Virus record (IMG/VR): IMGVR_UViG_3300045960_000023
Span: 1-50,858 of that record
Strand: one strand, 5' to 3'
Source of the DNA: a virus
Lineage: Duplodnaviria > Caudoviricetes
DNA: 50,858 nucleotides
Shown: one piece after another, positions 1 through 50,858 of the stretch
Layout: each line of letters opens with the position of its first letter
Numbering within the stretch: position 1 is the first letter of the stretch
The notes under the pieces: generated by a model
Told to the model about the DNA's origin: nothing
Seen by the model: only the letters and a program-made list of their open reading frames with translations
Database searches by the model: none
Made by a program: the position numbers and the translations under genes

Positions 1-154
1 TTAACCATTGCCGCTGGTTCCTTATAGGGATCGAGATCTTCGTTGTCCATACTCGCGTTGAGCATCAGCTGGGTGATATCCTCAGCCATATACTTCCACG
101 TCGGAGTGTTAACGAAGTTCTCTATCTCGCTCCTAAAGGGGACTGTTCTTGTAT
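1..154. repeat. Terminal direct repeat, copy 1 (circular assembly overlap)
   Basis: 1-154 is identical to 50705-50858 except A78 vs C50782. Confidence 0.95.
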
Positions 155-167
155 CCTCATCCTTCAC
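1..167 (-). CDS. 5' part of a ~94-aa head-region protein that spans the circular junction and ends at 50587
   Basis: GTG at 167 overlaps the portal stop (GTGA) with a GGAGG RBS. It reads MKDEDTRTVPFRSEIENFVNTPTWKYMAE(D/E)ITQ, in frame with ORF 50587..50793. Confidence 0.75.
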   Translation of the reverse strand, partial: MKDEDTRTVPFRSEIENFVNTPTWKYMAEDITQLMLNASMDNEDLDPYKEPAAMV

Positions 168-2128
168 GCTGCACCTCCACTTGCAACGGCAGTGGGCACT
201 AAGTTGCCCTGTTGAACTTGCTTGTCAATAGCCTCGGGACTAGTGACTTGCGCCTGCACGGGCGGAGCCTGCTTGATGAACTCGTACACATCCTTGGCTC
301 CAAGCTTCCTAGCGATGTGTGTGAAGATCTTCACGATGTCCAGCTGACCCCACAGCGCAGGGTTCTGCGCCACGGTTTGGAACATCTGAGTCCACAGATC
401 ACTCTCACCACCATGCACTATCGAGCCATCTTTGATCATCAGATCATATTCGATAACCAGATCATATGGCGTCGCTTTGATCCTATTAGCGTTGGGGTAC
501 TCCTGGGCCAACACGTCAGGCCACTGGCCCACCTGCTTCACATACACATCCTGCGTCATGAGCTGCTGCGTATGGTTGGCGAAGAAGTATCCTATGTCTC
601 CCATAGCCTGTAACGATGCGATCTTGGCAGCCTTGGTGAGTCGGCTGAGGCTTGACTGATATACGTTTCCAGCCTCCTTAGCACTAACTCTTTCTCCCTC
701 TTTTCTCGCAATGCCTGACAGGCTGTCTGTTGCTGCACTGATCCGTTGGAATAGATCGACGATGTATCCCGCATCTGTGATGTGTCCTCTTGTAACGTCT
801 TGCACGTTTAGCTGGGCAACCGCCTTATCTACGCCTCGGCCCCAAGCAGCACGTCGCATCCTGATGAGCTTCCCAGGCGCGGGGTCCTTAAGATCATTAG
901 CATTAACCAGACTGGGATCGTAAATCAGCATATCATTGATCGCCTTGCGGACGTTAGTGATATGCGAGTTGAACAGCCAGTCTAACGTCTCCTGGAGGCC
1001 GTATGTGATCTCCATGCGGGAGATGGGAGTGACGCTATAACCATCGTAGTCGGGAGCGCAAACGGCAACGGGGAACTTATTATGCGCCAGGCCCAGAGGC
1101 TTTGCACAGACAACAATCTTATCAGCTGCCACGCCAAAGAGCCACTTCTCAGGTGAACTGTTACGGGACAGTCCCCACTCTGCAGGAATGAGGTTGATGT
1201 ATTGCCAGATAACATCCACCGGTCTCGTGGTAGAACCCACAACAAGGCTGCTACCTCCTGTCTTAGTGTCACGGCCAGTGCTGCTCTTGGCCTTGTTGAA
1301 GATGCTAACCCCACTGCCGCCGATGAGCTGGGACAGATACTGTACGTTGAACATCTCGCTATCGTTCTTCTCAAGGGTAAGCAGGCTGAGATAATTGCTC
1401 ATCTCGATCCAGCCTACGAACTCACCCCTCTGGGGCAGATGGATAGGAACATTGGGATCTGGCAGATATAAGTAAGGGTCAATGTTCCAAAGCTCATTCC
1501 CCTCAAACAGGGTCGCAGGCTGCATCACCCGCTGCTTCCCAAGGTCCATGAATTTAGAAAAGAAGGGCGCTACCCTATCTTGGAGGACGATCTTGCTCCC
1601 ATACTCCTTGGTCCACTTAGGAGCAACCACTCCAAATCCATAGGAAAGTGAGTCACGAAACATAGTGTGCAGCGCAAGGCCGACCTTGTTCCTCATGCAG
1701 TGCATATCGACGATAAGCTGCATCAGGGCAGCGCCCTTTATATCCTCAGGGCTCACACCTTCATAGCGGAAGTAGGGGTTCTCAAGGAAGGCCGCTACAA
1801 AGTAGGTGAGCAATGTCTCGAGGGTCGCATAGCTATAAGGGACGACGATACTGATAGGCTTCCTATCATCGTTCAACTTAACAAGACGCTCCGCATCATC
1901 TGGGCGGATATAGGCGGTGAGGGTCTGGTCGACCTTCTTCCAATACGGATATCTCTTAGACATCTGCATAGACGAGTCATTGCAGTGCATCCACACTTCC
2001 GTGATGATCTTCTTATGCAGTTCACTGTTCGGATCGAGGTCAAGACCACGAGGATATCTGTAGTCGATCTTCTGCCCTCGACTGAAGAAAGTGGGTGACT
2101 GTGGTCCTCCCATTACTATATTAGGCAT
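164..2128 (-). CDS. Portal protein (podovirus type)
   Basis: 654 aa, directly after the terminase and before the scaffold. Portal-like segments (YGFGV; LQETLDWLFNSHITNVRK; PGKLIR). Confidence 0.85.
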   Translation of the reverse strand: MPNIVMGGPQSPTFFSRGQKIDYRYPRGLDLDPNSELHKKIITEVWMHCNDSSMQMSKRYPYWKKVDQTLTAYIRPDDAERLVKLNDDRKPISIVVPYSYATLETLLTYFVAAFLENPYFRYEGVSPEDIKGAALMQLIVDMHCMRNKVGLALHTMFRDSLSYGFGVVAPKWTKEYGSKIVLQDRVAPFFSKFMDLGKQRVMQPATLFEGNELWNIDPYLYLPDPNVPIHLPQRGEFVGWIEMSNYLSLLTLEKNDSEMFNVQYLSQLIGGSGVSIFNKAKSSTGRDTKTGGSSLVVGSTTRPVDVIWQYINLIPAEWGLSRNSSPEKWLFGVAADKIVVCAKPLGLAHNKFPVAVCAPDYDGYSVTPISRMEITYGLQETLDWLFNSHITNVRKAINDMLIYDPSLVNANDLKDPAPGKLIRMRRAAWGRGVDKAVAQLNVQDVTRGHITDAGYIVDLFQRISAATDSLSGIARKEGERVSAKEAGNVYQSSLSRLTKAAKIASLQAMGDIGYFFANHTQQLMTQDVYVKQVGQWPDVLAQEYPNANRIKATPYDLVIEYDLMIKDGSIVHGGESDLWTQMFQTVAQNPALWGQLDIVKIFTHIARKLGAKDVYEFIKQAPPVQAQVTSPEAIDKQVQQGNLVPTAVASGGAA

Positions 2129-2159
2129 ACTGCAAATCCCCTTTTACCAACCATTGGTG

Positions 2160-3662
2160 TTAGGCGCAACGCCACCCCTGCGCTACAGGCTCATTGTCCT
2201 CGTTCTCTAGGTCCTTGTACTCGTCTTCAATCGCTTGCGGGTCGTCCTCTTTGTCATCTCCGCTAAAGTAGCGCTCACCAAGTTCGAGTAACTCGATGAT
2301 GTACGCAAAGGCGTCCATGACGTCCCACCTTTTCGACCTCGGGTAGGCGAGTAGTTGTTGCTCCAGTATTGGGCTAATCGCAGGATTGTGATAGACATAC
2401 CCCATCCTATAGAAGGGAACCAGCATGGCGATGCGCTCTTCTTTCGAAGCCCTTGCCTTAAGCTCGACAAGCTGGTAGAACTTCCTACGTTTGATCATCT
2501 CCGTGGTGAACGGATAGGTAATAAACTCATTCAGCGAGGTAACTTCGTACCCGATAGTTCTCGCGCCAATCCTATCAGCCATAGCGAAAGCAATATCGTA
2601 GATCTCATCAGGATGAAACTTGCCAGCCTGAATGTCTCTGACATAGATGGCGCTTTTCTGTGTGTCAACCCCTATCCCCACTATGGCCGAATCGGCTGAA
2701 CTGAAGTTGGTTGTCTTCGCTGGGTCGATTATCACTACATTTTCCAGCCTATTCCTCACCTTAATGAACTCATCACTCTGCTCGTCGTAGCTTTTGAAGT
2801 ACGACTGGCGAAAAGATGCAGTTTCCGTGGCAATAGGCACGCCCCGATACTCACGGGCGAACACATCTAGCTGACCTTTGTTCTTATACGACTCATAAAG
2901 CTGCTTCACGTCATCATCTGACATAAAGTCGGGCCAATTACTGCGCAAATCGTCGCTACAAAGGTCAATCTCGATGGTATGCCACTCAGGATCGGCAATA
3001 AGCTTCGCTAAGAGGCTATCTTCGTGGAGCAAAGTGCCAATAACTACGATTTTCCAGTTCTTAGAGCCCCTGTCAATAGAGTTACACACATCCGCAAAGA
3101 ACCATTCACTGAGCTTTTTGCGCTGATCTTCGCTACGTACACCCTCCGAGTCCTCGAGGTCGTCCCCGATGATGAGGTCGGGTCGACTGTTCCGGTACAA
3201 GATTCCACGAACCTGCTGCCCAGCACCTCGAGGCATAACAAGTGTGCTTCCATTAGCGACCCACATCTCCTTGCTAAAGGTGGTATCTACCTCATCCTCA
3301 CCCGTAGCATTGGTCTTAATGTCCCCAAAGAGCTTCTTAATAGTGGTGTTGGTGCGAAGCTCCATCTTCATATTCTCAGCTTGCATCACCGCTTGCGTAG
3401 CAGTGTTGCTAATTGGTACGATAAAGCGCTTGTCCCTGAAGAGGATATGGCGGCCTGGGAACGCAAAGTTGGTTATCGACGTCTTTCCCCAACCTCGCGG
3501 GGCCTTAATCACAACCCTCTGTATGCTATCGTCGTCAAGCGCTCTAAAGATCTGGTCGGTGAGCGCAGAGAAGGGCCGATGAAAGCGCTCAGGGAACAGC
3601 ACTTTCGCGGATATCTTTGTGCTCGCGCAGCACCGAGCCATGATTTCTTTAAGGTCGTTCAT
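2160..3662 (-). CDS. terL: Terminase large subunit
   Basis: Walker A APRGWGKTS, Walker B LIIGDDLED, coupling motif IGT, nuclease IIDPA...D...WDVMDA. Confidence 0.93.
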   Translation of the reverse strand: MNDLKEIMARCCASTKISAKVLFPERFHRPFSALTDQIFRALDDDSIQRVVIKAPRGWGKTSITNFAFPGRHILFRDKRFIVPISNTATQAVMQAENMKMELRTNTTIKKLFGDIKTNATGEDEVDTTFSKEMWVANGSTLVMPRGAGQQVRGILYRNSRPDLIIGDDLEDSEGVRSEDQRKKLSEWFFADVCNSIDRGSKNWKIVVIGTLLHEDSLLAKLIADPEWHTIEIDLCSDDLRSNWPDFMSDDDVKQLYESYKNKGQLDVFAREYRGVPIATETASFRQSYFKSYDEQSDEFIKVRNRLENVVIIDPAKTTNFSSADSAIVGIGVDTQKSAIYVRDIQAGKFHPDEIYDIAFAMADRIGARTIGYEVTSLNEFITYPFTTEMIKRRKFYQLVELKARASKEERIAMLVPFYRMGYVYHNPAISPILEQQLLAYPRSKRWDVMDAFAYIIELLELGERYFSGDDKEDDPQAIEDEYKDLENEDNEPVAQGWRCA

Positions 3663-3900
3663 CTCCCTCGTAGCACTCCACGGTCACGAGCAGATCACGG
3701 TATGCCTTCACCACGGCCTGATAGTTAGCGAGCAGCAGGCCCTGCGACTCCGGCCTCGCCAGCTCCTGCGGGGACACTGGGCGGGGACAGTACTTTGGTT
3801 TCTGAGTGATCACCGTTGGCGGCTGGACGTTGGACTTTCCCCCGCACGCTATTGTTAAACTGATCAGTAATATCAATAGCCATCTGCTTATACTCCGCAT
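3649..3900 (-). CDS. Outer-membrane spanin (Rz1-like lipoprotein)
   Basis: Signal peptide with lipobox LTIAC, Pro-rich; overlaps the 3' end of the coiled-coil gene in another frame. Confidence 0.75.
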   Translation of the reverse strand: MRSISRWLLILLISLTIACGGKSNVQPPTVITQKPKYCPRPVSPQELARPESQGLLLANYQAVVKAYRDLLVTVECYEGDERP

Positions 3901-4204
3901 TGATCACCTCACATGGCTTATCGCTCTGCTGGTTAGCCACGATCCGCCTATACATATCTGTGGTCTCAGTGGCTATGGTTTTCCACTTGGCAGCCTGCCG
4001 CTTTATATCTGCGATGTTCTGTTCGAGACCAGCTATGATCCCGTTAAGCGATGTTACGTTCCCTTGAAAGGTGACTATCTTCTGCTCTGCCACAGCCAGT
4101 TCACCTTTCAGGGTAGCGATGCTAGCTTTCTTGGCCTGCAGGTCTCCCCACATCAGGGTGAACACCACTACCACTACGGCTAGCGCTATCAGCTTTAAGT
4201 ACAT
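3725..4204 (-). CDS. Inner-membrane spanin (Rz-like)
   Basis: N-terminal TM helix followed by a long coiled coil; in the lysis cassette. Confidence 0.75.
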   Translation of the reverse strand: MYLKLIALAVVVVVFTLMWGDLQAKKASIATLKGELAVAEQKIVTFQGNVTSLNGIIAGLEQNIADIKRQAAKWKTIATETTDMYRRIVANQQSDKPCEVINAEYKQMAIDITDQFNNSVRGKVQRPAANGDHSETKVLSPPSVPAGAGEAGVAGPAAR

Positions 4205-4439
4205 CTGTCTTCAGCTCCTCTCTCTTCTCCAGGTACTTCCCACCTGTCACGGTTATGAACACTAGCGAAGCAAGCGTCACAACACCAGATGGGACATCTC
4301 CTAGCCCATCGTGCACTACATAGACAATAGCCCACGCCATGATAGGAACCGCCACGACTAGGACGGCCACTCCCACGAACACTACTCGCATGGAGGAGAG
4401 GTCGCCCTTAGCCGTGAAAAGACGGGTTGCAAAGTCCAC
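4122..4439 (-). CDS. Putative holin
   Basis: Two hydrophobic helices and a charged C-terminus; lies between endolysin and spanins. Confidence 0.55.
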   Translation of the reverse strand: MDFATRLFTAKGDLSSMRVVFVGVAVLVVAVPIMAWAIVYVVHDGLGDVPSGVVTLASLVFITVTGGKYLEKREELKTDVLKADSASRSGSGVHPDVGRPAGQES

Positions 4440-4442
4440 TTG

Positions 4443-4664
4443 CTACTCCTTCAACAGGCCCTGCTCCTTGGCATAAGCGAGTGCCTTCTTCATGGCCTCA
4501 TTCTCTTCCGCCTTCTTCAGCGCATCCACTCCAGCTTTCTGAATAGCGGCCACTTTCGAGCTGAACCACTGCGGGCTATTCAGCACAACAGGAACCATGA
4601 TCGCTGCACCGATAAGCGCCCCAATCAAAATCCTAGGGTCAACCAGATACTCAATAACACCCAT
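4443..4664 (-). CDS. Small single-TM membrane protein
   Basis: ATG at 4664 with GGAGG RBS; hydrophobic ILIGALIGAAIMVPVVL. Confidence 0.7.
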   Translation of the reverse strand: MGVIEYLVDPRILIGALIGAAIMVPVVLNSPQWFSSKVAAIQKAGVDALKKAEENEAMKKALAYAKEQGLLKE

Positions 4665-4717
4665 CTCCTGTCCTCCTATGATTGCTAAGATTAACGCTGC
4701 TCCCACCGCTGTAACTA

Positions 4718-5029
4718 CTAAAGCACACGCAGATTCGTGACCATCTGCGGGGGAGTAAAGTCGAAAAAACGGGTCACACTAGCAGGGTCTGCAATGTTCC
4801 CTTCCGCGTCAGAAGGAGCCACCCAGAGCGTGCCCTCCCCCTCCACAATGGCGAGTCCACCGGGCAGGTTGAACACATATTCGCTTTGCCCAGGCACTGC
4901 GGGGACTGCCACACTGGGCAGGTCGTAACTGAACGGCGCACTCCCCTGTGCATAGTAGACGAGGAAGTTAGCAACTCCTTCTCCTGCCTGCGGGTCTGTC
5001 CATGCGATGCTTTTCTGTGCAAGTTTCAT
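4718..5029 (-). CDS. Fn3/Ig-like beta-sandwich protein
   Basis: SIAWTDP...FLVYY...LWVAPSDAEGNIADP...PPQMVTNL pattern; GGAGGT RBS. Confidence 0.5.
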   Translation of the reverse strand: MKLAQKSIAWTDPQAGEGVANFLVYYAQGSAPFSYDLPSVAVPAVPGQSEYVFNLPGGLAIVEGEGTLWVAPSDAEGNIADPASVTRFFDFTPPQMVTNLRVL

Positions 5030-5037
5030 GATACCTC

Positions 5038-5454
5038 CTATCGAATAATAACTGGGGACAGTCTCCAGAACACGCCCCAGGGTTGATTCACATCTACGCC
5101 ATCCAACCTGGTGAGCCGAGCAGTCGGACCGTCACTATAAGCCCAATCGCTACAACTAGGAGTAAAAGTAGGATTGCAACTTCGCACAGCGAACCTGAAC
5201 AGTCCAGCTCGCTTTCGTGGCAGTGTAGCAGTCGTCCCTGTAACCGTAACCACCCACTCTTGAGTCGGATACTTAGCGATCGTCTTGACTTCGTAATAGG
5301 TCGCTCCTTCAACGGCATCCCACGCTACTGTGATAGTGGGATTATCCGTCTCATATATCCAGGCCTGCCAGATCGTGCTCGCTGCGCAAAGCGTTAGCCA
5401 AAGCGCAACAAGGCAACAACACGCGGCCCACGTTTTCCAACTTGCCCGTACCAT
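5038..5454 (-). CDS. Exported Fn3-like protein
   Basis: Hydrophobic N-terminus, then ITVAWDAVEGATYYEV...FAVRSCN...SDW; probable ATG at 5454. Confidence 0.6.
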   Translation of the reverse strand: MVRASWKTWAACCCLVALWLTLCAASTIWQAWIYETDNPTITVAWDAVEGATYYEVKTIAKYPTQEWVVTVTGTTATLPRKRAGLFRFAVRSCNPTFTPSCSDWAYSDGPTARLTRLDGVDVNQPWGVFWRLSPVIIR

Positions 5455-5858
5455 GCTGTCTTCTCCAGATGACTTGCTACCTGCTCCCATTCCCCTGCAT
5501 TAACGTGAGCAATCGTCGGTTGGAACTGGACATTGAGCTTAGTATAGCCCATGTTATAGACGAGATCATAGAGAGCCACTTGTCTGCTCTCAGTGAAGGA
5601 GTCAATCCTAGGGAACAACTTACGAGCATCGCTGATTGCACCAGCAAGGTCAATATCGAGCAGCTTATATACAAGCTCCTTCGACAAGCGACCGTACTGA
5701 TTAAAGTAGGCGAGGAACTCACCAGATAGTGGGCGGGCCTCGACGTTGTGCCCGATACCGATGGTAGCGATCCCCTTTGAGTCGGGGTAGATAACCTCAC
5801 TATATCCCTCCGCCCTCGCGACGTGCTTATATAGAAATGCTCTGCAAGAAGGTGTCAT
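5394..5858 (-). CDS. Endolysin, T4-lysozyme-like (GH24)
   Basis: Catalytic E-x8-D-x5-T in AEGYSEVIYPDSKGIATIGIGHN; C-terminal WYGQVGKRG. Confidence 0.9.
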   Translation of the reverse strand: MTPSCRAFLYKHVARAEGYSEVIYPDSKGIATIGIGHNVEARPLSGEFLAYFNQYGRLSKELVYKLLDIDLAGAISDARKLFPRIDSFTESRQVALYDLVYNMGYTKLNVQFQPTIAHVNAGEWEQVASHLEKTAWYGQVGKRGPRVVALLRFG

Positions 5859-6238
5859 TCAAGGAACCTCTTAAGAATAGGTGGCACTTCTCTGAAAATA
5901 ACCGCCTTAACGGCGGCCCACGCGAACAGGCCAGCTCCTCCATAAATGAGGAACATGGCGAAATTATCTTGGAAATGGCGCCAAGCTGTGTTCAACGATC
6001 TGGTGAATGACTGAGGAGGATCAACTGTCTCTGGGCAGCCACTTTGCTTAGCCGCACTAACTGCCACATCGATCTTACCCGCCAAGGCACGAAGGCCATT
6101 AGCAGCCTCTTCAAGCCGTTCAACCATACCAGCTTGCACCTCTTCCATATTGTCAACCCTGGTCTCGAGTGCTGCGAGACGCTCCCCATGCTTCATCGTT
6201 GTCTGGGTGCATGAGGAGTGCTGCGAACAGACCTCCAT
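5855..6238 (-). CDS. Coiled-coil protein with C-terminal TM (holin/antiholin-like)
   Basis: ERLAALETRV coiled coil plus C-terminal hydrophobic helix; directly upstream of the endolysin. Confidence 0.5.
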   Translation of the reverse strand: MEVCSQHSSCTQTTMKHGERLAALETRVDNMEEVQAGMVERLEEAANGLRALAGKIDVAVSAAKQSGCPETVDPPQSFTRSLNTAWRHFQDNFAMFLIYGGAGLFAWAAVKAVIFREVPPILKRFLE

Positions 6239-6249
6239 GTATCCTCCAG

Positions 6250-6741
6250 CTATGTAGTAGCAACCTCGATGGTTCGCTCCTCTAGCATATCATTCTCGCG
6301 CGCCAACTCCTTCGCGCGGGCTTTGATCTCTGCAAGGTCCTCAGGTGTGAAGTGCATCATGCGGCCATCTACCTGCATCTTCTTCACAGCCCCATGACCT
6401 GCGCGGTCCAGAATATCGCGTGACGCACTCAGTTGGATGGCCTTGTTATCCTCTTGCTCCACCAGCTCCGCCATCTTCTCCACAGCGGACAACGCGATCT
6501 CCTGGATACGCTTCGCTATATCAATAGATTCGACGTCACGCGCAGAACGCAAAAGCTCCAATTGCCTCTTGACAATGGAGCTATTCAACGTATAGGAGAC
6601 CATCTCCGGCGTGACATTGAGGATGGCCGCTATGTCCACTTGCTTCGCCCCACAACTGGCAAGGCGAACAATCTCATGGTGCACGTCCCACATCTTACTA
6701 ATCTGGTACGTCTGCCTATCTGCCATAGGATGTCGGCCCAT
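6250..6741 (-). CDS. Putative terminase small subunit (HTH)
   Basis: ATG at 6741 with GGAGGG RBS (the longer ORF to 7062 looks spurious); HTH QVDIAAILNVTPEMVS; ASRDILDRAG motif; first late gene. Confidence 0.65.
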   Translation of the reverse strand: MGRHPMADRQTYQISKMWDVHHEIVRLASCGAKQVDIAAILNVTPEMVSYTLNSSIVKRQLELLRSARDVESIDIAKRIQEIALSAVEKMAELVEQEDNKAIQLSASRDILDRAGHGAVKKMQVDGRMMHFTPEDLAEIKARAKELARENDMLEERTIEVATT

Positions 6742-6776
6742 CAGAAACCCTCCACATAGTCCCGCTTCACATGGAA

Positions 6777-6806
6777 ATGGTATCATGAGACAGGTGTAGA
6801 AGTCAA
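6777..6806 (-). promoter_or_regulatory. Leftward sigma70-like promoter for the late arm
   Basis: TTGACT-18 nt-TACCAT with TG extension, ~35 nt upstream of ATG 6741. Confidence 0.5.
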
Positions 6807-6862
6807 GACCCAAATGAATGAAATTGCACTCGCTAGCTCTTTCACAATAGCCGATACACCCG

Positions 6863-6885
6863 CTATCACCAATCAATGGTGATAG
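6863..6885. promoter_or_regulatory. Fully extended palindromic operator-like site
   Basis: CTATCACCAATCAATGGTGATAG between the divergent promoters; one of 10 core copies. Confidence 0.7.
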
Positions 6886-6984
6886 AAGCACGCACAATGT
6901 TGTGGAATATGTAGAAATTACTACGCACCCTATGACCGTCTTCCCCCTGCGTGAGGGTGGGCATTTCCCCAACTGGGGGGGTAC

Positions 6985-7013
6985 TTGACATATGGGTGCA
7001 TCTATGGGATGAT
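6985..7013 (+). promoter_or_regulatory. Rightward sigma70-like promoter
   Basis: TTGACA-17 nt-GATGAT with TG extension. Confidence 0.5.
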
Positions 7014-7119
7014 GTATCCAACAACACGGGAGGTGAACAACATGACCAACTAACATCATCATTAAAGATGACAGCCAGACAACAGCGTGTTACCATGCAC
7101 ACGGGCAAACAGCATGGCG

Positions 7120-7583
7120 TCTAATGCCCACCTTTGGGGACGGATGCACCTTGCACAACTAGCACAATGGAGGTGCATTATGGAACTGCCCAAACTGATG
7201 GTGAAGTATATCAGCACAAAGGTGAATGACGAGGCCGAAGCGGTGAAGACCAAACTCACGCTTGACCTGTCCGGTTTGACCTGGCTTGACGTTCTCGAAT
7301 ATGCTATCATGGCACTGGTTGTCAAATGGCAGGGAACGGCTCGCAGGGCAAAAGGTGGCATCCCTTCCATCGCCACCTGGATTGTTCCGAAGCCCGGAAC
7401 TCGTGCCCAGGTTGACCCGCGTGAGACCGCAATCAATCAACTGATTGCCGCAGGTTACACCCGCGAGGTTGCCACTTTCATTCTTGACAATGCGGACAAG
7501 GTGAAAGTCGCGGCGGACGCTACCGAGGACGAGGAATAACATCAACTCGCAAAGCGCATCCGTCTCCAGAAGTGGGCATTAGA
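7120..7583. repeat. 35-bp imperfect inverted repeats (7120-7154, 7549-7583) flanking one gene
   Basis: 30/35 identity between the left arm and the reverse complement of the right arm. Confidence 0.85.
7180..7539 (+). CDS. Hypothetical early protein (119 aa)
   Basis: ATG 7180 with GGAGGT RBS; acidic C-terminus. Confidence 0.85.
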   Translation: MELPKLMVKYISTKVNDEAEAVKTKLTLDLSGLTWLDVLEYAIMALVVKWQGTARRAKGGIPSIATWIVPKPGTRAQVDPRETAINQLIAAGYTREVATFILDNADKVKVAADATEDEE

Positions 7584-7604
7584 TGGGCATCTCGATGGGA
7601 AACA

Positions 7605-7780
7605 GGTGGGTGTGTATGTGTGTCTGTCTGTGTGCCACCCCCTCCTTCCCATCCATGATGCCACCTTATCCACTATCCCTACTATTAAAAAAATATATAG
7701 AAGAAGAATAAGGGAAGGGATAAGGGGACTGTGCATGGGGGAAGGACTGGGTGGCACACACACGCACCCACCTACCCACA
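7605..7780. other. Large nested inverted repeat with AT-rich centre (candidate origin or processing site)
   Basis: 7629-7640/7749-7760, 7643-7650/7739-7746 and 7664-7671/7718-7725 are exact complements around TATTAAAAAAATATATAG. Confidence 0.55.
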
Positions 7781-7919
7781 CAACGCCCACTTGCATCTTG
7801 CCAACAGGAGGCATCTATGGACTGGTACGTCAAGGTTATAATTGCCATCATCTATGGGCTCTGCCTGATAGTTATGGCAGATGCGTTTCTTAACTTTCTA
7901 ACTTGATAGGGAGGTGTCT

Positions 7920-8111
7920 ATGAACATCGAGGCTATGCTTCAGTCTATTGAACAGGCGGATGAAGATGTGCGGAGGGCTGAGAAGGAAAGGGCAGACCTG
8001 AAGGCGCACATCATCAAGGAGATGGTGAGGGATAACGTCTATGATTTCCTCTCCATTAACATCAGCAAGATGCGCCAGGTCACGAGGCGCATGGATAGGG
8101 TGAGGAGGTAA
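7920..8111 (+). CDS. Hypothetical coiled-coil protein
   Basis: GGAGGT RBS, ATG 7920. Confidence 0.75.
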   Translation: MNIEAMLQSIEQADEDVRRAEKERADLKAHIIKEMVRDNVYDFLSINISKMRQVTRRMDRVRR

Positions 8112-8116
8112 CAGCC

Positions 8117-8296
8117 ATGCCTATTGACAATCTGCAGCCCATAGAGAAGATGCAGCGCATCAGAGGTGCCATCGCCACTATTGAGGATATGCTTGTTTGC
8201 CTATCCGCCTACGATGGGAGGCCAGTTGACAAGGTGATGCCTAGGCTCATGGAACTGAGGAAGGCAGTCGACAACTTCACCGCTGAGCACATCTAG
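8117..8296 (+). CDS. Hypothetical protein (59 aa, not in ORF track)
   Basis: GAGGAGG RBS; MPIDNLQPIEKMQRIRGAI...FTAEHI*. Confidence 0.7.
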   Translation: MPIDNLQPIEKMQRIRGAIATIEDMLVCLSAYDGRPVDKVMPRLMELRKAVDNFTAEHI

Positions 8297-8360
8297 CATT
8301 GGTCTTGCCCCTTGCTTGTCGAGGGGCAGGGCTAACCCTAGATGAGAGGAGGTGATACAA

Positions 8361-8513
8361 GTGGACTTTTACGACTATCTCAAGATGTTGGACAAGCCGG
8401 ATGTTGCGCTTCTTTACAGGGTGCTGAGGGACAAGATCATGGCTCAGCCGAAGGAGGCGTCTCAGCAGGACTACACAGTGCTGGGCAAGTTGAAGGTTAT
8501 TCTCAATGGCTAG
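8361..8513 (+). CDS. Hypothetical protein (50 aa, not in ORF track)
   Basis: AGGAGGTG RBS, GTG start; MDFYDYLKMLDKPDVALLYRVL...ILNG*. Confidence 0.7.
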   Translation: MDFYDYLKMLDKPDVALLYRVLRDKIMAQPKEASQQDYTVLGKLKVILNG

Positions 8514-8519
8514 AAACGT

Positions 8520-8554
8520 GGGCACCTATTACCAACCAATGGTGATAGGTGCCC
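8520..8554. promoter_or_regulatory. Long palindrome containing the operator-like core
   Basis: GGGCACCTATTACCA-ACCAA-TGGTGATAGGTGCCC, ~60 bp upstream of the promoter at 8613. Confidence 0.65.
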
Positions 8555-8612
8555 TTTACCTATTTCACATGATAGGTGAATAGTGAGCACACACACCTGT
8601 GTCATTTGTGGG

Positions 8613-8641
8613 TTGACACCTACCCCAAAGTCTGATATGCT
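8613..8641 (+). promoter_or_regulatory. sigma70-like promoter
   Basis: TTGACA-17 nt-TATGCT with TG extension. Confidence 0.7.
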
Positions 8642-8667
8642 TTCTCATCAACATCAGGAGGTGTCGT

Positions 8668-9072
8668 ATGGCTAGGACAGTACCCTTTGAGGCTAGGTTG
8701 GATATCTGCAGTCTAGCAACCATCGACCGCTATTACCGAGATAGCGGTGTCAACCCTCGCTCACGCAGCGAGCTCATCTACATGGCAGTTCAAGATCTGT
8801 GTCATCTGCTCACTAAGGCGAATAAGGTAGAGCTGGTGACCAGTATCAATGACGCTGCCACTTATCTAGAAGAGGTATACGGAGGCATGGGTAAGCCTGG
8901 GCGCAACACTCGCACGCTGCTCAGCGAACGAAGGGCTGAGACACTCATCGAAGATGGCCTCGACCCTTCATATCTGCGTATAGCAACCAAAGCGCCTGTG
9001 AGTGATGAAGAGATGCGTGCCGCTGTTGCTGAGGCGGCCAAGCAACTTGGCATTAAACCTGTCAATGGTTAG
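8668..9072 (+). CDS. Putative ribbon-helix-helix DNA-binding protein
   Basis: AGGAGGT RBS; N-terminal strand TVPFEARL, then a helix and SRSELIYMAV. Confidence 0.5.
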   Translation: MARTVPFEARLDICSLATIDRYYRDSGVNPRSRSELIYMAVQDLCHLLTKANKVELVTSINDAATYLEEVYGGMGKPGRNTRTLLSERRAETLIEDGLDPSYLRIATKAPVSDEEMRAAVAEAAKQLGIKPVNG

Positions 9073-9098
9073 TTGTGCACGCACGCTACGCTTTCTTA

Positions 9099-9127
9099 TT
9101 GACAAGATGCCCAACTAATGGTATAAT
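9099..9127 (+). promoter_or_regulatory. Consensus sigma70 promoter
   Basis: TTGACA-17 nt-TATAAT with TG extension. Confidence 0.85.
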
Positions 9128-9155
9128 GGCTTATAACAATGAGGGAGGGTTTATT

Positions 9156-9458
9156 ATGAAAGTTTATGTTGTCCACTTCACAGGTTTCACGAGCGTCTAT
9201 CAGGACCTATACCCTGAAGGACAAGGCGCAATCCGTGCGGTCTGCTCCACACTGTCTATTGCAAGGCAGGTGATGGAGCGCAAGGTGCGTAACCTCTGCC
9301 ATCATGCTCATCTCAGCGTCACCGATCTGGTGCGCCCTAACAAGAACAAGGTCGTTGTCCCCTCCACAATGCAGGGCTTCTACATCTCATCCCACACTAT
9401 TGACGCAACTGGTGCCTATACGCCTGCTGGCCGTGCGAGGAGGGGTTATGAAGTTTGA
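9156..9458 (+). CDS. Hypothetical protein
   Basis: GGAGG RBS, ATG 9156, immediately after the consensus promoter. Confidence 0.7.
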   Translation: MKVYVVHFTGFTSVYQDLYPEGQGAIRAVCSTLSIARQVMERKVRNLCHHAHLSVTDLVRPNKNKVVVPSTMQGFYISSHTIDATGAYTPAGRARRGYEV

Positions 9459-9606
9459 TCGTGAAGATATGAGGAATCACCTGATGCAACTGGACAGACA
9501 GGATGGTAAGGTATCATGTAGAAGGTGCGGTGTCATCTTGGCCATCTTGTTTAGTGGCTTCTGTTGGTTCATCGCTGTGAGTGCGATAGTGGGGTTCCTA
9601 TCATGA
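9448..9606 (+). CDS. Small membrane protein
   Basis: GGAGGGG RBS; MKFDRED...CRRC plus C-terminal TM. Confidence 0.6.
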   Translation: MKFDREDMRNHLMQLDRQDGKVSCRRCGVILAILFSGFCWFIAVSAIVGFLS

Positions 9607-9863
9607 TGCCAGTTGATGTATACTTCAAACATACTGAGAAGGGTCGCCTCCACAAGGGAGGTGGCGAGGAAAGGTTACACATTCCAACTCACGCACACAA
9701 GATGAGCCGAGCTCTCAAACATGACCCTTCATACGACTGGGCCACACCTCGAGACACTGATATAGACTATGTGCCTAGGAAGATGGATGGTGTGAGGAGC
9801 AAAAGGGGGAGGAAAAGTGCTACAATCTATCATATTCAGGATAGCCTTTATTACGGGCCTTAA
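9603..9863 (+). CDS. Hypothetical protein
   Basis: ATGA overlap with the previous gene. Confidence 0.55.
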   Translation: MMPVDVYFKHTEKGRLHKGGGEERLHIPTHAHKMSRALKHDPSYDWATPRDTDIDYVPRKMDGVRSKRGRKSATIYHIQDSLYYGP

Positions 9864-9921
9864 CAGCCTCTGGCTGCTATGGTATCTATCACGTGTTCAA
9901 CTAATATAAGGAGGCAGAAAG

Positions 9922-10137
9922 ATGGCAAGAGTAACAGCAGATGAGTTGATGGAGCGCATGGATGCAGATGCAGCCCTTGCGAAGCGAGAACTGGATGAAC
10001 TGGTCAAAAGCGACCCCACTTCTGTCAAGTTAATGGCAGCCTGGTGGAACAAGTGGTTTCCCAAAGCTGGGCACAAACGCCTGGGGCGCATCTTGGCAAA
10101 GACAGTTGTGCCCACCCCTTACAACGACAAGCAGTAG
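9922..10137 (+). CDS. Hypothetical protein
   Basis: AGGAGG RBS; WWNKWFPKAGHKRLGRIL. Confidence 0.75.
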   Translation: MARVTADELMERMDADAALAKRELDELVKSDPTSVKLMAAWWNKWFPKAGHKRLGRILAKTVVPTPYNDKQ

Positions 10138-10155
10138 AACAAGGAGGACAGCCCA

Positions 10156-10734
10156 ATGAAAGAACAGCCCATACTCTTAATCACCCACACACCTGAACAA
10201 CCAGACCCAATGAGCGCCTTTGACCCTGATCTTGACAACGACTTCTGCCAAGGTATCGAGGAGTACGAGGAGCCAACTGTCAACGATCTCAAGAACGCAA
10301 AGGGCCAGGACAAGATCGACCTCCTCCATGCACTGATGCAGAAGATGAGCAAGTCCGACCTCGCCATCGTTGCCGCTGCCTTCACATCATCTGGGCCGAA
10401 GACACGCAAGGGCACGCCCCATGCTGGCCCAGTCCAGCAGTTCAAAGTAATTACAGTTCATGGCTTCTGCCGCAACTGTGACCACACCATCGTCTACACC
10501 ACCGAACTCAAGGAAGGTCAACACAAGTCATATGTGCGGAAGAATGGCACTGTTGGCTACGTCGAGTGTAAGAAGAACTTCGACCCCATGACTATACAAG
10601 CATGGAGCAACAGTTGTGAACTGTGCCACACTCGTATCATGAAGTGGACGAGGGAGAAGTTGGAAGAGAGGTATATGCAACTCCTGTGTCGTCTCACCTT
10701 CGATGAAACCCCTTCTACCACCAATGATTGGTGA
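10156..10734 (+). CDS. Hypothetical Zn-binding protein
   Basis: AGGAGG RBS; CRNC...CELC. Confidence 0.7.
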   Translation: MKEQPILLITHTPEQPDPMSAFDPDLDNDFCQGIEEYEEPTVNDLKNAKGQDKIDLLHALMQKMSKSDLAIVAAAFTSSGPKTRKGTPHAGPVQQFKVITVHGFCRNCDHTIVYTTELKEGQHKSYVRKNGTVGYVECKKNFDPMTIQAWSNSCELCHTRIMKWTREKLEERYMQLLCRLTFDETPSTTNDW

Positions 10735-10739
10735 TAGCG

Positions 10740-10925
10740 ATGCGTCCAAAGGTAGGTAAAACCTACATACTCTACTACGGCCCAGGTAATATCAACAATA
10801 GGCAGATACATATCTGTGCTGTTGTAGATGATGACTTCTATGTATGCAGGTCCAGGGCTATGCACTATACAGTAGAGCATGTGTCTTGGTTCGACGCTAA
10901 CGAGAAGTACTTGGAGGAGAAGTGA
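10740..10925 (+). CDS. Hypothetical protein
   Basis: Tightly packed between neighbours; weak RBS. Confidence 0.55.
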   Translation: MRPKVGKTYILYYGPGNINNRQIHICAVVDDDFYVCRSRAMHYTVEHVSWFDANEKYLEEK

Positions 10926-11125
10926 TGAAGAAAGCACTAACCATCATTGCTATGGCGTTGATAGTTGGGTGCTCCACTGTCCCACAGCCTAGGGATTTCA
11001 GCCTGGGCTGTGTGACAGATATGGAGTGTGAGATGGAAGACGAAGATGACATGGACGCTGAGACCTATCAGCAAGAGCTCGATGACCTGCGTTACTGGGT
11101 CGAGACGGGAAAGGTGAGAACATGA
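10925..11125 (+). CDS. Small acidic lipoprotein
   Basis: MKKALTIIAMALIVGC lipobox; GGAGGAG RBS. Confidence 0.7.
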   Translation: MKKALTIIAMALIVGCSTVPQPRDFSLGCVTDMECEMEDEDDMDAETYQQELDDLRYWVETGKVRT

Positions 11126-11400
11126 TGACTATTGGCGATATTCTTGATGTAGTGAAGGGGAAGAGTGCCAAGCGGATAACTGGTCATCCACCTGACAAAT
11201 GTGACCTATGTGATGAGCCTCTTGGCAACCACTATCCAGATGAAGTGCCCACTTGCTACGATGGAAGGACAGCCAGAGGCCCGTGGGCTTGGATGTGCCG
11301 AGCTTGCTTCATCTACATGGGCACTGGACTGGGAACTGGCAGAGGGCAGAAGTACGAGTACTCAATTGAAGATAAGCAGTGGTACAAAGTGGAGGGATAA
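11122..11400 (+). CDS. Zn-finger hypothetical protein
   Basis: CDLC...GPWAWMCRAC...GLGTGRGQKY. Confidence 0.75.
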   Translation: MMTIGDILDVVKGKSAKRITGHPPDKCDLCDEPLGNHYPDEVPTCYDGRTARGPWAWMCRACFIYMGTGLGTGRGQKYEYSIEDKQWYKVEG

Positions 11401-11401
11401 T

Positions 11402-11653
11402 ATGACACTTAGCACGTTGAGGGAAACTGCAGCGGAGAAGGCAGCGTATCTGGATGACCTCAACGCTTATATCAAACTCATTGAAGATGCGAGAAGGGCC
11501 GTGGAAGAGGCAGACCTCTTCGCTTGGCGCACTTTCGAGAAGTATGAGGACTACGTGTCTAACGAAACCAGCCCCTACAGCCTGAGCTTCATCATCAGTG
11601 AACTAGGCGCAATAGGGGCAATGCTGAACAAGAAGAAAGGAGGTGGTGAATGA
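11402..11653 (+). CDS. Hypothetical protein
   Basis: GGAGGG RBS, ATG 11402. Confidence 0.7.
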   Translation: MTLSTLRETAAEKAAYLDDLNAYIKLIEDARRAVEEADLFAWRTFEKYEDYVSNETSPYSLSFIISELGAIGAMLNKKKGGGE

Positions 11654-11814
11654 GCTACGTCTTTGTAGTAGAGATTCCTGACGATGAGATGCGACATCTT
11701 TCGGAGGAGATAGACATCACTAAGGGCCCAGTTGATGTACTCCGTGAGAAGCTGGAGCCTCGTGACTACTATAACTCCGATACCACTATCATCATGATAA
11801 AGGAAGGGGGGTGA
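11650..11814 (+). CDS. Hypothetical protein (54 aa, not in ORF track)
   Basis: AGGAGGT RBS, ATGA overlap; MSYVFVVEIPDDEMRH...IKEGG*. Confidence 0.65.
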   Translation: MSYVFVVEIPDDEMRHLSEEIDITKGPVDVLREKLEPRDYYNSDTTIIMIKEGG

Positions 11815-11820
11815 TGCAAG

Positions 11821-11901
11821 GTGACCCAACGCCAAGGCCATATTCTGGATTTACTGATAGGAGTGGCTATAGCTACGGGATTGTTGATGGTCAACGCATA
11901 G
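11821..11901 (+). CDS. 26-aa hydrophobic peptide
   Basis: GGGGGTGA RBS, GTG start; MTQRQGHILDLLIGVAIATGLLMVNA*. Confidence 0.45.
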   Translation: MTQRQGHILDLLIGVAIATGLLMVNA

Positions 11902-11918
11902 ACAAAGGGAGGTGATGC

Positions 11919-11987
11919 TTGGACTACGTTATGGTAGCGATCTATTGGATGGGCATGGCTTATTTCCTAGTGGGGGCATTTCACTAA
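11919..11987 (+). CDS. 22-aa hydrophobic peptide
   Basis: GGAGGTGA RBS, TTG start; MDYVMVAIYWMGMAYFLVGAFH*. Confidence 0.45.
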   Translation: MDYVMVAIYWMGMAYFLVGAFH

Positions 11988-12019
11988 GCCTCTGTGCAAA
12001 ACAACAGTCGTAAAAGTGC

Positions 12020-12048
12020 TTGACATCTACCCCAATGTGTGGTATGGT
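12020..12048 (+). promoter_or_regulatory. sigma70-like promoter
   Basis: TTGACA-17 nt-TATGGT with TG extension; spacer resembles that at 8613. Confidence 0.7.
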
Positions 12049-12107
12049 GTCTCACAATTTGGAGCGCTTTGCGCCCATACTACAAAACAATAGGAGGATT
12101 TGAAAAG

Positions 12108-12467
12108 ATGGCAGAAATGACTGAGATCAAGGCAACGAAGGAAATCGGGGACGTTCTCAAAGAGGCAACCATTCTGTTCGATTACGGTGCTGACTGCGCT
12201 GAGGCGGTGGCGAAGTTTGGTGCCGAGGTTGTGTTCTCCAACTTCAAGCGCAGTGCCAACATCACCGCACAGGCAGCTATGCGGCGCCTTCTCGAGGCGA
12301 ACAAGACGCAGGAAGAGATCGTGACGGCTATGGCAGGGTGGAAACCTGGTGTCTCCCTCGAGCGCACTGTTGACCCCGTCAAGGCTCTGCTTGGCAAGTT
12401 CGCTACGATGAGCAAGGAAGAGCAGGAGAAGATCATTTCCGACCTCATGGACAAGCAGGCGAAGTAA
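12108..12467 (+). CDS. Hypothetical protein (119 aa)
   Basis: AGGAGG RBS, ATG 12108. Confidence 0.85.
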   Translation: MAEMTEIKATKEIGDVLKEATILFDYGADCAEAVAKFGAEVVFSNFKRSANITAQAAMRRLLEANKTQEEIVTAMAGWKPGVSLERTVDPVKALLGKFATMSKEEQEKIISDLMDKQAK

Positions 12468-12487
12468 GGCTACCTCCCTAGCCAGGT

Positions 12488-12575
12488 GGGGCGGAGCTGA
12501 TGATATAGGCCCGGGACTGCGAACACAATTGAGTGAAAGAGTCCGATGACTATGATTCAGCCCGCCCCTTCTTTT
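12488..12575 (+). terminator. Long stem-loop followed by a U-tract (terminator or processing site)
   Basis: GGGGCGG-A-GCTGA pairs with TCAGC-CCGCCCC, then TTCTTTT. Confidence 0.45.
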
Positions 12576-12615
12576 GTCACTATCTAACAAGCACAACAAT
12601 GTTTGGAGGCGTAAG

Positions 12616-12912
12616 ATGTCTGAACGTGGAGCTCAGTGGACAGATTTCAGGACTATCGTAGCAGGTCACATCGACAACTATACCATCCCGCAGTACGGAG
12701 ACTTCCCAGACGATGAAGTCGCTCAGCACTGGGATGCTGCGCAGTGCGTGGACGCTATTGGTAAGTATGTGACACGCTACAGGGTTATGAGGCGAGGTAG
12801 GCTGGAGACGTTGAGGGACATGGCTAAAGTGGCCCACTTCGCTTGCATGGCATTCTACATGATGAGTCCTTCACAGGATGAGATTGACAAGATACTGGAG
12901 GGGAAGGTATGA
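12616..12912 (+). CDS. DUF3310-like small nucleotide-metabolism protein
   Basis: AIGKYVTRY...G...DMAKVAHF resembles the KYxxR...DLxKAxHY pattern. Confidence 0.4.
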   Translation: MSERGAQWTDFRTIVAGHIDNYTIPQYGDFPDDEVAQHWDAAQCVDAIGKYVTRYRVMRRGRLETLRDMAKVAHFACMAFYMMSPSQDEIDKILEGKV

Positions 12913-13085
12913 TTGGCCACTCTGGTAAGATGAGGTTTGATATAGTCATTGACAGAGATATGGTGATGCGCGCAGGGGAGATTCTGACAGTTGAGTTCAC
13001 CCTACATGAAAGTGCGTTTGACATAATATCTGTCAAGAAGATTAAGCCTGACGAAGTCATCTACGAGAGGAAGACAGATGAGTAG
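12909..13085 (+). CDS. Hypothetical protein (58 aa, not in ORF track)
   Basis: ATGA overlap, GGAGG RBS; MIGHSGKMRFDIVIDRD...KTDE*. Confidence 0.6.
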   Translation: MIGHSGKMRFDIVIDRDMVMRAGEILTVEFTLHESAFDIISVKKIKPDEVIYERKTDE

Positions 13086-13944
13086 AAAAGGAATCATGCT
13101 CTGCTATCCGTTCGAGGAGAAGCGCCTCAAGACTTGGCCTGCGGCTATTGTACAGCCCAAACTTGATGGAGATCGTTGCCGTGCAATCTTCGATGGAAGT
13201 GGCAACGTGACGCTCTTAACAAGTGAGGAGAACGAGGTACAATCCGTTCCCCACATCAAGCGTGCCCTTGAGGCGCTTCACCTCACTCACGTTGAACTGG
13301 ATGGTGAGCTCTATACACATGGGATGCTTCATCAAGACATCAGGAGCATCGTGGGAAGAACAAAGACCCTGAGCATGGACTACGGCGAGATGCAATACCA
13401 CGTCTTCGACATCGTCAACCAGGGGTTCCAGCTAGAACGTCTCAAACTCGTGCAAAGCATGATGATGCAGGCTGGGCCTGAGATCGAGGTTGTTCCCTTT
13501 GAGCTAGCCCACAACGTAGAACAGATTATGCAACTGATGGCCGACTACAACGAGATGGGCTATGAAGGCGTTATCGTGAGGCATCCCTTTGGTCAGTATG
13601 TACGGAAGAGAAGCACACAGATCATGAAGTTCAAACCTCGCAAGGAAGATTTCTATACGATAGTTGGAAGCGTAGAAGAAATCAGCATCCACGGTGAGCC
13701 GAAGAACGCACTCGGTGCGCTGATTTGCCAAGATGATATGGGCACCTCCTTTCAAGTGGGCAGTGGGCCTGCCTTGACCAGAGAGGGTCGCATTGCGCTA
13801 TGGGCTGAGCGCAGTGCACTCCCTGGCAAGGTAGCCCACATTAAGTACCAACACTTGAGCAAGGACCATGTGCCTCGTTTCCCAGTACTTGTTGAAGTCA
13901 TTAGTCCCAAAGATGTGGGGCTGGCTAATACCAATGATTGGTGA
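13078..13944 (+). CDS. ATP-dependent DNA ligase
   Basis: Motif I QPKLDGDR, motif III LDGEL, YHVFD, EGVIV, MKFKP, C-terminal PRFP. Confidence 0.93.
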   Translation: MSRKGIMLCYPFEEKRLKTWPAAIVQPKLDGDRCRAIFDGSGNVTLLTSEENEVQSVPHIKRALEALHLTHVELDGELYTHGMLHQDIRSIVGRTKTLSMDYGEMQYHVFDIVNQGFQLERLKLVQSMMMQAGPEIEVVPFELAHNVEQIMQLMADYNEMGYEGVIVRHPFGQYVRKRSTQIMKFKPRKEDFYTIVGSVEEISIHGEPKNALGALICQDDMGTSFQVGSGPALTREGRIALWAERSALPGKVAHIKYQHLSKDHVPRFPVLVEVISPKDVGLANTNDW

Positions 13945-13956
13945 AAGGAGTCAGAC

Positions 13957-14334
13957 GTGGAACCTAGGAATAGAAAAGAAAGGAGGCGACAGGAGCGCAT
14001 GGACAACAGAATGAATAGGCAAGGACCTACCATCAGAACAGATCCCATGAGTCTGCAGATACACACCTGCGATTGTGGGAGCGATGAGTTCCTCGAGATT
14101 AGGCAGTTGCGAAGATGCCCTGCCCTGTTGAGCCCGACTGGTCAGCCCACTCTCATCATGCTCCCACACAGACTGGCGTGTGCAAGATGTGGCACCCAGC
14201 CTATGTGGAAGCTGGAGGATCAGCCGAAGATCATCACTATGAACCAGGAGAAAAGAGATGTGTCAGACCTGTCCGTGGAAGGCGACGTGCCCCCTCCACT
14301 GCCTGAGCAGAAGCCAGAGGGGGGTGAAGCGTGA
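13957..14334 (+). CDS. Zn-ribbon protein
   Basis: CDCGS...CARCG; AAGGAG RBS. Confidence 0.7.
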   Translation: MEPRNRKERRRQERMDNRMNRQGPTIRTDPMSLQIHTCDCGSDEFLEIRQLRRCPALLSPTGQPTLIMLPHRLACARCGTQPMWKLEDQPKIITMNQEKRDVSDLSVEGDVPPPLPEQKPEGGEA

Positions 14335-14744
14335 ACAACAAACCACTTGTTTATATCGCAGGGCCCTATACACAGGGTCACCAAAAGATGAACGTCTACA
14401 ACGCTATGGCCGTGGGGGAGAAGGTGATACAGAAGGGTGGTCTCCCTTTGATCCCCCACTTGTCCCATTTCTGGCATGAGAAGTTTCCCAAGCCCATAGC
14501 GTGGTGGTATGCCTACGATAACGAGCTGTTGAAGAAGTGCGACTACCTCGTGCGTCTGTTTGGCCCTAGCAAGGGTGCAGATGCCGAGGTAGCGTTGGCG
14601 CTGGAACTGGGAATCAAAGTGTTCACGAGCAGTGAGGTGTGGCATGAAGATTTCATCTTCCCGTCCAAAGACGCTTTTCAAAGTAACAATGAACTGGCAA
14701 GGCGAGGTACACACAATATACAGATGGGCCTCGAGTTTGGATAA
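14331..14744 (+). CDS. Nucleoside deoxyribosyltransferase-like (DUF4406/DUF1937-type) protein
   Basis: VYIAGPY...LKKCD...SKGADAE motifs. Confidence 0.7.
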   Translation: MNNKPLVYIAGPYTQGHQKMNVYNAMAVGEKVIQKGGLPLIPHLSHFWHEKFPKPIAWWYAYDNELLKKCDYLVRLFGPSKGADAEVALALELGIKVFTSSEVWHEDFIFPSKDAFQSNNELARRGTHNIQMGLEFG

Positions 14745-14988
14745 TGCTGTGCAGCTAGCGTTCATAGCGCTGGCCAAGAAACTGGGCATGAATAAGACCC
14801 ATAGAATCGCTAACTACTTCCTAAGTGGGAAGGACAATATCACTGTTAGGGAGGTGAAGCAAGATGGGAATGAACCAGTACCTGTCGCTGAAGAAGCAAA
14901 TCGCGGAACTCGAGTACGGGAACAGAAAGCTTCTCGAAAGGAACAAGGACCTAGAAGAGAGAATGGCCAAGACTCTCAAGGACATTGA
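14644..14988 (+). CDS. Hypothetical protein
   Basis: GAGGTG RBS before ATG 14644; overlaps both neighbours. Confidence 0.55.
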   Translation: MKISSSRPKTLFKVTMNWQGEVHTIYRWASSLDNAVQLAFIALAKKLGMNKTHRIANYFLSGKDNITVREVKQDGNEPVPVAEEANRGTRVREQKASRKEQGPRRENGQDSQGH

Positions 14989-15043
14989 GGCTATGCAGAA
15001 GACCATCCAAGTGCTCTTCAAGACCGTGGACAAGTTGGTGTAA
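14864..15043 (+). CDS. Coiled-coil protein (59 aa, not in ORF track)
   Basis: GGAGGTG RBS; MGMNQYLSLKKQIAELEYGNRKLLERNKDLEERM... Confidence 0.65.
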   Translation: MGMNQYLSLKKQIAELEYGNRKLLERNKDLEERMAKTLKDIEAMQKTIQVLFKTVDKLV

Positions 15044-15045
15044 CC

Positions 15046-15990
15046 ATGAGCTATCCGATACCTCAACATAAGACGTGGGATATAGTGGACAGCACTAAGC
15101 TCCAGACCTACCAAGACTGCCCTCGTCGCTATTTCTACGAGTACATCCTTGGTTGGCAGGGTGAGGCAGAGAACGTGCACCTGATCTTCGGGAGTGCGTG
15201 GCACCTTGCGATGGAACATCTGCTGCTCCACGGCTATAGCAAGGAAAGCGTGGCAGAGGCGTGGAACTTGCTCAACACTCATTACCGAAAGTACTTCGCC
15301 CCTGAAGACGACATCCTCAGGGCACCCAAGACACCAGACAATGCTCTCAACGCCCTCATCGGCTATTGCAACGAGTACCGCAACGATGAGTTTGAAGTGC
15401 TCTACACGGAAATAGCGGGCACCGTACCTATCACAGAAAAGCGTGTCATGCACTTCAGGATGGATTCTATTCTCAGACACAAGGATGGTATTGGCAGCTT
15501 GGAGCACAAGACGGGCAGCACCTTGACGCGCCAGTGGATGGATCAGTGGCTCCTGAATATGCAGACGGGCACCTACAACCACGTCCTGTTCTGCCTGTTC
15601 CCTGAAGAGCAGGTGAAGGATGCGGGTGTAGTCATCAATGGTGCTATCTTCAACAAGACCAAGACTCAATACAAGCGTGTCCCTGCGAGGCGGACAAAGA
15701 AGATGATGAACGTCTGGTACTGGAACGTCTGGCAGTGGATCGCTAACCTCGAGGAAGATATGGAGCACCTGAGCGTGTGCAAAGATAGCGAACCAGTGCT
15801 GTTCGCCTTCAAGCAGAACACCCAGTCGTGTACAAAGTACTTCGGTTGCCCTTGGACTGCCTATTGTATGAGTTGGGCCAACCCTCTGCAATATGCAGAA
15901 GAGCCCCCTCACGGTTGCACGCAGAGGTGGTGGGATCCTAGCAACATCGAAGACCAGCCTGCAAAGGTAACATTCAACCTGAAGGAGTAG
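15046..15990 (+). CDS. PD-(D/E)XK exonuclease (RecB/Cas4-like)
   Basis: CPRRYFY, FGSAWH, E...RMD...EHKT, Q..TY, C-terminal Cys cluster. Confidence 0.85.
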   Translation: MSYPIPQHKTWDIVDSTKLQTYQDCPRRYFYEYILGWQGEAENVHLIFGSAWHLAMEHLLLHGYSKESVAEAWNLLNTHYRKYFAPEDDILRAPKTPDNALNALIGYCNEYRNDEFEVLYTEIAGTVPITEKRVMHFRMDSILRHKDGIGSLEHKTGSTLTRQWMDQWLLNMQTGTYNHVLFCLFPEEQVKDAGVVINGAIFNKTKTQYKRVPARRTKKMMNVWYWNVWQWIANLEEDMEHLSVCKDSEPVLFAFKQNTQSCTKYFGCPWTAYCMSWANPLQYAEEPPHGCTQRWWDPSNIEDQPAKVTFNLKE

Positions 15991-15991
15991 C

Positions 15992-16192
15992 GTGGGAAAG
16001 CACACTGAACAAACAATAGCCACATACAGGGAGCAGAGCAAATCACTATTTGGAAAGAAGGCGAAGGCCAAATGTCCTATGTGTGAGAAGATGCACACCA
16101 TTCAGGTGGGAAGGACGCCGAACAAGTTGCTCCGCATCTTCTGCCCTGATTGCAGACAACTAGCGGAAAGGGGGTATGAGAAACAACAATGA
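15992..16192 (+). CDS. Zn-finger protein
   Basis: CPMC...CPDC. Confidence 0.65.
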   Translation: MGKHTEQTIATYREQSKSLFGKKAKAKCPMCEKMHTIQVGRTPNKLLRIFCPDCRQLAERGYEKQQ

Positions 16193-16482
16193 GCTCTCGA
16201 AAGCCTAGGAATAGGAAAGAAAGAATGGAAGCAAGGGAGGCTCAGCTCAACGAGTATATGGGTGAGCTTCAACAGATGCTGCTTAACCCTGTCTCCTATG
16301 GTGAGCAGATAGACGCATGGCTCAACAAGGGCGACGGCTACCACCGTGGCCTTAAGCGCCTCGCTGAGCGTGCCATCTACAAACTGATGAAAGCTAGAGA
16401 GGAGGTGAGAGAACGTGGGTCCTGTCAAGAAACCGAAACCCTGTTAACTGAGGAGGTGATCGCAAGTGGCACTAGATATTAA
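16189..16482 (+). CDS. Hypothetical protein
   Basis: ATGA overlap; packed in the operon. Confidence 0.6.
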   Translation: MSSRKPRNRKERMEAREAQLNEYMGELQQMLLNPVSYGEQIDAWLNKGDGYHRGLKRLAERAIYKLMKAREEVRERGSCQETETLLTEEVIASGTRY

Positions 16483-17257
16483 AAAAGAGGTGGCTGAGCT
16501 CCAGGCTATGTACAAGGAGAGCAACACAGCCAAGACATTCAACGCTATCATCTACGGAAGCTTCGGAACGGGTAAGACGAACCTGCTGCGTACCTGCAGG
16601 CTGCCGGTCTTCATCGACAGTTTCGACCCTGGTGGGACGAAGACTATCCGAGATGCTATCGACAGGGGCGAGATCGTGGCTGATAACAGATGGGAACTGG
16701 AGGACCCCAAGAGTCCGTCTACCTTTGTGGCGTGGGACAAGGCTTATCACGAGAGGAAGAGAAGTGGCTTCTTCCAGAACTTCGGAACCTATTGCCTCGA
16801 CAGCGCAACGACCTGGAGTGACGCAGCTATGAACGTGACGCTGAAGAAAGAGGGGCGAGCTGGTGGCCATCCTTGGCAGAACGACTACAGCCCAACAATG
16901 GCTATGATCGCAGCTGCCATCAGGGATATGGTCACGCTCCCTTGCGACGTCATCCTTATCTGCCATGAAGATGTGGACAAGGATGAGGCCTCAGGGAGAA
17001 TGTTCGTCGGCCCTCTGTTCACGGGCAAGACAGCGAGAATGAAGATCCCCCTGCTCTTCGACGAGATCTACTGTGCGCAGACCAAGGAAACCAGTGGGGG
17101 CGTCAACTATCAGTTGCTAACCCGCAACACTGGCCTGTATAGGGCGCGCACACGTCTCGGCGCAGGTGGAAAGTTTGCTATGTACGAAGACCAGGACATC
17201 AAGAAGCTGCTCGCCAAGGCGGGCTATCCTACAAACGACAAACCACTGTTTAAGTAG
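16466..17257 (+). CDS. Sak4-like (AAA_24) ATPase/recombinase
   Basis: YGSFGTGKT Walker A, CLDSAT, ILICHE, ARTR; lies between the nuclease and the SSB. Confidence 0.8.
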   Translation: MALDIKKEVAELQAMYKESNTAKTFNAIIYGSFGTGKTNLLRTCRLPVFIDSFDPGGTKTIRDAIDRGEIVADNRWELEDPKSPSTFVAWDKAYHERKRSGFFQNFGTYCLDSATTWSDAAMNVTLKKEGRAGGHPWQNDYSPTMAMIAAAIRDMVTLPCDVILICHEDVDKDEASGRMFVGPLFTGKTARMKIPLLFDEIYCAQTKETSGGVNYQLLTRNTGLYRARTRLGAGGKFAMYEDQDIKKLLAKAGYPTNDKPLFK

Positions 17258-17265
17258 GAGGCAAC

Positions 17266-17562
17266 ATGGCTAAGAAGGTTAGTATCGGAGGCTTTGGGCC
17301 TAAGGATAACCCAGTGCCGACTGTGGAAGAGACGTACCCTGGGATGGTTCTCAAGGATTGGGTACCTACCAAGCCCATCCCCAGTGATAACTGGAATAAA
17401 GAAACCAACAATATGCAGCGTTGCGAACTGTGTATGCACTACGCAGGTATGCGCTGCCGCAGACACGCCCCCAAGGGGCAGGAAGGGTGGCCAGCTGTGT
17501 TCCCCACAGACTGGTGCGGAGATCACAAGATGAGCAAGGCTGAAATGACCAGGCGGTCATAG
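17266..17562 (+). CDS. Cys-rich metal-binding hypothetical protein
   Basis: CELC...CRRHAP...WP.V...DWCGDH. Confidence 0.7.
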   Translation: MAKKVSIGGFGPKDNPVPTVEETYPGMVLKDWVPTKPIPSDNWNKETNNMQRCELCMHYAGMRCRRHAPKGQEGWPAVFPTDWCGDHKMSKAEMTRRS

Positions 17563-17597
17563 GCATAACTACCACAACACAATAGGAGGTTTTAGTA

Positions 17598-17999
17598 ATG
17601 AGCGAAGGAACATTTGTCAATCTGGGTCTCGATGATGCACAGGAACTGAAGGCCGTCGCCGCTGGTGAGTACCAGGTCAGAGTGATGGAGGCGAAGGTGG
17701 CAACGAGCAAGAACACGGGCGGTCAGTACCTCCAGCTTCGCATGGAGATCTTGAACGAGCCCCTCACCAAGGACATCAGCCATGTCATGATGTTCCCTAC
17801 CGATGCTGACGATGATAAGAAGAAGAACAACCGCAAGCTCGCCATCCGCAACGCTCTTCAGGCGTTCGGAGTGGACACGTCCAAGGGCTTCAACCCCGCT
17901 GACCTCGAGGGCGCCAATGGCTGGGCCATCCTCGTCGAGGAAGACAGCGATGAGTACGGCAAGCAGAACCGTGTCAAGAAGTGGGTGACTGGGAAGTAG
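17598..17999 (+). CDS. Single-stranded DNA-binding protein (DUF669-like)
   Basis: GEYQVRV..AKVATSKNTGGQYLQLRMEI...EYGKQNRVKK; follows the Sak4-like gene. Confidence 0.7.
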   Translation: MSEGTFVNLGLDDAQELKAVAAGEYQVRVMEAKVATSKNTGGQYLQLRMEILNEPLTKDISHVMMFPTDADDDKKKNNRKLAIRNALQAFGVDTSKGFNPADLEGANGWAILVEEDSDEYGKQNRVKKWVTGK

Positions 18000-18030
18000 A
18001 GCGGTTCCCCTTGTTCCCGTTCTACCACCA

Positions 18031-18138
18031 GTGGAAGGGGGCGGAGACGTCTGTGAAGGGCCCCATGCTGCCACTGCTAACCCGCAGGAAGGCGGTGGAT
18101 AAGCCGCGAGAGTAGCAGATCGTCACGTCCCCTTCCAC
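18031..18138 (+). ncRNA. Structured intergenic RNA candidate
   Basis: GTGGAAGGGGGCG/CGTCCCCTTCCAC outer stem; inner GACG/CGTC, CTGCTA/TAGCAG and CCGC/GCGG stems. Confidence 0.4.
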
Positions 18139-18164
18139 CATTCATTGGTAATAGGAGAACAATC

Positions 18165-18398
18165 ATGAGTGATAAGTTTGTACCCCGCTTATCCATCGAC
18201 ATCACTCTCGAGCAACAGAAGCGTATCCAAGACCTCATCCCCTGGGGTCTACGCGGTCCCCTCTTCGCCATCATTGTAGAAGATATGCTCAACCTGATTG
18301 AAGAGCATGGGGAGAAGGTGATCGCAGTAGTGATAAGCAGGAAGCTTCGCCCGAGGGACCTGATGCTGAAGATTGAGGAGAAGAAACATGGAACTTAA
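18165..18398 (+). CDS. Putative ribbon-helix-helix regulator
   Basis: PRLSIDITLEQQKRI strand-helix pattern; an operator-like palindrome lies just upstream of its RBS. Confidence 0.5.
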   Translation: MSDKFVPRLSIDITLEQQKRIQDLIPWGLRGPLFAIIVEDMLNLIEEHGEKVIAVVISRKLRPRDLMLKIEEKKHGT

Positions 18399-18615
18399 AG
18401 ACCTCAAGCAAGACATCACACAGATGCCTACGGATGAGCTGTACGCCCTCCTCAAGGATATGCGCCAGAGCAGACGGACTCCAAAGAAAGTCCATGTGGA
18501 TAAGAAGACCAAGTCCGCTAAGCCTGAGAGCAGCGGAATGAGTGTCGAACAGCTGATGAAGAGCATGAGCCCAGCAGATATGCTCGCCCTACTGTTAAAG
18601 AACAAGAAGGAGTAA
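18388..18615 (+). CDS. Hypothetical basic protein
   Basis: GAGGAG RBS, ATG 18388. Confidence 0.7.
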   Translation: MELKDLKQDITQMPTDELYALLKDMRQSRRTPKKVHVDKKTKSAKPESSGMSVEQLMKSMSPADMLALLLKNKKE

Positions 18616-18618
18616 CGC

Positions 18619-19959
18619 ATGGCTATCGAAATGTTAACTGTCCAACGCTCCCAGATAAGTGTGGGAGCTCGCTTTCGTGAAGACTACGGTGACCTCTCTG
18701 ACCTCGCCAATAGCATGAAATCAGAAGGTATCATCCAACCACTGGCTGTGAAGGCAGACCCTCAAAATTGTGGATTTATCCTTCTAGCTGGCGGCCGGAG
18801 AATGAAGGCTGCTGAGAAGGCAGGCATTTCTGAAATTCCCGTCCGAGTGTACCCTGCAGACATCAGCGATACCCAGATGCTTCTCATCGAACTGTGCGAG
18901 AACGTCTACCGCAAGGATATGACTTGGCTCGAGCAGACCCGCCTCCGCAAGAAGATCCATGAGCTGGGCATTGCAACTGAGGGACGTAAAGTGAGCACTA
19001 GCCCCGATGCCAAGGGCTGGTCGCAACAGAAGACAGCTGATATGACTGGCGTGAACCAGCGCATGATATCTGCTGAGCTCCAGTTAGCCGAAGCAGTTGA
19101 GGCGTTCCCTATCTTGCAACAGGCTAAGACGAGAGACGAAGCGCTCAAGATGATGAAGAAGATGAGCGAAACTATGATCCGTGGAGAGCTGGCCAAGCGC
19201 ATACAGGATAAGACTGCAAGCACTCCCATGGAGAAGCAGCTAACTGATCTGTCCAATAGGTATATCGTGGCTGACTTCTTTGATCTGGCGAAACAGTTAC
19301 CCGATAAGAGCATTGACTTCTGTGAGATCGATCCCCCTTATGCCATCGACCTGATGGGGCTGAAGAAGAAGCAGGACATCTCTCAGTACAACGAAGATAC
19401 ATACAATGAGGTGGATCAACAGGACTACCTCCACTTCATCGACCGCACTGTGCGTGAGTGCTACCGTGTCATGACTGACTCGTCGTGGCTTGTGATGTGG
19501 TTCGCTATCGAGCCTTGGATCGAAGATATGTACATGATCCTCAGCAAGGCTGGCTTCTCAACACGTCGCCTCTGTGGTATGTGGATTAAGGAGACGGGCC
19601 AGACTATGAACCCAGCTATGCACCTGGCCAACCAGTACGAACCCTTCTTCTACGCACGCAAGGGCAACGCTACGCTGATGAAACAGGGGAGAGGCAATGT
19701 CTTTCAGTACAAAGCTGTCCCGCCCACAAAGAAGATCCATCCTACAGAGCGGCCTATCGAGCTCATCCAAGAAGTTATCTCTACATTCTGTTGGGAAGGA
19801 AGTCGCATCCTTGTCCCGTTTCTCGGTAGTGGCAACACTCTGTTGGCGGCGAGCAACCTTGGGCTCACAGCCTTTGGTAGTGATCTTAGTCAGGAGTACA
19901 AAGACTCCTACGTCATGAGAGTACACACTGGGAAACCTGGAGAGTACAAATCCTATTAA
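18619..19959 (+). CDS. ParB-N-terminal domain fused to N6/N4 DNA methyltransferase (beta class)
   Basis: GIIQPL...LLAGGRR...EN..RKD (ParB), an HTH, then DPPY, HPTERP and PFLGSGNT. Confidence 0.88.
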   Translation: MAIEMLTVQRSQISVGARFREDYGDLSDLANSMKSEGIIQPLAVKADPQNCGFILLAGGRRMKAAEKAGISEIPVRVYPADISDTQMLLIELCENVYRKDMTWLEQTRLRKKIHELGIATEGRKVSTSPDAKGWSQQKTADMTGVNQRMISAELQLAEAVEAFPILQQAKTRDEALKMMKKMSETMIRGELAKRIQDKTASTPMEKQLTDLSNRYIVADFFDLAKQLPDKSIDFCEIDPPYAIDLMGLKKKQDISQYNEDTYNEVDQQDYLHFIDRTVRECYRVMTDSSWLVMWFAIEPWIEDMYMILSKAGFSTRRLCGMWIKETGQTMNPAMHLANQYEPFFYARKGNATLMKQGRGNVFQYKAVPPTKKIHPTERPIELIQEVISTFCWEGSRILVPFLGSGNTLLAASNLGLTAFGSDLSQEYKDSYVMRVHTGKPGEYKSY

Positions 19960-19969
19960 GGAGTAGCCA

Positions 19970-22507
19970 ATGAACTTAGTACCTGGCGTTGGTCCTCCTG
20001 ATGCCAAGATCATGATAGTGGGCGAGAGCTGGGGCTCCAATGAAGCTGGAGCCTTTGCGCGCACTGGTCGCCACACTCCATTCTGTGGCATGGCGGGGGA
20101 GCTGATGGACAAGCTGTTACACGCTGCTGGCATCATGCGGAGCAGTGTGTATGTTACTAACGTGATAAGAGAACAACCACCTAACAACGACGCAAGCTGC
20201 TTCATCAAGTTCGGGCCGAGTGGCCCAGCCTATACCGCGGAGTACAAAGCCTATGAACGCTATCTGTTCGAAGAGATTGCAAGGATACGTCCCAATGTAC
20301 TTGTCCCCACGGGCAATATCCCTTTGTATGCTCTTACTGGCAAGACCGCCATTACTAAGAGGCGAGGGTCAATCCTTGAGGCAACTATCGATGGACAGAC
20401 ATTTAAGGTCATTCCTACGATACATCCAGCGGCCGCCCTGCGCCAGTACATATGGACGCACTTCATTGCGTTCGACTTTAAGCGCATAAGAGAGGAGAGC
20501 AACTTCCCAGACATCCGTCTGCCTGTTCGCAAGCTGCACATCAGGCCCAGCTTTCTGGACGCTATCAACTACATGAAGCGTATCCAGAACATTACGGGCT
20601 TCGACATTGAAGTGGTCAATGAAGAGGTTAGCTGCTTCAGCCTCGCACCCGACCCCTTCGACGCCATGTCTATCCCATTGAGGGAGAGAGGCGATGACTA
20701 CTTCACCGTTGAACAGGAGGCTCAGATATGGCTGGAACTCGCTCGTATATTGCAAGACCCATCCGTACTAAAGATAGGGCAAAACATCGTCTTCGATGCT
20801 ACCTTCGTGTTCAGGAAACTTGGTTTAAGGGTGGAGCCTGTAGCAGACACAATGGTTGCCTGCGCAACCGCCTATCCAGACTTTCCAAAGGGCCTCGACT
20901 TTATAACAAGCATCTGGACGCGAGAGCCATACTACAAGGATGAGGGTAAGAAGTGGTTCAAGTTCGGTGGCAGTGATGATACGTTCTGGCAGTACAACGC
21001 TAAGGATAGTGCTGTGTGCTTCGAAGCTATGCCGAAGCTGATGGAGGAACTGGACAGACAGGTGAACGGAGATACATACGCACGACAAGTAAGCATCATC
21101 CAACCTCTTGTCTATATGCAGGAGCGTGGGATAAAGGTGGACACAAAGGGGATGCAAGATGCAAGCAAAGAAGCAGAAGAAAAACTCGCCGCCCTGGAAG
21201 CCGAGCTCCACCAAGTGTGTGGCTACCCGCTCAACGCCAACTCGCCCAAACAACTCGCGAACCACTTCTACGTCAAGAAAGGTATCAAGCCCTACGTCAA
21301 CCGCAAGACTGGTGGGGTCAGTACCGATCGTGATGCTCTTAAAAGACTTGCTAGGAAAGGACTTCGAGAAGCATCTATCATGCTTGAGTCCAGAAAGCTT
21401 AGCAAGCTTAAGGGAACTTACTATGATATGCAGCTTGACACGGATGGGAGACTGCGGTGTGCTTTCAATCCAGCTGGATCTAGGAACGGCCGTCTATCAA
21501 GTAGTCAGACAATCTTTGGAACCGGAGGTAATATGCAGAATCTACCTCCCCAGATGCTTCGGTTCCTCCTCGCGGACGAAGGGTGCATGATATACAACTT
21601 CGACCTGTCGCAAGCGGAAAACAGGATCGTTGCCTATGTTAGCCCAGAGCCTGCGATGATAGCAGCCTTTGAGCGCGGAGTTGATATTCATTCACAGACT
21701 GGTTCCATGCTGAGTGGCCTCGCCCCTGATGTTGTGAGGCAGCAGGACAAAGATGGTGTGAAGTGTGCAGTAGGTGGCGCTGATTTCACCTGGAGGTTCT
21801 GGGGAAAGAAGTGCAACCACTCATTGAACTACGATCTCGGTTACAAAAGCTTTGCCATTGTGACTGAGCTAACTGAACGAGACAGTAAACTTCTCGTGGA
21901 AAGGTACCACCATGTCTACCCAGGTGTCCGTCAGTATCACGCTTGGATCAGAGCGAAGCTCGGTAAAGATCGTACGCTCGAGAACTGCATGGGTCGTAGA
22001 CGCGTCTTCCTTGACCGCTGGGGAGATGAACTCTTTAAAGAATCCTACGCCTTCATCCCTCAGAGTACTGTCGCAGACGTCATTAACGAGCGAGGACTTA
22101 ACTATATCTATTACAACCAGTCAACCTTTAGACCTGTCGATCTCTTGAACCAGATACACGACGCTATCGCGTTCCAGATGAACTACCTATTGTTCAGTTG
22201 GGAGCAACAAGCGGAGTGTCTCCTTCGCATCAGGGACTCGCTGCAGACTCCACTGAGATGGCGGAGCACTGAGTTCGTTATCCCTGCTGACCTGTCGGTT
22301 GGCCTCTCGTTAAATAAGAAGACAATGAGCGGAGTGAAAATAAATGAGTACTCGGAAACTACCGGACTGGCTCGACGGTTATCTGAAGTATACGAAGAAC
22401 AGCGAGCCTCCGACAAGCTACAAAGCGTGGGTAGCGATCTCAGTGATGGCGAGTTGTTTGAAGAGGAAAGTGCAATTGAGCTGGGGGACGCTGACCTTTT
22501 ATCCTAA
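19970..22507 (+). CDS. Family A DNA polymerase with N-terminal uracil-DNA-glycosylase-like domain
   Basis: UDG family-4-like VGESWG...HPAA; exonuclease FDIE, QNIVFD, YNAKD; polymerase motifs DLSQAENR, RFWGKKCNHSLNY, QIHD. Confidence 0.92.
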   Translation: MNLVPGVGPPDAKIMIVGESWGSNEAGAFARTGRHTPFCGMAGELMDKLLHAAGIMRSSVYVTNVIREQPPNNDASCFIKFGPSGPAYTAEYKAYERYLFEEIARIRPNVLVPTGNIPLYALTGKTAITKRRGSILEATIDGQTFKVIPTIHPAAALRQYIWTHFIAFDFKRIREESNFPDIRLPVRKLHIRPSFLDAINYMKRIQNITGFDIEVVNEEVSCFSLAPDPFDAMSIPLRERGDDYFTVEQEAQIWLELARILQDPSVLKIGQNIVFDATFVFRKLGLRVEPVADTMVACATAYPDFPKGLDFITSIWTREPYYKDEGKKWFKFGGSDDTFWQYNAKDSAVCFEAMPKLMEELDRQVNGDTYARQVSIIQPLVYMQERGIKVDTKGMQDASKEAEEKLAALEAELHQVCGYPLNANSPKQLANHFYVKKGIKPYVNRKTGGVSTDRDALKRLARKGLREASIMLESRKLSKLKGTYYDMQLDTDGRLRCAFNPAGSRNGRLSSSQTIFGTGGNMQNLPPQMLRFLLADEGCMIYNFDLSQAENRIVAYVSPEPAMIAAFERGVDIHSQTGSMLSGLAPDVVRQQDKDGVKCAVGGADFTWRFWGKKCNHSLNYDLGYKSFAIVTELTERDSKLLVERYHHVYPGVRQYHAWIRAKLGKDRTLENCMGRRRVFLDRWGDELFKESYAFIPQSTVADVINERGLNYIYYNQSTFRPVDLLNQIHDAIAFQMNYLLFSWEQQAECLLRIRDSLQTPLRWRSTEFVIPADLSVGLSLNKKTMSGVKINEYSETTGLARRLSEVYEEQRASDKLQSVGSDLSDGELFEEESAIELGDADLLS

Positions 22508-23522
22508 TATGTACATAGTCCTGGTGGGCCCTAGTGGTAAGTGTCGTAAGGGCACAGCTATGGGACCTGGCTTCAAGTTCCTCAAGGAGATGGGGATCAA
22601 GATGAGTGCCGAAGCTATAACACGGGAAGCACTCATAAGGGAGATGAAGCAGAGCAGTGATACGCAGATCGACCCATCTGGAAAGATCACTATGCACAGC
22701 AGCCTGTCAATCTATAGCCAAGAACTCACGGTGTTTCTGGGCTATAACAATCAACAGCTCATGGCAGACCTCGCAGACTGGTACGACTGTCGTGACCACT
22801 GGACGTACCGCACTAAAAACATGGGCACAGATGACATCACTGGAGTCTGGGTCAATCTTATCGGAGCTACGACTCCGGAACTATTGCAGACTACCCTTCC
22901 ACGTGACGCTATCGGTGGTGGACTTACAAGTCGAATGGTCTTCATATTCGAGCGAGAGAAAAGCAAGATTGTCGCTGCGCCTTTTCTCACTGCTGAGGAG
23001 CGAGCACTTGAAAAGGATCTACTCCTTGACCTTGAGCAGATCGCCATGCTCCAAGGAGAGTTCAAACCCACAAGCGCCTTCCTCGATAGGTGGGTAGACT
23101 GGTACACCACAAGCGGAGAGCATCCTCCCTTTGAAGATGCGAGGTTCGCAGGCTACATCGAACGTAGGCCCACACACCTGTTGAAGATGTCCACTATCCT
23201 AAGTGCAAGCAGAAGCAACAGCATGGGAGTGGATGTACAAGACTTCGAACGTGCCTTGTTTATGTTGGAGAGTGCGGAGAAGACAATGCGTAACACCTTC
23301 GGTGGTATGGGTAGAGCACCCATCGGAGACATTATCAGTCGCATCTTGGTGCTCGTGAGGAACATGAAGGAGCTGGAGTTTGGTGAAATCCTGAGGCGCT
23401 TCTACTACGACTCAGACCGAGATGAGTTGGAGCGTGCAATCACTACACTCGAAGGTATGGGCTTTGTCTCTATTGAGCATAGGGGAACCAAGAAGATAAT
23501 AAGGGATACGGGCCGTATCTAA
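22344..23522 (+). CDS. DUF3987-type P-loop ATPase (putative helicase) with C-terminal wHTH
   Basis: YPNMYIVLVGPSGKCRKGT, GATTP, GGLTSR arginine finger. Confidence 0.7.
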   Translation: MSTRKLPDWLDGYLKYTKNSEPPTSYKAWVAISVMASCLKRKVQLSWGTLTFYPNMYIVLVGPSGKCRKGTAMGPGFKFLKEMGIKMSAEAITREALIREMKQSSDTQIDPSGKITMHSSLSIYSQELTVFLGYNNQQLMADLADWYDCRDHWTYRTKNMGTDDITGVWVNLIGATTPELLQTTLPRDAIGGGLTSRMVFIFEREKSKIVAAPFLTAEERALEKDLLLDLEQIAMLQGEFKPTSAFLDRWVDWYTTSGEHPPFEDARFAGYIERRPTHLLKMSTILSASRSNSMGVDVQDFERALFMLESAEKTMRNTFGGMGRAPIGDIISRILVLVRNMKELEFGEILRRFYYDSDRDELERAITTLEGMGFVSIEHRGTKKIIRDTGRI

Positions 23523-23543
23523 TACCAACCATTGGTGATAGCC

Positions 23544-23801
23544 ATGATAACACGTCTATTCATATTCGTCTGGCTGACAGGCATACTCTGCTTTATAGCG
23601 GTGGGCATCCTCGACTGTCAGATGCGGGAGAGGGCCAAGGCGCAACCTGCTGGTGGGGTTATGAGTGATGCTGAGAAGGCGCGCTTCATGCCTATCCTCA
23701 AGAAGCATGGCCTCCAGTATGACGTAACAGTTATCCACGACTGGCCTGGCCCTAACGCATACTACATCGACAAACAAGGGAGGAGGATTAAGTTCAAGTG
23801 A
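23544..23801 (+). CDS. Membrane-anchored hypothetical protein
   Basis: N-terminal TM helix. Confidence 0.6.
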   Translation: MITRLFIFVWLTGILCFIAVGILDCQMRERAKAQPAGGVMSDAEKARFMPILKKHGLQYDVTVIHDWPGPNAYYIDKQGRRIKFK

Positions 23802-24280
23802 ACATCAAGGATATGACTAAAGAGAACATGGCTGCCATCCTCGAGAGCCTGATGAAGGACGGTAAGATCATGGAGGTGGACATCATAGCCACCATGAACC
23901 CTGCTCCCTCGGAAGAGATGAAGGGCATCTGTGATCTGATCCACGGCTTCCTGTGCACCAAGGCTCACGGGGATAAGCAAGGTGAGTGTGACTACTACAT
24001 TGAAGACGCGCTCTTCGAAGGGTGGTCGCTGCCTACACATAGACAGTGGCTACAAGAGATAGGAAAGCTAATGAAGACCTACGACATAGCCTCCATTAGC
24101 GATCTTACAAATGCACTCCGCGCAGTCGCAAGTCTTGTTCGAGAGCTTAGCGAGGTTCGTAGCGTAAGTGTCAATCGCTATCGTCTTGTAGCCACTGTTG
24201 TGCATGGCTATCTAACAAACGAGTTGAAAAAGATCACTGCGCAGGCTTCGGGAACTCCTCCATTATCTCTCCCCGTCTGA
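23798..24280 (+). CDS. Hypothetical protein
   Basis: GGAGG RBS, GTGA overlap; H..LC...H....CDYY.E; last gene of the early arm. Confidence 0.7.
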   Translation: MNIKDMTKENMAAILESLMKDGKIMEVDIIATMNPAPSEEMKGICDLIHGFLCTKAHGDKQGECDYYIEDALFEGWSLPTHRQWLQEIGKLMKTYDIASISDLTNALRAVASLVRELSEVRSVSVNRYRLVATVVHGYLTNELKKITAQASGTPPLSLPV

Positions 24281-27200
24281 GCATCTCTGTCTGTATAATC
24301 CTCCGCGCCTCAGGAGAGAGCATACGCATCTTCATCTCTCTCCTGATGGTGGAGGATCTAATCCCAAGTGTGAACATCTCATCCCAGACGTGAGGTGGCA
24401 CAACCTCTCCCGCGTTAAGCGCATCGACAACAGCATCTGTAACGTAGGCCTTGCGCTTGCTCAGCTGTGCAGCGTGCTGCTTCTCCCTACTCTCAAACTG
24501 CTTAATGCGAGCAGCTTCGAGGGGCTCAGCTCCCATCACCACCTTCGCAATGTCTACATTCTCCAACCGATAGATCTCTCTTCCACGCTGGTCCTTGATG
24601 ATGTAGCCATTCTGTCCAGGTGTAGCCATCTTATCAATGAGCAGCTTGGGCCACGTCTTCATCAACGGACTCACCTGCTCTGCGATGGAGGTGCTGAACT
24701 CCACACCTTCCTTGAATGTGCGAGGAGCCATCTTCTCTCCTGCCATGTAGCTCTTGAGTACATTGTTATAGGTCTTCACAATATCGCTGATGAAGGGCCC
24801 AGCCCAGTCGGACATAGACTGTGGCATCTGTAAGGCAGCTGGCCCAGTAACATCAATGCCCAGCATACCACCAACTCCACGAGATGCGCGGGGATAGTTC
24901 TTATCCATCCACTGCTCTATCTCTCCCCACCATCCGAACATCGCTAAGACAGGGGCAGCCTTGAGCATGGCTACAATAGCGCGAGGCCCACCCAGTGCAG
25001 CCTGCACCATCAAGAAGCGTCCCGCCTGGGGAGCAGACAAGTGAGCCATGAACTCCAGCTGGTTAATCATGTATGTCTTGAACTGGCCCATCGTCTTACC
25101 AACAGGCGACCTCAGGATCGAGGGCAGGTTGGCTATGTTGTAGGTGGCCTGAGAGAATACGTTCTGTTGGAACGCATAGATACGAGCCTCCGCTTCTCCC
25201 ATCCCAAGGCCTCCGTTCTTCACACTATCACGGGCCATCAGGTACGGTGCAGCTAGCCCAATAGAACGGTTCGGAATCTCAGGCCTCTCGAACATACCCA
25301 TAGGCTGTGTCCACCAGGGCAAACCCTTGAACACTTCATGCCTAGGCTTCAGCGACTCTCCCTCATGGGCAAACGTCTGGCCCATGATAGGTTCCATCTC
25401 TTTGATGAACTGCTTGCCTTCCTTAGAGGCGAGGAACTTATAGCCGGCAGAGAAATACTTAGTCCCATTCTGCGTCCACACGTTCCCCTGACCACCAAGA
25501 TAGTTGAACGCTGCAGCGATGGGCCTATATGCCAGCTTCAATATACCCTCAGCAGCACGCGCATAGGCAGCACCCTTAGTGGCCGTCATGCTGGCTGTCT
25601 CCATTCGCTCAATGCCAGTCTCTCGACCAATCCATCTGATCAGATCATCAGCTGCTTTGTCCTGCCAATGGTAGCGACCCTTAGTATCCTCAATGAGGGT
25701 GCGCAGAAACTCCTGCGTGTTCGGCTGGCCTGCGTAGTCCCTATTAATGATACCTCTGGCCTCAGCAATCAGAGGATCAAGAGCTGTCTTCCTCCTCATG
25801 GTGTATGCGTAGTTGAACAGCACACTGGAGACATCCTCTTCACCCGCCAGTGTATCGAAGCGTCTCTTCTCAAACGCACTGAACTTGTAAGTAGGCTTGA
25901 TGATGAAGAGGCCACGCACTGCACGCTTCGCAGCGAGTGTCGACTCACCCTTCGCAATCCCTTCATTGATCTCCTTGAGGATCTTATCATTGCTATCAGA
26001 GAGACGCTTGAGGACAGAGAAGTACTGTCCCTGTCCTATCCCCTGAGGCATATCCTTCATGAAGTTAGTGTCCATGTACAACTCAGCACTCGGGTCAGCT
26101 TCCTTGATGCGCTGCGCTTTACGAATAGCATCAGCCTTGCTAACACCAACTGCCACTACCTTCCCACCCACTTCCTTATCTCTCAGCACAATAGAGCCAC
26201 GCTCGAAGTGGGTCATATAGTCGGGGATGTACTTGCTCTCCAATGCCCTAAAATCATCTACGAGGCCACGCAGAACATGGGCATCCTTCTCATCAAACTT
26301 AGAGAAGATAGTCTCTGGACTATACTTCTTCTCAATAACCTGCATCAGAGCCTCATACTCCTCAGGCTTAAGGTGGCTCTTGAAGTCAGCCTTAGTGGTG
26401 GCAATCTTCTCATCCCACATCATATCTAACCAGTCTCTCAACTGTCCAGCTGCTGTGGCAACCTTCTCACTCGAAGCCTTGGCCTTGTTCTCAACTACCT
26501 TCCCCAACTCTAGGCGCCCTGCTTTGTCCAGCTGGCCGAAGATAGCATTGAGCACATCCCTATCCCCACCAGCTGCAGCAAACTTATGCACTGAGCTAAG
26601 GTCAGCCATGTTCCATCTGGTCACGAAGTCGAAGGCCTTCCCACCGATCTTCTGTGCGATACGCATAGGCTGGCGCACCTCACTCTCCCACACTCTTATC
26701 GCGTCAGGATCTGGCAACCTATCATGCAGCCACTCCTTCCCATCCTTCCCAAGCAACGCCTCCTTCAACTTGTCGGAGCCGAGAGTGGTCTTCCCATCTC
26801 GAGTGCGGCGCCACAGCTTATACAACGCCTCAGTGGCCTGCTGCCCACCCATGAAGTCGAACGTCACACCTGATCCATAGGGGCTAGGCCCATCAGCAAC
26901 AGGCTTCTGCAACACCACTACATCCTCATATCCAACTGTGTTCCTTCGCTTGACCTCATGTGCAGCTGATGTGGCGAAGCCTTCCTCCACCTTATACTGC
27001 TTGACAAACTTAAAGCCCTCAGCCTCAAGTGCTTTGGTGTGCCAGTCAGTGGCCTTCATAACCCCACCTTCAACCGCAACAGTGGAGTTGGCCTTGGGTA
27101 TGCGATCTGACTTAAACCTATCCTTCATGTTCAGTACGAAGTAACCACCAGGTTCCACGACCCTGAAGGCTTCCTTGTACGCTTCCTTATGCAACGCCTC

Positions 27201-30200
27201 ATACTCAGGGCCCCAGATCATACCACCTGTGTTGCCCTCCTTAAGCTCACCACCTGCAAATGCCTGGTAGCTCTCCGTGCGGCTAGCGCCAGTCCGTGCC
27301 ATCTCGTTGCCATAAGTGGGTGACGTCATGATAGCACCAACCGACTCATTGGGTAGATCGATCTTCCTCGCATCACCTATGATCGAGACGTCAACTCCAT
27401 TCGTCTTGTGCAGATCAGTAGTGCGCACACCACCCCAAGCTGGCTCTAGCTCATTGGCGATGACCTTCCCATCATAGCCATACTCTTTGATCTTCCCAAT
27501 ACGCCCAGTGCCACCGAATATATCTAGCACTGTCTTCACCTGCAGGCCAGATGCAAGGTCACCCATCAGCTTCTGGATACCTTGTGGATATACAGCAGGA
27601 TGCAACCTGCCACGCTTAACCATATCCCTCAGACCCTCGTAGGTCTGCTGAAGGCCGAGGCTATCAAGCGTATACTCTCGCACAGGCTGCGCATGCTTAG
27701 GGTCGAACCAGACATATGTCTCAGCGCCTCCGCCCTGAGAGACGAACTTGTTCCCAGGGATACCAGCTTCGTCTCGGAGGAACTCTGACGTTGCCTTACG
27801 AGCACCAGTGGCATGGGTATCTCCGTTGCCGAAGATCTCCCACAGCTTATACTGAACGTCGTGGCCAGTCATCTTTCCCTTAGGTTCCATTATCCTAACA
27901 ACACGCTCAGTTCCTATGCCGCTAGGCGCAACCCTTACATTACTTATCCCATACTGTCGTGATAGCCCATTGGCTAGGTTCTGAGTAAGAATCTGCCCAG
28001 CCTCTGCGATGATCTTACCCTGAGTGTGGGGGCTCTCTATGTCATATGCTAATGGCAATCCTAAGCCGTCATTGTCAACAGTTACATCTGCGCCAGCTTT
28101 AGCCGTCTCTTCACTCTTAAGCACATCCCTTAGTTGTGCAACTCTACTATCTGTCTTAAATAGAAAGTCAGGACCTTGATCTTCTACAAACCGCATATAG
28201 CTTTCGATAGTCCTACGCAAAGTGATCCTCTCATATGTACTCATTCCTTTGTAGCCAGAGGCTTTCCAAAGAGGATCTGTTACATCTGCTTTGTCCCTAA
28301 GTATATCAAGAAGCTCAGTCTCTTGTTTCAGTCTATTATGTATGAACTGCTTATACTCATCGCGAGTGATAAGGCCATCTATATACTGGCTATTTCGTTT
28401 CCTAAGCTCAGGCACCAGATCAGTAGGCACATCAACAAGATCTGCTAACCAGTCCTTATCACCACCCTTGGTCTCTTTCTTAGCGATCTTGTCAAGCGCG
28501 CCCACGATAGCTGTCCGCTGCTCAGGCTTCAGCTCTGTATCGAGGTTAAGCAACTTCTCCTCAACCTCAGGCAGGTGGCGGGTCTCGTAGACGACAGCCT
28601 TATACTTAGCGCCAACCGGCTCTTTGATCTTAACCCCATTCCCTTCATACATCATCTTAGAGAACTCATTAAGGGCATCTAGCTTCGCTTGATCCTTAGC
28701 GATCTCTTTCTTATAGGCCTCCTCCCTATGGCGATTCTCTAGTCTCATAGCCTCTAGGCTCGCAGGTGTTGCTCGGCCTTCTTGTACTGCTTGCTCTCTT
28801 CCACGCTCTAGCTTCCTACCTATGTCTAAGGAGTGCTTCATACCTTCTATCTGACGTTCCAGGTATGCACCAAACTCAACGGCCTTATTAGTGAGCACAC
28901 CTTCTATCGACTTAGGGTCTTTCATCTTGAGAAGAGTGGCAACATCCCCTATGGTATAACCATAGATCTGTGTCAAGTCGCGATTGCTAAGGGGTCGATC
29001 ACCTATCATGATAGTTCTCTCCCCACTCACACCCTCACGCTCATTCGCCTTCCTCGCTAACCTCTCAGCGTAGTTACTCTCAGCAATCTCCACCTTCTTC
29101 GTGGTATAGATACCCCACCCACGATAGGCAGCACCCTCACCAGTACCTGCATACCGCAGATCATAACCAATCTCTCCACGCTCATTAGGCATGAAGAAGA
29201 CCTTGGTTCCATGATAAGTGAGAATCCCATTCTCAGTGAGGTTAGTGTGCCACGCCTTGGACTGCTCAAACAGGTCACCAATGTTCCCCTTGATAGCAGG
29301 CCAAGCTGGGCCAGCGATCTCCTCCATCCTCTTCTTAAACGCAGGGAACTCTTTTGGCCCCTCAAGGAACAAGCCACGACCTACGAGGGAGAGGGTATCC
29401 TTATTAATATCTCGCTTAAAGATGTCCCGAGCCATCTCATACATCTGCTGCAGGCCCATGAAGTCTAGCGTGAAGCCACCCCCCTCACCAGGCAGGTCAG
29501 CTCCCATGCCTTCACTTTTCAGAAGCGCCTCGAAGTCCTCAGCCGTCTTCAGTTCCACAGTGGGCTTGGTCTCAGTAGGCACATTGGGAATATCCTCTAC
29601 GACAGCGGGCTCCTTCAGATCGAGCGTTGTGTCACTAAGCCACTCCTCAATCTCCTTATCCTCTTCAGGTGTGCGCCTCTGTCTCCGAGTGGGCTCAGGC
29701 TCAGCTGGTGCCGATGCCTCAGCGTCCCGCTTAGCGAGCTTCTGCTCAATCACCTTAAGCTGAATAAGCTCCAGGCGAGAGGGTGCAAGGTCACCATCCA
29801 GCTCCAGAGCCTTAGCATCATTAAGAGTCTGCTCTGCTTTCTCGAGCCCCTTGAGACCCTTGTCAGCTGGCTTCCTCTTAGTGAGCTCTGCAATAGCATC
29901 AGCAGCATCCTTGTTCAACAACTCAGCATGCTTAGTGTGCACCTGCTCAGGGGTCATGGCAGAGATCTCTTCAACCTTCATGCCACTCTTCTTAAGCTTA
30001 TCTATCTTCGCTTCGAAGGCTCTCTTCTTATCCACAAGGATACGAGCCTGAATGTCGAGCTGAGGTGTAGTCTCAACTGGGGCGGAGCGCTGCTCAGGGG
30101 TGAGGCCTTGTCCACGCTTGGCTATCTCTGCGTCGAGTGCTTCCTCAACCAGCTCCCTATTGAGCGCATCACGCTTATCCTCAGGCTTCATCTTCTTGAG

Positions 30201-31793
30201 GTCTTCTACATCATGCCCTCTATTAGCCAGCTCACGTCTCACAGCAAGGTCAGTCATGGGCTTCTTAACGATCCCATCCACTATGCCCTGAACCTCAGCG
30301 CGTGTGGCACCTGTGTGGGCCAGGTCTATAGCAATATCGTCAGGCACATACTTCATGCCAAACTTCTTAGAGGGGTCAATAGGCTGCTCAGCCTTCGGAG
30401 CCTTGGCCGCCTTGGGCACAACAGCTGCAGGTGCAGGCTCAACGGGGATACCTGGAACCTGTGCACCTTCAATGGGCGTAGCAACAGGCGCAGGTGGCTT
30501 CGTCTGGTCAATTCCCTTAGCCTTCGCAGCTTCAACGGCCGCCTTAATGTCAGGGTTCTTGTTGAGGAAACTTTCTGGAATAGATCCAAACACACCCTGC
30601 CCAGCCTGGGCCGCTTCTGATAGCTTAGACACACGCCCCATGAGGAGTTCCTTCTCCTTTAGAGGCGTAGCAGGGTCTCTCATCTTCGCAACAAGCTCAG
30701 CGTGGAGCGCCTGCATCTCTGCCACCCTACTAGGGTTAGCGATGCCAAAGCGCATAGCATCTGCTGTACCTTTAAAATCAGGTATGGGTTCGGCACCTTT
30801 CACCAATGATTGGTCTGAGGGTGCGGGTTTCCCCGCTTCGACCACAGGCGTCTCGGTGTCCCAGCTTGCACGCCCACCAACCTTTCCAACAGGCCCAGGA
30901 GGCGGCTCACCACCAGGGATCGTTCCTTCATAGGTCTGTCCGAAGGGCTGATTCTCCCTCAGCCACTGAGCATCCTTATACTCCACATCAGTGGCCGCTT
31001 GTGCATCTCGAACCGTCTCGTACTCTTTGAGAGCATTGGCTAGGTCAGCATCTTCTAGGATTTTCTCTCTGACTCCTTCCTTCGCCAACGCAGCGTCAAT
31101 GTCAGCATTATTGCGGAATCTGGATGCGGCCTTTCCAGTCGCCATGCTGAGACCTTTAGCCAGAACCTTGAAGGCCAAGCTAAAACCAGCTGCTCCCAGA
31201 GCAAACCCTCCGGCTTCTTCAAGTGACTTCGCCCCCCTTTCCATCAGGGTAGCTCCAGGTGTAGCACCTGCAGCTCCAACCACTGCTCCAGACAAAGCTC
31301 CATGGCCTGCGACTCTAGCGGTACCTTCAATGAGGCCAGCACCTGCACGGGGCGCTACCATTGTAGCTATCTTCTCCGCTAAGGGAACTCCAACCCTACC
31401 AAGCCCCTTGAGTGCGGCTGTACCTACTCCACCACCAGCTGCATAGAGAGGCATCTGCGGGGCGAACTCAGCAAGCCCAAATGCCAGCTGGCCCGCCATA
31501 GATGTGGGCGGTGCCTCATGTACAGCTTGATAGTCCTTGAAACTCTTCGCCTCAGCCTCCCTCGCTCTGGAGAGCTTCTCTATCCCCTCCATACCAAGCA
31601 GGTTGGCGATGTTACCTGTCGTCTCGAATAGCTTCGCACCACCAGTCTGCAGGGCACCAGTCAGGTACGTGCCGAAGCTCGGCTCCTCTTTCGGTTTAGA
31701 CTGCTGTTGAATAAAGGCAGCGATCTCATCATCGCTCTTATCAGCCAGAGCATCTGGCACGTCGTAGACGTTATCGTACAGTTGTACTTTCAT
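24234..31793 (-). CDS. Large polyvalent internal virion/ejection protein with ART-like and DNA methyltransferase domains (2519 aa)
   Basis: Last structural gene. Gly/Ala-rich hydrophobic N-terminus; YHGT...GTGEGAAYRGWGIY...AGIPG...YVWFDP (ART-PolyVal-like); VLDIFGGTG...TSPTY...PGGYFVLNMKD (MTase). Confidence 0.8.
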   Translation of the reverse strand: MKVQLYDNVYDVPDALADKSDDEIAAFIQQQSKPKEEPSFGTYLTGALQTGGAKLFETTGNIANLLGMEGIEKLSRAREAEAKSFKDYQAVHEAPPTSMAGQLAFGLAEFAPQMPLYAAGGGVGTAALKGLGRVGVPLAEKIATMVAPRAGAGLIEGTARVAGHGALSGAVVGAAGATPGATLMERGAKSLEEAGGFALGAAGFSLAFKVLAKGLSMATGKAASRFRNNADIDAALAKEGVREKILEDADLANALKEYETVRDAQAATDVEYKDAQWLRENQPFGQTYEGTIPGGEPPPGPVGKVGGRASWDTETPVVEAGKPAPSDQSLVKGAEPIPDFKGTADAMRFGIANPSRVAEMQALHAELVAKMRDPATPLKEKELLMGRVSKLSEAAQAGQGVFGSIPESFLNKNPDIKAAVEAAKAKGIDQTKPPAPVATPIEGAQVPGIPVEPAPAAVVPKAAKAPKAEQPIDPSKKFGMKYVPDDIAIDLAHTGATRAEVQGIVDGIVKKPMTDLAVRRELANRGHDVEDLKKMKPEDKRDALNRELVEEALDAEIAKRGQGLTPEQRSAPVETTPQLDIQARILVDKKRAFEAKIDKLKKSGMKVEEISAMTPEQVHTKHAELLNKDAADAIAELTKRKPADKGLKGLEKAEQTLNDAKALELDGDLAPSRLELIQLKVIEQKLAKRDAEASAPAEPEPTRRQRRTPEEDKEIEEWLSDTTLDLKEPAVVEDIPNVPTETKPTVELKTAEDFEALLKSEGMGADLPGEGGGFTLDFMGLQQMYEMARDIFKRDINKDTLSLVGRGLFLEGPKEFPAFKKRMEEIAGPAWPAIKGNIGDLFEQSKAWHTNLTENGILTYHGTKVFFMPNERGEIGYDLRYAGTGEGAAYRGWGIYTTKKVEIAESNYAERLARKANEREGVSGERTIMIGDRPLSNRDLTQIYGYTIGDVATLLKMKDPKSIEGVLTNKAVEFGAYLERQIEGMKHSLDIGRKLERGREQAVQEGRATPASLEAMRLENRHREEAYKKEIAKDQAKLDALNEFSKMMYEGNGVKIKEPVGAKYKAVVYETRHLPEVEEKLLNLDTELKPEQRTAIVGALDKIAKKETKGGDKDWLADLVDVPTDLVPELRKRNSQYIDGLITRDEYKQFIHNRLKQETELLDILRDKADVTDPLWKASGYKGMSTYERITLRRTIESYMRFVEDQGPDFLFKTDSRVAQLRDVLKSEETAKAGADVTVDNDGLGLPLAYDIESPHTQGKIIAEAGQILTQNLANGLSRQYGISNVRVAPSGIGTERVVRIMEPKGKMTGHDVQYKLWEIFGNGDTHATGARKATSEFLRDEAGIPGNKFVSQGGGAETYVWFDPKHAQPVREYTLDSLGLQQTYEGLRDMVKRGRLHPAVYPQGIQKLMGDLASGLQVKTVLDIFGGTGRIGKIKEYGYDGKVIANELEPAWGGVRTTDLHKTNGVDVSIIGDARKIDLPNESVGAIMTSPTYGNEMARTGASRTESYQAFAGGELKEGNTGGMIWGPEYEALHKEAYKEAFRVVEPGGYFVLNMKDRFKSDRIPKANSTVAVEGGVMKATDWHTKALEAEGFKFVKQYKVEEGFATSAAHEVKRRNTVGYEDVVVLQKPVADGPSPYGSGVTFDFMGGQQATEALYKLWRRTRDGKTTLGSDKLKEALLGKDGKEWLHDRLPDPDAIRVWESEVRQPMRIAQKIGGKAFDFVTRWNMADLSSVHKFAAAGGDRDVLNAIFGQLDKAGRLELGKVVENKAKASSEKVATAAGQLRDWLDMMWDEKIATTKADFKSHLKPEEYEALMQVIEKKYSPETIFSKFDEKDAHVLRGLVDDFRALESKYIPDYMTHFERGSIVLRDKEVGGKVVAVGVSKADAIRKAQRIKEADPSAELYMDTNFMKDMPQGIGQGQYFSVLKRLSDSNDKILKEINEGIAKGESTLAAKRAVRGLFIIKPTYKFSAFEKRRFDTLAGEEDVSSVLFNYAYTMRRKTALDPLIAEARGIINRDYAGQPNTQEFLRTLIEDTKGRYHWQDKAADDLIRWIGRETGIERMETASMTATKGAAYARAAEGILKLAYRPIAAAFNYLGGQGNVWTQNGTKYFSAGYKFLASKEGKQFIKEMEPIMGQTFAHEGESLKPRHEVFKGLPWWTQPMGMFERPEIPNRSIGLAAPYLMARDSVKNGGLGMGEAEARIYAFQQNVFSQATYNIANLPSILRSPVGKTMGQFKTYMINQLEFMAHLSAPQAGRFLMVQAALGGPRAIVAMLKAAPVLAMFGWWGEIEQWMDKNYPRASRGVGGMLGIDVTGPAALQMPQSMSDWAGPFISDIVKTYNNVLKSYMAGEKMAPRTFKEGVEFSTSIAEQVSPLMKTWPKLLIDKMATPGQNGYIIKDQRGREIYRLENVDIAKVVMGAEPLEAARIKQFESREKQHAAQLSKRKAYVTDAVVDALNAGEVVPPHVWDEMFTLGIRSSTIRREMKMRMLSPEARRIIQTEMLRRGEIMEEFPKPAQ

Positions 31794-31809
31794 TGCTAGG
31801 ACTCACCTC

Positions 31810-32826
31810 CTATGCGCCAGTGTCAGGGGGATTGGCAACAGCACCGCCAACCTCAGTGTCCCACATCTTCTTCTTCAGCCACCTAAAGGGGGCGGTGAAG
31901 TCGGTCTCCGGATTAGCCACAGCACCTGGCAGCCCTGCGCTAGCGGGTGCACCTGGAGCAGGAGCTGGGGTGGGCTTAATGACACGCGGCTTGCTCTCAT
32001 CAGCACCCTTGAGCACCTTGTAGTTCTCAGGCCCATACATCTTGATGCCAATCTGGTCTCGCATCTTAAGGGCCATCTGCAGAGCATCCTCTTGCTCCGC
32101 ACTCCTCGGCCCACTTATCCCATTAAGCATCCACGTACCAAGCTGACGCCCAGCCTGTTGGTCTCCAGCCTTCGCTGCTTTCTGCACAGCATCCCACTCC
32201 AACTGAGTAGGGATAGCTTTGAAGGAGAGGGCATCCTTATTATACTTCTCGAAGAGGCCAGCCCACTTGATCAGCTCATTCTGCTGACCCTGCTTGCCTG
32301 CCATAGCCATCGTCGACTCCCAGTGCATGGCAGCTACGATAAGCTTCTCGAGATTGTCTCGGCCATAGACCTTAGCCAACTCACCAAGATCTCCAATGCC
32401 TGTGAACCGCTTAAGCAGAGGCGGAGCTGCGACACCAGAGAATGCCTCAGCACCCTTGGTACGCATATCCTCTCTGAACTGTTCCAGCTCTTGATAAGCC
32501 TTCCCAGTTGCCTCAGGCCCAGCTTGCGCCTTAGCAATCTCATGAGCCATGAACTCAGCCGAACGCTGGAAGTCATGAAGGTTCGCAGCTGCAAACGCCT
32601 GTGCAGCCTGAGCGTTATTCTTGTTAGCCTCACTGGGCAGCATAAGCGCGGCCATCTGCTGCTTATAAACATCAACTGCACTCTTAGTGATCTCAGTGCG
32701 CTCTGCGGGAGAGAGTGCTCCAAGTGCCAACCTGTTTGCAATTCCCTGCACCATAGCGGCAGGGGGTTCGATAGGCCCTGCTACTTCACCAGTAGGTCGC
32801 TGAACACTGGTCGCAGGGCCTCCCGA
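31810..32826 (-). CDS. Internal virion protein, frameshift-accessed C-terminal portion
   Basis: ORF 31810..32754 has no SD before its ATG, and its frame stays open back to the slippery site at 32826-32832. Confidence 0.7.
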   Translation of the reverse strand, partial: SGGPATSVQRPTGEVAGPIEPPAAMVQGIANRLALGALSPAERTEITKSAVDVYKQQMAALMLPSEANKNNAQAAQAFAAANLHDFQRSAEFMAHEIAKAQAGPEATGKAYQELEQFREDMRTKGAEAFSGVAAPPLLKRFTGIGDLGELAKVYGRDNLEKLIVAAMHWESTMAMAGKQGQQNELIKWAGLFEKYNKDALSFKAIPTQLEWDAVQKAAKAGDQQAGRQLGTWMLNGISGPRSAEQEDALQMALKMRDQIGIKMYGPENYKVLKGADESKPRVIKPTPAPAPGAPASAGLPGAVANPETDFTAPFRWLKKKMWDTEVGGAVANPPDTGA

Positions 32827-32832
32827 AAATTT
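32773..32832 (-). other. Programmed -1 ribosomal frameshift signal
   Basis: In-frame A AAU UUU, 4-nt spacer, then a hairpin of AGGCCCUGC/GCAGGGCCU with inner ACCAGU/ACUGGU. Confidence 0.8.
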
Positions 32833-33350
32833 GGTGTACCTACATCGTTAGGCACAGCGGTAGGCACAGTTCCTGCGGCTTGCGGGCTACTGTTTGGTGC
32901 GAAGGGAGCCGGTACATTAGTGGGAGGAATCAGCCTATCAATAAGCGCCTGGTTCGCAACACCTGCAACCGTGTTAGATCCAATCTGCCCAGCTGTCGTA
33001 CCCAGGCGGGCTTGCCAACTATTGGGCGCAGCAATCGCAGCACCCAGCTTCCCAATCATACTCGCGAAGCCACCTGCACCCTGTGGCGTGTCAAGAGCCT
33101 TGGCGAAGGCATCCCATCTACTGGGCGCTGCAGCCGTGGCCTGTGAGATTGCCTGCCCAGGAGGTGCCTGCTCAACAGAACCACCACCTGCCACTGCATC
33201 GTTCAACTTACTCACACTATTGTGAGTGTTCATGATCGCCTTGATGATCTCAGCACTGGAACCTTCGAGAAGCCCAGCACCTCCCCCAACAGTGGGGTCC
33301 ATCTGTTCCGTTAACGCTCCCTGCCACCAATTAGTGGGGTAGTCAGCCAT
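32781..33350 (-). CDS. Internal virion/ejection protein (189 aa; ~513 aa if frameshifted)
   Basis: AGGAGG RBS, ATG 33350; Gly/Ala/Gln-rich. Confidence 0.75.
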   Translation of the reverse strand: MADYPTNWWQGALTEQMDPTVGGGAGLLEGSSAEIIKAIMNTHNSVSKLNDAVAGGGSVEQAPPGQAISQATAAAPSRWDAFAKALDTPQGAGGFASMIGKLGAAIAAPNSWQARLGTTAGQIGSNTVAGVANQALIDRLIPPTNVPAPFAPNSSPQAAGTVPTAVPNDVGTPNFREALRPVFSDLLVK

Positions 33351-33364
33351 CTTATATCCTCCTA

Positions 33365-34252
33365 TCAACCAAATAGTCCTGCGATTCCACCAAGCACACC
33401 ACCGATAGCCGCACCATACACTCCACCATAAGCGGCTCCAGTAGACATACCAATCATAGCGCCAGCAGCTGCACCGCCCATCGCTCCACCGATAACATTC
33501 TGTGCAGTCGAGCCACCGGCAACATCCTTGTTCGTGTTAGTGGCACCCTGCAACGCTCCGAGTGCAGCCCTCTCATACTCGAGAACAGTGAAGGGCCACA
33601 GCGCTGTACGAGCAGCCATGCTGAACACCTGCTCATCCACATCATGCTTGGCGCTGTAGTAGAACTTCATCAGCTCCGCATACATCTTAATCACGCCGTT
33701 GTTCCAGTTGAGGTGCGCTGCGTACCGCTCCTGTGCGATGGGGATAAGCTTGTACCTCAGCTCCGCATCGAACTTAGCAAGGGCCTTTGTCCGCGCATCC
33801 TCAATAATAGCCTTCCCGATGATATAGCTACTAGTCATAACAGCGTTCATATCCCTCATCCCTGTCTGAAAGCGGGGCAGAAGGTTCAGCTCAATATCAT
33901 CATCCAGGAGCACAGCCTCAGCTGTCACAAGGTTACCTACCTGTGGGTTGTTAACTGTGTCCTGAAAGGTCTGCTCCCATAACACCTCGATATCAAGGCC
34001 AGCCATAAACTTCCCGAACATATCGTAGAGGGAAGGGAAGCTAGCAATGGTATAACCTGCGCTGAAGAACGCGTCCTCAACCTCTGGTGCTGTGTACGTT
34101 GTGTAGGGGGACCCAGCTGTAAGCGCCGTGTTCACGCTAGTCTGCACTAGATCCAAGAACGTGTTGTGGTGCTCTTCTACGTAGGGAGCATAGCGAATGG
34201 TTGTGGTGCTATCACCACCTCCACCTCCACCGCCTCCACCTTTTCCACCCAT
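33365..34252 (-). CDS. Ejection (pilot) protein with C-terminal glycine zipper
   Basis: MGGKGGGG...STTT N-terminus and GGAMGGAAAGA...GGVLGGIAGLFG C-terminus, typical of podovirus ejection proteins. Confidence 0.7.
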   Translation of the reverse strand: MGGKGGGGGGGGGDSTTTIRYAPYVEEHHNTFLDLVQTSVNTALTAGSPYTTYTAPEVEDAFFSAGYTIASFPSLYDMFGKFMAGLDIEVLWEQTFQDTVNNPQVGNLVTAEAVLLDDDIELNLLPRFQTGMRDMNAVMTSSYIIGKAIIEDARTKALAKFDAELRYKLIPIAQERYAAHLNWNNGVIKMYAELMKFYYSAKHDVDEQVFSMAARTALWPFTVLEYERAALGALQGATNTNKDVAGGSTAQNVIGGAMGGAAAGAMIGMSTGAAYGGVYGAAIGGVLGGIAGLFG

Positions 34253-34256
34253 AGCG

Positions 34257-34697
34257 TCACCCCTTAGGTATTCTATACGCAAAGATGCGTGTTGATTCTT
34301 TGAACCCAGCACCAAGCGCTAGTTCCCAGATGCGGGGGTTCCTACTCATGTGCCCTATGTACGAGCACCCTTCCTTCTTCGCAAACGCTATCATCAGATC
34401 TCTGAAGCCGTTCCAAGCTTCTTGGCCCAGTCGCTTCCAAGAGTAACCAGCTTGGATGTAAAGGTACTTCTCATCATACTGCGCGTTGTAAAGGATGCGT
34501 GTCACATAGATGAGAGTGAGCTCCTTATTCTCATCGAAGCGTACCCAGCACTGGGCCTTCTCACTCAGCAGGGCACAGAGCAGGTCTCGAAGATAAGCAG
34601 GCTTCTGCGCATCGTCCACTTCATCCACAGCTGCACACGCAAACTTGATAACCTCCCAATACCTCGGAACATCTTTTGAGAGTAATTGAATAAGCAT
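34257..34697 (-). CDS. GNAT-fold virion assembly protein
   Basis: 146 aa between nozzle and ejection genes; AFAKKEGC...GF pattern. Confidence 0.5.
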   Translation of the reverse strand: MLIQLLSKDVPRYWEVIKFACAAVDEVDDAQKPAYLRDLLCALLSEKAQCWVRFDENKELTLIYVTRILYNAQYDEKYLYIQAGYSWKRLGQEAWNGFRDLMIAFAKKEGCSYIGHMSRNPRIWELALGAGFKESTRIFAYRIPKG

Positions 34698-35842
34698 CAG
34701 ACCTGCCTCCCCCGCAGGAACGAATCCAAGAAGCTATAGTTATGAAGCACACCGTTGACCTTGAAATAGTCCAACTTAAAGTCGGCGTCGTATATGTACA
34801 TCTTCAGTCTGAAGCGGAACTCACGTCCCCAACAGGGGAGCACCGCTTTCCCATTAGGGTTCACACGCGTCCAGGGCGTGGTAGCAAACGCCTCGCTCTT
34901 ATCCTTCCGCCAGTCTACTGCGGCCCAGACTGGGTTCGCTGAGTAGAAGCCAAAGTCCACATCCATGATCGTCTTATCCTTCCTCGTACCCAGATCATAG
35001 ATGTCTGTGCAGATCTCGAATGGGATGTCATCTATGGCACCAGCTGACGTGACAAGATCAAGTGCGATACCTGTGATGTTCCCAGGTCCGCGCCCCAGAC
35101 TCTTATCTCGCTCACTATACACATAGCCATCCATACCATCGCAGATATACACTCGACCCAGCGTCTCATCATACGAGAGGACGATGTCTGACATAGTGCT
35201 GAGGAACTCATCGTAGCCGAGAATCTCCAGCTTCTCCATCATCCTACACAGCCTACTATGGATGTCGACGAAGTAGTGAACCGTCTCATTCCCACAGACC
35301 GCTAGCTTGCTCTGTACGCCTATGCCACTAACGGTAGCCATTCCCCAGTTATACCCACTAGGGTTCAGCAGCGCAACACCTTGCTCTCCATAGACGATGA
35401 CGCTCTTGCCCAGCTTCTTGATCGCGTAGACCCAACCTTGCCAGAACATGGGCCTCTCACCGGCCACATTATCTCGGCCGATAGTGAAGTCCAAGTTGCC
35501 AATGTTGCTCCACTTGACCCAGTTGCGTCTACTCAGCTCAGTCGAGAAGTCACCACTCAACTCCATGGTCAAGTCGATGTGGGCATCTACATTGAGCATA
35601 GCGCTCGGTGCCCAGTCAGCATCGAGCGTCAGGGTGAGCGTCAACGCTGTGAACGTAGGTGCTGTATTAAGCCAGTTTCCCAACAGCGTAAGCGTAATAG
35701 TAGGAACCAGTGCGTCATAGTAAGCACCTGGGAATGTGCCGTCAAGGTCAGGGTTACGCACACCTGGGGGCGTGTGGGTAAGCACAACCTGCTTCAGCTG
35801 TAACGCCACTACAAATGGCGTAGCTGCTACATTGATAGCCAT
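34697..35842 (-). CDS. Tail nozzle / DNA-stabilisation protein, C-terminal part
   Basis: Beta-propeller-like NWVKWSNIG...VIVYGEQGV...HYFVD; C-terminal YDLG..KTI...GREFRFRL sandwich. Confidence 0.6.
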   Translation of the reverse strand: MAINVAATPFVVALQLKQVVLTHTPPGVRNPDLDGTFPGAYYDALVPTITLTLLGNWLNTAPTFTALTLTLTLDADWAPSAMLNVDAHIDLTMELSGDFSTELSRRNWVKWSNIGNLDFTIGRDNVAGERPMFWQGWVYAIKKLGKSVIVYGEQGVALLNPSGYNWGMATVSGIGVQSKLAVCGNETVHYFVDIHSRLCRMMEKLEILGYDEFLSTMSDIVLSYDETLGRVYICDGMDGYVYSERDKSLGRGPGNITGIALDLVTSAGAIDDIPFEICTDIYDLGTRKDKTIMDVDFGFYSANPVWAAVDWRKDKSEAFATTPWTRVNPNGKAVLPCWGREFRFRLKMYIYDADFKLDYFKVNGVLHNYSFLDSFLRGRQV

Positions 35843-35851
35843 AACGGCTCC

Positions 35852-36277
35852 TTATGCCAAGCGAAGTTCGATGTTACTAATCGTCGCCACTCCACCGTCA
35901 GCCTGCGTCTGGTCTCCACCGAAGTCGATGTAGCCAACAATGATGTCGCTTGCGTGAGTGTCATCGTAGATGATCGCGCCAGGTGTGGGACCAATCGCTC
36001 CACCAGATGCAGTCCAGGTCACATTGCTCCAGGTGACCTCGGCCCTATCATCCGTGTCGTCTTCCGTCACCGAGACACCTGCCAGGGTCTTGGTATCTGC
36101 GGTATAGCCAGCCCCAGTCCCCAGCTCGCTCGCACTCACATCACTATAGCCGTGATGCGTGTCCTTGTTGAACGTGAAGCCTGACTGCATCAAGATGATC
36201 TTGAAAGTGTCGCCACTAAGATCCACATGGCCAAGGGCCAATTCATACTTAAACTTGTTACTCAGCTCAGTCGCCAT
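35852..36277 (-). CDS. Minor tail/fibre adaptor protein
   Basis: DTFKIILM...ELGTGAGYTA..KTL...VTWTASGG...AIIY; similar to 43395..43817. Confidence 0.65.
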   Translation of the reverse strand: MATELSNKFKYELALGHVDLSGDTFKIILMQSGFTFNKDTHHGYSDVSASELGTGAGYTADTKTLAGVSVTEDDTDDRAEVTWSNVTWTASGGAIGPTPGAIIYDDTHASDIIVGYIDFGGDQTQADGGVATISNIELRLA

Positions 36278-36292
36278 TTGTCTTCTCCTTTG

Positions 36293-37555
36293 TTAGTGAG
36301 GTGCAACTCCAGTTGTCATATCATAGAAAGGCGTCTGAATAGGTGTCCACGTAACACCCCTATCAGTCGACTCCCACACAGACATCATATAGACGTCACT
36401 ATATCCAGCTAGCAGTGTACTAGCATAATAGAACGTGAACAAGAGCTTTCCATCAATAGCGGTGAAATCACTGGAGCCTTGATCAGTTGATGGGCTAACT
36501 GCAGTGTCATCTGTGAATGTCCCTACCTCGCTCCAAGACACCCCATCATCACTCCTATACACATGGCTATGTCCAGTAGTGCGACCTAGTCCATCTCTAA
36601 AATTGAATATGCAGTAATAGTAAGTTCCATCATACGCTAGAGAGGCTCCTGACTGGTATATATGGTAGAAGTTCAGCACCTCAGTCCAGTTAGTGCCATC
36701 TGTTGACCGATAGATAGAACGAGTACCAGGCTCCACCACGAACAGCGCATCGTTGAGATACTTAAAGTCTGTAGTAGAGTAGACAGGTGCACTAACAGCT
36801 ACTCCCCAAGATGCCCAAGTCGCTCCACGATCTGTAGACCTGTATATAGTCTCCTTATAGTACACATATACGTTATCAGCTGGGTCTACACAGATATACA
36901 TCTTATACGCAAATCCAGCCTTTGTTCCAATGAGCACTGGTACAAACGTAAGCCCACCATCTGTAGACCTACGATCATAGAGATAAGATGTACCAGATAG
37001 GTACTCTATAGTAAGAACATGAATAACGCCTGTTGAGTCGATAGTGATCCAATGGGAATAGTAGAACGGAATCAAAGGTACTCGCCCAGCTACCACTACT
37101 CCTATAAGCGTCTCAGATACAACCTCTCCATCATCGAGCACTAGAACATATGTACCTGCTGGATAATCAGGCGCCAGGTCAATCCGCTGAGTTCCACCAA
37201 ACACTACCAACGTCCCCTGTGTAGCCTGTGCAGACATAGGCTCCATCCACCTGTAGTCGATGTAGTCCCCAAACAGTTCCTCTTCCGCGGTAGCAGTATA
37301 AAGCACCTCCCAGCACACAGGTGTACGCGTTACTGCTGGATTGTACCTGATAACGTATAGCGTGCTTATAGGAGAGATGTGATCTGTCGTAAAGTAGTAT
37401 ATCTCCCCAGAAGCTGTGACAAGAGCAGTTGTCGGGCAGCTATACCAAGGCATCTGCAGCAAGCAAGAATCCTCAGGCGAAGGTGTAGGTGTAACCCCAC
37501 CACCTGTGAACTTGTGCCAGTGGCCACAGGGCCTATGCTTTAACAGGTGCGTCAC
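36293..37555 (-). CDS. Asp-box (BNR) beta-propeller, putative receptor-binding protein
   Basis: Five S-x-D-x(0,1)-G-x-x-W/F Asp boxes. Confidence 0.7.
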   Translation of the reverse strand: MTHLLKHRPCGHWHKFTGGGVTPTPSPEDSCLLQMPWYSCPTTALVTASGEIYYFTTDHISPISTLYVIRYNPAVTRTPVCWEVLYTATAEEELFGDYIDYRWMEPMSAQATQGTLVVFGGTQRIDLAPDYPAGTYVLVLDDGEVVSETLIGVVVAGRVPLIPFYYSHWITIDSTGVIHVLTIEYLSGTSYLYDRRSTDGGLTFVPVLIGTKAGFAYKMYICVDPADNVYVYYKETIYRSTDRGATWASWGVAVSAPVYSTTDFKYLNDALFVVEPGTRSIYRSTDGTNWTEVLNFYHIYQSGASLAYDGTYYYCIFNFRDGLGRTTGHSHVYRSDDGVSWSEVGTFTDDTAVSPSTDQGSSDFTAIDGKLLFTFYYASTLLAGYSDVYMMSVWESTDRGVTWTPIQTPFYDMTTGVAPH

Positions 37556-37739
37556 TCTTCTTCTCCCTCTTATGCTCGTGCTTCATGGTAGCGTGGAAAG
37601 CGCGCCTCAGCTCCATGCGGCCCATCCTCTTATTCTCCGGCACCTTGTACCATTCATTGGTGATAGTGTCGAGATATTCTTGCACGACCGACACCATCTT
37701 CTCATCCTCATATGTCACGATAAGTCGGGTAGTTTTCAC
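37533..37739 (-). CDS. Small hypothetical protein
   Basis: GTG at 37739 after AGGTG; fills the gap between fibre genes. Confidence 0.55.
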   Translation of the reverse strand: MKTTRLIVTYEDEKMVSVVQEYLDTITNEWYKVPENKRMGRMELRRAFHATMKHEHKREKKSDAPVKA

Positions 37740-37740
37740 G

Positions 37741-40572
37741 TCACACCTGGTATATGTACATAGTGTCACAGCTCGTTGCGTAGTTCTCAACGGACTGTGC
37801 AATCTGCGTATATGGAGCTACCTTCGAGTATACAGTTATGTGGTCATGAGGAGGCCCATTAAAGCTCGCTACGTAAATGTAGAGATCATCCACCGCTATG
37901 TTGAGCGCACCTGGTTCTGTGGCAAACTCGTCAACGAAAGCGAACGTAGCCTTATCGTATATCCTCAGCTTGTCCAGATCCCTATCCGATACATAGATGT
38001 ATGTCTCGTCACAAGCGATACCACAAGCGTTGTCCATCCAGAAGTTTGGGTCGCCTTCTGTCAACGGTGAAGTACTGGTGATAGAACCATCTGACAAGTC
38101 CATGAGCTGAATGGCCCTATTCCCATAGTCTGCTAGATAAGCTGTCCCATCCCCTACAATTGCCATCTGCTCAATGTAGCCACCTGTCGCTTCAAACGAG
38201 TCAACATAAGCCATCGTTGCCTTGTTGATGCGCCTAATGAAATCACCATCTACGATGTAGACATACGTCCCATCAACTGCCAGCCCATGAGGATTATCAG
38301 AGTAGTCCCAATCCAGATCCTCGTAATAGTCTACAATCGAGTAGTCGGCCTTGTTTAGCCTGTACACTCGAAGCGAACCAGTCACCCCACCATCCTGGTC
38401 TATGACGTAGATGTACGAAGCATCCACTGTCATACCATAGCCATAGCCGAAGATGTCTCCACTCCCGTCTATGTATGCGAAGGTGTTCTTATTGTACCTC
38501 TGCACCTGCCCATTACCTACGCCCAAGTCCATGACATAGAGGTTATCCCCATCTATGAATATGTCCTGAGGGTACACAACACTAAGCTCACTCACATATG
38601 ACAGGTCAGATATGTTCCTCTTAACCACAGTCTCATACTGCGCGGTGTACACATAGGAGCCATCTACCACCATTCTATTGGCATATGTAGCGTAGCCTTC
38701 ACTAGCCAGGCCACCATTAGGGTGCCCTATCGACACGGTCTTCACATAGTCGGTGCCAGCCTTATACATCTTATTATTAGCGCCATCACCAATGTAGAGG
38801 TTCCCACCTGCATATGCTACACCATACGGTGAAGAGGCCCAATAGCGAGAGCGTCCAAACTCCGTCACATATGCAAGCGTGGCCCGATCCAGAACGGCAA
38901 CACGATAGTTCCACGTATCCGCTACATACAGATAATCCTCATCACACGTTAGGTCGTATGCCAAATATGTATACTGCTCAACGGGATCACAGTTCAGACC
39001 TGTGATAGAGCGTATAGTGGAGAGGTCACTCTTACTAATCTCATGCAGCGCCCCATTAGTGGTGTACCATGCCACACTACCGGATGCAGTATGGATAGCT
39101 TGAACTGTTATCCCAGTTCTCTGTGTCACGAGTGAGAGGTCGCTCTTCCGTCTCTTAGTAATCTTACCCGAGCTCTTCACCGTGACATAGGTGTATGTGT
39201 TATCAACTGCAATCCCGAAGGGGCACGCAGGCTCACTCACTTCAATGATCGCTCCAAGCAGCTTAGTGTGCTTAAGCACCTCGTCACAATCGGCTCCTGC
39301 TCCCCCAAGCGGAGCATCGTGCACTATATATAGATCGTCCACTGGGGGTGGGATAGGTGGAATATAGTTCCCATCATAATCCTTCGTCCAATAGCCGCAC
39401 CAAGGGTCGTGCTTCTTAGGTGTAACAGGTGTGTTGTCCACCCTCTGGTTCGGGTTCGTCCAGACTGGGTTGACATAGCCTGGCTCACTAATCGAGGTGC
39501 CCTCATTGTAGTGGGGCTTATCAGGCTGCGGGACGAAGGGCCACACTATGGGCTCAGCTGCTGGGTTACTGTCATAGTTGACAATCGTATCTGAGTGGTC
39601 CCACTCTGGATTGTTCAGGTAGCCCCACTTATTCGCCTGTGCCACAAGGCCCCACACTGGGGTCTCAACAGGAGCTACACCTTTATGCCAATGAGGAATA
39701 GACGGGATAACTGGCGTATAGCGCATATGCACATCAGCTGTGCCACCCGCTACTGCTCCACCTGCAATCACAAAGGGCTTAGATATTCTGGTAAAAGGCG
39801 CTGTCCCACCTACGACTGCTCCACCTTCTCCGACAACTACTATCTCCGCAAAGTTGGTGCCTAGGTAAGGGGCCTCACCTCCTGCCACAGCCCCACCGCT
39901 CACCACCATATCTGCGATCTTAACAGAAGGAGCAGAGCCTCCAGCTACGGCTCCACCACTCATGGTCTCAGATACGATCTGAACAGGAATCCATGTACTG
40001 GGTGCCACGCCTCCTGCGATAGCGCCGCCAGTTGCCGTCTCAACTTTCAGGGTCAAGATAGAAGCAGAGCCACCTGCAATGGCTCCACCTGTCATCGTCT
40101 CGTACTGGACGTTGGCCAGGGCAACCCACTCAACGGGAGCCGTCCCACCTGCTACCGCACCGCCCCCTATAGTCTCAACTCTCAGAGTGGTATGAGCACC
40201 AGTGCCACCTGCGACTGCCCCTCCGCCAACTGTCTCAACACGAAGCATCTTGGCAGGAGCAGAAGCACCCGCAACTGCGCCACCACTAGCCGCCTCATTC
40301 TTCACCTGAACACAAGGAGCCGACCCACCTGCGATCGCACCTCCAGCCATCGTAACTGACTTGTTCAGGTAGCGTGTGGTAGGGGCTGTACCTCCAGCTA
40401 TCGCACCACCGCTCGCTGACATGGTGACTATGGAAACACCAAGCTCAACGTTAACAAGCGGTACGCCATACAAAGGTAGCGAACAATCGTTAGTCACTAC
40501 CTCCGTATCGCTGATGGCTACGCGAGGTACGCCATATAAAGGAAGGCTAAAATCTCTGGTATCTATCGCCAT
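37741..40572 (-). CDS. Tail fibre-like protein: GGAxAGG repeat stalk plus NHL/YWTD-like beta-propellers
   Basis: 11 GGA(I/V)(A/V)G(G/A) repeats; many G(I/L)AVDxxYxYVxD blades. Confidence 0.75.
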   Translation of the reverse strand: MAIDTRDFSLPLYGVPRVAISDTEVVTNDCSLPLYGVPLVNVELGVSIVTMSASGGAIAGGTAPTTRYLNKSVTMAGGAIAGGSAPCVQVKNEAASGGAVAGASAPAKMLRVETVGGGAVAGGTGAHTTLRVETIGGGAVAGGTAPVEWVALANVQYETMTGGAIAGGSASILTLKVETATGGAIAGGVAPSTWIPVQIVSETMSGGAVAGGSAPSVKIADMVVSGGAVAGGEAPYLGTNFAEIVVVGEGGAVVGGTAPFTRISKPFVIAGGAVAGGTADVHMRYTPVIPSIPHWHKGVAPVETPVWGLVAQANKWGYLNNPEWDHSDTIVNYDSNPAAEPIVWPFVPQPDKPHYNEGTSISEPGYVNPVWTNPNQRVDNTPVTPKKHDPWCGYWTKDYDGNYIPPIPPPVDDLYIVHDAPLGGAGADCDEVLKHTKLLGAIIEVSEPACPFGIAVDNTYTYVTVKSSGKITKRRKSDLSLVTQRTGITVQAIHTASGSVAWYTTNGALHEISKSDLSTIRSITGLNCDPVEQYTYLAYDLTCDEDYLYVADTWNYRVAVLDRATLAYVTEFGRSRYWASSPYGVAYAGGNLYIGDGANNKMYKAGTDYVKTVSIGHPNGGLASEGYATYANRMVVDGSYVYTAQYETVVKRNISDLSYVSELSVVYPQDIFIDGDNLYVMDLGVGNGQVQRYNKNTFAYIDGSGDIFGYGYGMTVDASYIYVIDQDGGVTGSLRVYRLNKADYSIVDYYEDLDWDYSDNPHGLAVDGTYVYIVDGDFIRRINKATMAYVDSFEATGGYIEQMAIVGDGTAYLADYGNRAIQLMDLSDGSITSTSPLTEGDPNFWMDNACGIACDETYIYVSDRDLDKLRIYDKATFAFVDEFATEPGALNIAVDDLYIYVASFNGPPHDHITVYSKVAPYTQIAQSVENYATSCDTMYIYQV

Positions 40573-43382
40573 TAGACCGCCACGAGGTGAATGTCGTCAA
40601 TACCTATGTCGCCAGTTGTCGATCCATCCCAGGCCATAAACTGTAGCCTCAGGTACCCAGCTTCAGACGCAGTAACTGTTGCCGAAGTGTGCTCCTCCCA
40701 GCTATCTGTCAGCGTCACGCTTTGCTCATAGATAGGTGTAATGCCACAACCTGATATGCAATACTTCAACGTGCAGTCTGCTCCAGAGCTAGTCTTCTTC
40801 ACATAAAAGTGAACCTTATAGTCATCTCCAGCTGTCACTGGTATATAGATGGGCTGCACGCACATAGGCAGATACACATAAGTTGGGCTTAAATATAAGC
40901 ATAGCCCAGATCCTCCTCGTGCCCATGCTGCGTTCTGGCCACCTGTTATCTGGTCAGAAACTGTTCCAAATGAGTAGTATGTTATATACCGCCCTGCTTG
41001 CTTGAAGCTGTCAATACAAAGTATAGGTCCATTACCACAGTAAGGTGACTCGATATAAGCTGCCCACGTTCCAGATGTCTCTATGTAGCGACCAATTCTT
41101 ATCGGGCCAATAGGTACTGAACTATTGCTTCCCCCCACAGTAGGCTGAATTCCATAAGCTATAGTCGCATCGCAATTTACCTCTCCTATCTCTGCACCTA
41201 GCGCATCTCCAACAAGCAAAGAGTTAAACGTATTATAGAAGTTGACCTTATCTATATACACATTCTCAGCAGTGGTTGCAATGCGTAGACCATCAGGACT
41301 TGCTGGGCCCCCGTAGATGTTTATAGTTCCATGATACTTAAGGTCGCCATGAATGGCAACTACACTATAGATATTCCTATTCGATGTAGCGTTAATGGTT
41401 CCTGTCCCTGTAGACCCCTGTCCTACTATGTAAGCTGGAACATATGTCTGACCACTACCAATACAATAGTGGTCGCCCTCCCACCTGTGACAATGTGTAC
41501 TTCCTGGGTACGAGCCTAACGCAACTGTAACCCCAGCTCCAGTGCTAGCTCCACAGAGGTTAGAAAACTTATGTCCCCCATAGTCGCTAGAATTGTCTAC
41601 GCTTATGACATAGCCTCTACCGACTTGTCCTACCCTATCAATGGCTATTGAATTCTTAGTGGCGCAAGTTAAGACAGCTATATTAGTTGTAGCTCCAGCT
41701 ACACCAAACATAGACATGCCAGTCGAATCCTGAGAGTCTGTAGAGAAGTCCCATCCTCCCTGGAACGTTAAGTAGTTCTGCGACCAAAGACCTGCGCCAC
41801 TAGAAAGGTTACTTATAGATGCGGAAGCATTTATCCTATAAGGCTCAATGATATAGGCGTGGACATCAGTAGCTGTAGCAAGATGATAAGGGGAAGCATT
41901 CGTAGTGGAGTGCCCATAGCCAAGACCAACAGTTAGCCCATCTGTAGACACACTACTTACACAGAACCACCATCCATCATCTCTACCAACAGCAGAGCCG
42001 TGAGCTAGATCGTTGGTAGCAAAGATATTGTCTATATAGAACGTAGGCGTTGTTGGGTCGGACACTGCATATAGAGCAATAGACCGTATACCATTAGATA
42101 GCGCAGATCCTTTGTCTAGAACGATAAGATGTGATGTACTACCTACTAGTGCAGGGAGGTTGAGCGTGTCTAGCGCAGTATCACCAGTCGCATCACTACA
42201 CAGCTTTAGCTGGATATTCCCAGCAGCTTGCGCTGTGCCTAAGAGATAGATATACATAGAGACCTTGGTGTAGCCAGATAGATTAAGCTCATTACCCGCA
42301 CCAAAGTCTACCCAAGCTATCTTCCCAGATGTAAAGGCAGATGCCACGGCAATATACGATGACTTTGATCCCTCAACGAAGTATGTAGTGTTCGTATTGA
42401 CAGTGACCGCTGCATCTGTCTTAGACCACGCAGACTCACACGCGTAGATATTGGCGGTCCTAGCATTATCCAAGACAAAGGTTGAATTACCATTCGTCCA
42501 GTCAGAGTGGCCCATATCCACCTTAGTTGACTTCTTTATATAAACTGTATCACCATTGGAAAGTGAGCCTGCAGGAAATCCAGTATCGAACGTCTTCTTT
42601 GGCACTGTGTAGACCTGGCCACTATTAGCATCAGACCCGCTAGTAGGGTCTACATACCAGTTCCCAGCCCAGTGTGCACCTGCGCCCGAGAACGTACCAG
42701 CCTTGATAGCATCTATATCAGCGTCAGATAAGAAGGAGTCCCAGAGCGTCAGCTCGTCAATCTCACCATCATGAGGGGACGTTCCAGCGCCTAGAGCACC
42801 TACGCCATAGTCGCCATCTTCTATGTTCATCTCATTAGCCAGAGCTGACCAACCACTAGTCCAGTCACCAGCTGTATCGTCCCATACCCTATAATGAAGC
42901 CTTTTCCTGTAATCTCCTTGTATACACACTGCAAAGAAGTACCACCGACCAGTAGTGATGGTCTTCATAACATGATAGGCCCAAGACCCTCCACCTGCTG
43001 CGGCCCAAGCTACTCGAAAAGAAGTAGTCCCCCCTCCGACATAGAAGCAGTACTTGGTCAATGCGTACTTACTAAAAAGACCCCAGGCCGACGGAGTAGA
43101 CTCACACATGAACCAACCTGTTACAGAGAAGTTGGTATTAGTCGTCCCATTCTTCCCAGGCCATGTGCTTGGTGCGCTAGAGTCAGATAAAATAAGGTAT
43201 TGTGTACTACTAGACTCAAAGTCAGCAGACGCAGAACCCTGCTTATAATCAGTGGTGTTAGCAACTGGATAAGCAGTTCCATTCGAAAGGGTGGCACTTC
43301 CCTTACTATCGGTGAGAAGTGCCCCATCCTCGAAATTGTACACTGACAAGCAGTGGGTTGCACTGGAGAAATCGTTCGCCAT
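40572..43382 (-). CDS. Tail spike/fibre with LamG-like N-terminal domain and carbohydrate-binding-like modules
   Basis: NFSVTGW...TTGRWYFFA...DGEIDELTLWDSFLS (LamG); WYVDPTSGSDANSG; C-terminal LTDSWEE...IDDI. Confidence 0.75.
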   Translation of the reverse strand: MANDFSSATHCLSVYNFEDGALLTDSKGSATLSNGTAYPVANTTDYKQGSASADFESSSTQYLILSDSSAPSTWPGKNGTTNTNFSVTGWFMCESTPSAWGLFSKYALTKYCFYVGGGTTSFRVAWAAAGGGSWAYHVMKTITTGRWYFFAVCIQGDYRKRLHYRVWDDTAGDWTSGWSALANEMNIEDGDYGVGALGAGTSPHDGEIDELTLWDSFLSDADIDAIKAGTFSGAGAHWAGNWYVDPTSGSDANSGQVYTVPKKTFDTGFPAGSLSNGDTVYIKKSTKVDMGHSDWTNGNSTFVLDNARTANIYACESAWSKTDAAVTVNTNTTYFVEGSKSSYIAVASAFTSGKIAWVDFGAGNELNLSGYTKVSMYIYLLGTAQAAGNIQLKLCSDATGDTALDTLNLPALVGSTSHLIVLDKGSALSNGIRSIALYAVSDPTTPTFYIDNIFATNDLAHGSAVGRDDGWWFCVSSVSTDGLTVGLGYGHSTTNASPYHLATATDVHAYIIEPYRINASASISNLSSGAGLWSQNYLTFQGGWDFSTDSQDSTGMSMFGVAGATTNIAVLTCATKNSIAIDRVGQVGRGYVISVDNSSDYGGHKFSNLCGASTGAGVTVALGSYPGSTHCHRWEGDHYCIGSGQTYVPAYIVGQGSTGTGTINATSNRNIYSVVAIHGDLKYHGTINIYGGPASPDGLRIATTAENVYIDKVNFYNTFNSLLVGDALGAEIGEVNCDATIAYGIQPTVGGSNSSVPIGPIRIGRYIETSGTWAAYIESPYCGNGPILCIDSFKQAGRYITYYSFGTVSDQITGGQNAAWARGGSGLCLYLSPTYVYLPMCVQPIYIPVTAGDDYKVHFYVKKTSSGADCTLKYCISGCGITPIYEQSVTLTDSWEEHTSATVTASEAGYLRLQFMAWDGSTTGDIGIDDIHLVAV

Positions 43383-43394
43383 CTTGCGCTCCTA

Positions 43395-43817
43395 TCAGCT
43401 AGGGGTACCTTTGCTCAACTGGAACGTAGGGGTAACCTTCAACTGGTCGCCGTTGTTAGCGGGGGTAAAGGTCGACGCAAACTTCTCAGCCCAGATCAAC
43501 ACGGTACCTGCGTTGTTCGTGACCAGGTAGCCGTAGATATCTGTGTTCGTGGTGAGAGGGCCGGTGAAGGTAAACGTCTGCTCAGCGTAGACCGCGTCGC
43601 TGGGATCATTTGCAGTGTCGACCGTCCAGCTATTATTGGTCAGCGTCTTGGCAGCATAGCCACCACCAACTGCCAACGTATAGTCGCCAATCACATCTGC
43701 GTCGTCAGGTGTCACGTCAGTGACGAACAATTCCAGCTTCAGATTCTGCTGCGCTGTGTTGTTGAAAAAGGTATTGAGAATAAGATCTGCGCCAACATCT
43801 ACGAGTGTAAGAGCCAT
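43395..43817 (-). CDS. Minor tail/fibre adaptor protein
   Basis: LKLELF...GGGYAAKTL...EQTFTFTG...IYGY...WAEKF...NGDQLKVT. Confidence 0.65.
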   Translation of the reverse strand: MALTLVDVGADLILNTFFNNTAQQNLKLELFVTDVTPDDADVIGDYTLAVGGGYAAKTLTNNSWTVDTANDPSDAVYAEQTFTFTGPLTTNTDIYGYLVTNNAGTVLIWAEKFASTFTPANNGDQLKVTPTFQLSKGTPS

Positions 43818-43826
43818 TGTATCCTC

Positions 43827-44396
43827 CTATGAGATAGCCATGCTTCCTCTTTGCGTCATTGTAAGGGTAAGGGGATCAGCTGCGATAACCAAGCTCGTCC
43901 CCACTCCATCTGTATCAGGTCCACCGATGAGCACTTGCCCATTGTAGTTACACATAGCCACCGCTGTTGGGAGCGTGGCAGATGTGGTGTAAGCACCAGT
44001 CGCCGCACTCCGGATAACAGCAACGTGCCCATTGCTCATATACAGGTAGCTATGGAAATCAACTACATCCCACGGGCTTCCTGCCGCAGCGGCTGTGTAC
44101 ATCAGAGTCCATGAGCCTCCGATCAGCTCATATATCTTCTGAGCGCCACACGCTAGGGTCACATGGGAAAGGGCGAACAGCTGAGGATAGGGGAACGCAT
44201 CTGTGATAGGCGTGCCCAGCTTGGTAAGCGTCTCAAGCGCCTGGAGTACACCATCTTGTCCAACTGCGCCATCACAGGTGATGAGGTACTCCTCATTCCG
44301 AGGGTTCCTCAGCGACGCTCTCAGTCCCCTAGAGAGGTCTCTATCCACGGTGAAGGTGAACTTTCCACCCTTCACCACAACAGCGTACATAGCCAT
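43827..44396 (-). CDS. Tail nozzle protein, N-terminal part (putative)
   Basis: Beta-propeller-like blades ending at CNYNGQVLIGG; located just after the adaptor region. Confidence 0.45.
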   Translation of the reverse strand: MAMYAVVVKGGKFTFTVDRDLSRGLRASLRNPRNEEYLITCDGAVGQDGVLQALETLTKLGTPITDAFPYPQLFALSHVTLACGAQKIYELIGGSWTLMYTAAAAGSPWDVVDFHSYLYMSNGHVAVIRSAATGAYTTSATLPTAVAMCNYNGQVLIGGPDTDGVGTSLVIAADPLTLTMTQRGSMAIS

Positions 44397-44764
44397 TAGA
44401 TGTCTCCGTGGTTAGTGGGGCGTACCGCCTCGAGCGGCCCATCGAAGGTGCGTCTCGGCTTGCTATCCACGCCCTTCATATCCAGCGTTCCCAGAGTCTT
44501 GAGCTTCTGCTGAATCATAGGAACGGCCTTGGCCAGCTTCTCCTCATACGAGAGCAAGGGATTCTTACCATCAACCTGCTCGATCGTCGAGGCGACCACA
44601 TCCTTATGATTCGCGAATTCTGGGTGATCCTTGTAGAACGCGCTGTTCAGCTTACTGTACATGGCCTGTTGCGCCATCAAGCTACCCATCACAGTGGGCA
44701 ATGAGAGGATAGCCCTCTCCACTGCAGCGTTGATGATCTCTTCTCTCTCCTCAGGCGTTATCAT
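44396..44764 (-). CDS. Helical protein resembling the scaffold core
   Basis: ATG 44764 with GGGGG RBS; FYKDHPEF...KNP resembles scaffold WYDSNPDL...KEP. Confidence 0.6.
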   Translation of the reverse strand: MITPEEREEIINAAVERAILSLPTVMGSLMAQQAMYSKLNSAFYKDHPEFANHKDVVASTIEQVDGKNPLLSYEEKLAKAVPMIQQKLKTLGTLDMKGVDSKPRRTFDGPLEAVRPTNHGDI

Positions 44765-44765
44765 C

Positions 44766-45509
44766 TTATCCCCCCATCTGGCTCGTGCCAGCTGTATCGT
44801 ATTCTGCATCATCGTCGTCCAGACCTTTGAGGTCACCCTGAACAACGATCTTCATATCTGCCGCACCACTTGTGTTCATGTAGAGCCCGTGCAACTTCAT
44901 AATAGCGGCAGCAATAAGTGTATCGGGATGGTTCTCAGTCCAGTAGGATTGGACCTGAGTCCACAGGCCACCACTCAGGGTAGCAGAAAGTGTTGGACTA
45001 TAGAAGAGGCCCACGATGCTGATGAAGCAGAGCTCCGCGGGCGTAGGCATGATAATGATGCCGTTGTTCACGAAGTGGGTGCTATCAAGCAGTAGGTCTT
45101 CAATGTCCTGTTGCCCGCCACCACTCAGCATCGTATCAGGATAGGGGCGGAAGGAGACAGGCGCGTAGTCGGTAGGCGGCCCCTGAGTCTCGGACGAGAG
45201 GGCCTTTCCATAGTACTCCTTGATCTCTCCAAGGGAGCAGAGGTTCAAGGGGTAAAGTGAGGTTCCATCACTCTTAGTATACCACACTTCTTTGACAGCA
45301 CGCAGGCCTTCAACATACACCTTGAGGGTTCCAGCTGCCACAGATTGCACATTCCTAGCCGTGGCCTTCTGAAAATCGTGGCTACGATCCAAGTACCGCT
45401 GTGCAGCGTTGAGGAAGAAGTCAGCCCCATTGTCCTCATTGGTAGATGTGATGAGGTCATAACGTCCACTCACCTCCACGAACTTATCTCTAACTTCCTT
45501 GTAAGTCAT
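44766..45509 (-). CDS. Head-tail adaptor (tail tubular A-like)
   Basis: MTYKEVRD...FLNAAQ...GPPTDY...MPTP...SYWTENHPDTLI; follows the capsid gene. Confidence 0.7.
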   Translation of the reverse strand: MTYKEVRDKFVEVSGRYDLITSTNEDNGADFFLNAAQRYLDRSHDFQKATARNVQSVAAGTLKVYVEGLRAVKEVWYTKSDGTSLYPLNLCSLGEIKEYYGKALSSETQGPPTDYAPVSFRPYPDTMLSGGGQQDIEDLLLDSTHFVNNGIIIMPTPAELCFISIVGLFYSPTLSATLSGGLWTQVQSYWTENHPDTLIAAAIMKLHGLYMNTSGAADMKIVVQGDLKGLDDDDAEYDTAGTSQMGG

Positions 45510-45541
45510 GTGCCCACCTTTTACCAATCGTTGGTATAAGT

Positions 45542-45575
45542 GGGTGGGGAGAGGTCCGAGGTTCTCTCCCCACCC
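45542..45575 (-). terminator. Hairpin after the major capsid gene
   Basis: 12-bp perfect stem GGGTGGGGAGAG/CTCTCCCCACCC; weak U-tract. Confidence 0.6.
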
Positions 45576-45617
45576 CGCCGCTTCAACTTAGAGAGGAGGA
45601 AGTGTCGACGGCGCTAC

Positions 45618-46919
45618 TTATGCATCCTGTCCAAAGCCGTTCAAGAAGCCGAACACCGTGGGGTGATGCAGCTCAAGACCAGCTTCCGTCAGATACTCCT
45701 CATCAGTGCCGTCAATGCGGTTAGCATTGTTACCCTTGCTGCTCTGCTTCGCCTCACCCTCACCATAGAACTGCGTATCATCAATGTAGCGATAGGACAG
45801 TTCCTCAGGCTCGAGGATCAGGACGGAGTTGCGCAGGGTGGCCTCCATCGAGAACAGAGGATGCGTCTTCAGGTAGATCGTCCCGAAGGGCGTGATCCAC
45901 TGGTTGAAAGACATACCATAGGCCTTGGTAGCAGGGGTGATCTCATAGTGACCACCGCTTGCAGCCAGGCGGTTGAGGCCCAGAAGAGCGCCAGAACCGC
46001 AGAAGCACAGCTTCTCCTGACGACCGTAGCGGAACATCACCTCGAGGTAGCTATTCAGCCACGCTTCGCCACCACCGTCATCGAGCCACGCCTTACCAGT
46101 GTAAGTGGCATTGGTCGTGTAGTCGTCGACGTTAGCCGGCGCATTGACTCTGAGGAAATTGAGAATACCACCAGTGGTACGCTCAGGCTTACCATTATCT
46201 CCAGTTCCCTCAGTAGGGATACCGAAGATGAAGGCTTTCTCCATCTCGAGCGAATGGAGCTCCAGGGCCTCGCGCTTCGCCTCTTTATACGCATCACCAG
46301 TGCGCAGCTTCGTCTTCCTCGCTGTGCGCGTGATGCTCAGCGGGGTACGGAAGATCTGCGTATAGTTGTACAGCTTCGTGGGGTCGTAAGCGATAGCCCC
46401 AGGCATAGCCGCACCTTCCGCGTTGATGTTACCTACGATGATAACGGTATCGCAGTTGCTCAGGTCCGTGCTAGTACCGTTGTCATCCGCTTCCAGCAGC
46501 TTCACAGCAATGTAACTGGAAGCGCCGTTGTTCGCCTTGGCAATGACCTTACCAACATGGTCGTTGGTGGAGTCAGAAGCATCGCGCATGAGCACCTGAT
46601 GGCCCACTCTGAAGTGGCCATTCTCAGCCGCACTCATCTTCAGGTAGACCACATCACCTGCGACGCCACCACTCACGTATGCAACCGAGAGCGCAGCGTC
46701 GGTGTAGACGCCAGTGACCGTCGCGCGCTGCGTGGGCAGCGTCTTCGTCCACCAGTAGAACTGAGGATCATTGACCATCTCGTTCTTCAGCTTGCTCATG
46801 ATAGCAGTCAGGGGTGCCTGTCCATTCGGGTAAAGGTAGAGGATACCTTCACGCCAACTCTTCGGGCGCTGATCGGTAGCCCAGTCACCAGTGCCCCTCA
46901 TTCCAAGAAATCCAGCCAT
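45618..46919 (-). CDS. Major capsid protein (HK97 fold, DUF5309/SU10-like)
   Basis: 433 aa, AAGGAG RBS; YNYTQIFR...EMEKAFIFG...RTTGGI...TPFGTI...TEAGLE. Confidence 0.88.
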   Translation of the reverse strand: MAGFLGMRGTGDWATDQRPKSWREGILYLYPNGQAPLTAIMSKLKNEMVNDPQFYWWTKTLPTQRATVTGVYTDAALSVAYVSGGVAGDVVYLKMSAAENGHFRVGHQVLMRDASDSTNDHVGKVIAKANNGASSYIAVKLLEADDNGTSTDLSNCDTVIIVGNINAEGAAMPGAIAYDPTKLYNYTQIFRTPLSITRTARKTKLRTGDAYKEAKREALELHSLEMEKAFIFGIPTEGTGDNGKPERTTGGILNFLRVNAPANVDDYTTNATYTGKAWLDDGGGEAWLNSYLEVMFRYGRQEKLCFCGSGALLGLNRLAASGGHYEITPATKAYGMSFNQWITPFGTIYLKTHPLFSMEATLRNSVLILEPEELSYRYIDDTQFYGEGEAKQSSKGNNANRIDGTDEEYLTEAGLELHHPTVFGFLNGFGQDA

Positions 46920-46947
46920 CGTTATTCTCCTTCGGCCTTAGCCGCGT

Positions 46948-47532
46948 TTAGTAAACGTTGATAGGAACACGGAACCGGTACGTGAGATCGATCTCTTTCG
47001 CACCGTTCAGCGTGCCAGCGGGGAGATAGGTGCCGTACGTCTTGTTGAACGTACCAGCGTCCGCATCTCCATCGAACGTCCTGTTCAGCATCTCCTCGTA
47101 CACAGCGCCGGGGCCAGCAGGCAGGCCGAGCTTGTTGCCGACGCCGATAGCAATGGTGTCATCAGTGGTCGTAACCGTCCCACTCACCAGGGCCCACACA
47201 GCGGCCGTGACTTTGGAGAAGGCTCTAACCCCACTCATCACGGTAGTGCCGGTAATAGCGATGACATCAGAGACTGCCTCGCCGTTCTGATCGAGGCCAT
47301 AGATGGTAACCGTGCCAGCGGTGATCGACGCGTTAGCATCGACCAGATAGCACACCATGTTTCTCGGGTAGTCAGGCTCAGCCAACGCGATAGTCAGCGC
47401 GCCAGCGGTCAGGCCACTAATCGCAGCAGCGGTGACAATCGCACAGGCTCCACTATTAGCAGCCTGCACGATCGGCTCGCTGTAGGTCAGGTTATTGCAG
47501 AGGGTGATCCACCCTTTCATGCGCTCAGACAT
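46948..47532 (-). CDS. Putative capsid decoration protein
   Basis: Ala/Thr/Gly-rich beta protein directly upstream of the capsid gene; AAGGAGG RBS. Confidence 0.55.
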   Translation of the reverse strand: MSERMKGWITLCNNLTYSEPIVQAANSGACAIVTAAAISGLTAGALTIALAEPDYPRNMVCYLVDANASITAGTVTIYGLDQNGEAVSDVIAITGTTVMSGVRAFSKVTAAVWALVSGTVTTTDDTIAIGVGNKLGLPAGPGAVYEEMLNRTFDGDADAGTFNKTYGTYLPAGTLNGAKEIDLTYRFRVPINVY

Positions 47533-47564
47533 TATAGCCTCCTTTATGAGGGTACTTAACTAGT

Positions 47565-48020
47565 TTATTTGTTACCTATTTTGGTTGCCGGAGTTCCCGC
47601 CCAAATCTCGTTCTCTGGTATATCCTTCGTCACCACAGAACCCGCTCCCACCAAAGCACCACGTCCGATCAGGACACCACACACAACTGTTACCCCTGCG
47701 CCTAGCGCTGCTCCTTTCTCGACAACAGTCCCTTTCCACGTTTCTCGTGGAGAAGGAGGAAACTTGTCGTTCGTAAAGGTGCATCGAGGTCCTATCCATG
47801 CGTCGTCCTTTATCGTCACGCCCTCCGGTATGAAGCACATAGCCCCTATCCGGACATTATCGCCTACCCAGACCTTATGTCCGATCTCCGAAAATCTTCC
47901 CACGGATACACTCTTTCCAAGATGAGCCGTCGGATACACGTTGCTTGGGTACCATACTTTCGATCCAGTTCTCCTTGTCTCGAAGTATCTCTTTATGCGA
48001 GTGAACATGGTGGTGAGCAT
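47565..48020 (-). CDS. Hexapeptide-repeat (left-handed beta-helix) acetyltransferase
   Basis: VGDNVRIG...IGPRCTFTND...VGAGSVVTKDIP...WAGTPA; resembles sugar N-acetyltransferases. Confidence 0.88.
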   Translation of the reverse strand: MLTTMFTRIKRYFETRRTGSKVWYPSNVYPTAHLGKSVSVGRFSEIGHKVWVGDNVRIGAMCFIPEGVTIKDDAWIGPRCTFTNDKFPPSPRETWKGTVVEKGAALGAGVTVVCGVLIGRGALVGAGSVVTKDIPENEIWAGTPATKIGNK

Positions 48021-49005
48021 TGGGCTTCCTTTCACTTAGCAGAAGATCATACAGCTCTTTCATCTGCTTGGCTGTTTCGTCTATGTCGGGTATAGGGTCT
48101 TTCACCCTTGGCTCCACGTCTCCTTTCAGAATCTGTGCCAGCTCATCAGCCAACCTACGCTGATCACCTTCGCTGACCCAGAAGTCTGCATACGGATTGC
48201 CTTCATATGAAATAGTTTTGCACTTGCAGCTTCCTGCCTCAAGGCTCATTCTATTGAAGTCGCCATAGCGCACGAGGCCGCAGTAGTAGTCAACACTGTT
48301 CAGCGCATTTCGCAGGTTCACATGATCGAACCTCGTTGCGCTGATATAGCTCGAGAAAGAAGCCCCATTCCTATTCACTAGTGGGAAGAACCACCTATGC
48401 ACGTCCTGAGGCAGGTTGGTGGCATGGAGACGAACCCCATCCACTTCCTTCTGCACCCAGGGCCATGCGATGAACAGGTCGAGAGGCCACTTGATTGAGT
48501 AGTTGTTTTCACAGGTAAGCACGCTAGGGTTGCCAACATACTTACCCTGACTCGGCACCTTGTCATTCCAGAAGAGCTTATCAATGCCCAGAGGTATACA
48601 CTTCACAATAGCCCTCTTATCACAGAGGGACTTCCAGATCTCATGGTGTCTGGGCCAGAAAGTGACCACCGCATCGCTATGTTGGAGCCAATACTGGATC
48701 AGCATCCAAGCATCACCATGCCCATAGCCACCCTTCTTCCCATCTTCCACGGCCGTCTGGAACACAACCTCAGGCGTCGCGTGAGCTACCCAAACCACAG
48801 TGACGTTCGGACGCTGCATCCAAACCTCAGCAGGAATAAAGGTATGACCCACATGGACGTCGGCGAAGATAGCGTCTTGGTAGTCCTTAGTGTCAGTCCA
48901 CGCAAGACGAGAGTCAAGGCCCATCCGCTTCTCTGCTTCGCAGATACTCTCGGCGGCCCTGTGCATCCCGCTAGTGTTTCCCCATGTCCAGTGAACGATC
49001 TTCAA
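47875..49005 (-). CDS. Glycosyltransferase (GT-B, GT4-like)
   Basis: MKIVH...SGMHR...HAT...DAVV...IPLGID...K...FNRMSLEAGSC. Confidence 0.7.
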   Translation of the reverse strand: MKIVHWTWGNTSGMHRAAESICEAEKRMGLDSRLAWTDTKDYQDAIFADVHVGHTFIPAEVWMQRPNVTVVWVAHATPEVVFQTAVEDGKKGGYGHGDAWMLIQYWLQHSDAVVTFWPRHHEIWKSLCDKRAIVKCIPLGIDKLFWNDKVPSQGKYVGNPSVLTCENNYSIKWPLDLFIAWPWVQKEVDGVRLHATNLPQDVHRWFFPLVNRNGASFSSYISATRFDHVNLRNALNSVDYYCGLVRYGDFNRMSLEAGSCKCKTISYEGNPYADFWVSEGDQRRLADELAQILKGDVEPRVKDPIPDIDETAKQMKELYDLLLSERKPNAHHHVHSHKEILRDKENWIESMVPKQRVSDGSSWKECIRGKIFGDRT

Positions 49006-49034
49006 ACGGCTCTCCTTTCCTTGAGCTATCGACG

Positions 49035-49667
49035 TTATAAAGAGTGTGACGTCAGCTTCGAGGAGATCGTGCTGATACGCAGATCACCAGACGTCAACTG
49101 GCTCGTTGCAACTGAGTCAACTGCTGTACCCGAGGTGACCTGGCTCTTCAGCGCAGACTCCCTCGTGTCTCCAGATGTGATCTTCGACGTCGCCGTGCTG
49201 ACCGTGGTAGAATCAGCCGTCACAGTCGACGCGACCTTACTAGTGATCACGCTATCCGTGATGTCGCCAGAAGTGACGTTGCTCGTCGCCTCACTCGCGA
49301 CATTGCTATCCGCGACCGAGATCGCATCGACACCTGACTGGGCCACTGACGTGACGGTCGAGATGTCGGTAGTAATGCCAGTCGTGCCACTCTGCACCTG
49401 GAACGACGCAGAAGCCTTGGTGCCTTCGTTGGTGTAGAGACCCTGTGAGCCAGCGCCCACATCCGTCTTAATGAACATACACCCCTTAGCGTAATCAGCT
49501 CCAGTCGGCACGGAGGTTCCGCTACAGAGGAGCACATGGCCCTCACTGTCACGCAGAAGAACGGTGACAGCAGTCGCTCCAACCGTATCAGCTTCTCCCG
49601 TGAGCTTGAGTGAAGGGGCCGCTCTTCGCTTTGCGAAGTTGTAAAGCCACTTATCAAAACCCGCCAT
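49035..49667 (-). CDS. Ser/Thr-rich head fibre/decoration protein
   Basis: N-terminal PTGADYAKGCMF...LYTNEGT domain; C-terminal half Ser/Thr-rich with mostly 14-aa periodicity. Confidence 0.6.
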   Translation of the reverse strand: MAGFDKWLYNFAKRRAAPSLKLTGEADTVGATAVTVLLRDSEGHVLLCSGTSVPTGADYAKGCMFIKTDVGAGSQGLYTNEGTKASASFQVQSGTTGITTDISTVTSVAQSGVDAISVADSNVASEATSNVTSGDITDSVITSKVASTVTADSTTVSTATSKITSGDTRESALKSQVTSGTAVDSVATSQLTSGDLRISTISSKLTSHSL

Positions 49668-49678
49668 TGTTGTTCTCC

Positions 49679-50590
49679 TTAGTCTAAGATCGTGTTAGCT
49701 ATATCTTGTTGCACTTTGTCCAGAACAGGGGCGGTTCCACCACCTCCTGAACGTCCCCCAGGTGTAAACCCTGGCGATGCAGGGGGCGCCCCACCTGAGG
49801 TGACAGGCGCTGATTGCATAGGTTTCACAAGTCTGAGTCTTGACCTCACCTCCCTTTCAGTTTTATTCAAAGCTTCAACCATCGTAATCTGAGGCTCTTT
49901 AGCCGTGATCTCTTTCGCGATAACTCCGCAGAACTCCTTGAAGGGGAGCAGATCGGGGTTACTATCGTACCAGCTCTTCACCGTGCTAAGCATACTGATC
50001 TGGTCGTTAGCCACGGTCATGCTCACTTCAGGGATCATCTGTGCGGCCTGGAAGACAGCCTTCTGCGTGATGATAGGCTCAATGGCGCGCACGAAGTTAT
50101 TGAGGAACTTGTTGAACGATCCTGCATCCTTCAGCGCTGCGTCCACTTCCGCCTCATCCTTGAAGAACTGCACATCAACAGGTTCCACGGGCGTAACTGG
50201 TGCCACAGGTGCAGCTGCAACAGGCGCTGCAGCGGGGATAGGAGCAGCAGGAGGGCTAGGCGGAGGGGTTGCCATGACCCTCTTGCTGTACTCCACAATC
50301 TGCGCCCTCAGTGCCTCGATCTCCAGATCCCTTGGGTCGGGCGCAGCTGCCACGGGCGGGACAGCAGGCACGACGGGCGGAGTGGGCGGCTCACCAGTGA
50401 AATCAGTGGCCGGCGGCTCAACCAGAGCTGTCGGGGGTACTGCGGGCGGAGAGGCAGGCTCCACCGCAGGTTGCACAGCTACTGGGGGCTCTGCCGGCGC
50501 CACTGGTTCGGCCGGAGGCACTTCGGGTGCAGGAGTCACAGGTTCGATATCCAAGGTTTCCAATACTTCTTTGATTGTCTCGTCGCTCAT
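49679..50590 (-). CDS. Capsid scaffolding protein
   Basis: Pro/Glu-rich N-terminus, helical core, short C-terminal helix; between portal and capsid genes. Confidence 0.7.
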   Translation of the reverse strand: MSDETIKEVLETLDIEPVTPAPEVPPAEPVAPAEPPVAVQPAVEPASPPAVPPTALVEPPATDFTGEPPTPPVVPAVPPVAAAPDPRDLEIEALRAQIVEYSKRVMATPPPSPPAAPIPAAAPVAAAPVAPVTPVEPVDVQFFKDEAEVDAALKDAGSFNKFLNNFVRAIEPIITQKAVFQAAQMIPEVSMTVANDQISMLSTVKSWYDSNPDLLPFKEFCGVIAKEITAKEPQITMVEALNKTEREVRSRLRLVKPMQSAPVTSGGAPPASPGFTPGGRSGGGGTAPVLDKVQQDIANTILD

Positions 50591-50858
50591 GTTCCTTCCT
50601 CCTCACTTTGTCTAGCGCGTTGGGCAGCCTGCTCGTCTGCTTCCTCGGCCATCTGCGCAGGCATATCGAGAATCATCTTGCCCATTGCTATTGTTCGCTG
50701 ATTCTTAACCATTGCCGCTGGTTCCTTATAGGGATCGAGATCTTCGTTGTCCATACTCGCGTTGAGCATCAGCTGGGTGATCTCCTCAGCCATATACTTC
50801 CACGTCGGAGTGTTAACGAAGTTCTCTATCTCGCTCCTAAAGGGGACTGTTCTTGTAT
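50587..50858 (-). CDS. 3' part of the ~94-aa protein starting at 167 across the junction
   Basis: Frame is open to the window end; ATGA overlap with the scaffold gene. Confidence 0.75.
   Translation of the reverse strand, partial: TRTVPFRSEIENFVNTPTWKYMAEEITQLMLNASMDNEDLDPYKEPAAMVKNQRTIAMGKMILDMPAQMAEEADEQAAQRARQSEEEGT
50705..50858. repeat. Terminal direct repeat, copy 2
   Basis: Matches 1-154 with one mismatch. Confidence 0.95.

Follow-up and report, generated by a model that had tools for sequence, protein, structure and literature searches.

The stretch of DNA analysed here (the window, 50,858 nucleotides) is an entire 50.9-kb podophage genome. The phage is apparently lytic, and no ORF matched an integrase or repressor family in PHROGs or Pfam. 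Ten copies of a palindrome are dispersed over the window, and two neighbouring genes encode candidate readers of these sites:

Site 1: 2141..2163, no strand; lies after the end of TerL and before the portal gene, with 12/12 letters of the extended pattern.
Site 2: 6863..6885, no strand; a perfect 23-bp palindrome, set where the late (-) and early (+) arms diverge.
Site 3: 8526..8548, no strand; + arm, 3' of the small gene 8361-8513.
Site 4: 10715..10737, no strand; overlaps the stop of ORF 10156-10734 (TNDW* end).
Site 5: 13925..13947, no strand; overlaps the DNA ligase stop (TNDW* end).
Site 6: 18132..18154, no strand; immediately 5' of the 77-aa RHH-like gene, before its SD and ATG.
Site 7: 23519..23541, no strand; immediately 3' of the primase stop.
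Site 8: 30797..30819, no strand; in frame within the 2519-aa ORF, coding for DQSLVKG.
Site 9: 37644..37666, no strand; between ORFs 37741-40572 and 36293-37555.
Site 10: 45518..45540, no strand; follows the major capsid gene plus a GC-rich hairpin and precedes the adaptor gene.
77-aa RHH-like protein: 18165..18398, + strand; conserved upstream neighbour of the ParB-MTase, a rival or partner candidate.
ParB-MTase: 18619..19959, + strand; ParB part (CTPase fold and HTH) joined to an N6/N4 DNA methyltransferase; leading candidate for reading the sites.

All ten copies of ACCANNNNNTGGT (ACCA-N5-TGGT) that the original prediction had listed are present at their positions, against 0.83 expected from 100 dinucleotide shuffles, in which the count peaked at four and reached ten in 0/100. 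The narrower centre proposed for them, WYSRW, fits 10/10 copies, and the proposed extension to TGGT-RAWAG is seen on at least one side of each (10/10), with the extended side downstream along transcription in 9/10, the core at 37649 being the exception. A longer 23-bp frame, CT-N3-ACCA-N5-TGGT-N3-AG, has all 12 specified letters in every copy (0.03 expected at 12/12 by chance, 30 shuffles); elsewhere in the window no position scores 11/12 and a single one (27943) scores 10/12, which is chance level. The set of sites is discrete and strongly non-random. Two degenerate copies had also been proposed, at 9057 and at 9110, the latter abutting the -10 of a promoter. They belong to a set of 24 matches with one mismatch, against about 19 expected from chance alone, neither scores 9/12 in the extended pattern, and the match beside the -10 is thus one at chance level.

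The CT, ACCA, TGGT and AG letters are invariant across the ten copies. In the spacers between them, 5 of the 10 copies lack pairing at 3-21, 8 at 4-20 and 4 at 5-19, the pair beside the loop is broken in 4/10, and covariation across the copies is absent (score 0.047, against 0.075 in shuffles). Spacers that neither pair nor covary, together with a mostly symmetric site orientation, argue against a long hairpin; recognition looks sequence-based, not structural.

By our gene calls, nine sites lie at gene ends or between genes, one more than first counted, and the tenth (core at 30802) lies inside a gene. Both TNDW* protein endings that had been pointed out are real, belonging to ORF 10156-10734 and the ligase (13078-13944). 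Across eight genomes of the family gene interiors are avoided, with 20 of 101 sites deep in a called ORF where about 87 would be expected; the best explanation for this placement at gene borders is that a 23-bp palindrome is hard to fit into coding sequence. Since the sites fill most of the short intergenic spacers, they adjoin the ribosome-binding site of the next gene. Neighbouring sites in this genome are at most 7.9 kb apart, and spacing is more even than random in four of the eight genomes (G000, P=0.002) and not even in the other four. Positions recur between relatives: the Desulfofustis phage also has a site at the junction of site 7, L001, L025, L004 and L012 have one at the same place as site 10, and the in-frame site within the giant ORF is retained in G000, G001 and G002.

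In related genomes the frame is kept family-wide, usually around a different core, with the consensus CTaTG-TTCAAA-W-TTTGAA-CAtAG. The inner half-site is ACCAA in this phage and mostly GTTCAA in relatives, and the core changes step by step over the phage phylogeny. Framed sites number 16 in G001, 9 in G002, 5 in G003, 13 in G004, 17 in G005, 9 in the Desulfofustis phage, at least 10 in G009 and 8 in G013. The outer frame switches between CT...AG and AG...CT from relative to relative, which neither the ParB-MTase nor the 77-aa protein accounts for (L133 and L161 break the pattern).

Dispersed palindromes occur in all 9 genomes (complete or nearly so) that encode a close ParB-MTase, and each relative with sites encodes the ParB-methyltransferase fusion next to a 77-aa RHH-like gene. 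Two genomes without a ParB-MTase match (G006 and G012) have no dispersed palindromes. Among genomes with a divergent ParB-MTase, G008 and Mel-JY34 (25% full-length identity) lack them and G010 has only four weak sites. Two other products of this genome that had been named as possible binders fare less well: the gene at 8668-9072 is kept in only one of six family genomes, and 6250-6741 is the small terminase.

The ParB-MTase matches ParB_N (PF02195, E 3.1e-13) and N6_N4_Mtase (PF01555, E 2.1e-18, residues about 216-446) in Pfam. With nucleotide-binding boxes defined as in the accessible part of PMC12704722, the GxxxP, GGRR and ExxENxxR columns are invariant in seven orthologues, and the protein is predicted to have an N-terminal ParB-CTPase fold with three such boxes. 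Profile positions 5-185 align to the Noc chains 7ng0 (E 2.3e-16) and 7nfu (E 3e-16), an alignment that therefore covers the HTH domain, and positions 19-190 align to the ParB family protein 7bnk; a Noc-like helix-turn-helix DNA-binding domain is predicted at the centre of the protein. The C-terminal dimerisation domain of ParB is missing and the methyltransferase occupies that part, its best solved matches being N4-cytosine and CcrM/RsrI-type methyltransferases.

We compared the divergence of the DNA-binding domain with that of the MTase domain in 15 phylogenetically independent pairs of ParB-MTases from phages with different cores and in 13 same-core pairs. The ratio was 1.21 in different-core and 0.96 in same-core pairs (one-sided MWU, p=0.0005), and 1.26 versus 0.97 for the HTH only (p=0.0019), in a test devised after the data had been looked at, with cores called by hand for 68 of 87 sequences (the 19 with no call omitted), same-core pairs hand-picked and some taxa in both sets. 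The comparison indicates that the ParB DNA-binding domain co-evolves with the palindrome core, diverging faster than the MTase domain where the core differs. A tentative rule linking GG to a His at the second helix position fails in L108 and L148/L149.

We propose, with moderate confidence, that the ten palindromes serve the phage's own ParB-methyltransferase as docking sites, in the manner of parS/OB. As for parS and OB, the palindrome is present in multiple copies on a replicon that encodes the candidate cognate ParB protein. The earlier idea that a dimeric phage protein binds along both arms gains from the symmetric unpaired letters, the family-wide architecture and the co-evolving domain, binding itself being a prediction; its more specific form, parS-like loading sites for the ParB-MTase, now has comparative support in the CTPase boxes and a Noc-like HTH that tracks the core, while the results speak neither for nor against its other form, operators or roadblocks. 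Among the observations that count against the docking reading are the divergent ParB-MTases of Mel-JY34 and G008, which come without dispersed palindromes, the uneven spacing in four genomes, the unexplained switch of the outer frame, and the site centre of G001, co-oriented with transcription in 16/16 sites, which would not be expected of a docking site that is purely symmetric.

The sites could instead be operators of the 77-aa RHH-like protein, acting as a dimer of dimers and global regulator, or reading the outer CT/AG beside ParB as KorA acts beside KorB; we regard this as unlikely. Its gene lies upstream of the ParB-MTase in 80/80 ParB-centred loci, is also found in G009 and G013, and goes undetected in the site-poor or site-less G006, G008, G010, G012 and Mel-JY34, so that its distribution follows that of the sites no less closely than the ParB-MTase does. 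A site stands immediately 5' of its start codon in G000 and at least 22 of the 80 loci, as for an autoregulated repressor, and the consensus of the family is as similar to the operator of the non-ParB HTH protein KorA as to a ParB site, judging from the accessible part of PMC11790492. The N-terminus of the protein resembles an RHH strand, and the top structural matches of its model (pLDDT 83.5) in VIA-align are RelB, ParR, DinJ, NikR and TacA, all of them RHH proteins. These matches are weak, however (Z 3.9 or less); Foldseek and Pfam gave no match for the window's protein, and one of 27 family members matched ParD in Pfam, weakly (E 0.047). Moreover, changes of core are not mirrored in the putative DNA-reading strand: PRLSVEISEET is identical in L118 (GTTCA) and L115/L120 (GGTAA), and the strand region shows no excess divergence in different-core over same-core pairs (p=0.55 and 0.73).

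Less probable still is that the sites bind a host factor or an unrecognised phage protein for promoter-proximal control of downstream genes, each lineage being matched to its own host's factor. The sites lie 6-30 nt upstream of start codons, the late arm lacks strong sigma-70-like promoters (16 matches where 16.6 are expected, none above 10/12), and the accessible text of PMC9437464 documents sites for the host regulator CtrA in phage intergenic regions. Yet the core drifts with the phage phylogeny and changes together with a domain of a phage protein, the sites are too near the start codon for an upstream activator, and some lie in frame within the giant ORF. PHROGs and Pfam revealed no phage RNA polymerase or sigma factor in this genome; a genome search with PF00940 had no match either, its control also matching nowhere.

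We consider it very improbable that the sites act as RNA or single-stranded DNA hairpins, be it as processing sites, mRNA stabilisers, translational operators or N4-type hairpin promoters. Each core could fold into a stem of 5-6 bp closed by a 3-nt loop, the sites stand before ribosome-binding sites, the core at 8531 (site 3) sits within a longer inverted repeat (8520-8554) whose 14-bp stem is followed by TTT, and the co-orientation of G001 recurs in 10/14 sites of G009. Compensatory changes are nevertheless absent, non-pairing spacers separate the invariant CT/AG from the core, G002 and G004 have no orientation bias, and no Rfam family matches the sites. N4-type hairpin promoters in particular fit poorly, as pairing is not maintained, given the absence of covariation and the broken pairs beside the loop; in addition, the giant ORF carries a methyltransferase-like motif, and no ORF, this one included, has an RNA-polymerase family match in PHROGs or Pfam. 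Stoperators of Cluster A mycobacteriophages are asymmetric, strictly oriented with transcription and read by a temperate-phage immunity repressor, and were rejected given the palindromic sites and the lack of an integrase or repressor family match in PHROGs or Pfam.

If the ParB-MTase does read the palindromes, a dimer would dock on the 23-bp duplex, with the Noc/ParB-type helix-turn-helix reading the inner half-site. By analogy with ParB and KorB, the protein may then close at the site as an NTP-gated clamp and slide, which would either move the methyltransferase along the DNA of the phage itself or affect transcription as KorB does. A more tentative extension, which we put forward as a speculative possibility, is that the enzyme is an NTP-gated sliding methyltransferase that loads only at the phage palindromes, no more than about 8 kb apart even in the giant gene, and methylates in cis. 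The phage genome would be marked fast and selectively while host DNA stays unmarked, a loading-site-dependent and self-restricted epigenetic protection in which the 77-aa neighbour might serve as a clamp-locking or timing partner.

Like the proteins of ParB-parS and Noc-NBS, in which a dimer reads a palindrome, the phage protein has N-terminal NTP-binding boxes and an HTH that can be aligned to solved Noc and ParB chains, and its proposed target is also palindromic, with outer letters in the family consensus that are presumably similar to canonical parS. Unlike parS and NBS, the phage site is odd-length, with an A/T-rich centre, extra conserved outer letters and 23 bp overall, and its copies are dispersed genome-wide rather than clustered, with no partition partner found (no ParA-like match among 65 ORFs scanned in PHROGs and 56 in Pfam).

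Fusions of a ParB-CTPase fold with an N6/N4 methyltransferase are described as frequent in phages and prophages, with a role reported as unknown, in the accessible part of a survey (PMC12704722). These share the domain architecture of the phage's ParB-MTase; that part of the survey names no DNA target, whereas we describe a candidate target and its variation across a phage family, and our literature search found no paper on such palindromic sites for ParB-methyltransferases. If the palindromes are the targets, this class of proteins gains a testable recognition site, naturally occurring variants of its specificity in several hundred related phage contigs, and a testable mechanism of loading at a site, sliding, and modifying or regulating. 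A ParB-like protein is also coupled to a DNA-modifying enzyme in the activators of phage thymidine dioxygenases, as far as the available text of PMC13229309 goes; here, the ParB part retains its HTH and is fused to the enzyme.

The closest parallel is KorB-OB of the IncP plasmid RK2. According to the accessible portions of the sources, KorB is a ParB-family clamp with twelve OB sites over the ~60-kb plasmid (PMC13768133), and it loads at OB and then slides (PMC13768133, PMC11790492). Both systems combine a ParB-family protein with about a dozen short palindromes dispersed over a 50-60 kb replicon, site positions kept between relatives, and a small DNA-binding partner encoded nearby, a putative one in the phage (for KorB, the clamp-locking KorA and TrbA). 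They differ in that the phage protein ends in a DNA methyltransferase where KorB has a dimerisation domain, the replicon belongs to a phage that seems to be lytic and in which PHROGs and Pfam found no ParA/IncC-like gene, the sites adjoin ribosome-binding sites and not promoters, and the conserved small neighbour looks RHH rather than KorA-type HTH. If our reading is right, the ParB/KorB clamp principle would reach beyond segregation and the silencing of plasmid genes and extend to DNA modification in lytic phages.

We report that the palindrome ACCA-N5-TGGT is real in this phage and lies far above its chance expectation: the 50,858-bp window holds ten copies of the pattern ACCANNNNNTGGT against 0.83 expected, and none of 100 dinucleotide-preserving shuffles reaches ten. 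The copies, named by the start of ACCA (2146, 6868, 8531, 10720, 13930, 18137, 23524, 30802, 37649 and 45523), were all recovered exactly where the original prediction had placed them, and all ten fit its narrower centre WYSRW. Read along transcription, they also have an invariant C and T at five and four letters upstream of ACCA, and an invariant A and G at four and five letters downstream of TGGT, which go beyond the shared letters recognized at first and define the 23-bp site CT-N3-ACCA-N5-TGGT-N3-AG. When these 12 letters are scored over the whole window, ten positions match all 12, no position matches exactly 11 and a single one matches 10; in 30 shuffles scored in the same way, 0.03 sites reach 12, 0.13 reach 11 or more and 2.7 reach 10 or more. 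The site set is therefore discrete. The supposed degenerate copies at 9057 and 9110 belong to a set of 24 one-mismatch matches, with about 19 expected, and are taken as chance. The TNDW* endings of two proteins were confirmed.

The window is an entire record in a single contig. Neither half has a DNA-level match among cultured phages by megablast, and the nearest named relative is Desulfofustis phage LS06-2018-MD01, whose large terminase shares 44% identity. ARAGORN finds no tRNA genes. The sequencing runs listed for the contig are two DNA metagenomes.

Features of the window
Minus strand: SU10-type portal and adaptor, large and small terminase, major capsid protein, endolysin
24234-31793, minus strand: 2519-aa ORF (giant ORF) at the end of the structural arm
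47565-48035, minus strand: hexapeptide-repeat (acetyltransferase-like) protein within the structural arm (Pfam Hexapep, E 7.5e-17)
Plus strand: ligase, exonuclease, Sak4-like ATPase, DUF669 protein, ParB-methyltransferase fusion, DNA polymerase, primase
7087-7539, plus strand: ORF with a homologue in the relative G004
10156-10734, plus strand: early 192-aa protein with two CxxC pairs (zinc-ribbon-like), its stop inside site 10720; poorly conserved, with a weak match in one of six relatives
18165-18398, plus strand: 77-aa protein, ribbon-helix-helix-like (RHH-like)
18619-19959, plus strand: the ParB-methyltransferase fusion (ParB-MTase)

The sites lie mostly at gene borders. The plus arm is likelier to begin near 7087 than at 8668, about 1.6 kb to the left of the first reading: between 7062 and 8525 the minus-strand ORFs look non-coding or spurious, and the plus-strand ORFs at 7087-7539 and about 8361-8513 are likelier to be genes. 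Site 6868 would therefore fall in the divergent region between the arms; it has sigma-70-like promoters on either side, on both strands. Site 8531 comes after a small plus-strand gene. The original prediction counted eight sites at gene ends or between genes; the present gene calls put nine at borders, and site 30802 lies in-frame within the giant ORF, where it codes for DQSLVKG. Across eight genomes, 20 of 101 sites are deep inside called ORFs against about 87 expected, figures summed over genomes and obtained with a crude ORF caller.

The same regions carry other signals. A perfect sigma-70 consensus promoter (TTGACA, 17 nt, TATAAT, with TG) stands at 9099-9127 on the plus strand, and other good matches at 6985, 8613, 12020 and 12884 all fall in the early part of the plus arm; over the late arm (31000-50858) such matches are at chance level only. 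Site 8531 is contained in an inverted repeat at 8520-8554 that has an approximately 14-bp stem, with TTT coming next. The repeat lies a short way upstream of promoter 8613 and may also be a terminator for the first small plus-strand genes. A GC-rich hairpin immediately between the major capsid gene and the site, at 45536-45575 in the window and at about 11365-11390 and 11320-11344 in the relatives' loci L012 and L004, looks like a partial terminator behind the most expressed gene.

Related genomes of a large phage family keep the frame and architecture of these sites and mostly replace the ACCA core. In 70 loci fetched around relatives of the capsid gene, exact ACCA-N5-TGGT is found at about chance level (21 matches in 1.1 Mb), and the only homologous ACCA-core sites, L001:5100 and L025:3065, stand at the junction after capsid genes that are the closest or near-closest to that of the window. 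In at least 14 of the 41 loci longer than 15 kb, a palindrome particular to the locus and built alike is strongly over-represented, with the same frame around a different core (for example CCTAyc-GCAATwwwATTGC-gatAGG, CTAyt-GTGAAAwTTTCAC-caaAG and CTATG-GGGAn5TCCC-CAtAG) and with the ribosome-binding site and start of the next gene 6-30 nt further on. Two top palindromes were rejected as members of the site family: GGTCC-N4-GGACC in L017, which sits in collagen-like coding repeats, and that of L005, a tandem repeat.

Framed sites in whole contigs of relatives
G001: 16
G002: 9
G003: 5
G004: 13
G005: 17
Desulfofustis phage: 9
G009: at least 10
G013: 8

Once symmetrized, the half-sites of relatives converge on CTaTG-TTCAAA-W(centre), with the variants GTTTA, GGTAA, GTCCA, GTCAA, GTCCC, GGGGA and cGCAA, and yACCA in the window; a single clade has another outer frame, AGaTc...gaTCT. 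Two relatives have tandem site pairs spaced 50-76 bp in non-coding DNA close to their contig ends: G001 (L076; 274/324 and 1763/1825) and G005 (L090; 48123/48199 and 50079/50155). No such pair is present in the window.

Such palindromes could be read as hairpins or as duplex DNA. When a 10-pair hairpin is imposed on the ten 23-mers of the window, the three spacer pairs that separate CT/AG from the core do not form in 5/10, 8/10 and 4/10 copies, nor does the loop-adjacent pair in 4/10. Covariation scores 0.047, less than the 0.075 averaged over shuffles, and no Rfam family is found at gathering thresholds. The unpaired spacers and low covariation indicate that the outer letters are conserved as letters rather than as pairing partners, which points to a symmetric protein bound to duplex DNA. 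Some asymmetry accompanies this build. In the window the downstream flank is somewhat better kept than the upstream one (A at column 20 in nine of ten copies, T at column 4 in three of ten), and in G001 the centre triplet is AAA/TAA on the plus arm and TTT/TTA on the minus arm, co-oriented with transcription in 16/16 sites; the centre is co-oriented in 10 of 14 sites of G009 and shows no such orientation in G002 and G004.

With the genomes treated as circles, the widest interval between neighbouring sites is below random expectation in the window's genome (7.9 kb, P=0.002-0.003), G001, G002 and the Desulfofustis phage, and not below random placement in G003, G004, G005 and G009. The window, G001 and G002 each retain one in-frame site within the giant ORF, and in G009 the giant ORF is flanked exactly by two sites. 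This spacing is consistent, in part, with a need for genome coverage.

The giant ORF shows a weak PF01555 match at residues 1487-1629, SAM-methyltransferase-like with a TSPTYG motif, three copies of a short T(L/F)D(F/S)(M/L)G(L/G)QQ-type motif, and glycine-rich and membrane-like segments; these segments are more suggestive of an internal virion protein that is ejected than of a polymerase. An N4-like virion RNA polymerase was dropped in view of the SAM-methyltransferase-like motif, the glycine-rich and membrane-like stretches and the lack of a polymerase-family match in PHROGs and Pfam. The PF01555-like stretch gives this phage a second methyltransferase-like domain.

Among the small or DNA-binding proteins, only a few are kept in all six comparison genomes, namely the 77-aa protein, the DUF669 protein and ParB-MTase; a 142-aa protein is present in five of the six. 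ParB-MTase has an N-terminal ParB fold (PF02195), whose GGRR and ExxENxxR boxes do not vary among seven orthologues; its middle part can be aligned with solved Noc and ParB chains across the helix-turn-helix (HTH) domain (E ~2e-16), and its C-terminal part is an N6/N4 methyltransferase with DPPY. The N terminus of the 77-aa protein resembles the start of a ribbon-helix-helix fold; the window's protein has no Pfam match, and its model has no Foldseek match against pdb at E ≤0.001, the top structural matches being weak (RelB, ParR, DinJ, NikR and TacA, Z ≤3.9). A single-protein search for relatives of ParB-MTase returned one locus only and an alignment-based search 406 stretches; in the 80 best loci retained from these, the 77-aa gene lies just upstream of ParB-MTase in 80/80 (one match being weak and clipped by the locus end), and in at least 22 of the 80 a site directly precedes the 77-aa gene, as does 18137 in the window.

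All close ParB-MTase genomes (the window, G001-G005, the Desulfofustis phage, G009 and G013) have dispersed palindromes and the 77-aa gene, and ParB-MTase, the 77-aa gene and the sites are all missing from G006, a complete genome, and G012. A divergent ParB-MTase, with the 77-aa gene undetected, is found in Mel-JY34 and G008, which have no sites, and in G010, which has four weak ones; these cases count against a simple ParB-only rule. Microcystis phage Mel-JY34 (L172, PP438425.1) shares the genome layout and a full-length ParB-methyltransferase at 25% identity, and its sole repeated palindrome, TCTTCGAAGA, has three copies, inside genes. Given this pattern, co-occurrence does not tell ParB-MTase from the 77-aa protein as the reader.

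The two candidates were set against each other by co-evolution with the core. Inner half-sites were called by hand for 68 of 87 ParB sequences (60 distinct), the 19 without a clear motif being excluded. From a tree of the ParB-MTase alignment minus HTH columns, 15 phylogenetically independent different-core pairs were drawn and 13 same-core pairs were picked.

Divergence relative to the methyltransferase domain (different-core pairs; same-core pairs; one-sided MWU tests)
DNA-binding domain: 1.21; 0.96; p=0.0005
HTH alone: 1.26; 0.97; p=0.0019
77-aa protein, N-terminal strand region: 1.21; 1.19; p=0.55
77-aa protein, whole: 1.42; 1.08; p=0.036

The result stands when only the eight different-core pairs that fall inside the same-core range of overall divergence are taken (p=0.003 and 0.0017). 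Between locus L118 and loci L115/L120, whose cores differ, the RHH strand is identical and the ParB recognition helix differs (SPATLI vs SHASLI). A blind column scan finds no single outstanding specificity column and a regional excess in the DNA-binding domain only. A link between RHH strand type and outer frame type was rejected, being broken by L133 and L161. The co-evolution result is our main evidence for the ParB domain as the putative reader, and it is exploratory because the test was designed after inspection, with hand-made calls and same-core pairs and with some taxa in both sets.

Taken together, these comparisons incline us, by a little, to regard the palindromes as putative docking sites of a ParB-methyltransferase dimer. 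The original prediction, which proposed operators or roadblocks or else parS-like loading sites for ParB-MTase, is thus supported in part, with the second option favoured for these candidate sites. If it behaves like ParB and KorB, docked ParB-MTase may close at the site as a nucleotide-gated clamp and then slide, which would either distribute methylation along the DNA of the phage itself or influence transcription.

The likeness between the family consensus and known operators is non-specific: the KorA operator given in PMC11790492 comes as close to the consensus as a ParB site. Our literature search, covering parts of the sources, found no published description of dispersed palindromes as targets of ParB-MTase fusions. 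According to excerpts of a 2025 survey, ParB-CTPase folds fused to N6/N4 methyltransferases are frequent in phages, with function unknown (PMC12704722), and excerpts of a 2026 paper describe ParB-like activators of phage thymidine dioxygenases that have no DNA-binding domain (PMC13229309). For KorB, two reports describe twelve OB sites spread along ~60 kb of RK2 and sliding as its way to promoters (PMC13768133, PMC11790492).

Follow-up and report, generated by a model that had tools for sequence, protein, structure and literature searches.

A repeated junction box at probable cassette boundaries of a giant phage protein

The giant protein and its genomic setting

The source phage is an SU10-like podovirus whose structural arm encodes an SU10-like MCP, portal and adaptor. 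The final gene of this arm in the window (the whole stretch of 50,858 nucleotides that was analysed) encodes P0001, a protein of 2519 aa. Its gene position and the analogy with the SU10 ejection proteins gp20-24, as presented in the available text of PMC9509320, suggest that P0001 is an ejection or polyvalent virion protein. No cultured relative was found in the searches. The C-terminal region, which would form the channel or ejection part, is common to P0002 (90%), P0008, P0010, P0012, P0015, P0016 and P0017, and contains a weak match (27 bits; cut-off 100) to the NCBIfam tail-700 'PLxRFG' family at aa 2167-2251. The features of the locus, all on the minus strand, are as follows:

24234..31793, minus strand: P0001, giant ORF of 2519 aa, final gene of the structural (minus-strand) arm
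29493..29543, minus strand: acidic pre-junction stretch, aa 751-767 (AEDFEALLKSEGMGADL), conserved upstream of copy 1
29409..29471, minus strand: junction box 1, aa 775-795, TLDFMGLQQMYE plus tail MARDIFKRD (HMM 54 bits)
29232..29462, minus strand: three-helix unit predicted by AlphaFold, aa 778-854, with junction box 1 as helix 1
27702..29231, minus strand: payload module 1, aa 855-1364, between copies 1 and 2, putatively 'ART-like' in an earlier reading
27609..27671, minus strand: junction box 2, aa 1375-1395, TLDSLGLQQTYE plus tail GLRDMVKRG (HMM 48 bits)
26901..27602, minus strand: payload module 2, DNA methyltransferase (MTase), aa ~1398-1631, with motif I FGGTG and motif IV SPTY
26865..26900, minus strand: G/P/S-rich linker, aa 1632-1643 (VADGPSPYGSGV), defined by low pLDDT and composition
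26802..26864, minus strand: junction box 3, aa 1644-1664, TFDFMGGQQATE plus tail ALYKLWRRT (HMM 49 bits)
24237..26801, minus strand: conserved C-terminal region, aa 1665-2519, mostly helical, common to relatives

The junction box is real and confined to giant proteins

A sequence-only reading of this DNA had pointed out a 12-aa motif starting at aa 775, 1375 and 1644, and translation returns the three copies exactly as written there. Similarity among them extends about 9 residues further, giving a unit of about 21 aa with the consensus T-[LFM]-D-[FS]-[MLV]-G-x-Q-Q-x-[YTWF]-E followed by a basic amphipathic tail. A chance origin is excluded by shuffling and scanning. All nine internal 12-mer pairs of P0001 with at least 8 identities belong to the motif, while shuffled P0001 yielded a pair with 8 identities in just 2 of 30 shuffles and one with 9 identities in none of the 30. 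A degenerate DNA pattern, which misses copy 2 because of its AGC Ser codon, occurs at 2 sites in the window, where 0 would be expected from 100 shuffles. A six-frame HMM scan of the window recovered the three copies at 48-54 bits, with a runner-up of 2.9 bits and no box in the other ORFs.

A profile built from 7 motif copies and searched against 1.84 billion representatives at E<=1e-3 returned 11 matches, nine of which are giant proteins (1378-2519 aa) with the box located internally, at least 297 aa from the N-terminus. The other two (P0011 and P0014) are tandem-repeat proteins that fit only the Q-rich half of the profile and were rejected. Pattern searches in viral contigs placed 7 of 7 matches within ORF segments of 703-2582 aa; 11 of 29 metagenomic matches score at least 25 bits, in ORF segments of 843-2369 aa, and 1 of 21 from cellular genomes is plausible. 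The HMM check proposed by the earlier reading thus finds real matches only in giant proteins, with one to three copies each, and its remark that no description of the motif is known agrees with the limited searches made here.

This distribution bears on the suggestion that the box serves as a capsid-targeting or chaperone-binding peptide for procapsid entry or for refolding after ejection. T4 internal proteins carry a short N-terminal capsid-targeting helix, the box is likewise predicted as an amphipathic helix after a flexible linker, and its basic-flanked hydrophobic core could be taken to resemble a chaperone-binding pattern. A general signal of this kind would not need repeating at each module boundary, however, and the box is found on no small cargo protein, all nine real matches being internal in proteins of at least 1378 aa. 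The loading option, already raised from the sequence, is therefore weakened; it is disfavoured here as improbable.

Payload modules between the boxes

Module 1 lies between copies 1 and 2, as had been claimed, but its designation as ART-like gained no support from sequence and structure searches of P0001: there was no Pfam match at E<=1 beyond noise, no match among PDB sequences, no Foldseek match at E<=1e-3 and none from the Atlas. The only lead to an ART assignment is a sub-threshold match of the homologue P0008 to ART-PolyVal PF18760 (17.9 bits against a cut-off of 31.2, E=0.0056). By eye, module 1 shows the conserved strings YHGT, GWGIYTT and ETYVWFD.

For module 2, the isolated segment matches PF01555 at 26.9 bits (cut-off 26.7), AlphaFold models it at pLDDT 68-94, and its Foldseek matches are class I SAM MTases. 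The stand-alone MTases P0019 and P0020 run precisely from 'HP.PYP', which follows copy 2 in P0001, to 'ILILRK', 12 residues short of copy 3. These homologues and the AlphaFold boundaries agree in placing the MTase wholly between copies 2 and 3, as first described. In P0004, about 25 additional residues separate the motif helix from the MTase. Other modules found in relatives are zincin-like, InPase (PF18823 in P0018, E=3.8e-51) and possibly ART.

Cassette variation among relatives

Counted by HMM across 22 scanned proteins, the box occurs three times in P0001 and P0002, twice in P0004, P0016 and P0017, once in nine proteins and not at all in eight. P0001 and P0002 are alike through the end of copy 2, unrelated between copies 2 and 3, where P0001 has the MTase and P0002 a different module of about 150 aa, and 90% identical across 877 aa from copy 3 onward, the latter block beginning at aa 1643 of P0001. 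In a second pair, L034 and P0004, a 700-aa block of 59% identity sets in 10-15 residues ahead of the last box, while between the boxes L034 carries a three-helix unit plus a further module and P0004 an MTase. Because relatives carry one to three copies, differing modules and two swaps with breakpoints at the motif, which itself lies outside the folds, the earlier proposal that the motif marks cassette boundaries is supported, including its expectation of variable copy number with different domains between copies. The box is thus very probably a junction element delimiting exchangeable cassettes.

Such delimitation is not universal. The C-terminal region of P0012, P0021 and P0022 is not preceded by a box, which shows that a junction can do without one, and the left end of a deletion in P0016 falls within module 1 and not at a box. 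In a sister group, a quite different sequence, L-Y-S-G-I-D-P, occupies the same positions.

Selection acts on the peptide

At the protein level, the sequence around the box is far less conserved than the box itself. In a comparison of 8 distinct motif DNAs, identity is 85% at codon positions 1 and 2 and 49% at position 3, which indicates that selection acts on the peptide. Motif identity with P0009, P0010 and P0018 reaches 10-11 of 12 residues in proteins that are 17-27% identical overall.

These data weigh on two further explanations. The first, already offered from the sequence, is that the box is a recombination anchor whose DNA is kept as homology for payload swaps, the peptide having no role. 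Breakpoints at the motif stand, in two independent pairs of relatives, and the phage encodes a Sak4-like annealing protein; Tetart et al. in 1998 reportedly found adhesin swaps in T-even phages to be mediated by conserved motifs. The DNA conservation that an anchor implies does not stand: third positions are poorly conserved, window copies share identical runs of 11 nt at most, copy 2 differs from the others in its Ser and Leu codons, no nucleotide conservation beyond the amino-acid constraint was seen, and the peptide is kept between proteins less than 30% identical, where DNA homology is gone. An anchor at the DNA level is accordingly disfavoured and very improbable. The second explanation regards the copies as neutral relics of an internal duplication or as chance resemblances, functionless today, as might fit their shortness and a repeated unit of just about 21 residues. 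The shuffles rule out chance, the box is kept in distant relatives although its flanks diverge, and synonymous divergence combined with amino-acid conservation again points to selection on the peptide, so that a relic is disfavoured as barely credible.

Predicted structure at the boxes

In the AlphaFold model, pLDDT falls below 50 at aa 757-776, 1360-1401 and 1634-1649, and helices are placed at the boxes, at aa 778-792 (beginning at F778), 1382-1393 and 1647-1665. Those of copies 2 and 3 are of low confidence (pLDDT 26-63, and about 36-63 for the third) and derive from alignments only 9 and 15 rows deep. Structure prediction, which had been suggested as a check of domain boundaries, thus puts the copies at the exit of low-confidence linkers, where a helix starts: none of them falls within an enzyme fold, and each is predicted to begin a helix. 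G, P, S and A abound in the linkers preceding copies 1 and 3 (together a fraction of 0.45 in the 20 residues upstream of copy 3). The amphipathic, basic character ascribed to this helix holds as well, the hydrophobic moment of the boxes (0.45-0.50) falling in the 93rd-97th percentile of P0001 18-mers and K+R making up 4-5 of 14 tail residues, with 3 acidic residues also present in copy 1.

Copy 1 is predicted to open a three-helix unit (aa 778-792, 798-811 and 816-854; pLDDT 58-83) with the consensus L...GR....EG...F..F...MKE.LG..W...KG, which also occurs in P0002, P0008, P0009, P0012, P0013, P0016, P0017, P0018, L019, L022 and L034. The acidic stretch before the first copy, 'AEDWE..LL..EGMP.EL', was recognised by eye in P0002, P0004, P0008, P0012, P0016, L022 and L034.

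Connector or processing site

The best overall explanation, put at just short of an even chance, combines a box at the head of every module in the middle, payload-bearing part of a giant ejection or polyvalent protein with a connector role for that box. As to this role, a non-cleaved docking or connector helix is tentatively favoured. The box would act at the protein level as an N-capped amphipathic docking helix packing against a common kind of partner, which for copy 1 is predicted to be the two following helices. Each payload might thereby remain a self-contained bead along the ejection-protein scaffold, its folding, unfolding and passage through the tail channel being independent of the other modules. 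Recombination between cassettes at the box they share would be a by-product of this role: with the same connector opening every cassette, recombination between any two boxes should yield an in-frame, functional chimera, which would explain the breakpoints at boxes.

Several observations run against a connector. No partner was identified for copies 2 and 3, the box is absent at some junctions, and the near-invariant polar residues T, D, Q, Q and E would be expected in a recognition or processing site more than in a helix that serves for packing. The L-Y-S-G-I-D-P sequence of the sister group implies that any sequence-specific partners must differ between groups. Zincin-like HExxH modules in several relatives could process the protein, contrary to a non-cleaved connector.

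The chief competitor is a processing site: a protease would cut the polyprotein, once injected or packaged, at every box, perhaps behind the invariant Glu, and free the payload enzymes, a layout that recalls viral polyproteins or MARTX effector arrays. The box is short, linear and strongly conserved with polar invariant residues, and lies in low-confidence linkers at module boundaries; position 12 is Glu in all three window copies and, among the listed copies from relatives, in every one except that of P0018, which has Gln. Glu-specific head proteases are known, with L/I-x-E as the site of T4 gp21 and S/A/G-x-E as that of phiKZ gp175. Either phage or host could encode the protease, or it could be a zincin embedded in relatives; zincin-like HExxH signatures occur in P0010, P0012, P0015, P0018 and P0022 among 14 motif-bearing proteins; in a sixth, P0021, the HExxH lies in the C-terminal region and is not zincin-like in appearance. 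Autoproteolytic domain release has been proposed for polyvalent proteins in the available text of Iyer et al. 2017 (PMC5512222). Against this stand the lack of HExxH in P0001, P0002, P0008, P0016 and P0017, the lack of any peptidase family in P0001, and the failure to find a prohead protease among the 30 other ORFs scanned in the window; the available text of the SU10 paper (PMC9509320) nowhere mentions a protease or cleavage. Moreover, the motif is predicted to be helical, with copy 1 part of a folded three-helix unit, its P3 residue (M/T/A) is at odds with the T4 rule, and release would presumably be unnecessary for an MTase anchored at the channel exit. With no protease found in the protein or the phage, the protease site suggested by the sequence-only reading is a possible but unlikely function, and P0001 is probably not cut at the boxes.

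Comparison with known systems

The junction box recalls the demarcation motifs of polymorphic toxins, such as CdiA VENN, Rhs PxxxxDPxGL and pre-toxin domains, in that the box directly precedes a variable module and close relatives differ downstream. P0001 has no sequence or Pfam relation to these motifs. In polymorphic toxins the motif occurs once, before the C-terminal toxin, whereas the box is reiterated within one protein, is accompanied by no immunity gene, and precedes MTase-like enzymes rather than toxins. MARTX toxins contain effector arrays whose inter-effector linkers are cut by an internal cysteine protease. They share with P0001 several effector modules in one delivered polypeptide, flexible linkers and a module set that varies among strains or relatives; however, searches of P0001 turned up no internal protease domain, and MARTX is a secreted toxin whereas P0001 would be a phage ejection protein.

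Like the sites of the T4 gp21 and phiKZ gp175 head proteases, the box ends in Glu and probably belongs to a virion-packaged protein. It differs in its P3 residues, which fall outside the L/I-x-E rule of T4 gp21, in being internal and repeated, unlike N-terminal capsid-targeting sequences, and in a source phage with no detected head protease. P1 DarB, a virion-packaged MTase-helicase, and T4 Alt, a virion-packaged ADP-ribosyltransferase, likewise represent enzymes modifying DNA or host proteins that are carried in the particle and act at entry, but each is a protein of its own, packaged by its own route, whereas the P0001 enzymes are modules of one putative ejection protein.

Podovirus ejection proteins include T7 gp14-16 and SU10 gp20-24. 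As with the latter in the available text of PMC9509320, the P0001 gene is placed after tail genes. Its terminal regions are helical and partly hydrophobic, like those of the SU10 proteins and of the giant 'PLxRFG / tail-700' proteins (NCBIfam NF032893), which in the accessible part of PMC9505181 include a 495-kDa Lastavirus protein, although the tail-700 likeness of P0001 is weak, far below the cut-off. Known ejection proteins are not described with exchangeable enzyme cassettes between repeated boxes, unlike P0001.

A parallel in architecture exists with the polyvalent proteins of phages and conjugative elements, as set out in the searched text of Iyer, Burroughs, Anand, de Souza and Aravind 2017 (PMC5512222), which are also giant proteins stringing together unrelated enzyme modules and, as presumably P0001, delivered along with the DNA. 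That text does not describe inter-module junction motifs. P0001 differs from the proteins it covers in that its payloads sit mid-scaffold in a conserved, putative ejection protein, between reiterated boxes.

The repeated box

The giant protein of the window, P0001, is encoded by a single large gene:

24234..31793, minus strand: giant ORF of 2519 aa, final gene in the structural arm

Translation of the three motif stretches yields TLDFMGLQQMYE, TLDSLGLQQTYE and TFDFMGGQQATE at aa 775, 1375 and 1644 of P0001, respectively, exactly as named in the sequence-only reading. The likeness among the copies extends ~9 residues past the 12-mer (MARDIFKRD, GLRDMVKRG and ALYKLWRRT), which makes the repeated unit, here called the box, ~21 residues long. 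All nine internal 12-mer pairs of P0001 with at least eight identities belong to the motif; in shuffled controls, a pair with eight identities arose in 2 of 30 shuffles and one with nine identities in none. A degenerate DNA pattern of the motif, which is blind to copy 2 owing to its Ser codon (AGC), matches the window twice, compared with no match in 100 shuffles, and with an HMM of 13 copies the three in the window reach 48-54 bits, against 2.9 bits for the best other six-frame match there. The amphipathic, basic helix previously described after each copy is borne out by a hydrophobic moment of 0.45-0.50 (93rd-97th percentile), by 4-5 Lys/Arg per 14 tail residues and by helices in the AlphaFold2 models. 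The boxes are covered by no Pfam, PHROGs or NCBIfam family.

Conservation of the box resides in the peptide. Across eight distinct motif DNAs, collected with a pattern that itself requires the peptide, identity is 85% at codon positions 1 and 2 and 49% at position 3; the longest run common to two window copies is 11 nt, and the Ser and Leu codons of copy 2 differ from those of the other window copies. The peptide is identical at 10-11 of 12 positions to that of the relatives P0009, P0010 and P0018, despite an overall identity of 17-27%. Taken together, the codon positions, the short shared DNA runs and the peptide identity in distant proteins show that the peptide, rather than the DNA, is conserved. 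The proposal that the motif serves as a recombination anchor at the DNA level is thus contradicted by the codon data.

The box is rare. A profile built from seven copies (three from the window and four from viral contigs) returned 11 matches at E<=1e-3 among 1.84 billion representative proteins, nine of which are proteins of 1378-2519 aa, P0001 included; the other two, P0011 (TPR-like repeats) and P0014 (a tandem repeat), were counted as false, as they match repeatedly only the Q-rich half of the profile. A 45-residue profile gave three matches in a search restricted to proteins of 80-2000 aa. In viral contigs, all seven DNA-pattern stretches lie within ORF segments of 703-2582 aa. Of 29 stretches in metagenome contigs, a set that partly comprises the same contigs, 11 score at least 25 bits and lie in ORF segments of 843-2369 aa, three score ~12 bits in short ORFs and 15 have no score. 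Genomes of cellular species contain 21 stretches, only one of them plausible (35.7 bits). This one, on a Nitrospirota MAG contig (L044:47-1318, minus strand), lies in an ORF that ends 85 residues past the motif near the contig end; a fragment, a frameshift and a phage contig binned with the MAG are possible explanations. No full protein has the motif closer than 297 aa to its N-terminus, and its position is always internal. These surveys indicate that the motif is essentially confined to giant phage proteins. Its absence from small proteins weakens the suggestion that it acts as a loading signal. The motif-bearing ORFs of five contigs (L013, L022, L025, L034 and L044) have no informative family in Pfam.

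Position relative to folded modules

The module between copies 2 and 3 has been assigned to a known enzyme family:

DNA methyltransferase (MTase) module of P0001, ~aa 1398-1631: PF01555 (N6_N4), 26.9 bits against a gathering threshold of 26.7 when searched as an isolated segment

The score is only 21.3 bits when the whole of P0001 is the query. With the threshold passed by the segment, SAM motif I (FGGTG) and catalytic motif IV (SPTY) read from the sequence, and the fold in agreement, since this part of the P0001 model matches class I SAM methyltransferases in Foldseek, the module belongs to PF01555. Its limits are marked by stand-alone homologues, of which only two were found, P0019 (219 aa) and P0020 (240 aa). 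They start with 'IHPCPYP' and 'HPAKYT', corresponding to LHPAVYP (aa 1397-1403) right after the tail of copy 2, and finish with 'ILILRKV' and 'ILVFKKETMNI', the second running four residues beyond the aligned block. These ends correspond to VVVLQKP of P0001, whose last residue, aa 1631, lies 12 residues ahead of copy 3. The MTase therefore lies wholly between copies 2 and 3, as had been proposed, since both homologue ends fall between the two copies. In P0004, a relative with two boxes, the gap between the motif helix and the MTase is longer by ~25 residues.

The AlphaFold2 models are consistent with this arrangement. For aa 745-1400 (9-row alignment, mean pLDDT 53), residues 757-776 have pLDDT <50 and are followed by a helix from F778, the first of three (aa 778-792, 798-811 and 816-854; pLDDT 58-83). 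For aa 1360-2519 (15 rows, mean pLDDT 59), residues 1360-1401 have pLDDT <50 with a helix at aa 1382-1393, the MTase reaches pLDDT 68-94, the linker at aa 1634-1649 is again <50, and a helix at aa 1647-1665 has ~36-63. Hence, on the evidence of homologue ends and models, the boxes do not fall within the enzyme folds; a position inside folded domains would have spoken against a boundary role. Copy 1 nevertheless forms the edge helix of the small three-helix unit, for which fold and feature searches gave no usable match. A complex prediction with three 45-aa junction segments as three chains scored 0.02 against a mark of 0.34, a result uninformative on binding either way.

The module between copies 1 and 2 (module 1, aa 855-1364) had been called ART-like, a label not borne out by the searches. 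For aa 775-1374, Pfam gave no family at E<=1 beyond noise, the PDB no sequence match and the Atlas nothing, and the low-confidence model of module 1 had no Foldseek match at E<=1e-3. The homologue P0008 has a sub-threshold ART-PolyVal match (E=0.0056, 17.9 against 31.2 bits) spanning the stretch aligned with YHGT…GWGIYTT, which is a lead only.

Copy number and module exchange among relatives

The HMM scan for copy number took in 22 proteins. Three copies are present in P0001 and P0002, two in P0004, P0016 and P0017, one in nine others and none in eight, the last comprising four relatives with a different junction sequence (type B), two stand-alone MTases and two false positives. The proteins share a common plan. 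An N-terminal region of ~700-900 aa leads into an acidic stretch ('AEDWE..LL..EGMP.EL') that precedes the first box; payloads follow, and after the last box comes a C-terminal region of ~870 aa. In the window, the acidic stretch is located as follows:

29493-29543, minus strand: acidic stretch AEDFEALLKSEGMGADL, aa 751-767 of P0001, conserved just ahead of the first box in P0002, P0004, P0008, P0012, P0016, L022 and L034

The modules that adjoin the boxes or lie between them differ. Module 1 is found in P0001, P0002, P0008 and P0017, the MTase in P0001 and P0004, an unassigned module of ~150 aa in P0002, a stub of module 1 in P0016, and zincin-like HExxH modules in P0010, P0012, P0015, P0018 and P0022.

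In two pairs of relatives, homology breaks at the boxes. P0001 and P0002 are 90% identical across 877 aa from aa 1643 and 1772, respectively, one residue ahead of copy 3, and their likeness also holds up to the end of copy 2 (…REYTLDSLG.QQ.YE); between copies 2 and 3 they are unrelated, one carrying the MTase and the other the unassigned module. Similarly, the ORF of L034 and P0004 are 59% identical across 700 aa starting 10-15 residues ahead of the last box, while the upstream identity is 33% and ends at the first box; between the boxes, L034 carries the three-helix unit and ~150 unassigned residues, and P0004 the MTase. With one to three copies, differing modules between boxes and two swaps that break at boxes, the claim that the motif marks cassette boundaries is supported. 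Exceptions to a strict rule exist, as the deletion in P0016 begins inside module 1, and P0012, P0021 and P0022 have no box before the C-terminal region. In P0016 (1760 aa), all that is left of module 1 is its first strand (VLSYHGTKLSFMP), after which the last box follows; a deletion appears to have produced a natural form without payload.

A second flavour of junction

The type B relatives P0003, P0005, P0006 and P0007 have the MTase in common with P0001 (51-57% identity), and their terminal regions are different. At the same positions they hold L-[YFT]-[SG]-G-[IL]-[DP]-[PVI] followed by a helix, two to three times each. MAFFT aligns these sites under copies 2 and 3. In the sister group as a whole, to which the giant protein of a Desulfofustis phage also belongs, examples of this second motif are LYSGIDP, LTSGIDP and TYSNLDP, located around the MTase and ahead of the C-terminal region. 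A literature text search with the motif strings of either box type gave no relevant match. The genome of Desulfofustis phage LS06-2018-MD01 (L060, OP947158.1) is syntenic with the window, with a major head protein, several genes and the giant protein followed by convergent primase, DNA polymerase and ParB-like genes; the two appear to belong to a single phage group with SU10-like heads. In its giant protein (L060:7105-11838, 1577 aa), 'TYSNLDPTLIGKL' precedes the region homologous to the C-terminal parts of the relatives, and no payload is identifiable by eye. The presence of a second flavour at matching sites means that the junction principle may be wider than one sequence.

The giant protein and its phage

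The window (50,858 bases) is phage-like. Its gene products include a terminase, SU10-like portal, major capsid and adaptor proteins, a candidate scaffold (46948-47532), and, for replication and related functions, a primase, a DNA polymerase and a ParB-MTase. The P0001 gene stands at the end of the structural arm with the SU10-like major capsid protein, portal and adaptor, a context that fits a late or virion gene whose product is delivered with the DNA; virion presence and injection are putative. In the replication arm, a ParB-like nuclease fused to a DNA methyltransferase is encoded at 18619-19959 on the plus strand (phrog_67, 8.8e-37; phrog_12047, 8.8e-21), so the phage has a second MTase besides the one in the giant protein. 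Between the portal and major capsid genes, an unusual site for such enzymes, a hexapeptide-repeat acyltransferase is encoded at 47565-48035 (minus strand; PF00132, E=7.5e-17), together with an ORF whose PHROG match to a glycosyltransferase is weak (47875-49005, minus strand); the two ORFs overlap by ~160 nt as listed.

No cultured relative of the giant protein was found. Megablast and tblastn searches with the giant protein gave only MTase-region matches (four records, two Vibrio phages), the C-terminal part alone gave a single match at E=0.1, and the related-locus search found no relative of the C-terminal region among viral contigs. In Vibrio phage eugene 12A10 (L008:1492-2128), the annotation divides the MTase homologue into two overlapping hypothetical CDS (1492-1785 and 1703-2128), which suggests a frameshift or a split gene. 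The C-terminal region of P0001 contains one weak family match:

within 24237-26801, minus strand: aa 2167-2251, tail-700 'PLxRFG' (NCBIfam NF032893), 27.2 bits against a curated cut-off of 100

P0012 is likewise under this cut-off of 100, at 35.7 bits, and P0001 is thus not a member of tail-700, with a distant relationship at most. The PLxRFG/tail-700 name is borne by a 495-kDa protein of Lastavirus podophages, as stated in an excerpt of PMC9505181, and the match may represent a distant link between giant podovirus proteins.

Possible roles of the box

The evidence shows a peptide under selection that stands at module boundaries, clear of the enzyme folds, and starts an amphipathic helix; homology between relatives breaks at these sites. 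The repeat is real, and its reading as a cassette boundary is supported, with the biochemical role putative. The box may act as a connector or docking helix, and recombination between boxes would yield viable chimeras because all cassettes have the box in common.

A serious alternative is that the box is a processing site at which a protease acts. The polar invariant residues, among them a Glu present in all three window copies, and the zincin modules of some relatives are consistent with cleavage, whereas P0001 itself has neither a peptidase family nor an HExxH signature, 30 other window ORFs scanned with PHROGs and/or Pfam (small ORFs partly covered) contain no protease family, and a protease goes unmentioned in the accessible portion of the SU10 paper (PMC9509320). 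Other candidates, including 2A-like ribosome skipping, Asp-Pro or N-O acyl-shift self-cleavage, a translation-pause peptide and a clamp-binding motif, were set aside, as the conserved residues fit none of them or the idea was uncheckable.

A broader reading, which we consider rather unlikely, would join these elements. The box would be a reiterated recognition site and the podovirus ejection protein a plug-and-play rack that injects anti-defence enzymes as one chain, freed or positioned at the DNA entry channel via the boxes; box-flanked payloads would be exchangeable between phages, and the L-Y-S-G-I-D-P flavour would do the same job in the sister group. If so, phages would have a counterpart of MARTX and polymorphic-toxin modularity, based on a junction code that is their own and hitherto undescribed.

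Should the boxes prove to be functional connectors or processing sites, they would provide a sequence handle with which to find the payload zone of giant phage ejection or polyvalent proteins, to excise payload modules of no known family (candidate anti-defence enzymes) at natural boundaries, and to view how phages exchange them. Here, an MTase is among the payloads found via the boxes, as are several modules without a known family. The finding, limited to a small and so far uncultured group and with box function putative, raises the question of whether multi-enzyme ejection proteins are delivered and used as one tethered chain or cut into free enzymes.

Comparison with known systems

P0001 may belong to the polyvalent-protein class of Iyer et al. 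2017 (PMC5512222), large phage or plasmid proteins with at least two unrelated enzymatic or effector domains; in P0001 one such domain, the MTase, is secure and aa 855-1364 have no assignable fold. The main text of that paper proposes autoproteolytic release by embedded peptidases for polyvalent proteins and recombinational cassettes for one kinase system; terms for inter-domain linkers, spacers, boundaries or shuffling are absent from the text searched, and the supplementary alignments and architectures could contain a domain definition spanning the three-helix unit (PMC5512222). The domains that typify the class (ART-PolyVal, LPDs, zincin MPTase and InPase) are found in P0001 homologues only, with InPase in P0018 (PF18823, E=3.8e-51), zincin-like HExxH signatures in five motif-bearing relatives, and matches to LPD23 in P0010 and ART-PolyVal in P0008, both below threshold.

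Head proteases cleave at an x-x-Glu consensus with L/I (T4 gp21) or S/A/G (phiKZ gp175) at P3. The boxes have M, T and A at P3, so that only copy 3 (ATE) fits the phiKZ gp175 rule; no prohead protease gene was found in the window ORFs scanned.

Polymorphic toxins carry demarcation motifs (VENN, DPxGL), and MARTX toxins are effector arrays. Like the polymorphic-toxin motifs, the box immediately precedes a module that close relatives do not share (P0001/P0002 and L034/P0004). Unlike the PT-VENN, Rhs and pre-toxin families, the boxes lie outside every Pfam, PHROG and NCBIfam family, and a search of P0001 for an internal processing protease, as in MARTX-like arrays, gave neither a peptidase family nor HExxH. 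In function, the nearest analogues of the box are the polymorphic-toxin demarcation motifs and the MARTX effector arrays, both unrelated to it in sequence.
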